Origin: a virus
Taxonomy: Duplodnaviria > Caudoviricetes
IMG/VR virus record: IMGVR_UViG_3300027921_000029
Location: 1-38,889 of that record
DNA: 38,889 nucleotides
Strand: one strand, 5' to 3'
Part shown: positions 1 through 38,889 of the stretch, piece after piece
Layout: each line of letters begins with the position of its first letter
How positions within the stretch are numbered: position 1 is the stretch's first letter
Program-made: the position numbers and the translations under genes
Notes under the pieces: model-generated
Told to the model about the DNA's origin: nothing
What the model saw: the letters and a program-made list of their open reading frames with translations, nothing else
The model's database searches: none

Positions 1-55
1 TAGCGCCGCGTGCTGGAGTTTGGCGAACAGGGCCAGGAGCCCGCCGCAGTGATAG
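1..55 (-). pseudogene. cas8c: 3' continuation of interrupted cas8c (Cas11-like C-terminal region); runs off the window
   Basis: Minus strand reads YHCGGLLALFAKLQHAAL, resembling the Cas8c 'AYxxGRLLAvLxxlQxxAL' segment. In frame with the 5' part once the prophage is removed. Confidence 0.85.
51..55 (+). repeat. Target-site duplication, left copy (GATAG)
   Basis: Same 5-mer at 36066-36070. The match extends to TGATAG, but the extra T is better assigned to the phage end. Confidence 0.85.
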
Positions 56-164
56 AGTAGGGAGGGGGGAGAAACCGGACGGTCAATGAAGGGAAAAAAT
101 GGCCCGGAAGCCGCGTGGTTACTGAGAAGTCGGCCGGAAGGCGGAAATCTTGATTTCCGGACAG
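56..164 (+). repeat. Left end (attL) with putative transposase-binding sites
   Basis: Begins AGTA. CCGGA at nt 20 from the end, as at the right end. TTGATTTCCGGAC at 150-162 matches the right-end repeats and lies in the inverted pair CGGAAATC-TT-GATTTCCG (142-159). Confidence 0.65.
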
Positions 165-258
165 TGCAGGGGGAAAAGTGGGGGAACCTCGGGCAGAAAC
201 AGAGGGAAATTAGGACGGGCGTTGGGGTATTTATCCTATTTGAAGAAGGTTTATTAGA

Positions 259-762
259 TCATCGAACACGGTTTAGAACGGCTGTCAGATGGTCTTCAAT
301 TACATCGGTAACAAGCTTCTGGTCTGAGGGAGGGAAGCCGATCAGGGGACGGGCGGGAAGGCCTGGGTGGTTTACTCGCTTGCGGTACATGCCGCCGAAC
401 TTGAGCGCTTTGGCCTTCGTCGGGGTGATGGTGTAGGGCTTGGTGCCGAAATGGTGGAGGGCGGCTTTCCAGTCATTCGACCCGAGGTGCAGGGTGTCGC
501 CATCGACCTGGTATTGGAATCGCAACAGGTCGCCGTGGTCATAGAGCATCTTCGGCTTGCGCTTGGTCTGGAGTGTCAGGGGCGACAGTTCCTTCCACTT
601 CGACCCATCCGGCGCCAGGCCTTGATCGTGCCGCTCCTGGTTCACTCGCAGCAATGATTCACCTAGGCTTCCGAGCATCTCCTGTGGCGTGGCGATCTCA
701 CGGCGCACCGCCTCAAGGGCTCGGGTCAGGTGGGAGACTTGGAATTCGATGGCGTATTGCAT
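259..762 (-). CDS. Phage virion morphogenesis protein (Mu gpG-like)
   Basis: PDGSKWKELSP…YDHGDL…HHFG…PARPLIG motifs; follows MuF; ATG at 762. Confidence 0.88.
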   Translation of the reverse strand: MQYAIEFQVSHLTRALEAVRREIATPQEMLGSLGESLLRVNQERHDQGLAPDGSKWKELSPLTLQTKRKPKMLYDHGDLLRFQYQVDGDTLHLGSNDWKAALHHFGTKPYTITPTKAKALKFGGMYRKRVNHPGLPARPLIGFPPSDQKLVTDVIEDHLTAVLNRVR

Positions 763-767
763 ATAGT
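739..767 (+). promoter_or_regulatory. Putative sigma70 promoter, antisense to the late left arm
   Basis: TTGGAA (739-744), 17 bp spacer, TATAGT (762-767). Confidence 0.45.
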
Positions 768-773
768 GGCCTT

Positions 774-858
774 GTGGTGACGTCAGACTGCGTTTCGGCG
801 CTACTGCCCAGTATCGGAACCACACCAACGCGGCCCACGGGCCGCGTTTCTATTTCTT
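774..858 (+). ncRNA. Candidate small structured RNA with a tRNA-like acceptor end
   Basis: GTGGT (774-778) pairs with ACCAC (819-823), followed by A-CCA (824-827). Internal UUCG hairpin (790-801). Promoter upstream and terminator hairpin downstream. Confidence 0.4.
827..858 (+). terminator. Intrinsic terminator-like hairpin (T-rich tail on the plus strand)
   Basis: AACGCGGCCC-AC-GGGCCGCGTT followed by TCTATTTCTT; abuts the muF stop codon. Confidence 0.6.
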
Positions 859-2130
859 GAACACCAGCCGACCTTTGCGTTGTCGGCTGAAGTAGGCTTG
901 GCGCTGGGCATCGCTCTTCTGAGTGGTCATGAACGCGGTGGAGCCGGTCCAGCCGGTGCGGCCCCACTCGAAAATGGAGACGCCGAATTCATTGCTTTCC
1001 TCCAGCTCGAACGCGCGCAGGTAACGGCGTTTCAGGCGCCAGCGGCCGTTTACGGCGTGGTCCTTCACCCAATCCCACCAGATTTCATCCGGTTCTATCA
1101 ACGTCATCGCCAGCAGGTTGACGTATTTCAGCCGCTCCGCCTTATCTGGCTTGCCGAGCCACTTGAAGTTGCCCTGCCCATCCTCAAACAGCGCCTTGGT
1201 GATGGCCAGCGTGCTACCTGCGGCATCGGTGAACGCCGCGCCGCGCTCCAGATCGGCGCCGAACACATCCAGGAAATCCGTTACCGCCTCTTCCGGAGGT
1301 GTGCCGGGAGGCAGGATTACGCGGGCCGGTACTTTCGTTGGTGCCGGTAGTGGCGGCCTTGGGATGCTGGTAGGCCACGGCTTGTCGCGCTCATTTATCA
1401 CTGCGTCATAGCCTTGCAGCGGTGGGACGGTGTGCGGCTCCAGCCAGGACTTGCCGGGGCTGTGGCCGAATCCAGGATCAATGCCAACCGGGGTGCTGAC
1501 GGTGCGCGGGTTGCTGCCGGTCTTGCCGACCACCTTCTCTTCCCATTCGATGGGCGGGGCTTCGTCCGGGCCGGTCTTGCCGGCCTTCTCCCACTCTCGG
1601 CTGGCTTCCAGGCGGGAGAGCGAATCCACGCGGCACTTGCAGCCCCAGCCGTTCTGTGGCGAGTGGGTGTCCCACCAGGGATCGTCGGCGGAGAGGATCA
1701 GGCCATCCCACGCCTGGTGCTGAAGGCGGGGATGTTCGATGCTGGTGTGGCGATAACGCCAGTAGGGGCGCAGGTGTTTGACCGCCTGCATCTGCTGGTA
1801 GCGGCCGGCGTTGTAGGCTTGAGTGATGTTGGTGTCGTAGATCACCTTGCTGCGCCAACCGGGAGAGCCGTTGTAGGCCCAGCCGTGCTTGGCGGCGATT
1901 TCCTCGAACTGCTTACGGAAGGCCGCGTAGCCGGTACCCTGTTCCTGCGCCTGGCGGATGGCGTTGTGGAAGTCTTCCAGCAAGGCATCCTGGGCGGCGC
2001 CCGCCACCACGAAGGCGTGGCTGTGCTGTTGCTCCCAGATGTCCGTCCAGCCCGAGGTCGGGAGCTGGGTTTTCTGGCGGAAGAATTCGATGGCCTGCTG
2101 GAATGGCAGGCGGGCGGGGGAGTCAGGCAT
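850..2130 (-). CDS. MuF (Mu gp30-like) head morphogenesis protein with C-terminal PBECR-like nuclease extension
   Basis: N-terminal MuF motifs (AFVVAGA, HPRLQH, PQNGWGCKCRV). C-terminal region with EPDEIW…KRRYL…GWTGSTAF…RKGRLVF. Confidence 0.85.
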   Translation of the reverse strand: MPDSPARLPFQQAIEFFRQKTQLPTSGWTDIWEQQHSHAFVVAGAAQDALLEDFHNAIRQAQEQGTGYAAFRKQFEEIAAKHGWAYNGSPGWRSKVIYDTNITQAYNAGRYQQMQAVKHLRPYWRYRHTSIEHPRLQHQAWDGLILSADDPWWDTHSPQNGWGCKCRVDSLSRLEASREWEKAGKTGPDEAPPIEWEEKVVGKTGSNPRTVSTPVGIDPGFGHSPGKSWLEPHTVPPLQGYDAVINERDKPWPTSIPRPPLPAPTKVPARVILPPGTPPEEAVTDFLDVFGADLERGAAFTDAAGSTLAITKALFEDGQGNFKWLGKPDKAERLKYVNLLAMTLIEPDEIWWDWVKDHAVNGRWRLKRRYLRAFELEESNEFGVSIFEWGRTGWTGSTAFMTTQKSDAQRQAYFSRQRKGRLVFKK

Positions 2131-2353
2131 TATTCTTAGGCGTAACGTCAAGCCTGAAGCTGCGATCTGGGTACATCTTTACCGCCTTTCTGAGAGCCCG
2201 CCGCGCCTCGTTAAAACTGGTGTATCGCACGGCCATATCCAGGTCGTTTGAAGCGCATAGGAGGCCAGGATCGTCTTCGTCGCTTGGCTGACCAAGCCAG
2301 CAAGGGCCAGGCGCGTTGACGCAAATGACGTAATCGAGTTTTTCGGGTGTCAT
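2123..2353 (-). CDS. Small hypothetical protein (76 aa)
   Basis: Overlaps both neighbours (translational coupling). Confidence 0.65.
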   Translation of the reverse strand: MTPEKLDYVICVNAPGPCWLGQPSDEDDPGLLCASNDLDMAVRYTSFNEARRALRKAVKMYPDRSFRLDVTPKNNA

Positions 2354-2634
2354 TTCTCGGCACCCCCAATATCCGCCCTACCACCAGAATCAGGCGCAAA
2401 CGGTGCGGCCTCATTTTCTTCTGCCATGACCCGCATCAAACGCTCCAGAGCGGCCAGTGTCTTGGGGCTTCTTCCACCACCACTACCAGGCCGACAGAAT
2501 TCAACCGTTACACATGCCGGTTTATCGGTCATTTGATCGAAGCCATCGCAAATCACATGCACGTCACCGTCGCCGTCCGTCCTGAGCCGCAGTTTTGCGC
2601 CTCTCGCCATATCCCCGTGGCGCTCGACTTTCAT
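2350..2634 (-). CDS. Small hypothetical phage protein (94 aa)
   Basis: ATGA overlaps with the portal stop and with the next gene; VEFC…GGGRSP motif. Confidence 0.7.
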   Translation of the reverse strand: MKVERHGDMARGAKLRLRTDGDGDVHVICDGFDQMTDKPACVTVEFCRPGSGGGRSPKTLAALERLMRVMAEENEAAPFAPDSGGRADIGGAEK

Positions 2635-4175
2635 TTCTCCACCCCCGCCCTACCCCCCAAATTCGCCGCCGCCATCCCCAGCGCCAGCGACTCCGCCCAT
2701 GCGGGATTGCTGACGGTCAGCGCCTCCATGCTGGCGATCGCGGCCTCAAAATCCCCCGCCTCGGCCACCACGGCGGCGATCTGCTGAATCATGGCCTGCT
2801 CATGCGGTGCGCACAGGGCCGCGAGCTGGGCGGCGTAGGCGCCTGGGAGGTCTTCGGCGGGCGCTTTGTCTTGCGCGGCCAAGGCGGCGAGGCGCACCAG
2901 GGCGGCGCCGGCAGGTGACGCACCAGCCTTGGGCGTGGCCAGTAGCCTCGCATCCTTCGCCGCGCGCGGGATCTGCATGGTCTTGTGCGCCCAATCCAGG
3001 TCGATTTCCATGCCCATGCCGACCGCCTTTTCCAGCACGTCGGCCATCTTGCCCTGGTCTACCGTCTCCTCGGTTTGATAGCCGAAGGTCGGAATCCGGT
3101 CTTCCGGGAACATGCCGTTCAGCAGGGCGATGGGGCGCACCAGTTGTGCCTGGATGGCCGGGACGATCTGCCGTACATCGTGCAACATGATCTCGCGGCG
3201 CACCTGGTTGTGGATCTCGCCGAGTGCGTTGGTCGACGTCTTGCCATCGGCCTGCGACGTCAATGTGCCGCCCAGGATCGCCATCGACTGTTTGCGTTCC
3301 CAGTATTCCGTCGCGTGCAGGAAGTCGTCGATGGTGCCGGCCTTGGCCGCCTGGATGAAGTCGATGCTCATGGTGCTGGGCACCACGCCGGCGCCGTCGT
3401 GGCCGATGTTGCGCACCGCGCGCAGCAGCTCGTCGCGTTGCTTGGGCGCGATGCCTGCCGGGTACTTGCCCAGGCGCAGCGGCAAGCCATACATCTCCAG
3501 GAAGCGCTGCATGTCGCGGATGTTGTAGGCCTTGTAGGCGTAGGTCCAGGCCAGCACGCGGAACAGCGCCGCCTGTGCGATGTATCCCGACTTGGCGCGG
3601 TGCTCATGCACGACCCAACCCCACTCGCGCAGGGGTTCGGGGATGCCGTTTTTCACATAGCGCAGTTCGCCGGTAGCGGTTTCCACCCGGAACTCCCGTT
3701 GTGGCACCCAATTCAGCGCCCGAGGCGTCCATTCAGCCCCAGTGCGCCAGTCAATTTCCAGTGCCGCGATGCCCTTGCCGACGGCATCGGTCACGTCATA
3801 TTGCGCATCTTCGAAGCGCGGGATTTCAGCCAGCATGACGGACAACTCCAGCGTCCTGTCGATTTCGGATTGGCTGGCGTCGTCATGCGGCGTCAGTTGC
3901 CAGCCCAGGCCGGTCACCGCCCGGCGTCGTTTGGCGAGTTCCGCGAAGATGTGCGGGTCCTGCTCTTCCACCAGCTCGAACAGGGTGGCCTGTTCCGTGA
4001 TGAAGCCCTGGTCGGCCGAGGCGAAGGCCTGGGCCAGGCGCGACGGGTCCAGCGTGTTGCTGCTGGCATAGTTGAGCGTGTTGCCCTGAGTGGAGCGCGG
4101 CCCAGCCTGGAGCGTGGCCAGGGCGCTCTTGCTCACACGCGACAGAGCCGCCACGAACTTCTGTTTAATCGTCAT
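2631..4175 (-). CDS. Portal protein (Mu gp29, DUF935-like)
   Basis: FLEMYGLPLRLGKYP, AILGGTLTS and ALGEIHNQVR motifs; follows terminase; start 4175 with GAGGA upstream. Confidence 0.92.
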   Translation of the reverse strand: MTIKQKFVAALSRVSKSALATLQAGPRSTQGNTLNYASSNTLDPSRLAQAFASADQGFITEQATLFELVEEQDPHIFAELAKRRRAVTGLGWQLTPHDDASQSEIDRTLELSVMLAEIPRFEDAQYDVTDAVGKGIAALEIDWRTGAEWTPRALNWVPQREFRVETATGELRYVKNGIPEPLREWGWVVHEHRAKSGYIAQAALFRVLAWTYAYKAYNIRDMQRFLEMYGLPLRLGKYPAGIAPKQRDELLRAVRNIGHDGAGVVPSTMSIDFIQAAKAGTIDDFLHATEYWERKQSMAILGGTLTSQADGKTSTNALGEIHNQVRREIMLHDVRQIVPAIQAQLVRPIALLNGMFPEDRIPTFGYQTEETVDQGKMADVLEKAVGMGMEIDLDWAHKTMQIPRAAKDARLLATPKAGASPAGAALVRLAALAAQDKAPAEDLPGAYAAQLAALCAPHEQAMIQQIAAVVAEAGDFEAAIASMEALTVSNPAWAESLALGMAAANLGGRAGVEK

Positions 4176-5886
4176 CGTCCCATTCCTCATCATTGCTTCT
4201 GCCCCGGCTGGTGGAGCGGGAGCGGGTGCGGCCCCGGCCGGCCGAGGTGTATTGCCACTCGCCGCCGAATTGCGTGGCGATTGAATGCAGCATTTCCAGC
4301 GCATCCGGGCCGTCGTCGTGGCTGGCCTCAGGCCAAAACTTCAGTTGTTCAATTAGGGTGGATTGCGTGCGGTGCAGGCGGATCAGGCCGTTGGACACAT
4401 GAGGTTGCAGGCTGATGATGCGCAGCCCCTTATCCGTGGACGGCGTGACCGGCACGCCGGGGAAGGCGATACCGCGCAGCGCGGCCCGCTTCACCAGCTC
4501 GCTGAACAGAAACGCCTGGAACTGCACCGTCTCCACTGCCCAGGCCACACAGGCGTATTCCGCCTGCAAGTCGATGGCGCGGCTGATGATCAGGTCCGGC
4601 ACCCGGCGGGCGATGTCCGCCTCCACCACGTCCAGGACCATCGTTTCTCGGTTCAGCCCGCCCACCAGCAGCGCCGACGGGTCGCGCGCCGCGCCTTGCC
4701 GACCAAGGGATGGGTCGATGGAACCAAAAAACACCCAATCCGAGCGCCGATCCACCCAGAATTGCAGGGTACGGAACGGCGCATCCTCATCGTTCCCCGC
4801 TTCGTTCTGGTATTCCTGGTTGAACGAATCGTGGTTGGTCGCACGGATGGTCATCAGCCGGTACAGCGGGCGCACCTCCGGCCAGCTCATCACCGCGCCG
4901 GCCTCCATCTCCGCCTTGTGGCGGCGGTAGAAGTTCAGGGCGTCGGCCTCTGCGGCTTCCTTGGCTGCGTCGTCATCGCCACCGCTGGTGTAGAGCGCCT
5001 CCCACTTGTCCCACAGTGCCAGGTTATCCGGCCATTGCAGAATCGCCCGGAACACCCGGCGCCGCCAGCCCGGCGCCCTGGCCACCCGGTTGATCGCCGC
5101 GTCGTAGTGCAGCGACGTGCCTACCCAGAACACATCCATGCCGCCCTGGGGCGGTGCCAGGCCCAGCACGGCGGAGAGCACGAACTTCTGCGTCTTGTCG
5201 CGCTGGCCCTTGTCCTTCACGTTCTCGTCGTTCTCCAGATCGTCCAGAAACACCAAGTCCGGCCGGTACGGCCCGTGTTTCATGCCGCGCAGCTTCTTGC
5301 CGGTACCGCCGGTCCTGATCTTGATGCCGTTGCGGGTGATCGCCGTGGTGGCCTGCCACACGCGGCCCTCGCCCACCGCCTCCGGGAAGTCCTGCGCCAG
5401 GCGCGGGTTGGTGTCCAACTCCGCCTTGATCGACGCCAGCATCTCGTCGGCCTGTTCCTGGGTATTCATCACGACCGCGACCATGTGCTTGCGCGCCTTG
5501 GCGGGCAGGCCTAAGCCGGCCAGATAGTTGGCGCGGCAGACGCACCACAGCGTGCCCAGTTGCGTCTCGTAGGTCGATTTCGCTTCGCCGCGCGGGGCTT
5601 CATGCACCTCGCGGGAATCGGTGGGGCCGTCGATCAGCGCCGGCAAGCGCTGGAACACGAACTGCTGGAACAGCGAGAAATGCGGGGTCGGGACGTAGTG
5701 CGGGAAGTAGGTCTGGCAGAAGAACTGATAGTCCACGATGGCCCGCTCGCGCCGCGCCAGGCTGGCGGCGGGGTCAGTGGGGAACGCCTCGCACTCCAGT
5801 TCGATCATCTGCCGCAGTTCTTCGCCGAGCTTCGCCAGCTCCAGCTCGAACTCGCGGCGGGTGCGGATTTCTTTGGGGTCGCTCAT
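4165..5886 (-). CDS. Terminase large subunit
   Basis: Walker A-like APRGEAKST, RPDLVFLDDLE, nuclease motifs IDPSLG and HDDGPDALEM. Confidence 0.93.
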   Translation of the reverse strand: MSDPKEIRTRREFELELAKLGEELRQMIELECEAFPTDPAASLARRERAIVDYQFFCQTYFPHYVPTPHFSLFQQFVFQRLPALIDGPTDSREVHEAPRGEAKSTYETQLGTLWCVCRANYLAGLGLPAKARKHMVAVVMNTQEQADEMLASIKAELDTNPRLAQDFPEAVGEGRVWQATTAITRNGIKIRTGGTGKKLRGMKHGPYRPDLVFLDDLENDENVKDKGQRDKTQKFVLSAVLGLAPPQGGMDVFWVGTSLHYDAAINRVARAPGWRRRVFRAILQWPDNLALWDKWEALYTSGGDDDAAKEAAEADALNFYRRHKAEMEAGAVMSWPEVRPLYRLMTIRATNHDSFNQEYQNEAGNDEDAPFRTLQFWVDRRSDWVFFGSIDPSLGRQGAARDPSALLVGGLNRETMVLDVVEADIARRVPDLIISRAIDLQAEYACVAWAVETVQFQAFLFSELVKRAALRGIAFPGVPVTPSTDKGLRIISLQPHVSNGLIRLHRTQSTLIEQLKFWPEASHDDGPDALEMLHSIATQFGGEWQYTSAGRGRTRSRSTSRGRSNDEEWDDDD

Positions 5887-6065
5887 GCGGGCACGCACAA
5901 GGGAGGAGACTGGACGCGGTACGCTGGATTTGGACACCTTCGGCCTTGGCACCAGCACACTCGGGCGCTACCCCGATCTTGTCCTTTCCGTCCCGGCAGC
6001 AACCGGGCACCGTAGAGGGCCGCTATCACCGGCCAATCTCCTCTCTTGTGCGCACAGTGGTTCAT
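5883..6065 (-). CDS. Small Cys/Arg-rich hypothetical protein (60 aa)
   Basis: ATGA overlaps at both ends; exactly fills the gap. Confidence 0.55.
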   Translation of the reverse strand: MNHCAHKRGDWPVIAALYGARLLPGRKGQDRGSARVCWCQGRRCPNPAYRVQSPPLCVPA

Positions 6066-6664
6066 TTGCGTGTCATCCGCGCCACCTGCACCAACCAGGC
6101 CGCCAGGCTGGGCGGGGTGTGTTCACGCTCGGCGCGGCTGACCTCCGGCCGCCACAGCGGGTGGCCCTTGCGCACCCGCTCGCCGGTTGCGGTGCGGCGA
6201 TCCTTCGACATCGCCACGACGTGTGTAGGCTCGCCAAGCACTAGCGGGATGGGCGGAATATCGCGCGGTGAGACGCCGACGATGTACAGCAGGGTGGCTT
6301 TCTGCGCCCGATGGCCCCACCAATGCTGATGAATCGGCAGCGTCCAGCCGCCGTGCTCGTCGTAATAGCCGGGTGGCGGAAGCTGCGCCTCCTGCCATAG
6401 CCGCGAGGCGCGCGGGTGCTCCAGCACGCCGCCGTAGCGGCGCACCATATCGACGGCGAAAAACGCCAGGTCGCGCTCGCCCGGTTCGGGCTTGGCGATG
6501 TGGGCGAAGCTCGCCCAGGCCCGGCACGGCGGATGGGCTACAACAGGCGCGCCACCAGGCCAGCGCCGGGCATCGCGGTCATGGTCCCAGACATCGCAGC
6601 CAGGGAGCGATTTGTAATGGCTGTCGCGGCGGGCGAACAGCACGGCGACGGGGCGCTCAGCCAT
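6062..6664 (-). CDS. Compact DNA cytosine methyltransferase-like protein (200 aa)
   Basis: HPPC (motif IV-like), VLEHP (VI-like) and QHWWGHRAQKAT (VIII-like); start MAERPV at 6664. Confidence 0.55.
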   Translation of the reverse strand: MAERPVAVLFARRDSHYKSLPGCDVWDHDRDARRWPGGAPVVAHPPCRAWASFAHIAKPEPGERDLAFFAVDMVRRYGGVLEHPRASRLWQEAQLPPPGYYDEHGGWTLPIHQHWWGHRAQKATLLYIVGVSPRDIPPIPLVLGEPTHVVAMSKDRRTATGERVRKGHPLWRPEVSRAEREHTPPSLAAWLVQVARMTRK

Positions 6665-7151
6665 ACCGCCTCCCCAGCACCGCCCCGATTTCATCCAGGT
6701 GCGGTTGCAGCGCCCGCAGCGCGCCGGGGTCGGCGGTGCGCAGGTGCTCGGCGACGGTGCGCAGGGTATCCAGCGCCACAGCCAGGCCGGAATAGGCCGG
6801 GTTGATGCGGGCGAAGGCCCGCGAGAACTTGGCATAGGCGTCGGCGAGCTGGGCCAGTAGTTGCGCCTTGTCGGCGGCCGGGATGGTGGCGGTCTCCAGT
6901 TCGCGGGTGGTGGTGATGACCTGGCGGGCGAAATCCTCCACCAGCTGCTGGTTAAGGTCGCCGATGCCTTGCTCGCTGATGCGGTAGGCGCCGCGCGCGG
7001 TGTCCCAGTTGTCACCATTAGCCGTCGCCCGCGTCTTCCAGTCCCGCGCCGTGTCGTAGCTCACGCCGCAGGTCACCGCCGCGCCATTGAGGGGCAGGCC
7101 CTCGATATAGAGCTGGCGGACGCGGTCGCGGGTTTCCTGGGAATGGGCCAT
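6657..7151 (-). CDS. DUF1804-like protein, probable terminase small subunit
   Basis: N-terminal HTH (MAHSQETRDRVRQLY…GVSYDTARDWK…GDNWDTAR); upstream of terL. Confidence 0.8.
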   Translation of the reverse strand: MAHSQETRDRVRQLYIEGLPLNGAAVTCGVSYDTARDWKTRATANGDNWDTARGAYRISEQGIGDLNQQLVEDFARQVITTTRELETATIPAADKAQLLAQLADAYAKFSRAFARINPAYSGLAVALDTLRTVAEHLRTADPGALRALQPHLDEIGAVLGRRYG

Positions 7152-7537
7152 TACAGGCGCTTCAGCAGTTCAACGATGCCTGCGGCCAGCGCGCCGCCGA
7201 TGCCACCGCCCAGGGCGGAGAGCTTGGAGACTTTGCCGATCATGACCTTCTCGCCCGTCTCCAGCGTGCTGACACGGCCGGAGAGGCCGTCGATGCGCTT
7301 GCCGACGGATTCATCCATCGCGCGCAGGCCTTGCGTGACATCGTTGATGCGGAGATTCAGCCCCTTCTCCATGTGGTCCATGCGGTCGTTGCTGGACCGC
7401 TCCAGGCGGGCGATGTCCTGGCGGATGTCATCGATGCGACGGGTGAGGCCGTCATTCATTGCTTTGACGGCGCCGGTCAGTTCGCCGATCGAATGCATGA
7501 CCTGCGAATCGTCGCGACGGTTGTTACTGGCGTCCAT
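7151..7537 (-). CDS. Coiled-coil protein with hydrophobic C-terminus
   Basis: Heptad-like pattern and GGGIGGALAAGIV tail; coupled to neighbours between lysis and terminase genes. Confidence 0.75.
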   Translation of the reverse strand: MDASNNRRDDSQVMHSIGELTGAVKAMNDGLTRRIDDIRQDIARLERSSNDRMDHMEKGLNLRINDVTQGLRAMDESVGKRIDGLSGRVSTLETGEKVMIGKVSKLSALGGGIGGALAAGIVELLKRL

Positions 7538-8036
7538 GGGGCACCCCCTCTTCGTATGAAATCAGTTTGTCGAGCCTGGCGCGGCAGGTCTCGTAGCGGT
7601 CCCAGGCGTGGGCGATCCAATCGCCGATGTCGGTATCGGTGGCAGCGGCTCCATCCGCTGCAACAGGTGTGCCGGCGGCTGCGGGCACAGGGGCTGCGGC
7701 GGGGGGCGCGTAGGCGCGGTTGAGCACGCCGACAACCCCGCCATCAAGGCAAGGCCGGCCAGTAGTGAGTTTGCGTAACGCATGGGAAACCTCCAGGGAT
7801 TTGCGGGCCAGGTCGGCCTCGGAACGGGACAGGTCGGCGGACAGGGCATCGCCGCGCACCACGGCAGCCTCCACCCACTCGCGCGCCACCTTGGCGGCGG
7901 CGGCTTCGTCCCGCGCCTGGGCCGCGCGGATGTCCGCGATCTCGGCGCGGTAGTGGTTGCGCGCCACGCCAGCCGCGCTGGCGGCGCCCAGGGCGCCGGC
8001 GACTACGGCCACCAGCCAGAGCGGCGGGCTGAACAT
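7524..8036 (-). CDS. Rz-like inner-membrane spanin
   Basis: N-terminal TM segment, Ala-rich coiled coil, two Cys; directly after the endolysin. Confidence 0.8.
   Translation of the reverse strand: MFSPPLWLVAVVAGALGAASAAGVARNHYRAEIADIRAAQARDEAAAAKVAREWVEAAVVRGDALSADLSRSEADLARKSLEVSHALRKLTTGRPCLDGGVVGVLNRAYAPPAAAPVPAAAGTPVAADGAAATDTDIGDWIAHAWDRYETCRARLDKLISYEEGVPHGRQ
7562..7783 (-). CDS. Rz1-like outer-membrane lipoprotein spanin, embedded in Rz
   Basis: GGAGG RBS, signal peptide with lipobox LSA-C, Pro-rich mature part; alternative frame inside Rz. Confidence 0.85.
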   Translation of the reverse strand: MRYANSLLAGLALMAGLSACSTAPTRPPPQPLCPQPPAHLLQRMEPLPPIPTSAIGSPTPGTATRPAAPGSTN

Positions 8037-8698
8037 CACGACAGCCCCCGGCCCCACGCCAGATAGCGCGGCTGCAAGGTCAGCAGGATGCGGCGCGGAT
8101 AGCCCAGGTTCTCCGGGCAATGGACGGTGCTGCGCCTGCCCTGGCCACAGGCGGCATCCACCGCCAGGCGGTCATAGCTGCCCGCGATCTTCGCCTCCGC
8201 CAGCCAATGGCCGAGGCCGCCGTTGTACGCGCGCAGCGCGGCCCAAAAGCGGTCGAACTCGGTAGTGCCGCGCGATCGCTCGAACAGCCAGCGGTCATAC
8301 CCCACCAGGGCGCGCATCGCCCATACCGGATTACTCGGCTGGCAGGCCTCGGCGGTGAGCTTATTGACCTCGCACCACCATCGCGCCGTCGCCGGCATGA
8401 ACTGCGCCATGCCGCGCGCCCCGACGCGAGAGACCGCCTCCGGGTTCCAGCCGCTTTCCTGGTGCACCTGGGCGGCGAAGGCGGCAATGGGCGCATCCAG
8501 GCCCCACTCGGCATGAGCGATGCGCACCAGGTCGGCGCGGTGTTTGATGGCGGCACGGGGCACATCCCCCCCTTTTCCAAAGGGGGGTAGGGGGGATTTC
8601 TCCGTCGCCTGCGCCAGTGTTGCCACCAGCAACAGCACAGCGGCCATCAGCAGCCAGGCGGCGACGCCGAGACGGGTTTGCCGGCCGGTCATGATCAC
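8036..8698 (-). CDS. Lytic transglycosylase (SLT) endolysin with N-terminal signal/TM
   Basis: HQESGWNPEAVSRVGARGMAQFMP and AYNGGLG motifs. Confidence 0.92.
   Translation of the reverse strand: MIMTGRQTRLGVAAWLLMAAVLLLVATLAQATEKSPLPPFGKGGDVPRAAIKHRADLVRIAHAEWGLDAPIAAFAAQVHQESGWNPEAVSRVGARGMAQFMPATARWWCEVNKLTAEACQPSNPVWAMRALVGYDRWLFERSRGTTEFDRFWAALRAYNGGLGHWLAEAKIAGSYDRLAVDAACGQGRRSTVHCPENLGYPRRILLTLQPRYLAWGRGLS
8564..8599. repeat. Short palindromic repeat in frame within the endolysin (encodes KSPLPPFGKGG)
   Basis: CCCCCCTTT-TCC-AAAGGGGGG hairpin plus TAGGGGGGATTT. Confidence 0.6.
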
Positions 8699-9021
8699 GC
8701 CCCCAGGCCAATGGCCAGCATCGCCGCGCCGACGATGATGGCGCGGCGGAGCATGGCGACTGCAAAGATCAGTTCCGCGCCGGGCTGGATGGCGTAGTCA
8801 GGCACATACGGCGCACCGGCCGAGAACGGCTTGACCAGCCAGGTGTCCGGCCGCGCGTAGGGGAACAGCTCGCGATCCAGCCAATAGCCCGCCACGCCGG
8901 CCGTGCCGACCAGAGAGAGCTTGTAGAGGCTGACGGGGAGTTGTTGTGGCGCAAGCGCCAGGATGGCGAGCAACAACACAATGGTGGCAATCAGCCACCT
9001 GGACAATCGGGGGAGTTTCAT
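8695..9021 (-). CDS. Putative holin (2-3 TM)
   Basis: Hydrophobic segments; GYWLDRELFPYARP and AMLRRAIIV motifs; first gene of the lysis cassette; GGAG RBS. Confidence 0.85.
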   Translation of the reverse strand: MKLPRLSRWLIATIVLLLAILALAPQQLPVSLYKLSLVGTAGVAGYWLDRELFPYARPDTWLVKPFSAGAPYVPDYAIQPGAELIFAVAMLRRAIIVGAAMLAIGLGA

Positions 9022-9071
9022 GGCGCGGTCTCCGGTCATGGATGGGTGCCCACGGGGGTGTGGGTGACCGG

Positions 9072-9120
9072 AGACTACGCGGGCGCGCGAGGTGGGCTTA
9101 GGCGGGAAACGTTTCCCGCC
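9072..9120 (-). promoter_or_regulatory. Late promoter for the lysis/packaging arm (activator box plus -10)
   Basis: Perfect palindrome GGCGGGAAACGTTTCCCGCC (9101-9120), 23 nt, TAGTCT. Confidence 0.75.
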
Positions 9121-9122
9121 CT

Positions 9123-9181
9123 TGTAGCGAAGGCGTCTCGCCTGCGGGGTTAAAAGACGCAGGCGAGACGCCTGCGCTACA
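9123..9181. repeat. REP doublet (GTAG family, REPIN-like)
   Basis: GTAGCGAAGGCGTCTCGCCTGCG, 11 nt, CGCAGGCGAGACGCCTGCGCTAC in inverted orientation. Confidence 0.75.
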
Positions 9182-9183
9182 TG

Positions 9184-10296
9184 TCAATGCCGTGCGAATC
9201 GAGGGTGAGCGCGCCGGATTTCCTCTGCTACGACCTGGAGAGATTGTTCAAGTGGCAAAGCGTCTGCATCCACCAACCATGACCGGTTGGCGAAGGGGGA
9301 TTGAGGGTGCATGAGCTTTGCCAGGAAATCCATCATCAACAGGGAAACCGTCTCCTTCACAGCTTGGCTGGCCTGTCCCCAATCGCGGACCCGTTGTTCG
9401 GCTACATCCAGGATAAAACGCAGCGCCTGATGTTCGACTTCGGCGTCATCGTGCCGTACCGGCGAAACAGACAATAGCCAAGTGTTCCCCTGAAACAGGC
9501 CATAAAGCAATTCGGCGGCTTCTTCGGTGTTGATCTGGATGGTTTTCGAGGGTGAATCGGATGGCATGGCGACCTCCATTACTGGGTTGTTTGCCGGGGC
9601 TGGCAGGCGTAGGGAATAGCTCCTGCCCTTCTTTTCTCTGACCACATCGCCGATTTCCGCCGCGTAGTACATGGCATAGCGGAACTGCACGGCATCGAAC
9701 TGCGGGAACTGTTTGGCCAGCACGCTTTGCACGATGCCAGGGGCGGCCGCGATGGCCGGCAGCGCCACGCGCATCACATCGGCATAGAGCGGATCGTCTC
9801 GGGTGAAGGCCACCATCAAGGTCTTGAACTGGCGGTGAATTTCTTCGGGCGCCTGCTCGGCGGTGAGCCGATAGGCCAGCTTTTGCAGCCAGGTGCGGGC
9901 GAACTCGAAATTTCCCTCGCCCCAGGCTTGCTTGATCTCCTCAAGCTGGCGCGCCCAGTGGACTTCCACCTCGACATGATCGTCCACGACCCGTTCGACC
10001 GTGTGAACACGCACGCGATGGGTGGCTTGCTCGCGTTCTTGAATGTTCTTGAGGTTATCGGCGTGGAAGGCTTCGGCGGCTGCCTTCTTGCGGGCCTTGG
10101 TTTCAGCTGCCGTTTCCGGCGGTGCGCGCTTTGATTTGCGCCAGTCGATGAAGGCCCAGATGAGGATGGGCACACCGAACACGATAACCATGAAGAGTTG
10201 CCCGCCAACCTGCTCGTAGAGCCAGAAGAAGGGCAAGGCGAGGATGAACAGAACGGCGGCGATCACGCCGCCGATCACATTGGCGGTGCCTTTCAT
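9184..10296 (-). CDS. Membrane-anchored accessory protein downstream of the repressor (370 aa)
   Basis: Two N-terminal TM helices, winged-helix-like middle region, GGAG RBS; 27 bp after the repressor stop. Confidence 0.75.
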   Translation of the reverse strand: MKGTANVIGGVIAAVLFILALPFFWLYEQVGGQLFMVIVFGVPILIWAFIDWRKSKRAPPETAAETKARKKAAAEAFHADNLKNIQEREQATHRVRVHTVERVVDDHVEVEVHWARQLEEIKQAWGEGNFEFARTWLQKLAYRLTAEQAPEEIHRQFKTLMVAFTRDDPLYADVMRVALPAIAAAPGIVQSVLAKQFPQFDAVQFRYAMYYAAEIGDVVREKKGRSYSLRLPAPANNPVMEVAMPSDSPSKTIQINTEEAAELLYGLFQGNTWLLSVSPVRHDDAEVEHQALRFILDVAEQRVRDWGQASQAVKETVSLLMMDFLAKLMHPQSPFANRSWLVDADALPLEQSLQVVAEEIRRAHPRFARH

Positions 10297-10323
10297 TGTT
10301 ATCTCCCTGATTGTTGGACTTGT

Positions 10324-10653
10324 TTAGGTCTCGTCGTTGGTCTTGGCAGTGACGGCCAGCAACGCATCAATACCGGCCTGAACGACTGGCGGGCTCAAGC
10401 GGTATCGATCTACCAGCGTCAACTCTCTTGGGGTGATGGATACATCCAATCGTTTACCCCCAGCCAGTACATAAGCCACATCAATGCCGATTTCTGCCGC
10501 TTTCGCCAGCAGCTTACCGCCTGGCGCCTGCTCGTCTGCCTCGTACCGATGCAGGCTGTTTCGTGGAATGCCAAGCCTTTTGGCCATCTCCGACTGATCC
10601 AACCCCAGCAGAGTGCGCGCTTCACGAAGCCGGCTACCGATAGTTGAGTTCAT
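10324..10653 (-). CDS. XRE-family HTH prophage repressor
   Basis: IGSRLREARTLLGLDQSEMAKRLGI…YE…GIDVAYVLAG; divergent from the ner-like gene. Confidence 0.9.
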   Translation of the reverse strand: MNSTIGSRLREARTLLGLDQSEMAKRLGIPRNSLHRYEADEQAPGGKLLAKAAEIGIDVAYVLAGGKRLDVSITPRELTLVDRYRLSPPVVQAGIDALLAVTAKTNDET

Positions 10654-10670
10654 TTTTTTACCAATTGGGG

Positions 10671-10724
10671 TTGACGTGTGAATCTTATAGGTTGATTATT
10701 GTTGCAACTTATTAGTTGCAACAA
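10671..10724 (+). promoter_or_regulatory. Early promoter/operator region of the lysis-lysogeny switch
   Basis: TTGACG at 10671; AT-rich; perfect 11-bp inverted repeat TTGTTGCAACT-TATT-AGTTGCAACAA (10699-10724). Confidence 0.65.
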
Positions 10725-10745
10725 CCAGCCCGAAAGGAGAACCAA

Positions 10746-10946
10746 ATGGTACTGACCACGGAACAACTGAAACAAAAACTGCGCAACGAAGGCAAGACTA
10801 TCAAACAGGTGGCCGCAGAACATCACTTCCCGTTGATGCAAGTCTACCGCGTGATGAATGGCACCATCAAAGGCGCCTACGGACGCGGCCACCAGATCGC
10901 AGTGGCCCTGGGCCTGAAAGACCCCAACGAAGAGCCTGCACGGTGA
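10746..10946 (+). CDS. Ner/Cro-like DNA-binding protein (BcepMu gp16-like)
   Basis: VYRVMNG…YGRGHQIAVALGLK; AAGGAG RBS. Confidence 0.85.
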   Translation: MVLTTEQLKQKLRNEGKTIKQVAAEHHFPLMQVYRVMNGTIKGAYGRGHQIAVALGLKDPNEEPAR

Positions 10947-10953
10947 GGTGGTC

Positions 10954-11574
10954 ATGAAAACCGACACCCTACAGTTCCACGGCCACCCCATAGTTACGGT
11001 GCGCGACCAAGACCGCGTTCTGGTCGCCATGCGGCCCCTGATTGAGGCGATGGGTCTGGATCGAAAAGCGCAGCAAGACCGTATTAAACGTAATCCAGTC
11101 CTGTCGACCTGCGGGGTCATCATGACCCTTCAGATGCCTGGTGATAACCAGGCGCGAGAAGTGTTTTTCCTTGACCTCGAATACCTGAACGGCTGGCTGT
11201 TCGGGATCGACGCCAACCGGGTATCACCCGAATTGCGCGAGACGGTCATCGACTATCAAAAACACTGCTACCACGTCCTCTACCAGCACTTCCACGGGCG
11301 CAGCGAAACCCAGCACGAAAACTACTGGTTCGCCAAACGCCCGGACTGGCTGGCGATCCGCGTCCTGGCGTTGCAAGGGCTGACCGCCAAGGCCATCGCC
11401 GCGCAACTGGGCATCAGCGCCGGCCGGGTCGGCCGCGCCATCCGCCGCATGATCGAGGTGGGCCTGATCGACCCGGTGAAGCGCATCACGGCGCGGTTCA
11501 AGGCCGAGACAGCCGGCCGCATGGTGCAACTGCCACTGTGCCTCAACTGGGGCGTGCGCGAGGTGCAGCCATGA
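10954..11574 (+). CDS. Antirepressor (P22 AR N-terminal-like domain plus C-terminal HTH)
   Basis: VAMRPLIEAMGLD…LNGWLFGIDANRV…YQKHCYHVLYQHF. Confidence 0.85.
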   Translation: MKTDTLQFHGHPIVTVRDQDRVLVAMRPLIEAMGLDRKAQQDRIKRNPVLSTCGVIMTLQMPGDNQAREVFFLDLEYLNGWLFGIDANRVSPELRETVIDYQKHCYHVLYQHFHGRSETQHENYWFAKRPDWLAIRVLALQGLTAKAIAAQLGISAGRVGRAIRRMIEVGLIDPVKRITARFKAETAGRMVQLPLCLNWGVREVQP

Positions 11575-11840
11575 CCGACAAACGCTATCCCTACGCTGAC
11601 GGTGAACGAAACGACTCTGTCACCGAAGGCCAGATTCGTTACACCCTGGAAACGCTGTGCCTGAAAGGCGAAGACCTTGAGGCCGCTTTCAATGTGGTGC
11701 TCGGAATCATGAAGAACGGCAGCGGCAAGGCATTCAACAAGTTGTCTGTCCTGTGCGGAGCCTACCCGGAAGGCTGTGTGATTGATGGCGTCCGCTACAC
11801 CACGTCACGTGTCACGGTTGTTGACAAGGTGCAGTCATGA
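11571..11840 (+). CDS. Hypothetical protein (89 aa)
   Basis: ATGA overlap, GAGG RBS, lower GC than neighbours. Confidence 0.7.
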   Translation: MTDKRYPYADGERNDSVTEGQIRYTLETLCLKGEDLEAAFNVVLGIMKNGSGKAFNKLSVLCGAYPEGCVIDGVRYTTSRVTVVDKVQS

Positions 11841-11962
11841 CCCTCCGCCAGCAAACCCACCTCGAACTCGAAGACCTGAGCCCCGCTTTCCGCGCGGCCG
11901 TCATGGCGGTCTGGGCCGAACACGGCCTCGACGCCGCCCGTTGCTACGCGATTGGAGCCTGA
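11837..11962 (+). CDS. Small hypothetical protein (41 aa, MTLRQQTHLE…)
   Basis: Read manually; ATGA overlap; ends 1 nt before the next start. Confidence 0.55.
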   Translation: MTLRQQTHLELEDLSPAFRAAVMAVWAEHGLDAARCYAIGA

Positions 11963-11963
11963 A

Positions 11964-12959
11964 ATGACAAAGCCACAAGATACAGAGCAGCGCAACCAGT
12001 CCGCAGTGCTGGCGCAAATACTGGATGTCAATGAAGTACAAGGCGCCCAAGTGCAGGCATTGGCCATTGAACTGGGTTATGACGGCCCCCTGACGATTGG
12101 CGCGGTTGAAGACGGGATTCGCATCTATCAGCGCCGCACGGTCGAGGACTGCCTTGAGCTTGGCAAGTGCCTGCTGCTGCTCAAGGAAATGGCGCCACAC
12201 GGTGAGTTCATTCGGCGCATTGAATTGCTTGGAATCGTGGAACGCACTGGCCGCCGATTCATGCAAGCGGCCGCCAAGATTTCCCAAAACGGCCATTTGG
12301 CCGATTTGAGTAAACGGATAAAAAGCGTCAGCGGCATCCTCGAACTCGTAACCGCCGACGACGATGTGCTGGAAGACCTCTCGCACATGGATGACATCGA
12401 CGCCATGACCGCCAGCGAGTTGCGCGCTCTAGTGCGCGAACACGCATCGGGTGAGTCAAAACAGGTTGCCAACCTGAAGGCCTCCCTGGAGCTTGAGCAA
12501 AGCCAGGTGAAGAACCTCCAGGCCGCCGCCACCAAGACCCGGCTCACCACCTTCATGGCCCGTACCGAGGAAGTGCGCGAGGAATGCCTGGCGCTGGGCA
12601 AGGGCGTGGAAGTGCATTTGAACGGCCTGCGAATGCAGTTCGAGGAAATCGCCGCCGACCACGTCGATGCCGAGCACCGCCTGCGCATGGAACAGGTGTG
12701 GGTCGCCGCCCATCTGGCCGCCGCCCGGGCGATTGACCTGGTGGAGTCCATGGCCGCCGCGTGGGACCGGGCCGACATGCCCGCCCGCATTCTCTCCCAG
12801 CACGTCCTGACCCCCGAAGAGGCAGCCCGCTGGCTGCATGACGCGCCCCTGATCGAGAGTCGCGCCGATGCCGAGAAGGCGCTGCGCGAGCAGAAGCGAG
12901 CCGCCGAGCAGCCACGTAAACCGGGCCGCCCCAAGGGTGCCGCCAACAAGGCGGGCTAA
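11964..12959 (+). CDS. DUF3102-like domain protein upstream of the transposase
   Basis: ELGKCLLLLKEMAPHGEF…RTGRRFMQAA motif. Confidence 0.75.
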   Translation: MTKPQDTEQRNQSAVLAQILDVNEVQGAQVQALAIELGYDGPLTIGAVEDGIRIYQRRTVEDCLELGKCLLLLKEMAPHGEFIRRIELLGIVERTGRRFMQAAAKISQNGHLADLSKRIKSVSGILELVTADDDVLEDLSHMDDIDAMTASELRALVREHASGESKQVANLKASLELEQSQVKNLQAAATKTRLTTFMARTEEVREECLALGKGVEVHLNGLRMQFEEIAADHVDAEHRLRMEQVWVAAHLAAARAIDLVESMAAAWDRADMPARILSQHVLTPEEAARWLHDAPLIESRADAEKALREQKRAAEQPRKPGRPKGAANKAG

Positions 12960-12962
12960 GCC

Positions 12963-14651
12963 ATGCGAGGGGCGACAGCCATGGTGATGCGGATCGAAAC
13001 AGGCGGGCCGGTGCCGGGGAAAACAGTCCCGGCGGTGCTGCCCACCGGAAAGGTGCTGTCCCTGCGTGCCCGCGACCCCTGGCGCGAGTCCACCGATGCG
13101 GCGCGCGGCACCGCCATCCAGCGCGAGACGGTGGTGTCCTATGTGGGCGAACTGATGCGCCAGGGCGTGAGCCAGAACAACGCGGTGATGCTGCTGCTGG
13201 CCCGCGCCATTGAGGGCCGCCTACCCGGCCACGTCGCCGTGGCGGTAGTGGCCACAGCCAAGGCCCAGCGCGCGGCGCCGACCCGCTCCACCCTATGCGA
13301 GTGGTGCGCCGCCTACCGAGAGGGCGGCGTGTCCGCCCTGCTGCCCGACCACAAGGGCCGGGTTGTAGAGGCGTCCAGTTGGTGGGGGCCGGCGCTGGAG
13401 TATTACAACGCGCCGAGCAAGCCGGACATGAGCGCGGTCCACCGCCGCCTGATGGAGGTTGATGGTTTTGCCTGCACCTACGACCAGGTGCGCGGCTACC
13501 TCTCCGGTGTGCCGGCCATGATGGGGCGCAACAGCCCGGCGCGGCTGGGCAAGAACCTGTATCGCCTGACTGAGAAGGCATTCATCCGCCGCTCTACCGA
13601 GCACGCCCTACCCGGCGATGTGTACGTGGCCGACGGCTACCGCGCCGACGTGTATCTGGCCCACCCCGTCACTGGCGACATCTGGCGCCCGGAGCTGACT
13701 GTGGCTATCGACCTGCGCAGCCGGGTTGTGGTGGGCTGGCGTGCTGATGAGCACGAAGGCACGGTGGCGGTGCAGAACATGTGGGCGGAGGCCTTCGCTC
13801 GCTGGAACCATGTGCCGCTGATGCTCTATGTGGACAACGGCAGCGGCTACAAGAACAAGCTGATGGATGATGAGCTGACCGGCTTCTACGCCCGCGCCGG
13901 GGTGCAGCAGATCATCCATTCAATCCCCGGTAACCCGCACGGCAAGGGCTGGATAGAGCGGTTCTTTCGAATCATGAAGGATGACTTCCTCAAGCTCTGG
14001 CGGCCGGAGTTCTACTGCGGTGACGAGATTGCCGCCGAGGCCAGCATGCGCACGGTGCGCGAGGTCAAGGCCGGGCGGATGACGCCGCCGTCACTGGCCG
14101 AATTCGCGCATGACTTCAACGCTTGGCTGGATCGCTACGCCCAGCGCCCGCACCCCGAAGACAAGACGGTAACCCGTGCCTCGCTGTGGGCTGGCCTGGC
14201 GCCCATCCCGCCCACTGCCAGCGTCTGCGAACTCAAGCGCCAGGCCGTGATGCTGACCGTGCAGCGCGCCAGCCTGAAACATGGCAAGCGCGAGTATGGC
14301 CACCCCGAGTTGCACGCCTTCAACGGCGCGAAGGTGGTCCTGGAATACGACCTGATGGATGACCGCATCGCGGTGATCCGCACCGATGCCGGCCGCTGGA
14401 TTTGTGACGCCAACCTGATCCGCCAGAAGGATGCGATCCCAGTCAACAGGCTGGAAGAGAAGCGCATCGCGCGGGTCGAGGATGCCACCAAGCGCCTGCA
14501 AAAGAAGATCGACGAGCAGCAAGCCCGCGCCGGCCGAATCATCGATGCCGAGGCGGTGGCCACCGGCGCGCTGCCCGCCCTCGAGGGCGAGGCCACGCTG
14601 ATCGACGAAGACGACACCCCCCTGATTCTTGACCTGACTGACATCGACTGA
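12963..14651 (+). CDS. MuA-like DDE transposase
   Basis: YVADG, LYVDNGSGY and KGWIERFF catalytic motifs; Mu transposase-like C-terminus. Confidence 0.93.
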   Translation: MRGATAMVMRIETGGPVPGKTVPAVLPTGKVLSLRARDPWRESTDAARGTAIQRETVVSYVGELMRQGVSQNNAVMLLLARAIEGRLPGHVAVAVVATAKAQRAAPTRSTLCEWCAAYREGGVSALLPDHKGRVVEASSWWGPALEYYNAPSKPDMSAVHRRLMEVDGFACTYDQVRGYLSGVPAMMGRNSPARLGKNLYRLTEKAFIRRSTEHALPGDVYVADGYRADVYLAHPVTGDIWRPELTVAIDLRSRVVVGWRADEHEGTVAVQNMWAEAFARWNHVPLMLYVDNGSGYKNKLMDDELTGFYARAGVQQIIHSIPGNPHGKGWIERFFRIMKDDFLKLWRPEFYCGDEIAAEASMRTVREVKAGRMTPPSLAEFAHDFNAWLDRYAQRPHPEDKTVTRASLWAGLAPIPPTASVCELKRQAVMLTVQRASLKHGKREYGHPELHAFNGAKVVLEYDLMDDRIAVIRTDAGRWICDANLIRQKDAIPVNRLEEKRIARVEDATKRLQKKIDEQQARAGRIIDAEAVATGALPALEGEATLIDEDDTPLILDLTDID

Positions 14652-14660
14652 GGAATCGCC

Positions 14661-15602
14661 ATGCCCGAAAACTTCCCCTCCCACTACACCACCGCCGACG
14701 CGGAACTGATCGGCCGTATCCAGGCCTGGATGGCGGAGCGCAGCTATACCCAGGCGGCGCTTGCCAGGCTGGCGCGCATTTCGGCTTCCAGCCTCAACCA
14801 GATCCTCAAGGGCACTTATGCCACGCCCCCGGCCCCGCTGCTGCGCAAGGTTGAATCGGCCATGCGCCACGCCGACGAGACCAGCCAGGACGTGATGGCG
14901 CCGGTGGAGACCAGCGTCTACCAGTTGGCCGTCACCGCCTGCCGCATGGCGCGCACCTATCGCAACTTCGCGGTGTTCACCGGCTTCGTTGGCACGGGCA
15001 AGACCTTCGCCCTCAAGCACTACGCCCGGACCAACCCCAATACCCACCTGATCGAGTCCACGCCCACCATGACGCCGCAATCGCTGGTGAAGCTGTTGGC
15101 GCGCGAGGTGGCGAGCCATGACGGGCGCGGCAGCATCGACGACAAGTTCCGCGCCGTGGTGGATGCCCTGCGCAATACCGACAGCCTGCTGATCGTCGAT
15201 GAGGCCGAGACCCTCACCCCGCACCAGCTCCACACCCTGCGCCGGCTACGCGACCTGTCCAACGTCGGCATCGTCCTGGCGGGCACGGAACACCTGACCG
15301 GCATCATCAAGCCGATGCATGGCCAGTTCGACCAGATTCGTTCGAGGACGGGATTCTGGCCGGAGACGGTGAAGGAAATCACGGCGGAGGATGCCGCCGC
15401 GCTGGTGCAGGCCGGCTTCGGCGCCGAGGAGGTGCCGGAGGAGGTGGTGGCCAGGATGCACAAGTTCGCGCGGGGTTCCGCCCGGATGCTGGTGGAGGGG
15501 CTGGTGTCCGGCATCCGCGCCTTCCGCCGGGGCCAGCCGCTGACAGTGAAGCTGGTGGATGCGGTGGCGCGGCAGGTGCTGTGCCTGCAATCGGTGGCGT
15601 GA
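14661..15602 (+). CDS. MuB-like AAA ATPase (transposition protein B)
   Basis: N-terminal HTH, Walker A GFVGTGKT, Walker B LLIVDEAE. Confidence 0.93.
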   Translation: MPENFPSHYTTADAELIGRIQAWMAERSYTQAALARLARISASSLNQILKGTYATPPAPLLRKVESAMRHADETSQDVMAPVETSVYQLAVTACRMARTYRNFAVFTGFVGTGKTFALKHYARTNPNTHLIESTPTMTPQSLVKLLAREVASHDGRGSIDDKFRAVVDALRNTDSLLIVDEAETLTPHQLHTLRRLRDLSNVGIVLAGTEHLTGIIKPMHGQFDQIRSRTGFWPETVKEITAEDAAALVQAGFGAEEVPEEVVARMHKFARGSARMLVEGLVSGIRAFRRGQPLTVKLVDAVARQVLCLQSVA

Positions 15603-15611
15603 GGGGGCGAC

Positions 15612-16187
15612 ATGAGCGCAACTAAAGTAGCGCCGGCGCCCCGCCGGCCCGAGCCAGACCAGATCAATCCGGTAGCCGGCTGCACGGTGGTGATTGAGGA
15701 CCACGGCCAGGACTTCCTGGAGTTCGACATCCAGCAAGGCGTCATCGTGGCTACCCGGCCGTTCCAGGGGTTTGCATGGAATGGTCGGACGATCATGAAC
15801 GCCACCCTCGCACCGGGCGACTACATCGGATTTGAGAACCAGGTATTGAAATGCAAGACCTGGCTGAATTACCCCATCGTCGAAGTTCGCGCGCTGAACG
15901 TGGCAGCCCAGTCCGAGCAGCGTTCACCCTACGCCCCCATCGACAAGGACCGCGATGAACGGCACAGCCGGCCTGTCACGCCGGCTTCCAGCCTGCCCGA
16001 AGACGCAGGCAGGGATGCCTGCGCTACAGCGTCCGCCAAGACATCCGCCTACGAGCAGCGCATCCCGCGCCTGGCCACCACGCAGCGCCAGTGCCTGTGC
16101 TGCGGCAAGCCCTTCGCCAGCCAGGGGCCGCATAACCGCCTCTGTTCCACCTGCCGCGCCAAGAGCGTCGGCCCCTATGACCTCTAA
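15612..16187 (+). CDS. Hypothetical two-domain protein with C-terminal Cys finger
   Basis: EDHGQDFLEFDI domain; CLCCG…RLCSTC; contains REP-derived segments. Confidence 0.75.
   Translation: MSATKVAPAPRRPEPDQINPVAGCTVVIEDHGQDFLEFDIQQGVIVATRPFQGFAWNGRTIMNATLAPGDYIGFENQVLKCKTWLNYPIVEVRALNVAAQSEQRSPYAPIDKDRDERHSRPVTPASSLPEDAGRDACATASAKTSAYEQRIPRLATTQRQCLCCGKPFASQGPHNRLCSTCRAKSVGPYDL
15974..16028. repeat. Degenerate REP doublet inside a CDS
   Basis: TGTCACGCCGGCTTCCAGCCTGC…GCAGGCAGGGATGCCTGCGCTACA. Confidence 0.65.
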
Positions 16188-16197
16188 GGACTGCGCC

Positions 16198-16437
16198 ATG
16201 AACGACCCGATAATCGACCTGATCCCCTCCGAGCCGGTGGTGTTTAGCGACTGGATGCTGGCGCGGCTGGCCGAGGCCAACCGCGCTATCCGGCAGATGC
16301 GCGACCGTGGCTGTCGCGTGTGTTTTCTCCGCCTGTCCACCCGGCCGGGTGTGGAAACCGAGCTGGTGCTGGACCGCAACCCGATCCACCACCCGGTGGG
16401 TTGCCCGGACGTGCACGTCACCTGGGCTGTGCGGTAA
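16198..16437 (+). CDS. Hypothetical protein (79 aa)
   Basis: AAGGA RBS; fills the operon gap. Confidence 0.65.
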   Translation: MNDPIIDLIPSEPVVFSDWMLARLAEANRAIRQMRDRGCRVCFLRLSTRPGVETELVLDRNPIHHPVGCPDVHVTWAVR

Positions 16438-16439
16438 CC

Positions 16440-17102
16440 ATGAAACTCGTCTGCCCCTCCTGCGGCTTCTATGGCCCGCCCGATGCCTACATGGCGGATG
16501 TGGCGGCGTCGCGCGCCCTGCTGCTGGCGCTGTCTGCCCCGGCGCCGCTGGCGCAGCAGGTGCAGCAATACCTGCGACTGTTCCGGCCGGCGCAGCGGGC
16601 GCTGTCGAGCAGCCGCGCCGCCACGATCCTGGAAGATCTGCTGCCCATGATCCTGGAGGCCAAGATCACCTGGCGCGGTGTGTGGTACCCGGCGCCGGTG
16701 GAGTACTGGCGCCAGGCGATGGACGAAATGATCGTCGGCCGCGACCGCCTGACCCTGCCGCTGAAGAGCCACGGCTACCTGCTGGCCATCATCGCCGGAT
16801 ACGCGGCGAAGGCCGATTCCGCCAACGAGCAGGCGCGCATCGCTCGAGGGCGGGGCGAAACGCCCATCGGTATTCCCCCCTCTCCCAGCGGGAGAGGGGC
16901 CGGGGGTGAGGGAGCGCGCGCCGCTTCATCCGCCGCCGTTCCCTCACCCCAGCCCTCCCCCAGCGGGGGAGGGAGCAAACCCGCCCGTACACGCGACGGC
17001 ACCCGCACCGGGCTGCAAAGCCTGCGCGCGGTGCTGGACGGCGCCCCCATCCCAACCCAGCCGGCAGGGATGCCGGCGCTACAGGAGATTGACCATGAAT
17101 GA
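16440..17102 (+). CDS. Conserved Mu-like phage early protein (N-terminal CPSC)
   Basis: MKLVCPSCG…YLRLFRP…LPLKSHGYL. Confidence 0.8.
   Translation: MKLVCPSCGFYGPPDAYMADVAASRALLLALSAPAPLAQQVQQYLRLFRPAQRALSSSRAATILEDLLPMILEAKITWRGVWYPAPVEYWRQAMDEMIVGRDRLTLPLKSHGYLLAIIAGYAAKADSANEQARIARGRGETPIGIPPSPSGRGAGGEGARAASSAAVPSPQPSPSGGGSKPARTRDGTRTGLQSLRAVLDGAPIPTQPAGMPALQEIDHE
16875..16974. repeat. Inverted pair of CCCTCTCCC/GGGAGAGGG palindromic repeats inside a CDS
   Basis: CCCTCTCCCAGCGGGAGAGGGGCCGGGGGTGAGGG and an inverted copy starting CCCTCACCCCAGCCCTCCCCC; same family as 24245-24279. Confidence 0.7.
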
Positions 17103-17718
17103 ATCCATCATCCCCGCCGGCTATCGCCGCGACGCCCAGGGCCGTCTGGTGCCCGAGACCATGATTGCGCCCATCGACCTGGCGCGCGATGCCCTGGTGG
17201 GCGAGCTGCTCACCAAAGCCAAGGCGGTGGGCGCGGTGCTGCGCGACTTCAAGGCCGAGGCCTTCGGGGATATCCAGGCCTTCGTCGACCTATCGTTCGA
17301 GCAGTACGGCATCACCCCGCGCGGCGGCAAGGGCAAGGGCAACCTCACCCTGGTGAGCTTTGACGGCCGCTACAAGATTCAGGTCGCGGTGGCTGAGCAC
17401 ATCGCCTTCGACGAGCGCTTGCAGGCCGCCAAGTGCCTGATCGACGTGTGCATCACGGATTGGTCGCATGACAGCCGCCCGGAAATCAAGGTGCTGGTGC
17501 AGGACGCCTTCCAAACGGATAAGGAAGGCAAGATCAACATGGGCCGGGTGCTGGGCTTGCGCCGCCTGGATATCCGCGATGAGAAGTGGCAGCAGGCGAT
17601 GAAGGCCATCAGCGACAGCATCCGGGTGGTGGGCTCGAAGAGCTATGTGCGCTTCTATGAGCGCATCGGCAACAGCGACCAGTACCAGGCCATCAGCCTG
17701 GACGTGGCGGCGCTGTGA
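17095..17718 (+). CDS. DUF3164-like protein
   Basis: GKGNLTLVSFDGRYK…FDERLQAAK…SKSYVRFYER. Confidence 0.85.
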   Translation: MNESIIPAGYRRDAQGRLVPETMIAPIDLARDALVGELLTKAKAVGAVLRDFKAEAFGDIQAFVDLSFEQYGITPRGGKGKGNLTLVSFDGRYKIQVAVAEHIAFDERLQAAKCLIDVCITDWSHDSRPEIKVLVQDAFQTDKEGKINMGRVLGLRRLDIRDEKWQQAMKAISDSIRVVGSKSYVRFYERIGNSDQYQAISLDVAAL

Positions 17719-17969
17719 TTGGGCTGGCGATCATGTTCCTCACGCTCGAAACCATCCGAGAAGAGGCGAGCTATTGCGGCGTGCGCGGCGTGGAGAAGGA
17801 TGCCTGCCCGTACCGCCGCCCTGATCGCCGTGCGGCCTGGCTGCAAGGCTGGGAAAATGGCCGGCAAATCAAACTGGCGGAAGAAGCCAGGGCGCCGCTC
17901 TCGCAAGAAGAGAAGGCCAAGAACAGGGCGCGCTGCCAGCAGCTGCTGGCAGCGCTACAGGGGGAATAG
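17715..17969 (+). CDS. Small protein with Rmf/CrpP-like motif
   Basis: ACPYR…RAAWLQGWENG; GTGA overlap. Confidence 0.65.
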   Translation: MIGLAIMFLTLETIREEASYCGVRGVEKDACPYRRPDRRAAWLQGWENGRQIKLAEEARAPLSQEEKAKNRARCQQLLAALQGE

Positions 17970-17971
17970 AA

Positions 17972-18091
17972 ATGCCATGGCTATCGTGGGTCTTCATCGG
18001 CATCCGCTTGAGCTGCATCGGCGCGGCCATGTGGATGGTCAGGCGCTGGGAACGGAAGGTGGATCAGTTCTGGAGGGGCTATGACGACTGA
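17972..18091 (+). CDS. Small hydrophobic peptide (39 aa, MPWLSWVFIG…)
   Basis: Read manually; fills the gap and overlaps the next start. Confidence 0.45.
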   Translation: MPWLSWVFIGIRLSCIGAAMWMVRRWERKVDQFWRGYDD

Positions 18092-18251
18092 CGCCCTCAC
18101 CCATATCTGGCGTTGGAAGAAGTACCTGCCGGAACGCCATGGGCAGGCCTGCCGCATCGTGGCTACCGGCGCCCTAAACTCCGCCCTGGTCGAATTCGCG
18201 GATGGCGCGCGGGTCGTGACGAGCCGGTACGCGGTCAGGAGGTCGGCATGA
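18081..18251 (+). CDS. Small phage protein (56 aa, MTTDALTHIWRW…)
   Basis: Read manually; GGAGG RBS; ATGA overlap with the gemA-like gene. Confidence 0.65.
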   Translation: MTTDALTHIWRWKKYLPERHGQACRIVATGALNSALVEFADGARVVTSRYAVRRSA

Positions 18252-18697
18252 GCGACCTGGCCAAGCACTACCGCCAGTTGGTCGGCATCGCCAAGACCTG
18301 GGCGCTCAAGAACTTGCCGGGCTGGTGTGACGATACCCACCGCGACTTGCTCAGCCGCCACGGCGCCGTTTCCGTGGGCGGGCGCATGTCGGCCAGCAGC
18401 CTAAACGTGCCGCAGCTGGGCGCGGTGTTGGATGACTACGAGCGCCGGGGCTGGCCGCGCCAGAAGAAGGTATTCGGCGCCGGGCAGGCTGCCACACCGG
18501 TGCCGGCGCGCATCGGCCACCTGGTGCGCCTGTGGGGCCTGCTCGGCCAGGCGGGCAAGGTGGACACCGCCACCCGCTCGGCCCTGCTGGCCTTCTGCGC
18601 CCGCCAGACCCGGCGCGAGATTCCTGACCTGGACAGCTTGAGCCGGTCGGAATGCCAGGCCATCACCGAGGCCCTCAAGGCCTGGCTCGCCCGCTGA
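18248..18697 (+). CDS. GemA-like regulatory protein (Mu gp16)
   Basis: Position before mor; LVRLWGLLGQAGKV…ALLAFCARQT…ITEALKAWLAR. Confidence 0.75.
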   Translation: MSDLAKHYRQLVGIAKTWALKNLPGWCDDTHRDLLSRHGAVSVGGRMSASSLNVPQLGAVLDDYERRGWPRQKKVFGAGQAATPVPARIGHLVRLWGLLGQAGKVDTATRSALLAFCARQTRREIPDLDSLSRSECQAITEALKAWLAR

Positions 18698-18706
18698 TCT
18701 GCCGCC

Positions 18707-19153
18707 ATGTCCGCCCGCCACGCCCGCCACCACCACCAGCCCCCGGCCGTAGAGCCGGTCTGGCCGGCCGTGGACGATGAGCTGCTCAAGGTGCTGCCTG
18801 CGGTGCTGCGCGCCGTGGTGCGGGCGCTGGGCTATGCCAGGGCGCGGGACTGGCTGGTGGATCACGGCGGCGTCAATGTCAGTGTCCCCCTGCACCGTAC
18901 CGAGGCGCTGGGGTTGGAGCCGAGCGAGCTGGCCCGACTACGCATCGCCCTGGCTGCACACCTGGACGATAACGGCCGGGTGGCCATGCCAAAGGCGGAC
19001 AAGTTGTTCCAGGTCGCGCGCAACGCGCAGATCCGGAAAGACCGGCTCAATGCCGCCAGCCTGACCACACTGGCCCGTCAGCACCGTCTGACCTCGCGCA
19101 TGATCTGCAACATCTGCCGCGATGCGGATGATCGGCAGGCTGATCTGTTCTGA
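18707..19153 (+). CDS. Mor/C-family transcription activator
   Basis: LPAVLRAVVRALG…HGGVNV…RNAQI…LARQHRLTSRMICNI…QADLF. Confidence 0.85.
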   Translation: MSARHARHHHQPPAVEPVWPAVDDELLKVLPAVLRAVVRALGYARARDWLVDHGGVNVSVPLHRTEALGLEPSELARLRIALAAHLDDNGRVAMPKADKLFQVARNAQIRKDRLNAASLTTLARQHRLTSRMICNICRDADDRQADLF

Positions 19154-19287
19154 TTGGGCGCGAACCCGTCATATCGCATGTGAAAGGCATTTGAACGGCG
19201 CTTTCTGGGTATCGGGCATAGGACGGCCCCATCCGCGCACGAAACCCCCGCAAAACGCCTCTCCTGCATTCCGCCCCACGGCTGGCC

Positions 19288-19336
19288 CGCGTGAAACGTT
19301 TCCCGCCTTAACCCACTCTCGCTGACCCGCGAAACT
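19288..19336 (+). promoter_or_regulatory. Late promoter for the head/tail operon
   Basis: CGCGTGAAACGTTTCCCGCC (19288-19307), 23 nt, GAAACT. Confidence 0.72.
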
Positions 19337-19362
19337 GGCTCCATCGCAACCGGAGCCGCACC

Positions 19363-20343
19363 GTGCCAGCCACTCCCCACAAGACCCGCATTGCCGCCAT
19401 GTCCTTTGAGTTCGGACAGGATGGCGCCGTGCCGACTGAGGCGCATCTGTTGCCGCCTGGCCCGTTCCGGTCGGTGGATGTGCGCCCGGTGGAGTGTGCT
19501 GCCTGGCAACTGGACGCCACGGTCGCCGCTCGGGTGATTGCGCTGGCCGCCAGCCAGAAAACCGACATCGTTGTCGACTTCGAACACCAGGGCCTGCGCA
19601 GCGCCGAGAACGGCAAGCGCAATGAGGCGGCTGGATGGATTCCCCGCACGCTGGAGTGGCGTGAAGGCTCAGGCCTGTGGGCCACAGGAATCAAGTGGGT
19701 TGGTGATACCGCCGACCTGATCGCGGCCAAGAAATACCGCTACATCAGCGCCCTGTTCGCTTACTCCACCGTGACCGGCGAGGTGCTGGAAATCGTCGCG
19801 GTCACGTTGACCAATACCCCAGGTATCGACGGGCTCGAAGCCCTGGCCGACCTGGCACGCTCGTTTACCCACCCCGAGGAGGATGCCGCCATGGCGGACG
19901 AAAAGACCCTCGCCGCGCTCACTGCCGAGCGCGACGGCCTGAATACCAAGCTGGCGGCGCTGACCGCTGAACGTGACGGGCTGAGCACCAAGCTCGCCGC
20001 CCTGACCACGGAACGCGATGGCCTGAAAACCCAGGTCACCACTCTGGAACAGGAGAAAGCCACCGCCGCCCTGGCCGCCGACAAGGCGAAACATGCCGAC
20101 GTGCTGGCCGCCGCGCTGACCGATGGCCGCCTGACCCCGGCGCAGAAGCCTTGGGCGGAAAAGCAATCGCTCGCCGCGCTGACCGAATACCTGGACGCCA
20201 CCAAGCCGCTGCCCATTGCCGGCGGCCCCCAGGCGGATGGGAAACCGGGCGGCGGGGCAGGGCTGACCGAAACGGAGCTGGCGATGTGCACCCGCATGGG
20301 TGTGAAGCCGGAAGATTTCAAGCGGGCCCAGGCCTCGGCGTAA
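19363..20343 (+). CDS. Mu gpI-like prohead protease/scaffold
   Basis: VVDFEHQ, AAGWI, YRYISALF and LTNTP motifs. Confidence 0.92.
   Translation: MPATPHKTRIAAMSFEFGQDGAVPTEAHLLPPGPFRSVDVRPVECAAWQLDATVAARVIALAASQKTDIVVDFEHQGLRSAENGKRNEAAGWIPRTLEWREGSGLWATGIKWVGDTADLIAAKKYRYISALFAYSTVTGEVLEIVAVTLTNTPGIDGLEALADLARSFTHPEEDAAMADEKTLAALTAERDGLNTKLAALTAERDGLSTKLAALTTERDGLKTQVTTLEQEKATAALAADKAKHADVLAAALTDGRLTPAQKPWAEKQSLAALTEYLDATKPLPIAGGPQADGKPGGGAGLTETELAMCTRMGVKPEDFKRAQASA
19891..20343 (+). CDS. Nested in-frame scaffold protein (Mu gpZ-like)
   Basis: Internal GAGGAGG RBS 8 nt before ATG 19891; coiled-coil repeats follow. Confidence 0.65.
   Translation: MADEKTLAALTAERDGLNTKLAALTAERDGLSTKLAALTTERDGLKTQVTTLEQEKATAALAADKAKHADVLAAALTDGRLTPAQKPWAEKQSLAALTEYLDATKPLPIAGGPQADGKPGGGAGLTETELAMCTRMGVKPEDFKRAQASA
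19909..20034 (+). repeat. 3 x 42-bp tandem coding repeat (LAALTAERDGLxTK)
   Basis: Visible in the translation; synonymous divergence between copies. Confidence 0.85.
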
Positions 20344-20383
20344 GCCAGCCGCCGCCGCACCCCTCACGCACTAGGAGATCGCA

Positions 20384-21286
20384 ATGGCTGTCACGCAAGC
20401 ACAAATCGATGCACTCAAGACCACCCTGGTCGCCCGCTGGAATGCGGGCCTGGCCATGTCGCCGGACGATTGGAAGATCGTCGCCAAGCTGGTCAAGAGC
20501 GGCGGCAAGAGCAACACCTACAAGTGGTTGAGCCAGTTCCCGGCCTTCCGTGAGTGGGTTGGCGCCCGCCTGCACAAGGTCTATGCCGAGCACGGTTACA
20601 TCGTCATGAACCGGAAGTTCGAGGCCACGGTGGACGTGGAGCGAACGGACATCGAGGACGATGACATCGGCCAGTACGGCACCATTGCCGAGGGCGCCGG
20701 CCAGTCCGCAACCGATCTGAAAAACGACCTGATCTTCCAGGCGCTGGCGGGCGGTTTCGCGTCCACCTGTTACGACGGCCAGTACTTCTTCGATACCGAC
20801 CACCCGGTCTATCCGAACGAAGACGGTACCGGTGTGGCGGGCAGCGTGAGCAACATGCAGGCCGGCGCCGGGGCGCCCTGGATTCTGCTGTGCACCAAGC
20901 GGGCGGCGGCGCCGATCTACCTCCAGGAACGCATCGCGCCCGAGTTCGTCGCCAAGACCTCGGCGGCGAACTCGGGCAGCGTGTTCGAGCAGGACGTGTA
21001 CAGCTACGGCGGACGCTGGCGAGGCAACGCGGCGTATGGCTTCTGGCAGTGCGCCTTCGGCTCCAAGGCCACCCTGGACGCCGCCAACTTCAACGCCGCT
21101 TATGCCGCGATGATGGAATTCAAGGGCGATGGCGGCCGCAAACTGGGCATCAAGCCGGACTTGCTGGTGTGCGGCTCGGCCAACATGGCCGCCGCTGAGA
21201 CGCTGTTGAAGGCGGTTCAGAACGCCAACGGGGCGAGCAATACCAACTACCAGAAGGTCAACCTGCACGTCACGCCCTGGTTGTAA
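20384..21286 (+). CDS. Major head subunit (Mu gpT-like)
   Basis: YKWLSQFPAFREWVG, DIEDDDIGQY, CYDGQYFFDTDHPV, YGFWQ. Confidence 0.95.
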   Translation: MAVTQAQIDALKTTLVARWNAGLAMSPDDWKIVAKLVKSGGKSNTYKWLSQFPAFREWVGARLHKVYAEHGYIVMNRKFEATVDVERTDIEDDDIGQYGTIAEGAGQSATDLKNDLIFQALAGGFASTCYDGQYFFDTDHPVYPNEDGTGVAGSVSNMQAGAGAPWILLCTKRAAAPIYLQERIAPEFVAKTSAANSGSVFEQDVYSYGGRWRGNAAYGFWQCAFGSKATLDAANFNAAYAAMMEFKGDGGRKLGIKPDLLVCGSANMAAAETLLKAVQNANGASNTNYQKVNLHVTPWL

Positions 21287-21293
21287 GCCCAAC

Positions 21294-21321
21294 AGACGCC
21301 GGCAGGGATGCCGGCGCTACA
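21294..21321. repeat. REP (GTAG family) after the capsid gene
   Basis: AGACGCCGGCAGGGATGCCGGCGCTACA; core identical to 17060-17083. Confidence 0.75.
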
Positions 21322-21358
21322 GGGGCGCGCCGACGCGCCCTGTCAATAGGAGACGGTC

Positions 21359-21799
21359 ATGGATCTGCATGTACGAGTCAAACCCAAGAGCGGCGCCCAG
21401 CAGTTCTATCGCTGCGGGATGCTGTTTACCCTGGCCTGGGCGCTGGTGACGGTGGACGATGCCACCGCCCGGCGCCTGGATGAAGAGCAGATGCTGGAGG
21501 TGTCGGAGGACACGCCGGTGGATTACGAGGGCCTGGACGCTACGTCGAATGCGGATGGCACCGCGAATGCTGAGCCCCCCACTACCGCCGCCACCCCGGC
21601 AGCTGCACCCCATACCCCCCCCGAGCCGTCCGCAGATGTTGGCGCGGACACCGCTTCCCCCGTGGCGATGGCCACGGGGGTGGACGCGGGCGAGGTAGCG
21701 CAGGCTTCCAGCCTGCAAGCCCAGGCCGATGCCGAGGCCGCCGCCGAGGCGGCCCCTGTAGCGCCGGCGCCTCGCCGGCCCGCCAAGGCGAAGAAGTAA
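21359..21799 (+). CDS. HI1506/Mu gp35-like protein with low-complexity tail
   Basis: FYRCGMLF…RLDEEQMLEV; follows the capsid gene. Confidence 0.7.
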   Translation: MDLHVRVKPKSGAQQFYRCGMLFTLAWALVTVDDATARRLDEEQMLEVSEDTPVDYEGLDATSNADGTANAEPPTTAATPAAAPHTPPEPSADVGADTASPVAMATGVDAGEVAQASSLQAQADAEAAAEAAPVAPAPRRPAKAKK

Positions 21800-21802
21800 G
21801 CC

Positions 21803-22294
21803 ATGCCCTTCGCTACCCGCTCCGATCTGCTGGCGCGCAGCAACGCGCGGCGCCTGGCCCAGCTCGCCGTGCCGGCGGACCTGGACATGGTGCCGGACGA
21901 TGCCCTGCGCGCGGCGGTGGCGGGTGGCGATCTGTCCGGCTTCACGCCGGAGGCGCAGGCGGCCTTGGTGCTGGCGCTGGAAGCCGTTGATCAGGCGCTG
22001 AATGATGCCGATGCGCTGATCCTGTCCTATGGCATCCCCGCCACGGTGCAGACCACGCTGTTGGCCAGACTGGCGTCCACCATCGCGCTCTATTACCTGC
22101 AAGGGGCGGAGCGCATGACGGAAGACGTGCGCAAAGCCTACGAAGGGGTAATCGACACCCTGAAATCCCATGCGCGCGGCGATGTGAATCTGATCCCGCC
22201 CGCGCCCACCGATCCGGCGCCCTCTGGCGACCTGGTGGTGATCGAGAGCGCGCCGGCGCGCTATGGCACCACTACAACGGCCGGGGACTGGTAA
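21803..22294 (+). CDS. Head-tail connector (Mu gp36, DUF1320-like)
   Basis: MPFATRSDL…ALNDADALI…IALYYL…YE motifs. Confidence 0.8.
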   Translation: MPFATRSDLLARSNARRLAQLAVPADLDMVPDDALRAAVAGGDLSGFTPEAQAALVLALEAVDQALNDADALILSYGIPATVQTTLLARLASTIALYYLQGAERMTEDVRKAYEGVIDTLKSHARGDVNLIPPAPTDPAPSGDLVVIESAPARYGTTTTAGDW

Positions 22295-22776
22295 TGCTCT
22301 CCCTCAAGCCCCTAATCGACTACCTGACCCCCAAGCCCGCCGGCTTCGAGGGGCTGTGGTTTCGCCAGGTGGCTGGCGCGGCGGAATACGCCCGCCTGCG
22401 CCCGGAGGCGCTGCCCCTGCCGGCCTGCTGGATCGTGCGGGCGGCGGACAAGGTGAGCCATGCCGGGGAGCGCGCCGAGGAGGTGCGGCTGGTGTTCGAT
22501 GTGGTGATAGCTATCACCAATGCCCGCACCCATGCCCAGGGCGATACCGACGATGAGTTGCTGCGCTATCGCCAGGCCGTAAAAACCCTGTTGCTGGGCT
22601 GGGAGATTGAACCCGACGTGCGGCCCATCCAGTGGGACGGCGGCCGGGTGCTGGAATACACGGATGGTGACCAGTATTGGGCCGACCGCTACGCCTTCGA
22701 TGCCGTGATAACCAACTACCTGCCCGACCCGCCGAATTACGCGGGCCTGACCTGTCTCAACCCTCTGCCGGAGTAA
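22294..22776 (+). CDS. Tail terminator/completion protein (Mu gp37-like)
   Basis: Synteny; VAGAAEY…LLGWE…WADRY. Confidence 0.7.
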   Translation: MLSLKPLIDYLTPKPAGFEGLWFRQVAGAAEYARLRPEALPLPACWIVRAADKVSHAGERAEEVRLVFDVVIAITNARTHAQGDTDDELLRYRQAVKTLLLGWEIEPDVRPIQWDGGRVLEYTDGDQYWADRYAFDAVITNYLPDPPNYAGLTCLNPLPE

Positions 22777-22779
22777 CTC

Positions 22780-24240
22780 ATGCTCAGTTTCCAGAAAATC
22801 CCCGCCGCCCTGCGCTATCCCGGCGCCTACGTTGAAATCGACGGTTCCCAGGCTGGCCTGGGGGGTGACATCCCCGCCGTGCTGCTGGTCGGCCAGAAGC
22901 TGGCCACGGGCACGGCGGCGGCCGGTGAAATCGTCCAGGTCAGCGGGGTGGCGGATGCGGTGGCCAAGGCCGGCGCCGGCTCCATGCTGGCGCAGATGGC
23001 GGCGCGCTACCGCGCCGTCGACCCGGTGCTCGACCTCTACATCCTGCCCTATGCCGACAACGTCGCCGGGGTGGCCGCAACGGGCACGCTTACGGTGACC
23101 GCCGTCCCCACGGTGGCGGGCACGCTATCCCTGTACATCGCCGGGCGCCTGGTGACCGTGGCCATGGCTACAGGCCAGACCACCACCCAGATTGCCGCCG
23201 CCATCGTGGACGCCATCACGGCCGCCGGCGCAGACATCCCGGTGACGGCTACATCCGCCCTGGGCGTGGTGACGCTGACCGCGCGCCACAAGGGCACCTG
23301 CGGCAATGCGATCGACCTGCGCCTGAACCTGTATGGCGAAACCAACCCGGCCGGCCTGGCGCTGACCCTCGCCGCGCTGGCGGGCGGCACGGGTGACCCG
23401 GCGCCGGGCGCCCTGAGCACCATCATCGGCCAGCGCTGGTTTCGCTACGTCGCGCTCGGCATCAATGACGCCGCCACCCTGGCCGCCTGGCATACCGAGA
23501 GCCAGGCCCGCTACGCGCCGCCCATCCAGGCCGGTTTCCGCGCCTTCACCGCGCACCGGGGTGACTACGCCAGCGCGGTGGCCTACGGCACGGCCCGCAA
23601 CGCCGAACACCTCGCCTGCCTGTCGCTGGAGCTGAACCCGACCTCGACCTGGGAGGCCGCCGCCATCGTCACGGCCGCCGCCGCGCCGAAGCTGTACAAC
23701 AATCCGGTGGAGTCGCTGGAGGGCATCGCCCTGCCCGGCATGATCGGGGTGAGCTATCACGACTGGACCAACGCCAACAGCTTGCTGTTCAAGGGCATGA
23801 GCGTGATGCAGGTGACCCGCGACGGCTCTTGCAGCCTCAAGCGCTTGATCTCCATGTACCAGTACCGCCCGGACGGCAGCACCGATGATGCCTTCCTGGA
23901 CATCAACGCCGCCGAGGTGATGGAGCGCATCCGCTATGAGCAGCGCATCGGCGCCATCAAGCGCTTCGTCGGCACGGCGGCGGCCAAGACCAATGAGGGC
24001 TACCGCCCCGGCCTGCGCATCACCACCGTGGACGACGTGCGCGCCTACCTGCTCAGCCTGTACCAGCACACGCTGATGCAGGAATACGGTTGGGTGCAGG
24101 AGTACGCCTACTACAAGGACAACCTGGTGGTGGAGCAAGACCCGCTGAACCCCAGCCGCTTCAACTACCTGGATACGCCGGTGATCCTGAGCCCCTTCTA
24201 CATCCTGGCTGGCCGCGCGCAGTTCCGCAAAACCGCCTGA
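22780..24240 (+). CDS. Tail sheath protein (Mu gpL-like)
   Basis: IPAALRYPGAYVEID, GSMLAQM, VTLTARHKG motifs. Confidence 0.93.
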   Translation: MLSFQKIPAALRYPGAYVEIDGSQAGLGGDIPAVLLVGQKLATGTAAAGEIVQVSGVADAVAKAGAGSMLAQMAARYRAVDPVLDLYILPYADNVAGVAATGTLTVTAVPTVAGTLSLYIAGRLVTVAMATGQTTTQIAAAIVDAITAAGADIPVTATSALGVVTLTARHKGTCGNAIDLRLNLYGETNPAGLALTLAALAGGTGDPAPGALSTIIGQRWFRYVALGINDAATLAAWHTESQARYAPPIQAGFRAFTAHRGDYASAVAYGTARNAEHLACLSLELNPTSTWEAAAIVTAAAAPKLYNNPVESLEGIALPGMIGVSYHDWTNANSLLFKGMSVMQVTRDGSCSLKRLISMYQYRPDGSTDDAFLDINAAEVMERIRYEQRIGAIKRFVGTAAAKTNEGYRPGLRITTVDDVRAYLLSLYQHTLMQEYGWVQEYAYYKDNLVVEQDPLNPSRFNYLDTPVILSPFYILAGRAQFRKTA

Positions 24241-24244
24241 CCTT

Positions 24245-24279
24245 CCCCCTCTCCCCCTGGGAGAGGGCTGGGGTGAGGG
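24245..24279. repeat. CCCTCTCCC/GGGAGAGGG palindromic repeat between sheath and tube genes
   Basis: CCCCCTCTCCCCCTGGGAGAGGGCTGGGGTGAGGG. Confidence 0.7.
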
Positions 24280-24312
24280 AAACCACGCAACCAATTCGCA
24301 GAGGATTGAACC

Positions 24313-24675
24313 ATGGCCCAAATGAACAACATCCGCACCGTCAGCGTGCCGTCGATCGGCAAGTTGCCGCTCTCCGCCAACGCCGGCACTTTCACCCCCA
24401 GCGGCAAGAAGCGCGACCACAAAGCGGGCCGCCTGCCCGAGGATGGCGGCTTCGTCGAATCCGGCACCCCGGCGAAGCTGGAGCTCTCGATCAACCTGCT
24501 CGGCGGCGTCGATGTGATCGCGCTCAATGCCATCGCTGGCGAGGATGTCACCGTCCGCCTGGCTGACGGCCACGTCCACATGCTGTCTCAGGCATTCGTC
24601 GCCGAGCCGATCGGCGTGGGTGATGGCGAGTCGAAAATGACCATCATGGCCAACACCTCTGAGCAGATTTCCTGA
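24313..24675 (+). CDS. Tail tube protein (Mu gpM-like)
   Basis: 120 aa, directly after the sheath; GAGGA RBS. Confidence 0.85.
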   Translation: MAQMNNIRTVSVPSIGKLPLSANAGTFTPSGKKRDHKAGRLPEDGGFVESGTPAKLELSINLLGGVDVIALNAIAGEDVTVRLADGHVHMLSQAFVAEPIGVGDGESKMTIMANTSEQIS

Positions 24676-24676
24676 C

Positions 24677-25336
24677 ATGAGCAATCCACTCGGAAAATAC
24701 ACGGCGCCAGACGGTTCGGTGCACTGGATTGAACTGGCGTGCGATGCGGAAGGCAAGCTCCTGGTAGCTGGTACGGGCGGCGCTGGCGGTGATGCCAGCC
24801 CGCTCACCAATACCGAGTTGCGGGCGGCGGCGGTACCGGTGGCCGGCACTGCTGCGACAGGCACCGCGCCGACACTACCGCCGCTTTCCATCTCCGGCGT
24901 CGATGGGGGCGGCCTGAAGCGGCATTTGCTGACCGACCCCACGGGCCGGCAGGTGACAGTGACTGCCCCGCCTATCGAAATCCGAACCAACGTCGGCGCG
25001 GTATCGGCTGGCGCGTGGGTGCCGGGAGAAACGTTAGACCTCGGCCCGGCAGCGACGAGACAGCACACGCGGCTACTATTCTGTAAATATGGCGTAGCCA
25101 GCGCCGGTGAATCGCTGTCAACGCAGTGGTCAGACGATGGGGTCGTCTGGAATTCCAATGTCCCGGCCGCGTTCGGGGCAGGCGTCGCGAACACGAACGC
25201 GTTCAGCAACATCAGTTCCGCGCAGATGTCCACGCAGGGCATCCCGCCGGGCAGGTACGTCCGGTTGGCATTCTCCAACGGGGCTACCCCGCAGACTGCG
25301 CTACAGCTCTTTATCACCGCCATCGCGGGGATCTAA
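24677..25336 (+). CDS. Inserted hypothetical protein, possible accessory fibre/decoration
   Basis: Gly/Ala/Thr-rich N-terminal half and beta-rich C-terminal half; starts 1 nt after the tube stop. Confidence 0.7.
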   Translation: MSNPLGKYTAPDGSVHWIELACDAEGKLLVAGTGGAGGDASPLTNTELRAAAVPVAGTAATGTAPTLPPLSISGVDGGGLKRHLLTDPTGRQVTVTAPPIEIRTNVGAVSAGAWVPGETLDLGPAATRQHTRLLFCKYGVASAGESLSTQWSDDGVVWNSNVPAAFGAGVANTNAFSNISSAQMSTQGIPPGRYVRLAFSNGATPQTALQLFITAIAGI

Positions 25337-25341
25337 AGCCC

Positions 25342-25701
25342 ATGCGAACCGCCACGCTCCCCCTCACCCAGAACGATCTCCCCTATCTCGCGTGCGTGCC
25401 GCGCGGAGACGGCACCGCCACGCTGTACGATCTTGGGGATGAGGATCTATTACCCCCACGCACCCGGGCGCCGCGCCGTATCACAGCCGGCGAGTTCCGC
25501 GATCTATTCACGACGCCCGAGCTAATCGGCATCAACCAACTCGCTTATGGCGGCGATGCTACAGCCCAACTGCTCTTGCTCAAGATCACGACCGCCAGCG
25601 CCGGCATCGACATCGATTCGCCCGAGGTGGCGGGTGGGCTGGATTATCTGGTGGCCAAGGGGCGGCTGGCCGCTGGGCGGTTGGCTGAAATTCTCGCGTG
25701 A
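25342..25701 (+). CDS. Inserted hypothetical protein (119 aa), possible fibre chaperone
   Basis: RRITAGEFRDLFT…IDIDSPEVAGGLDYLVAKG; fills the gap. Confidence 0.65.
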   Translation: MRTATLPLTQNDLPYLACVPRGDGTATLYDLGDEDLLPPRTRAPRRITAGEFRDLFTTPELIGINQLAYGGDATAQLLLLKITTASAGIDIDSPEVAGGLDYLVAKGRLAAGRLAEILA

Positions 25702-25708
25702 GGAAACC

Positions 25709-25993
25709 ATGAAACTACCCTTGAAACACCCCCTCACCTTCGGCAAGACGACGGTCGAAAGCCTGACCTTCCGCGACTACACCACCGCCGCCGACTACCT
25801 GAGTTTTGATAAACGCGGTGGCGTGGCGCAGCGCATCGCGCTGATTGCCAGCCTGTCCGGCACCGATGAGGCGCTTATCCTGCAACTGCGCGGCAAGGAC
25901 TACCGCGCCGCCGAGGCGATCGCCGATGCGCTGCTGATGGCCGACGAGGCCGACGACGCCGCCCCCGGCGAGGATGCTGCCGAAAAAAAGTAG
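25709..25993 (+). CDS. Tail assembly chaperone (Mu gp41-like)
   Basis: MKLPLKHPLTFG…LTFR…IASLSG; ends in a slippery A_AAA_AAG. Confidence 0.85.
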   Translation: MKLPLKHPLTFGKTTVESLTFRDYTTAADYLSFDKRGGVAQRIALIASLSGTDEALILQLRGKDYRAAEAIADALLMADEADDAAPGEDAAEKK

Positions 25994-26130
25994 TCCGCAT
26001 CCTGACCGCCGTGGGGCTGGTGGCGAAGGTGCTCAACCAACCCCTGCCGGTAGCCAAGTCCTTGCCCCTGGCTGAGCTGTTCATGTGGGCCAGGCTGGCG
26101 GCGGCGATGGATGGGCGAACGTTCGAGTAG
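25709..26130 (+). CDS. -1 frameshift extension of the tail chaperone (G-T type)
   Basis: A AAA AAG at 25984-25990; -1 frame reads VVRILTAVGLVAKVLNQP…LAELFMWAR…FE to TAG at 26130. Confidence 0.75.
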
Positions 26131-26190
26131 GTTGGGTTAGGCGCCGTAACCCAACAAACGCCACGACTCAGGCGAGACGCCTGTGCTACA
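26127..26190. repeat. Two GTAG-family REPs in inverted arrangement
   Basis: GTAGGTTGGGTTAGGCGCCGTAACCCAAC and CAGGCGAGACGCCTGTGCTACA. Confidence 0.7.
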
Positions 26191-26238
26191 GCGGGAAACG
26201 TTTCCCGCCTGAGCCAGGCTAGAGCGGTTAGATAAGCT
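26190..26238 (+). promoter_or_regulatory. Late promoter for the tape measure/baseplate genes
   Basis: AGCGGGAAACGTTTCCCGCC (26190-26209), 23 nt, TAAGCT. Confidence 0.75.
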
Positions 26239-26268
26239 CCAGATACCCCCCGGTACTGGAGCTTTTTT
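26234..26268 (+). terminator. Hairpin plus T-run overlapping the -10 and the tape measure RBS
   Basis: AAGCTCCAG…CTGGAGCTT followed by TTTT. Confidence 0.6.
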
Positions 26269-26269
26269 A

Positions 26270-28315
26270 ATGTCTAACTCGGCCGTGAACGTCGAAGTCC
26301 GCCTGAAGATGCAGGACGCCGGCGTCGATGCTGGCCTCAAGGCCGTGCAGGGTGCCGCCGAGAAAGCGGCCACCGCCAGCGTTGCGGCAACCGAGAAAGC
26401 GGCGACCGCGATGGAGCGTGCCGCCGAGAAGGCGGCCGCTGATGCGGAACGATCCGCCGCCCGCCAGCGCACCAGCTATGAGCGGCTATCCCATGCTCGC
26501 GAGGCATTGGGGATGCGCTCCGAGCAGACCATCCAGCGTGAGATCGACAAGACGGTGGCGGCGTACAACCGATTGAGCGACTCCGGCACGCTGTCATTCA
26601 AGGAACAGACCCGCGCCGCCGAGGCGATGCGCAGCAAGGTGGAGCAGCTCACCAACGAGATGGGCAAGCTGACCACCCAGCAGAAGGTCATGGCGGGCAT
26701 CAAGACCGCCGCCGCGATCGGCGCCGGCATCACCGCCGCCGGGTATGTGTTGAGAGACCCGGCCAAGGCGGCGATGGGCTACGACGAGCGGCTGGCGGAC
26801 ATGGCCAATACGGCCTTCGCCGAACGCGATGTGAAGGGCCGTAAGGTCGGGATGGCGCAGCTTGAAGCCGCAGTCAATAAATCAGTCGGTAAGGGCGGCG
26901 GCGGTACCCGCGAGCAAGCCGCCGAGGCGCTTGATACGCTGATTGCCTCGGGTGTGGTGGGTAGTAATGACGCGATGACCATGCTGCCTGGGCTAATGAA
27001 GGCCAGCGCCGCATCGGGTACAGATGCACTCGCCTTATCGCAGATCGGCATCCGTGCCATGCAGACCTTCAAAATCGGCGCGGCCGATATGCCTAACGTG
27101 CTCAACATGGCTCTTGCGGCGGGACAGGCGGGCGGTTTCGAGCTGAAGGATATGGCGCGCTGGTTGCCGCAGCAGATGGCGGCGGCCACCTTGTCGGGCA
27201 TGTCCGGACGCGCCGGCTTCGCCAAGTTGGCGGCGCTCAACCAGGCCGCCGCGACCACGGCAGGCAGCAAAGAGGAGGCTGGAAACAACGTCGTCAACTT
27301 GCTGGCGAAAATCAACGCTGAATCAACCGCTATCGATGCCAAAAAGCAGGGCGTCGACTTGCCCAAGTACCTCGCGCAGCAGCGCGCCAAGGGCGTGGAT
27401 GCCGTCGATGCGTTCGGCGCCCTGGTCGGCCAGACCGTCTCCAAACGCGCTGACTATCAGGCCCTGCAAAAGCAGTTGGCTGGATCTCGATCTGGTGACG
27501 AAAAGCGTGCCGCGCTGGAGAGCATGGCCACCATCGCCCAGGGCGCGGGGATCGGCCAACTGATCCAGGATCGCCAGGCCATGATGGCGTTGCTCGGGAT
27601 GATGAATAACCGGGACTACATGCGGGATGTGCTGGCTAAGGTCAAGGCCAACGATGTGGCCAGCGGCGGCGCGGTGGACCGGAACTATGAGCTGGTGAGC
27701 GGCGTCAGCGGCTTCAAGGTACGCCAAGCGCAGCAGCAAAAGGACATCGCGCAAAAAGCGGCGATGGACAACTTGACCCCGGCCATTGGCAAGGCCGCCG
27801 ACATCTTCAGCGACCTGGCGCAGAAATACCCGGCCCTGGCCACGGCCACCGTGGCCGCGACCACCGCGCTCGCGGCGCTGGCCGCTACAGCTGGTGCATC
27901 CGCGTTAATGAATGGCGGCAAGCTGCCGAAGGGGGTTACGGGCGCCATAGACAGGGCCGGCCGTTTGGCGAAGAGCCCAGCCGCCGGAAAGGCGCTACGG
28001 TTGGGTGGCAAGGTCCTGGCGCCGGTTGCGGCGGCTGGAGCAGGGTGGGAGATCGGCACGTCGATTGCCAAGGCGACAGACTCTGGCGGTCACCTGTGGG
28101 AGTGGTTCAACGGCGACAAAATGCGAGCCCAAAAACAAGCGGAAGTCGAACTTGCCAAGCTGCGCGCGGCGAACCACCCCGCGCCACGGATGCAGGCCGA
28201 TGTGACTGTATCCGTCACCGATGATCGCGTGCATGTCACTCGGGCGCGCCTGGCGACCAAGGGCGTCGATGCGACGATGAACACCGGCAACGTGCACACT
28301 GGGGCGCCGCGATGA
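26270..28315 (+). CDS. Tail tape measure protein
   Basis: Ala-rich helical protein, AGQAGGFELKDMARWLP core; synteny. Confidence 0.92.
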   Translation: MSNSAVNVEVRLKMQDAGVDAGLKAVQGAAEKAATASVAATEKAATAMERAAEKAAADAERSAARQRTSYERLSHAREALGMRSEQTIQREIDKTVAAYNRLSDSGTLSFKEQTRAAEAMRSKVEQLTNEMGKLTTQQKVMAGIKTAAAIGAGITAAGYVLRDPAKAAMGYDERLADMANTAFAERDVKGRKVGMAQLEAAVNKSVGKGGGGTREQAAEALDTLIASGVVGSNDAMTMLPGLMKASAASGTDALALSQIGIRAMQTFKIGAADMPNVLNMALAAGQAGGFELKDMARWLPQQMAAATLSGMSGRAGFAKLAALNQAAATTAGSKEEAGNNVVNLLAKINAESTAIDAKKQGVDLPKYLAQQRAKGVDAVDAFGALVGQTVSKRADYQALQKQLAGSRSGDEKRAALESMATIAQGAGIGQLIQDRQAMMALLGMMNNRDYMRDVLAKVKANDVASGGAVDRNYELVSGVSGFKVRQAQQQKDIAQKAAMDNLTPAIGKAADIFSDLAQKYPALATATVAATTALAALAATAGASALMNGGKLPKGVTGAIDRAGRLAKSPAAGKALRLGGKVLAPVAAAGAGWEIGTSIAKATDSGGHLWEWFNGDKMRAQKQAEVELAKLRAANHPAPRMQADVTVSVTDDRVHVTRARLATKGVDATMNTGNVHTGAPR

Positions 28316-29505
28316 GCTGGGCAGATCGCCAGGCCCGCGCCTCGTTCCGGGGCTTCGAGTTCCTGACCGACTCGCATGAGACGTCAGGCGGCCGCCGCCT
28401 GGTGGTGCATGAGTTCCCTGGCGCCGAGGCGCCGTTGGTCGAAGACCTGGGCGGCAAGTCTCCCGGCTACAAGCTCAACGCCTATTTCATCGGCCCCGAC
28501 TATGACCTGGAGCGCAACCTGTTCCTGGACAAGCTGGCCACCCCCGGCGCCGACTGGCTGCTGCACCCCTGGCTGGGCCTGGTGTGGGTGCAGGCGCATT
28601 CCTGGTCTGTCCATGAGAGCAACGATAAGGGCGGGTTCTGCACGATCTCGCTGGAGTTCGTGCCCGGCAGTACCCTGGTGGTGCGGAGTTCCGGCGTAGC
28701 ACGGGATTTCTCAGAAAACTTCGGCTGGAGCTGGAGCAAGGAAGACGTGGCGGCCGCGTCCATCCGCAAGGCGGCAGATGAGGCTGTCGAGAAGTTCGCG
28801 CTCCGGCCCATGAGCGCGACCGCGATGACGGAATTCCTGGCCAAGGTGCACGCCAGGCTGGAAGGGCTGCGCACCGTGATCGCGATGGCCACCCTGCCGT
28901 TGACCTGGGCGGGCCAGGTGCAGGGGTTGATCGCGGGCGTGAAGGGCGACCTCGCCGCGCTGATGGCCATCCCCGGCCAGTATGCCGCCGCGCTGCGCGG
29001 GCTGGCTGATGCGCTGGGGTTGGATGCGGACAACGATGATTTCCCGGACACCGCGCGCCCCCGTGTGGTGGCCCGCCTGGCCAGTGAGGTGGTGGCGGCC
29101 GTCAAGAGCGTTGCCAGCACCAGCACAGACCCGGCAGTGCGCAGCAATGCTGCGGCGGAAGCCAGCCTGCGCGGCATGCTGCTGGCCAGCGCCGCCGCTG
29201 GCGCCGCACTGGCGGACTACCAGGCCGAGGGCGACCGCGACGCGGCGCTGGCCAGCGTGGTGTCGGCGCTCGACGCGCTGCTACCGGGGCTGCCCGATCC
29301 GCTGTTCCAGGCCGCCGCGACGATGCGCGCGGACCTGATAGATGCGCTGCTGGCGCAAGACCTTCAGCCCGCCATTACTCGCGACATCGCCGGCCCGCTG
29401 CCCGCCACCCTGCTGGCGCATCGCCTGGGCGTCGATGAGGCTGTGTTCTTGGCGCGCAACCAGGTGCGCCACCCGCTGTTCGTGCAGGGGCGGGTCTATG
29501 GTTGA
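28312..29505 (+). CDS. DNA circularization protein (Mu gpN-like)
   Basis: ASFRGFEF…GGRRLVVHEFP…VEDLG…LLHPWLG…VRHPLFV. Confidence 0.9.
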   Translation: MSWADRQARASFRGFEFLTDSHETSGGRRLVVHEFPGAEAPLVEDLGGKSPGYKLNAYFIGPDYDLERNLFLDKLATPGADWLLHPWLGLVWVQAHSWSVHESNDKGGFCTISLEFVPGSTLVVRSSGVARDFSENFGWSWSKEDVAAASIRKAADEAVEKFALRPMSATAMTEFLAKVHARLEGLRTVIAMATLPLTWAGQVQGLIAGVKGDLAALMAIPGQYAAALRGLADALGLDADNDDFPDTARPRVVARLASEVVAAVKSVASTSTDPAVRSNAAAEASLRGMLLASAAAGAALADYQAEGDRDAALASVVSALDALLPGLPDPLFQAAATMRADLIDALLAQDLQPAITRDIAGPLPATLLAHRLGVDEAVFLARNQVRHPLFVQGRVYG

Positions 29506-30499
29506 GCTGCTATTCAATGGCCGGCGCTATGGCTTCTGGCAAAAGGTCGAGATACGGGAATCGGTGGATGATCTGTGTGCCGGGGTACGCCTGGCCATTA
29601 CCCGGCCCGGCACCGGGGATGCACTGGGCCTGACGCCCAACACGGTGGTGCAAGTGCTGGTCGATGGGATGCTGGTATCGACGGTGCGGCCGGACAGCAT
29701 TCATCGCCAGGTGGATGCGAACAGCCACACGATCAGCATCGATGCCCGGTCGCTCGGGCGTGAGCTGGTCGATTGCCAGATTTCCACAACGCTGAAAGGC
29801 CTGCGTTTGGGCGAAATTGTGAGGCGGCTTTGTGAGCGCTTTGAAGTGCCTGTGAAGCTGGCTTCGCAAACCGCCGTGGTGCCTGAATTCAGCATGCAAT
29901 GCGAGTTGCCGGCGAATGCGTTGATCAACGCGGCGCGGGCGGCCGATCTGCTGCTCTACCCGCTACCGGACGGCGGCCTGATCCTCACCAGCCCGACCAG
30001 CGCGGCACCCGTGGCCACGCTGGAATATGGGGTGAACCTCAAGCGCTATGGGGTGGTGGATGAATTCAAGTTGCGCTTCTCGGAGTACGTGGTGAAGGGC
30101 TACGACCATGAGGCGAACGCGGCGCTAAAGGGGTTCGCCGGGGACGCCGGGATCAACTTCTTCCGGCCCATGCACATCGTGGCCGACCGGCACGGCCAGG
30201 GGGTGGGCGGCTGCGGCCGCCGCGCCCTGATGGAGCGCAATCGCCGGCTGGCGCGGGCGCATCGGCTTGACCTCGAAGTGCAGGGCTGGAGCCACGCTTC
30301 CGGACTGTGGGCGATCAATACCCAGGTGCGAGTGATCATTCCGCAGGAGGGCATCGATGGGGTGTTTCTGATCGGTGAACGCGCCTTCTCCCTGGATGAC
30401 CAGGGCGGCAGCGTCACCCATCTTCAAGTGATGCACCGTGACGCGTTCATCGGGATCGAGAAGAAGCAAACCAAGCGCGGCGCGGGGGTGAAGAAATGA
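29498..30499 (+). CDS. Baseplate hub protein (Mu gpP/gp44-like)
   Basis: ELVDC, RFSEYVVKG, VQGW…LWAINTQV motifs. Confidence 0.88.
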   Translation: MVELLFNGRRYGFWQKVEIRESVDDLCAGVRLAITRPGTGDALGLTPNTVVQVLVDGMLVSTVRPDSIHRQVDANSHTISIDARSLGRELVDCQISTTLKGLRLGEIVRRLCERFEVPVKLASQTAVVPEFSMQCELPANALINAARAADLLLYPLPDGGLILTSPTSAAPVATLEYGVNLKRYGVVDEFKLRFSEYVVKGYDHEANAALKGFAGDAGINFFRPMHIVADRHGQGVGGCGRRALMERNRRLARAHRLDLEVQGWSHASGLWAINTQVRVIIPQEGIDGVFLIGERAFSLDDQGGSVTHLQVMHRDAFIGIEKKQTKRGAGVKK

Positions 30500-31011
30500 T
30501 GGCTCAGGTGTGGGCGCGGCTACAGCTCCTGTTCGCGCACGGCCGGGGCCTGCTGATCGGCCCGGACAAGGTGCAGGCGCAGGTACTGGACGATGAGACG
30601 CTGGATAACATCGCCCGAGTTGAGCCCTACGGCTTCAGCTACCGGCCGCATCCCGGCTGCGAGACCTACCTGCTGTTCCCGGCCGGTGACCGCTCCTATG
30701 GCGTGGCCCTAATCATCGGCGACCGGCGCTATCAGATGGATCTGGTGGAGGGCGAGGTGGCGCTGCATGACGATGAGGGCAATCACGTCCACCTCAAGCG
30801 CGGCGGCATCATTGAAGTGAAGGCCAGCACCAAGGTGCTGGCGGATACGCCGCTGTTCGAGGTGACAGGTAACGCGAAGATCGGCGGCACCCTGACGGTG
30901 TTGGGCGGCGCCATGGTCACAGGCGTGTACGAGGTCAACGGCAAGAACGTGAGCGATAGCCACACCCACACCAGTAATGCGCAGGGCGCGCCGACCTCGG
31001 GAGTCAATTGA
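30496..31011 (+). CDS. Baseplate spike (Mu gp45-like)
   Basis: EPYGFSYRP, DRRY…GEVALHD, C-terminal HTH(T) metal-binding motif. Confidence 0.9.
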   Translation: MMAQVWARLQLLFAHGRGLLIGPDKVQAQVLDDETLDNIARVEPYGFSYRPHPGCETYLLFPAGDRSYGVALIIGDRRYQMDLVEGEVALHDDEGNHVHLKRGGIIEVKASTKVLADTPLFEVTGNAKIGGTLTVLGGAMVTGVYEVNGKNVSDSHTHTSNAQGAPTSGVN

Positions 31012-31012
31012 T

Positions 31013-31420
31013 ATGCTGAAACTGGTGCAGGTGGATAACGGCGTGTTCGATTTGATGTTTGACGACCCCACCATGAACGATGCCGATGCCGATGCCGCCG
31101 TGGCCACGCTGGTATACGCGGTGTTATTCACTGATGCCGAGGCGCCGGACGCCCGTGTGGCGGACAGCTACGAGCGCCGGGGCTGGTGGGCCAATCCCCA
31201 GGCGGGGAGTGGCCTCTGGCATGTGCGACGCCAGCCCCTCGGCAGCGCCGCCCGGCGTGAGGCGCTGGACTTGGTGCGCACCGCGTTGCAGTCGCATGCG
31301 CCGGGTCTCACTGGCATAGAAGTATCGGACGTCACCCCGCCGGGAAACGTTTCCAGCGTGATGCTGGCCCTCGCCGGTCTGCACAATGGCCGCCAATTCG
31401 CCATCCGCATACCCCTGTGA
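31013..31420 (+). CDS. Baseplate protein (Mu gp46-like)
   Basis: LFTDAEA…RRGWW…GSGLW. Confidence 0.85.
   Translation: MLKLVQVDNGVFDLMFDDPTMNDADADAAVATLVYAVLFTDAEAPDARVADSYERRGWWANPQAGSGLWHVRRQPLGSAARREALDLVRTALQSHAPGLTGIEVSDVTPPGNVSSVMLALAGLHNGRQFAIRIPL
31339..31387 (+). promoter_or_regulatory. Putative internal late promoter inside the gp46-like gene
   Basis: GCCGGGAAACGTTTCCAGCG (31339-31358), 23 nt, CACAAT. Confidence 0.55.
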
Positions 31421-32463
31421 CCGCCTACGCCCGCCCCACCTACGAGGATCTGAAGACGCGCATCGATGCCGATCTGGCCGATATGCCCGCCGTCCTGCGC
31501 GGGCCGCTGTCGGCGGCCTGGGCGCGCGCCTGCCATAGCCAGCACGGCTATCTGGAGTGGATCGACGCGCAATGCTCGCCGCTGACCTGCGAGCTTGAGC
31601 GGCTCTACGACTGGGCCGCCCTGTATGGCGTGGATAGGCTACTGGCCACCGCCGCCATCGGCTCAGCTCTGGCCACCGGGACGCTCGGCACTCAACTATT
31701 GGCCGGCACCCTATTACGCGGCCAGAACGGCCTGGATTACACGGTACTGGCCGCCGTGGTGCTGGGCGCCGGCTCCACCCCCGTTACCGTCCGCTGCACC
31801 GCCACGGGCAGCGCCGGAAACCAAGCCGCAGGCCTCACTCTCGCCCTGGTCGATCCAGTCCCGGGTTGTGCCGGAACGCTGACCATTTCCGCCCCTGGCC
31901 TCACCGGCGGTGCCGAAGAGGAATCGCTGGAAGACTGGCGCGCCCGCGTGGCCGACGAGTGGCGCACCGTCGTCACACGCGGCGCCCGATCTGGCAAGCC
32001 GGATGATTACCGCTACTGGGCGCGGACTGCCCACCCCTCAATCACCACAGCCCTGATCCAGATGCACACCCTGGGCATCGGCACAGTGGTGGTGCGCCCG
32101 ATCTGCGATGGCCTGGCCAGCCGCCTGCCTACCCAGGCCGTGCTGGATGCGGTGGCCGCCTATCTGCTGGCCACCGCGCCGGCTAACGCCGACTGGCGGG
32201 TGGTGGCCCCCCTGGTGCGACCCGTGGCGGTGTCGCTCCATCTGCTGCCGGGCTACGACACAGCCGGCAATCGCGCCGCCATTACCGGCGCCATCGCCAC
32301 GGCCGTGCTGGCAGAGACCAGCGAGACCGCGCTGCTCGCGATGGCCGAGATTGACGCGGCCATCGCTACCGTCACCAGCCAATACACCCGGATCGCGCCG
32401 ACCGCCGACGTCGCCGTCGCGCCCGGCGAAGTCTTGGTGTTGTCTCCCATCGTCTGGTCATGA
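31417..32463 (+). CDS. Baseplate J-like protein (Mu gp47)
   Basis: HGYLEWI, GGAEEESLEDWRARV, DYRYWA motifs. Confidence 0.9.
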   Translation: MTAYARPTYEDLKTRIDADLADMPAVLRGPLSAAWARACHSQHGYLEWIDAQCSPLTCELERLYDWAALYGVDRLLATAAIGSALATGTLGTQLLAGTLLRGQNGLDYTVLAAVVLGAGSTPVTVRCTATGSAGNQAAGLTLALVDPVPGCAGTLTISAPGLTGGAEEESLEDWRARVADEWRTVVTRGARSGKPDDYRYWARTAHPSITTALIQMHTLGIGTVVVRPICDGLASRLPTQAVLDAVAAYLLATAPANADWRVVAPLVRPVAVSLHLLPGYDTAGNRAAITGAIATAVLAETSETALLAMAEIDAAIATVTSQYTRIAPTADVAVAPGEVLVLSPIVWS

Positions 32464-33032
32464 TCCTCACCACCCACGCGCCCCGCGACCACGCCGACGC
32501 CTTCAAGGCCCTGCTGCCACCCGGCGCCGCCTGGGATTGGCCGGCGGGCGGCCTGGGCGATGCCCTGCTGCTGGGCACCGCCCAGGAACCGGCCCGCGTC
32601 GAGGCCGCCACGCCGGGCGTGCTGGATACAGCCATCGACACACACCGGCCGGCCACCATGAGCTGGCACATCGACGCCTATCGCCGCGTGGCGGCCGAGT
32701 CGCTGGGCTACCTGGCAGAGGCCATGCCGCGCCGCATGTTCGGCGTCGGCAGCCATGTCGGACAGCGCCTGTGGAGCCACGCCGCGCCGGGCTTGACCTT
32801 CCCCGTCGACCTGGTGCTGGTGGATCACCTGCTGGGGCCGTTCCGCGTAGGCAGTCATGTTGGCGAGAGTCTCTGGAGCACGCGCAGCCGCTACGTGATG
32901 CGCGTGCGCTATTACCGATCCGTGGTCGATCCGGCGCCCCTGTGGGAGGCGCTGGACGCCTTCAAGCAAGCACACGTTTTTCTGTGGTTCGAAGACATTA
33001 CTGGAGTGGGTGGACGCTATGCACCGAATTGA
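32460..33032 (+). CDS. Baseplate/tail protein (Mu gp48-like)
   Basis: ALLPPGAAW…FKQAHV; synteny. Confidence 0.8.
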   Translation: MILTTHAPRDHADAFKALLPPGAAWDWPAGGLGDALLLGTAQEPARVEAATPGVLDTAIDTHRPATMSWHIDAYRRVAAESLGYLAEAMPRRMFGVGSHVGQRLWSHAAPGLTFPVDLVLVDHLLGPFRVGSHVGESLWSTRSRYVMRVRYYRSVVDPAPLWEALDAFKQAHVFLWFEDITGVGGRYAPN

Positions 33033-34026
33033 TGGAGCCGGCAACGTCGGCGGCATGTATGTGGGAGAGGACGCGGCGACCAACCGGCCTCCTACCGAGG
33101 TGACTCCTGAGCACCTGAACGCGATGCAGGAGGAATTGTCGGGGCTGGTGGAGTGGGCGGGACTGGCGCTGAACAAGGGGGACAACACTCAGGTCAGGCA
33201 GGCGTTGCTGGAGAAGTTCGCCGGGCTGGATGCCGGCGCCACCAAGGCTGGCGTGCAGGCCCAAATCTATACCGCCTTCACCACGGGCGGGGCTTCGGGC
33301 GCTTTCACGCTCACCCCCAATCCGGCCATCACCGCCTACGCCGCCGGCCAGCGCTTCCGGGCCAAGTTCCATGCCGCCGGCACCGGGACCGATACGGTCA
33401 ACGTTTCCGGGCTGGGCGCCAAGAGCGTCAAGCAATATGACAGCTCAGGCAGCAAGGCGGCGGCTGTCATCGCGGCCGGGCAACTGGTTGATGCCGAGTA
33501 CGACGGCGTGGACATGGTGCTGCTGGACCCGCTGCCGCCTGCGCTGCCATCGCCATTCCCGCCCGGCGCTGTGATTCATGTCGCCCAGTCGACCGCGCCG
33601 TCCGGGTTCCTTAAGGCCAACGGTGCGCTCGTGTCTCGCACAGCCTATGCGGCCCTGTTTTCGGCTATCGGAACCACATTCGGGGTGGGCGACGGCGGCA
33701 CCACGTTCACCCTGCCCGACCTGCGCGGCGAGTTTATCCGGGGGTGGGATGATGGGCGCGGGGTGGATGCTGGGAGAAATCTTGGTACGGCTCAGAGTTC
33801 GTCCGCCATCGCCAATTACGTTCACTCAGAATCATCTTCAGCAGGTGCGTTCGCAGCAATTGCTGTCGGCATAGTAAATCCTGATGTCAACGGCCCGTTG
33901 CTCACCTGGATCAACGCGAATTACTTCATGGGGGCCGGAAGCGCCACCAGCGGTGGGACCGCTTACGCGGGCACACAAACGCTGCGCCCGCGTAACATCG
34001 CCCTGCTCGCCTGCATCAAATACTGA
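33019..34026 (+). CDS. Tail fibre protein with collar domain
   Basis: MHRIDG…LNAMQEEL; collar motif PSGFLKANGA…LPDLRGEFIRGWDDGRGVD…RPRNIALLACIKY. Confidence 0.92.
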   Translation: MHRIDGAGNVGGMYVGEDAATNRPPTEVTPEHLNAMQEELSGLVEWAGLALNKGDNTQVRQALLEKFAGLDAGATKAGVQAQIYTAFTTGGASGAFTLTPNPAITAYAAGQRFRAKFHAAGTGTDTVNVSGLGAKSVKQYDSSGSKAAAVIAAGQLVDAEYDGVDMVLLDPLPPALPSPFPPGAVIHVAQSTAPSGFLKANGALVSRTAYAALFSAIGTTFGVGDGGTTFTLPDLRGEFIRGWDDGRGVDAGRNLGTAQSSSAIANYVHSESSSAGAFAAIAVGIVNPDVNGPLLTWINANYFMGAGSATSGGTAYAGTQTLRPRNIALLACIKY

Positions 34027-34038
34027 CCGGAGACGACC

Positions 34039-34566
34039 ATGCAAATCCACCACTACCACCCCGATACCGGCCTGCTGCTGGGCACCTCGCAAGCCGATGA
34101 ATCACCGCTGGAGCCTGGCGTGCATCTGATCCAAGCCCATGCCACTGCATCGCCCCCGCCAGCGTTCGGTGCGGGCGAACGGGTCCTGTGGGATGGGGCT
34201 GCCTGGCGCGTCGAGGCTGTCCCCGTGACGCCCGCGCCACCGCCCCCCACCCTGGCCGAGAGCCAGGCATCGGCTGTGATGCGGATCAAAGCCAAAGCGG
34301 GCGAGGTCATCCTGGCGCGGCTACCAGGCTGGAAACAGGCCAACCTCACAGCGCGAGCGATGGAGCTACTCGTTGGCGGGGCGACAGCGTCGCCAGAATT
34401 TGCTGGTATTCAGTCGCAATGGACATGGGTCAAGTCTGTCCGTTGGGAGAGCGACCAAGGCGAGGCCGCAGTGCTCGTTGTACTGGATGATGCAGGAGTG
34501 GCTGCCGCGCTGGAGAGCGCGCTGATCGCGATTGATCTGGTGGCAAAAGACGCCGACGTTGCATGA
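34039..34566 (+). CDS. Tail fibre assembly protein
   Basis: YHPDTG…ADESPLEPGVHLI.AHAT..PP motif; follows the fibre. Confidence 0.8.
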   Translation: MQIHHYHPDTGLLLGTSQADESPLEPGVHLIQAHATASPPPAFGAGERVLWDGAAWRVEAVPVTPAPPPPTLAESQASAVMRIKAKAGEVILARLPGWKQANLTARAMELLVGGATASPEFAGIQSQWTWVKSVRWESDQGEAAVLVVLDDAGVAAALESALIAIDLVAKDADVA

Positions 34567-34925
34567 GCACCTTCACCACCCCCGCCGATCTTCGGATGCT
34601 CGAAAGCTATCGCTGGCAGGTGTTGGTAGCGTTCGAGTACCACGTTGGCGGCTACCCTAGCGCCACAGTGATCAGTGTCCCGGCGGGGACAGTTACGGAC
34701 CTGGCCAGCGCGCCGAGATTGTTGTGGGCGATCTTTCCGCCGCATGGACGCTGGGCCAAGGCCGCCATCATCCATGACTATCTCTACGATCAGGCGATCG
34801 GCCGCAAGGCCGATGCCGACCGGACGTTTCTGGAGGCCATGACGGTCCTGGGGGTGTCCAGATTTACCCGCACTGCTATGTATTGGGCCGTGCGGCTATT
34901 CGGGCGGGGAAACTACAGGCATTGA
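34563..34925 (+). CDS. DUF1353-like protein
   Basis: VPAGTVTDLASAPR…AAIIHDYLY…AD..FLEAM…AVRLFG. Confidence 0.85.
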   Translation: MSTFTTPADLRMLESYRWQVLVAFEYHVGGYPSATVISVPAGTVTDLASAPRLLWAIFPPHGRWAKAAIIHDYLYDQAIGRKADADRTFLEAMTVLGVSRFTRTAMYWAVRLFGRGNYRH

Positions 34926-34930
34926 GACGG

Positions 34931-35024
34931 TGCGACCGTGACGGGTGGTGGAACACCCTTCGCGGCCACCTCTGGCAGATGGAACCTGCGTTTAGCCAAG
35001 GCACCGTGCTGTGCACACAGCGGG
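34931..35024 (+). promoter_or_regulatory. Structured leader upstream of com
   Basis: Hairpins CCGTGA-C-GGGTG/CACCC-T-TCGCGG, GCAG/CTGC and CTGTG/CACAG. Confidence 0.45.
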
Positions 35025-35052
35025 CCGGAAGCTATCACGTGAAAACATAAAA

Positions 35053-35289
35053 ATGGAAACGGTTCGTTGTGGTTCATGCGGCAAAAAACTGGCGGAAGCG
35101 GAATTCATCCGCCTGTCCATCAAGTGCCCCCGCTGTGGGGTGATCAACCAGGTGAAGGCCATTGAGCCTCCAATCAGCGTGCCGAGAGCACCGCATCAGG
35201 AGGTTGTACATGGCAAACCCCATCATCCCGTGGATCGGCGGCAAACGCCGCCTGGCCAAACGGATACTCCCGCTCTTTCCCGCCCATGA
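35053..35289 (+). CDS. com: Com-family zinc-finger regulator
   Basis: RCGSCGKKLA…IKCPRCGVIN; terminal position overlapping the DNA modification gene. Confidence 0.8.
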   Translation: METVRCGSCGKKLAEAEFIRLSIKCPRCGVINQVKAIEPPISVPRAPHQEVVHGKPHHPVDRRQTPPGQTDTPALSRP

Positions 35290-35971
35290 CTGCTACGTGG
35301 AGCCGTTCGCGGGCGGCGCGGCCCTGTACTTCCTGAAAGAGCCATCCGCGACCGAAGTCATCAACGACATCAACGGCGAGCTGGTGAACCTATACAGGGT
35401 GGTTAAACATCACCTCGAAGAGTTCGTCAGACAATTCAAATGGGCTTTGATCAGCCGGAAGATATATGGATGGCTGAAACAGACCCCGGAAGAAACCCTG
35501 ACCGATATCCAGCGCGCCGCCAGGTTCTACTACCTCCAGAAGATGGCGTTTGGCGGCAAGGTGGCCAATCAGACCTTCGGCACGGCCACCACCGCAGCCC
35601 CACGCCTCAACCTGCTGCGTATTGAGGAAGAGCTTTCCGCCGCCCACCTGCGCCTGTCCCGAACCTACATCGAACATCTACCCTGGGACGAATGCGTAAA
35701 GCGCTACGACCGGCCCCACACGCTCTTCTACCTCGACCCGCCGTACTGGGGCACCGAGGGCTACGGCGTCAGCTTCGGGCTTGATCAGTATGCCCTCATG
35801 GCCGAACTGGCCAGGTCGATCAAGGGGAAGATGGTGGTGTCGGTAAACGACATCCCGGAAATGCGCCAAGCGTTCGAAGGGCTGGCAATGGAGCGCGCTG
35901 AGATCAACTACACGGTGGGTGGTGGCGCCCGGAGCAAACCAGCGAGTGAGTTGATCATCCGGAATTGGTAG
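35210..35971 (+). CDS. DNA adenine methyltransferase (Dam/D12 class)
   Basis: PWIGGK, YVEPFAGGAA, INDING and FYLDPPY motifs; AGGAGG RBS. Confidence 0.93.
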   Translation: MANPIIPWIGGKRRLAKRILPLFPAHDCYVEPFAGGAALYFLKEPSATEVINDINGELVNLYRVVKHHLEEFVRQFKWALISRKIYGWLKQTPEETLTDIQRAARFYYLQKMAFGGKVANQTFGTATTAAPRLNLLRIEEELSAAHLRLSRTYIEHLPWDECVKRYDRPHTLFYLDPPYWGTEGYGVSFGLDQYALMAELARSIKGKMVVSVNDIPEMRQAFEGLAMERAEINYTVGGGARSKPASELIIRNW

Positions 35972-36065
35972 CGGATATTCACCATCCAGGATTCACGGCG
36001 TTTTCCCATTTATTGTTCGTCCGGAATTCAAACGCCGTTCATCCGGAAATCAAAGCCGCTTTACT
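35953..36065 (-). repeat. Right end (attR) with tandem putative transposase-binding repeats
   Basis: GTTCGTCCGGAATTCAAA (36015-36032) and GTTCATCCGGAAATCAAA (36037-36054), 22-bp period; weaker copies near 35953 and 35981; ends TACT. Confidence 0.8.
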
Positions 36066-36070
36066 GATAG
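36066..36070 (+). repeat. Target-site duplication, right copy (GATAG)
   Basis: Matches 51-55. Confidence 0.85.
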
Positions 36071-36105
36071 GCCGGGGCCGGGTGGTTGGGGTTGTATGAA
36101 GCAGT

Positions 36106-36123
36106 CATGGTTGTGTCACCTCC
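36106..36123 (-). promoter_or_regulatory. cas11c: Internal RBS and ATG for nested cas11c
   Basis: GGAGGT, 9 nt, in-frame ATG at 36108 (MTASYNPNHPAPAY), at the position expected for type I-C internal initiation. Confidence 0.7.
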
Positions 36124-37490
36124 AGGTTTGCGTCGAACGAAATAGGCTTTGATAAGGCCCATGCGGGCGTGGTTGAAAGCAGGTTGATCCTTGTCCACCA
36201 GGTCGGCGCGAAAGCGGGCAAGCGCCTGGGCCATCAAGGGTTGCGGGATGGGTAGCCCCTGCACGGCGACCTTCCACAAGGTGGCAGCGGTGGGTGCGGG
36301 CAGGTCTTTCAGGTCGCGCACCAGCGCGCCACAGACCGCCATGAACTTGGGATCATGGGCATGGCCGTGACCATCGCGGGCGACGATGGCCAGATCGGAG
36401 AACCAGGCCTCGACATGGCTGACCAGATCCTCGAAACGGCCTTCCATCCAGTCGCGGACCATGACGCGGCCAGCCGCGCCGGAAACGGTCAGAGCGTAGA
36501 AACGGTTGTTTTCTAATTCAGTCCGCTGCCCGGCGCGGATGGCATCGAGGAGACGGCGTACTGCCGCATGCGCGGCGGCTTCGGTTTGCTCCTTGGTTTC
36601 CATGCCCATCAGGAATGCCAGCGGGTCGTCTTCGAGCGGAATCGTGTCTTTGTACCAATGCGCGACCAGGGTGTTGGCGATCTTGCGGGTGTGGTTTCGG
36701 ATGAGGTCATTCAGACCGTCGACATACTTCTGGACGGCTTCTTCGCCCATGGCTGCGTTGGCGGATTGCTTAAGGCCATACGAGCCGAACGCGTCCTTGT
36801 CAAAACCGACCAGGACATCGCCCATCGCCAAGCCGCCGACACCCGATAGCCCGGTAATTTTGGGATGGGTGGCAAGTGGCTTGACGGGCATGCCGGTCAG
36901 TAAGCAGATCATCGAGCCGTTGTCGCTCGGGCTGCCGCCAAGATCGAGTTGGTCCGTAACCGGTTCGCTCGCTTCGCCGGTTCGCCGCCAGGCACGCCAC
37001 CAGGCTTGCACCTCGCTGTCCTCGCGTGGGTCGAAGCCCTTGATGCGCCAGACCATCCAGTCGCTGGGTTTGGCCCTTTGTTCAGCCAGTGCGTTGCGCA
37101 CTTCGGCCAGTCGCTCTGGGTCTTCCAGCAAGGTCGCCAGCATTTCGAGGCATGGAATCGACCCGCTCGCTTCTCGCATCAGCCGGGTAAAGAAACCGTG
37201 GCGAACTTCTGCTGTGGCTATCTTTTTCGTGTCTTCGTTGGTCTTGAACAACAAAACCGCTGTTTGAGTGGTTTCAACCAGGAAGTGCGCTTTTCCTCCC
37301 GCGTTCATGCCGTGCATGTCCGGGCAACGGGGCAACGACTTGCCGCGCTGGCCGTCGCCCAGGGGTATGGCATTCAGGAAACGTCCGTCGCTGGCCAGTT
37401 CGACGAGCCAGCGAATTTCACGGGACTTGAAGCCCGGCTCGGACTCGGACAGATGGGTTTCGGCGTAGGCAACCAGTTCTTGCAGCATGG

Positions 37491-38255
37491 TCAGGCTCTC
37501 CCCGGTTTTTTCACCGCGTCACTGCTGAAAGAGGGCACTTTCAACACACCGGCCACCACATTGGCCTCGAACAGGGAGATGTAAGGTTTGTCGCCGTCCT
37601 TCACCCACTCGCGGGAAAGATCGAACACGTCGTAGAGCATGAAGCCCAGATGCTGATCGAAGGGTGCGGGACTGGTGGGGCGGGCATCTGGGGTTTCGAT
37701 GTATTCGAAGAATGCCGGGAACTCGCGGCAGCCCAGGTAGGGTTGCTGGAAGCACTTGCCAGCCTTGGCGCGGCGCTGGAACTGGCTGTTCATCTTGCCC
37801 CAGTCGGCTGAGAAGGCGGCCTTGGGGACGATCTTTGCAGTCAGGCGGTAACGGACATTCTTCAAGGCCATGGTCTGGCGTTGGGTGCGACCTTTCTGGT
37901 CGGTGCCGAGTTCATCCTTGCCGCCATCGGCCCAGAGTGGTTGCGGCGTCTCCCGCCCATCCATCCACTTATTGAGTGTGGCCGTGCCAGGCACCCGATC
38001 TTTCACCTCGTTACGTCGCAAAGCGATATAGCGTGGCATTTCCAGCACCTCGATGCGGGTGATCTGCCAGTGGAAATAGGGGCGCATCACGCTTTCCCGC
38101 CCTTGTTGCTCGCGTTTGCCATCCCAGTAGATGGCGTCGAAGATGCCGCGCGCCGCCGAGGGGGTGATGACTGGGTAGGAGAAACGTTCGACCTTCATTT
38201 CTGGTCGGGTGAAGCAGGCCAGGTCACCCCAGACTTCCAGCGTGTGTGTCGTCAT
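37491..38255 (-). CDS. cas5c: Type I-C Cas5c (Cas5d)
   Basis: VWGDLACFTRPEMKVERFSYPVITPSAARGIFDAIYW and PYLGCREF; AAGGAGG RBS. Confidence 0.95.
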   Translation of the reverse strand: MTTHTLEVWGDLACFTRPEMKVERFSYPVITPSAARGIFDAIYWDGKREQQGRESVMRPYFHWQITRIEVLEMPRYIALRRNEVKDRVPGTATLNKWMDGRETPQPLWADGGKDELGTDQKGRTQRQTMALKNVRYRLTAKIVPKAAFSADWGKMNSQFQRRAKAGKCFQQPYLGCREFPAFFEYIETPDARPTSPAPFDQHLGFMLYDVFDLSREWVKDGDKPYISLFEANVVAGVLKVPSFSSDAVKKPGRA

Positions 38256-38266
38256 GTCGCCTCCTT

Positions 38267-38889
38267 TTATGCGATGAATACCTGCGGGCCTTCGGGCGGT
38301 GTCAGCCCGAGGGTGTCGTCGTAATGGTCGCCTTCGAGGATGAACCACGCGTCGGAGACGCCGTTGTTGGTCGTGCCGCGACGGCGAAGTTTTGCAGCGA
38401 TTAACACACCCCAGGCCGGGTGCTTCGGCGCGGGTCGGTAGATGCTGACCGCCAGCCCCTGCGCGCGGCGCATCCAGCCGCCCGAGATGCCGATTTGTTC
38501 GGCTTCGGCGCGCAAGGCCTGGAAATCGTCCCAGCGATCCACCCAGGGTACGAGCACCTGGATGGCGTCCTGGTCGATGAGCCGGTAGCCGCGCGCCACC
38601 TCGATGAAGTCCAGCGCCTGGATGGCCTGGGACAGTTCGGCGTTCTGGCTGGCAGGATCATTCAGGTCGTAGAGGCGGTGGTAGTACGCCTGAAAAACCG
38701 TTGGATCGTTGATGTCCAGGCCGCCATTCAGGCTCAGCATGGTTCGGGTGACCTCGGTGGCTTGGTAATAAGCGAATGTTGGGTAACCTCGCTTTCTCTC
38801 GTCACCCTCGTCCGGCTCAAAAACAAGCACTTCACCCAACCGGCCATTCGCGTTCATCCGCCCCTCTCGATTGCAGCGCCCGGCCGCCT
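38267..38889 (-). CDS. cas3: Cas3 helicase/nuclease, C-terminal part (starts outside the window)
   Basis: Helicase motif VI AAGRCNREG at the window edge; C-terminal YDDTLGL; upstream of cas5c. Confidence 0.88.
   Translation of the reverse strand, partial: AAGRCNREGRMNANGRLGEVLVFEPDEGDERKRGYPTFAYYQATEVTRTMLSLNGGLDINDPTVFQAYYHRLYDLNDPASQNAELSQAIQALDFIEVARGYRLIDQDAIQVLVPWVDRWDDFQALRAEAEQIGISGGWMRRAQGLAVSIYRPAPKHPAWGVLIAAKLRRRGTTNNGVSDAWFILEGDHYDDTLGLTPPEGPQVFIA

Follow-up and report, generated by a model that had tools for sequence, protein, structure and literature searches.

A transposable prophage lies inside cas8c of a type I-C locus

The window analysed here, a whole virus record of 38,889 nt, contains a prophage of 36,010 bp that splits cas8c (Table 1). 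The type I-C identity proposed for this locus in an initial annotation is supported by the gene order cas3-cas5c-cas8c and by family matches for Cas8c, Cas5c and Cas3c (NCBIfam, Pfam and PADLOC). That annotation had also described flanks that share GATAG and rejoin into an unbroken Cas8c frame, together with a phage end that creates CAG TAA at the junction. These observations were reproduced: GATAG is present on both sides of the prophage, deletion of positions 56-36070 gives 491 codons with zero stops, and the cas8c ORF terminates at the phage-made stop after 475 aa, compared with 585–595 aa for Cas8c in five relatives examined. The script-joined flanks read ...NHPAPAY followed directly by HCGGLLALFAKLQHAAL, and the rejoined Cas8c aligns without gaps with all relatives examined (12/12). 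The string common to both junctions has six letters, TGATAG; a 6-bp duplication was nevertheless ruled out, since the extra T is, according to relatives, the phage's own last base and is unduplicated in four of five matched end pairs.

Table 1 Features of the window, their coordinates and the basis of each assignment.
Feature	Position	Strand	Basis
3' remnant of cas8c/cas11c (HCGGLLALFAKLQHAAL), cut by record end	1-50	-	Rejoined frame, alignment to relatives
Target duplication GATAG, 5 bp, left copy	51-55		Sequence; 5-bp rule from relatives
KS10-type transposable prophage, 36,010 bp, ends 5'-AGTA...TACT-3'	56-36065		Sequence, PHROGs, relatives
Left end: AGT terminus and CCGGA-core repeats (putative transposase sites)	56-170	+	Comparison with relatives
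Leftward late block: holin, endolysin, spanin, DUF1804, terminase, portal, gpF, gpG	259-9039	-	PHROGs/Pfam; KS10 order
HTH repressor	10324-10653	-	PHROGs, Pfam
Ner-like ORF, divergent from repressor	10716-10946	+	tblastx to KS10 gp14
DDE transposase; putative D224, D291 and E332, placed by motif	12963-14651	+	PHROGs, Pfam
MuB-like AAA transposition protein	14661-15602	+	PHROGs, Pfam
gemA and mor-like late activator	18113-19153	+	PHROGs, Pfam
Protease, capsid, contractile tail, tape measure, baseplate, fibre, chaperones	19363-34925	+	PHROGs
Com-like zinc ribbon and Dam-family methyltransferase	35011-35971	+	NCBIfam/Pfam
Right end: TCCGGAA repeats, ACT terminus; gives cas8c stop TAA (36061-36063, - strand)	35957-36065	+	Sequence, relatives
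Target duplication GATAG, right copy	36066-36070		Sequence
cas8c 5' part, 474 codons, no other lesion	36066-37488	-	NCBIfam, Pfam, PADLOC
Predicted internal start of Cas11c: GGAGG, 10 nt, ATG (Met461)	36106-36123	-	Kept in relatives
cas5c, intact ORF	37491-38348	-	NCBIfam, Pfam, PADLOC
cas3, 3' end; record ends inside gene	38267-38889	-	PADLOC Cas3c

Gene content and affiliation of the prophage

The element had been called an intact Mu-like prophage, and PHROGs and Pfam profiles indeed recovered the full gene set of a transposable myovirus. It combines a DDE transposase and adjacent MuB-like ATPase with GemA, Mor and a full set of head and tail genes; its length falls within the 35–39 kb expected of transposable phages, its target duplication is short, and its relatives occupy many unrelated sites. 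The prophage also appears intact, judging from core genes that are full length and mostly align nearly end to end with those of the nearest prophages. No site-specific integrase was detected among the 58 ORFs scanned, and the accessory ORFs gave no convincing match to known anti-CRISPR or defence genes (Pfam, NCBIfam, PHROGs, PADLOC).

Profile searches offered no family explanation for the ORF at 9184-10296. Elements at 8567-8599 and 9119-9182 were considered as CRISPR-repeat or RNA anti-CRISPR elements and rejected: they recur on many contigs with unlike flanks and represent REP-like hairpins instead, and numerous sites in host DNA are matched by similar hairpins at 8510-8550, 16820 and 24245. 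An Rfam search of the phage returned nothing credible, and terminator and promoter scans at the junctions yielded matches at chance level.

An early region that splits the head genes, a leftward left block and ends without TG...CA place the prophage in the KS10-like group. The split head module is shared with Burkholderia phage KS10 (NC_011216), as described in its report (PMC2628397), and with Curvibacter phage TJ1 (MH766655), as is a layout of leftward lysis-terminase-portal-gpF genes, central repressor/transposase, gemA-mor, protease, capsid and contractile tail; the DUF1804 protein of the late block is the small terminase in KS10. The KS10 record likewise begins with AG and ends with CT. 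In contrast to KS10, the window transposase is divergent (38% identical) and gpG lies at the left end, whereas in KS10 it sits within the tail block. The right end of the window phage carries com-dam, and dam is found there in TJ1 too. Ralstonia 'YO' prophage records (e.g. ON170019) match at 73% (transposase) and 72–73% (terminase), keep the same order and also have the left end AGTAGGGAGG, but they are unannotated prophage predictions from another host, compared at the left end. The DDE transposase with MuB ATPase, 5-bp stagger, GemA, Mor and Com are shared with the phage Mu/D3112 group, which differs in its TG...CA ends and gene order; the window transposase is ~29% identical to that of D3112.

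The nearest prophages reside in Thiobacillaceae-family MAGs (G040 and G215), the closest sharing 74–88% identity in most core proteins. Because the nearest Cas8c relatives (82–84% identical) come from Thiobacillus/Hydrogenophilaceae MAGs and the closest prophage resides in a genome of that family, the prophage likely inhabits a betaproteobacterium of Thiobacillaceae type (a biofilm bacterium).

Termini of the clade

A CA-3' end is common to Mu and retroviral integrases. Prophages of the present clade terminate in 5'-AGT...ACT-3' and not in the canonical TG...CA reported for Mu and D3112 (PMC3562280, PMC5977238). At the left end, TACT was seen in 26/26 gpG-found loci that reach the end (from 36 loci, 10 of them too short; duplicates included); at the right end, CTTTACT was present in all eight loci that could be aligned, out of 80 found through dam. 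Of seven same-contig end pairs that were informative, five showed a 5-bp duplication; the two non-matching pairs have very short flanks. The end of the G040 prophage was sought with the duplication already in hand, and agrees with a separate family-wide DNA search. The KS10 report describes ends without TG...CA and without a flanking direct repeat (PMC2628397), unlike the clear 5-bp duplication in the window; the only KS10 viral contig recovered is itself trimmed to phage sequence. No description of an AG...CT terminus rule was found in the literature listings searched.

Predicted consequences for CRISPR interference

Cas11c is reported to be translated from an internal start in cas8c (10.1101/2020.04.18.045682). 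In the window, a GGAGG motif and Met mark its predicted start, and the same combination, 129–134 residues from the Cas8c end, is kept in 5/5 relatives. Since the insertion falls 14 codons after this Met, both products would be cut, and the sequence makes it very likely that type I-C interference is lost. In the mechanism we propose, the DDE transposase and MuB-like ATPase would, like MuA, have cut the target with a 5-bp stagger; Cas8c would lose its last ~116–120 residues, an internally started Cas11c would stop after 15 residues, 36 kb would stand between the operon promoter and cas7-cas4-cas1-cas2, and Cascade would not form. In this host, cas7, cas4, cas1 and cas2 would lie outside the record; in relatives, 73 of 80 loci have cas7. 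Rescue of the cas8c 3' remnant by a start codon within the phage end was considered and rejected, none being in frame. Mu is reported not to excise during transposition (PMC3562280); given no normal excision of Mu-type prophages, the loss of CRISPR function would be stable. The initial reading of the insertion as a genetic anti-CRISPR suits the outcome, the knock-out being very likely and extending to the Cas11c start, rather than a phage-encoded strategy.

The lysogen coexists with empty-allele strains

Contigs from sequencing runs were compared with the window. In run X1, possibly the source of the window itself and hence not independent support, the right junction is crossed by a contig with 0 differences (34998-36094) at a depth of 82.7, in line with the phage and its flank. 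Flank-identical contigs had depths of 78.3 and 78.1, and phage-identical contigs 68.9–86.4. The junction contig extends 29 letters past 36065, against a bridging threshold of 31 letters, because the empty allele branches there: X1 also yielded an empty-allele contig, whose 24 loose letters equal window positions 26-49. The left junction was not found among the X1 contig matches listed. In run X2, a 5586-bp contig carried the empty allele (~97% identity), so that the uninterrupted cas8c proposed as a check was recovered in two sequencing runs, besides its gap-free counterparts in relatives. Run X5 held a related phage with the same terminal base and a different flank, whereas runs X3, X4 and X6, each of small share, contributed no usable matches.

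Depth is equal across junction, phage and flank (~78–83), and the lysogen is therefore clonal, co-resident with empty-allele strains. The cas haplotype of the window appears fully lysogenic in X1, a pattern compatible with either a sweep or a founder effect.

We also considered that the record might represent a single virion-type molecule or an assembly join, the site being one of many lytic copies. Host DNA of 55 bp and 2.8 kb does fit the packaging geometry of Mu, described as 50–150 bp on the left and up to 2–3 kb on the right (PMC5977238), and the record ends 55 bp beyond the phage, on the side whose junction was absent from the X1 matches listed. However, the contig over the right junction continues past the phage end without a break and at phage and flank depth, both flanks carry the duplication and one reading frame, and the short left flank is accounted for by the empty-allele strains present in X1. 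We consider this origin very unlikely, and the short flanks, although virion-like in length, are best explained by assembly breaks.

Insertion sites of relatives do not support a preference for cas genes

The initial annotation had suggested that the insertion might reflect a target preference, which the sites used by relatives do not bear out. Gene- and motif-based scans gave 79 distinct end-flanks, after 41 of 81 loci from a metagenome end-motif scan, too loose on its own, had been dropped as chance or unsupported. The 62 flanks of at least 90 nt were scanned with Pfam through their two longest frames (112 peptides). Pfam named 20/62, all ordinary unrelated genes, and left 42/62 without a name; cas genes were found in 0/62 flanks (20 named), and every insertion site was different. 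Target sites showed a weak S-T-N-A-S bias (S 48/75, T 36/75, A 37/75 and S 52/75 at positions 1, 2, 4 and 5). No cas8c was found in G040, G215 and G013, the three MAGs with the closest prophages, all incomplete genomes.

Aimed integration does have a precedent in PhiAP1.1, a site-specific phage reported to insert into type II-A CRISPR repeats and, as is likely in the window, to silence CRISPR immunity (10.1101/2020.10.09.333658). That event is described as site-specific recombination into repeats, reversible and leaving cas genes untouched, whereas the window shows non-specific transposition into a cas gene. Comparable aiming at cas genes by the present phage clade is contradicted by the sites above, all different and with no cas gene among 62 flanks, and by a recombination machinery consisting solely of the DDE transposase and MuB-like ATPase; we regard such aiming as extremely improbable. 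KS10 is reported to insert at random into host genes (PMC2628397), and insertion of Mu is likewise described as random (PMC5977238).

Other Mu-like insertions at type I-C loci and the question of selection

A family-wide DNA search with the window phage unexpectedly surfaced a second case. In G047, a genome of the same family, an unrelated Mu-like prophage of ~37.3 kb splits the HD region of cas3 in an otherwise whole I-C operon, with a 5-bp duplication, AGTTG, placed by end-repeat symmetry. Among 222 family and 401 order genomes, two partly overlapping sets, 19 combined cas8c with a strong Mu-type transposase match (one weak cas8 match left out; not all transposase matches verified as prophages). 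One of the 19 (G047) had a prophage within the I-C operon, above a post hoc chance expectation of ~0.05–0.08 but not significantly so (P ~0.06). A scan of IMG/VR viral contigs for Cas7c (32 loci) added two probable cases, a prophage in cas8c (L412, one junction) and one between cas3 and cas5c (L413/L414, likewise one junction); these were ascertained by cas and thus lack a denominator. The I-C operon of G004 is whole in L004. Partial cas8c matches in G023, G036, G146, G213, G389 and G601 all end at contig ends and do not by themselves indicate insertions. A natural Mu-like prophage within cas8c was not described in any of the titles and abstract openings searched.

Such cases could arise by selection if insertion were random, the array targeted, or was primed against, the phage, and only cells hit in cas survived as lysogens. 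A laboratory parallel has been reported in Pseudomonas aeruginosa PA14 (PMC11406979), where a self-targeted lysogen of the Mu-like phage DMS3 evolves lesions in cas7/cas8 and also deletions of the CRISPR region that are bounded by the phage, one of which starts in cas3. CRISPR autoimmunity is resolved there and, as is likely in the window, Mu-like transposition leads to the loss of cas function. The genes hit in the window (cas8c), G047 (cas3) and L412 (cas8c, one junction only) are all interference genes, and the lysogen looks fixed in its strain (X1). However, the DMS3 case concerns a type I-F system with a known self-targeting spacer and mostly deletions (PMC11406979), unlike the clean natural insertion in the window, whose host array lies outside the record. 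None of 787 spacers from 47 arrays of relatives matched the window phage (no match >20 nt), and the 17 visible spacers of G047 (leader end included, trailer cut by a contig end) matched its own prophage at best over 23 of 35 positions. A spacer signal deduced from an X1 contig overlap was rejected: the 33-bp stretch at 34024-34056, shared with other DNA, lacks a TTC PAM. Across the 222 family genomes, a DNA spacer search (query 22300-36065, two candidates per genome) was swamped by REP matches. No Mu gene adjoined I-C in 17 other regions examined from genomes with Mu-type transposases, some of them cut by contig ends. Weighing these points, selected escape seems to us a tentative explanation, and a rather unlikely one.

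Discussion

The phage ends, the duplication, the premature stop, the empty allele and the equal depth of phage and flank are direct observations. Together with the analyses above, they make it probable that a KS10-type phage inserted at cas8c codon 474 with a 5-bp duplication by chance, weakly biased transposition, likely abolishing I-C interference. The insertion is real and its mechanism ordinary; most likely the hit reflects chance rather than an aimed anti-CRISPR strategy, and if the phage gained from it, that gain would be incidental.

A more speculative proposal, which we hold to be possible though doubtful, is that several Mu-like lineages gain stable lysogeny in CRISPR-immune hosts through selection for rare insertions into interference genes (cas8c; cas3 in G047; cas8c in L412), and that the KS10-type transposase cuts at CT-3' and not at CA-3'. 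If true, this would constitute a target-free anti-CRISPR route, and Mu ends would be measurably over-represented in cas operons.

For the phage family, the AGT...ACT ends and 5-bp duplication establish how prophages of a widespread KS10-type clade terminate, filling a gap left by the KS10 paper, which gave only the missing TG...CA (PMC2628397). The motif enables exact mapping of KS10-type prophages and offers a natural variant for the study of terminal-base recognition by DDE transposases. For CRISPR biology, the window offers a clear-cut case from nature in which insertion of a transposable phage is predicted to have removed host CRISPR interference; comparable outcomes in the papers cited come from laboratory evolution (PMC11406979) or site-specific integrases (10.1101/2020.10.09.333658). 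With the window and G047 in hand, enrichment of Mu-like prophage ends in cas interference genes becomes a directly testable question.

Prophage ends in other type I-C loci

The type I-C cas3 gene of the family-member genome G047 is split about 30 codons in by a Mu-like prophage (C105:10652-47960; L373-L375), a second case, unrelated to the window phage. Its right end reads ...TACA, and its left end, CCAG..., was placed from the symmetry of the end repeats. None of the 17 visible G047 spacers matched this prophage.

Further prophage ends were seen on viral contigs picked up by a Cas7c scan, and hence chosen for cas content. On L412 (473-4725), a DGR reverse transcriptase, a methylase and a thymidylate-synthase-like gene precede triple end repeats, which adjoin the 3' part of cas8c, followed by cas7-cas2; a single junction is present, and the locus resembles Hankyphage. 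On L414, a prophage end (repressor, antirepressor, Bor-like) lies at ~5195 within the small gene separating cas3 from cas5c, the site being empty in the relative L416 (~5204). In locus L417 (970-4800), a phage dam gene precedes a degenerate mini-array and the genes cas5-cas8-cas7, with cas3 absent; this is possibly a phage-borne partial I-C module.

Termini, a probable mini-derivative and accessory features of the window phage clade

Across the KS10-type clade, prophages have 5'-AGT...ACT-3' termini and 5-bp duplications (window 56-59 and 36062-36065; L081-L124, L197-L337). Burkholderia phage KS10 (NC_011216) shares the AG...CT ends, and the left end of a Ralstonia prophage record (ON170019) agrees with the clade terminus. 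One viral contig (L221/L327, 21451-24575) carries both end motifs, only 3.1 kb apart, with gpG between them and matching CTTAC duplications at both ends; it is probably a mini-derivative of this clade.

Host REP-like hairpins are numerous in the window phage, one falling inside the endolysin ORF. Family searches with the 370-aa ORF matched no named family.

Boxes, hairpins and accessory ORFs of the window phage
Feature	Position	Strand	Context
Palindromic GAAACGTTTCC boxes	9106, 19293, 26195, 31344		upstream of late gene blocks
REP-like hairpins	8567-8599, 9123-9182, 16019, 16878-16973, 17074, 21312, 21757, 24247, 25296, 26182		
Rmf/CrpP-family small protein	17715-17969	+	among early genes
Accessory ORF, 370 aa	9184-10296	-	between repressor and holin

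Proposed late-gene control and possible read-through

The GAAACGTTTCC boxes are likely to be Mor-type activator sites. The leftward late operon (259-828, - strand) is directed out of the left end towards the cas8c remnant and cas7, and a minus-strand scan found no terminator at its exit. Late-operon transcription could read through into the cas8c remnant and cas7, on induction only.

Follow-up and report, generated by a model that had tools for sequence, protein, structure and literature searches.

The window, i.e., the whole stretch of 38,889 nucleotides analyzed here, is the nearly complete record of a Mu-like, temperate phage with genes for a transposase, a transposition B protein, and a late activator as well as for components of the head and the tail. 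A leftward block of genes (lysis-terminase-portal-muF-gpG) extends to the left end of the window, and the plus strand between muF and gpG carries a predicted small RNA gene (Table 1). At the right end, behind a DNA methyltransferase gene, lie three ORFs (475, 285, and 196 aa; 36061-38857, minus strand) for which a PHROG match at 1e-5 is absent; they are possibly accessory or defence cargo.

The PBECR2 domain of the MuF protein was identified with high significance (PF18810; E value, 1.8e-27; 96.4 bits against a cut-off of 27.1), and the Pfam search of the protein returned nothing besides this domain and Phage_Mu_F. The conserved residues K323, K330, R333, R368, T398, and R418 are all there, including R333 of the helix and T398 of the strand. 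The structural model of the domain has a pLDDT of 88.6. With this model, Foldseek gave no match at an E value of 0.001 or below and VIA-align none with a Z score of at least 5; the weak VIA-align matches to colicin D (5znm; Z = 3.7; rmsd, 3.5; 83 aligned) and to 3ao9 (Z = 3.6; rmsd, 4.0; 92 aligned) were tied with unrelated rows. The domain is a predicted RNase, and we infer from their conservation that its K, R, and T residues are putatively catalytic; PBECR activity is likewise a prediction only in the available text of PMC5512222 and bioRxiv 10.64898/2026.08.28.747851.

Table 1. Features of the muF-gpG junction in the window. Subtype labels (A, B, and C) and helix names were coined in this analysis; two-sided changes were counted in 24 aligned subtype A sequences.
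Feature	Position	Strand	Remark
gpG (Phage_tail_S / Neck1)	259..762	-	start region houses the antisense promoter
-35 box TTGGAA	739..744	+	within gpG codons 7-8 of the opposite strand
-10 box TATAGT	762..767	+	overlaps the gpG start codon
Predicted small non-coding RNA, subtype A	774..858	+	~80-85 nt; ends are predictions
P1 helix	774-782 with 815-823	+	two-sided changes in 8/9 pairs
Core, nearly invariant (GUCAGA...CUGC.C..UAUC)	782..815	+	candidate protein-contact surface
P3 hairpin, UUCG loop	790..801	+	two-sided changes in 3/4 pairs
Terminal GC-rich hairpin	827-848	+	9 bp; two-sided changes in 4/9 pairs
U-rich tail	849-858	+	overlaps the muF stop
muF	850..2130	-	426 aa; Phage_Mu_F (53-168) and PBECR2 (285-425) [Pfam]

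A sequence-only reading of the window had proposed an RNA gene on the plus strand of an 87-bp gap between muF and gpG. The gap, which is non-coding, was confirmed (from the muF stop at 850 to the gpG ATG at 762), and the proposed parts were found within and beside it, i.e., a TTGGAA-17-TATAGT promoter (739-767), a helix of GUGGU with ACCAC that continues through two G-A oppositions into two further pairs, an internal UUCG hairpin, and a GC-rich terminator hairpin whose T-rich tail lies on the plus strand. Judged from the window alone, the promoter, terminator, and fold do not beat chance: one promoter was seen against 0.6 expected and one terminator against 3.4 expected, and the fold z scores were -0.97 (774-827) and -3.15 (774-858). 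It is because of the comparison with relatives that we count the element as real.

The relatives comprised the best 80 of 229 viral loci and 38 genome loci, to which 80 of 203 viral and 80 of 146 metagenome loci were added. Most PBECR2 loci have an antisense promoter ~75 to 90 nt from the muF stop and, after it, a helix, then an inner and finally a terminal hairpin. In the 24 aligned subtype A sequences, P1 begins 6 to 7 nt past the -10 box in 22 homologs, and 79.6% of its cells are paired. The two-sided changes in P1, P3, and the terminator (Table 1) exceed those in all 500 shuffles and in every slid control, both of which are biased in favor of the structure, as it was drawn from the same sequences; of the 22 pairs in these helices, 19 were also predicted by RNAalifold, independently of that drawing. 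The core of subtype A may contain a 3-bp CAG/CUG pairing without covariation, which is a guess. On this comparative evidence, positions 774 to 858 of the plus strand are a predicted small structured RNA gene, convergent with muF and with its own promoter and terminator, and the gene is conserved among relatives on the strand originally named.

A further interaction is evident in the relatives outside subtype A, in which the inner and the terminal (i.e., terminator) loops are complementary. We scored this pairing in 140 of the 167 clusters described below, having omitted 13 degenerate clusters, 9 displaced ones, and 5 without a called terminal hairpin. The mean score was 5.81 for cognate loops versus 4.22 for swapped partners, and scores of at least 6 were reached by 68 of 113 cognate pairs versus 8.2% of 12,612 swapped pairs; 49 distinct hexamers form the pairing. 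The signal is absent from subtype A, to which the window belongs (3.93 versus 3.63; p = 0.30; 27 rows, one misassigned), and the CAG/CUG duplex possible in the core of that subtype is found between the two loops in many close relatives. The RNA subtypes are interleaved on the protein tree and adjoin nucleases that are up to 86% identical, which suggests that they are interchangeable modules; a scan of protein residues against RNA subtype recovered clade structure only. Since the terminator loop takes part in covarying loop-loop pairing in most relatives, the processed form of 54 nt that the sequence-only reading had envisaged is unlikely as a general form.

The Watson-Crick helices and the loop-loop complement can be read on both strands, and the folding energy of the whole element favors neither (68/140; p = 0.2). 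The conserved structure could in principle be a segment of the late mRNA on the sense strand (a nuclease processing site or a gpG translation-coupling element), with the antisense signals being incidental. We regard this as highly improbable in view of the asymmetries between the strands. The stems contain 42 G-U versus 3 A-C cells, 16 of the 24 subtype A homologs have YUUCGG, and at least five T's within 9 nt after the terminal hairpin were counted in 90 of 140 loci on the antisense strand versus 8 of 140 on the sense strand. The promoter has also left a mark on the gpG coding sequence. Codon 8 of gpG is CAA in 46 of the 47 loci that use this -35 box, against a background of 126 CAA among 317 Gln codons, while the -35 slot starts with TTG in 0 of 10 loci with the promoter shifted upstream and in 1 of 4 loci that have lost the RNA. 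This fixation, relaxed where the promoter is shifted or lost, indicates that the promoter rather than the protein is under selection.

The resemblance to a tRNA on which the first interpretation was built did not hold up. A decoy with an acceptor stem and a CCA end would be in keeping with the length of P1, with the ACCA that follows it in the window, and possibly with an overall three-dimensional similarity to tRNA. ARAGORN found nothing, Rfam gave no significant match in the window, and no cloverleaf is formed. The NCCA after P1 occurs in 1 of 24 homologs and in 1 of 36 distinct cores, in both cases the sequence of the window itself, and the proposed TACT/AGTA hairpin shows two-sided changes in 0 of 4 pairs, two of which are broken in 11 and 7 of the 24 sequences. 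We accordingly give a tRNA-like decoy very little credence. An anticodon-loop mimic was also rejected: CUGCA recurs in close relatives, yet the loop covaries with the terminator loop and has 49 variants. Rfam matches at the element were likewise absent from 20 loci at the gathering threshold and from 16 loci at an E value of 0.05 or below. Away from the element, Rfam matched anti-hemB (RF02837) at 5241-5334 of locus L003 and sRNA-Xcc1 (RF02221) at 1845-1932 of locus L288.

The absence of a downstream immunity protein, another point of the sequence-only reading, is borne out, gpG being the next gene after the non-coding gap. On the other side of muF, the junction with the portal gene accommodates variable insertions (up to ~930 nt in relatives) and in the window holds two small ORFs (76 and 94 aa; 2123-2634, minus strand) without a Pfam or PHROG match. 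As candidate immunity proteins these were rejected, with no homolog in 80 related loci and with 14 of 53 loci having no room for such ORFs. The ORFs inserted after muF in some relatives were rejected as well; they are mostly unrelated to one another, even beside nucleases that are 88 to 90% identical. Small-ORF insertions between the muF stop and the RNA terminator, none of which disrupts the RNA, were seen in L008, L089, L216, L219, L224, L066, and L172; those of L216 and L219 have a common C-terminal half, and the others are unrelated. In two loci (L044 and L080), a long MuF protein carries an extension other than PBECR2, and behind its gene there is a gap the size of an ORF (595 and ~200 nt, respectively) in place of the RNA, a layout that resembles the classical toxin-immunity arrangement.

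The RNA follows the state of the nuclease. PBECR2 profile matches were obtained at 259 loci, of which 239 were complete (20 were dropped), and these formed 167 clusters at 90% identity. Clusters were called intact or degenerate by the equivalents of K323, R333, and T398, with seven His-type clusters assigned by hand as intact and L077 as degenerate. Among clusters in which gpG was found, a muF-gpG gap of at least 60 nt, used as a proxy for the RNA and not as proof at every locus, was present in 126 of 126 intact clusters versus 0 of 12 degenerate ones (Fisher p = 1.6e-17, with clusters treated as independent). The gaps of intact clusters measured 68 nt at minimum and 102 nt at the median (nine exceeded 150 nt), and those of degenerate clusters ranged from -1 to 48 nt. 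Degenerate clusters occur in several lineages and require 11 changes on the tree (FastTree; 161 columns); the independent pairs on well-supported branches agree in 5 of 5 cases (sign test p = 0.0625, significance being out of reach with five pairs).

Promoters with at least 9 of 12 matches were found in 84 of 153 intact clusters versus 0 of the 14 others. L167, which fails the automatic rule, has the element and no gpG; we read its nuclease as intact, with the Arg displaced by a short insertion. Among the 28 intact clusters without gpG, 24 pass the promoter or the loop-loop threshold, and the hairpins of the other four were recognized by eye only. The combination of an intact motif and a deleted spacer was not seen in any cluster (0/126), though a single deletion would suffice to produce it, and this fits the RNA being needed while the enzyme is active. 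The reverse combination (i.e., a degenerate nuclease with a retained RNA) was likewise absent from the clusters, and either part may have been lost first. A scan with the subtype A core yielded 32 viral matches, many of them on already-sampled contigs, of which 30 lie behind a PBECR2 with intact K..R; the remaining two, considered as orphan RNA copies, lie across the start of an unrelated gene and lack a P1 helix, and they were attributed to chance. The sequence-only reading had made structural conservation linked to the nuclease domain a test of its proposal; the linkage is there, in that the RNA tracks the putative catalytic residues. The comparison shows that the RNA gene is evolutionarily tied to the putative active site of PBECR2.

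The element is also retained where its surroundings have changed. It is intact at a distance of 300 to 900 nt from the muF stop in four loci (L008, L089, L216, and L219), and it is kept in two loci in which gpG does not follow (L013 and L066); thus, it is not bound to either muF or gpG as a fixed element in cis. These displaced copies bear on a type I-like explanation, under which the antisense transcript, or its transcription, would lower leaky late mRNA and hence MuF in the lysogen, with the fold serving for stability. In its favor, the RNA would pair along its whole length with the late mRNA at the muF-gpG junction, the promoter and the gpG start overlap, and the need for such control would likewise end once the nuclease dies. 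However, the RNA ends at the muF stop codon and leaves the muF start and coding sequence uncovered, and it is retained when displaced; the covarying loop-loop pairing and the invariant core would be unnecessary for antisense pairing. We consider this explanation distinctly unlikely.

Several named phages fit the same pattern. In Mu, the PBECR of which is called inactive in the available text of PMC5512222, the F and G genes overlap, and they do likewise in MP22 (D3112-like); Fc02 and a Ralstonia phage have a degenerate PBECR2 with a 1-bp gap (Fc02) or a remnant. Because Mu, MP22, and Fc02 lack an F-G spacer, the RNA was probably overlooked. The complete element is present in RcapMu, RR1-B, and RcWaterboi, and the nuclease domain of RcapMu is intact. 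Five short motifs of the RcapMu RNA had 0 matches among the 422 putative small RNAs of R. capsulatus SB1003 in Table S1 of PMC5546546; since the library is shallow, this speaks only mildly against the RNA being strongly expressed in the lysogen.

We propose, with a probability of roughly 0.55, that the RNA is an antitoxin for the virion RNase PBECR2 and takes the place of the usual immunity protein. The folded RNA would bind the predicted RNase at the end of MuF and keep it in check. It would be driven by a sigma70-type (i.e., host-type) promoter that is presumably independent of the late activator, and by virtue of this independence the lysogen would contain it, and it would precede the late synthesis of MuF. 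MuF would be packaged and injected, as proposed in the available text of PMC5512222 and PMC5576092. The RNA would then protect the cell in which the phage is produced, and possibly also the lysogen when related virions arrive, whereas MuF entering a naive cell would meet no antidote RNA. Recognition is probably by shape, as the loop sequences are freely variable and the subtypes swap among nucleases of up to 86% identity.

The main rival of this proposal is that the RNA is a positive partner of the nuclease, i.e., a cofactor, scaffold, guide, or dedicated substrate in a ribonucleoprotein of which either part is useless alone. Such a role would explain the two-way co-occurrence equally well, and it would suit the invariant core of subtype A and the suggestion in the available text of PMC5512222 that PBECRs may spare host tRNA and rRNA. 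The same source suggests mRNA or crRNA as the targets of PBECRs, not host toxicity, which counts against an antitoxin. If the RNA were a positive partner, however, its deletion should leave spacerless nucleases that look intact, and none was seen (0/126). A free, variable segment that could serve as a guide is not apparent, as the variable loops are paired within the RNA, and the host-type antisense promoter suggests expression separate from the late operon. We judge a positive role to be fairly unlikely. The antitoxin is favored because spacerless intact nucleases were not found, because no immunity ORF is conserved, and because the host-type promoter would act before late synthesis.

A second RNA class (~105 to 130 nt) was observed in L048, L056, L062, L072, and L280-L338. 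It also lies behind the muF stop on the opposite strand, has its own promoter, a highly conserved 5' motif, and a covarying pseudoknot (e.g., UCUCCC/GGGAG, UCUCGC/GCGAG, and UCUGCC/GGCAG), and adjoins MuF proteins whose C-terminal domain is of another, K-x4-H kind without a significant match in Pfam; an Rfam match at the element is absent in the scanned loci. Three loci (L304, L305, and L307) are without the spacer, and L304 has lost a strand Ser that is kept by its RNA-bearing relative L295. We tentatively suggest, at somewhat less than even odds, that the virion BECR RNases of temperate phages are widespread polymorphic toxins with compact non-coding RNA immunity and a separate RNA class for each family (i.e., a kissing-loop RNA for PBECR2 and a larger, pseudoknotted one for another MuF domain), in which the terminator hairpin is a structural part, too.

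An RNA tied to MuF or PBECR is not described in the literature covered, which included the main text of PMC4158056 and PMC5737381, with supplements and subscription journals mostly outside its scope. The RNA family is real, apparently undescribed, and evolutionarily bound to a nuclease of the phage virion. Many virion and polyvalent proteins of phages contain PBECR domains, and the RNA gene offers a handle on their activity and on the self-protection of the producer. If the RNA is an antitoxin, RNA antitoxins would reach beyond anti-phage defence to phage-delivered polymorphic toxins. RcapMu, as a prophage of a laboratory strain with a complete copy, is a convenient test system.

The protein side of the pair resembles systems that are already known. 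As in MuF polymorphic toxins (PMC5576092), the head module of a temperate phage encodes an N-terminal MuF domain joined to a predicted toxin domain at the C terminus, but the small downstream immunity ORF is absent here; the available text of that source makes no mention of an RNA partner. The conserved Arg in a long helix and the Thr in a late strand correspond to the described PBECR configuration (PMC5512222), and an RNA or immunity factor for PBECR2 is not described in the available text of PMC5512222 or bioRxiv 10.64898/2026.08.28.747851. In AbiF with its non-coding RNA (PMC12373285) and in AvcID (PMC10511110), an effector protein likewise has a non-coding RNA of its own, according to the available text of both sources. 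They differ from the present pair in enzyme fold (AvcID is a deaminase) and in their defence role, and neither has an Rfam or sequence link to our RNA. The fold of the AbiF enzyme is HEPN.

With respect to toxin-antitoxin systems, the overlap with muF is confined to the 3' spacer and the last muF codons, unlike in type I, where it involves the toxin start or coding region. Type III antitoxins are encoded upstream of the toxin as tandem repeats, are co-transcribed with it, and are cut by it. In contrast, the RNA described here is single-copy, lies downstream on the opposite strand, and has its own promoter and terminator, and the Rfam antitoxin models gave no match to the element. The BECR-type domain is, moreover, fused to a virion protein and is not an anti-phage toxin such as ToxN, CptN, or TenpN. 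For the relatives outside subtype A, covariation (68/113) supports a crossing, pseudoknot-type pairing of the type III kind; in the subtype of the window, only the invariant CAG/CUG pairing is possible. In its proposed mode of action, the pair would resemble the type III systems ToxIN, CptIN, and TenpIN, in which, as described in the available text of PMC5086642, PMC8860590, and PMC12283969, a protein RNase (here a predicted one) is combined with a non-coding RNA.
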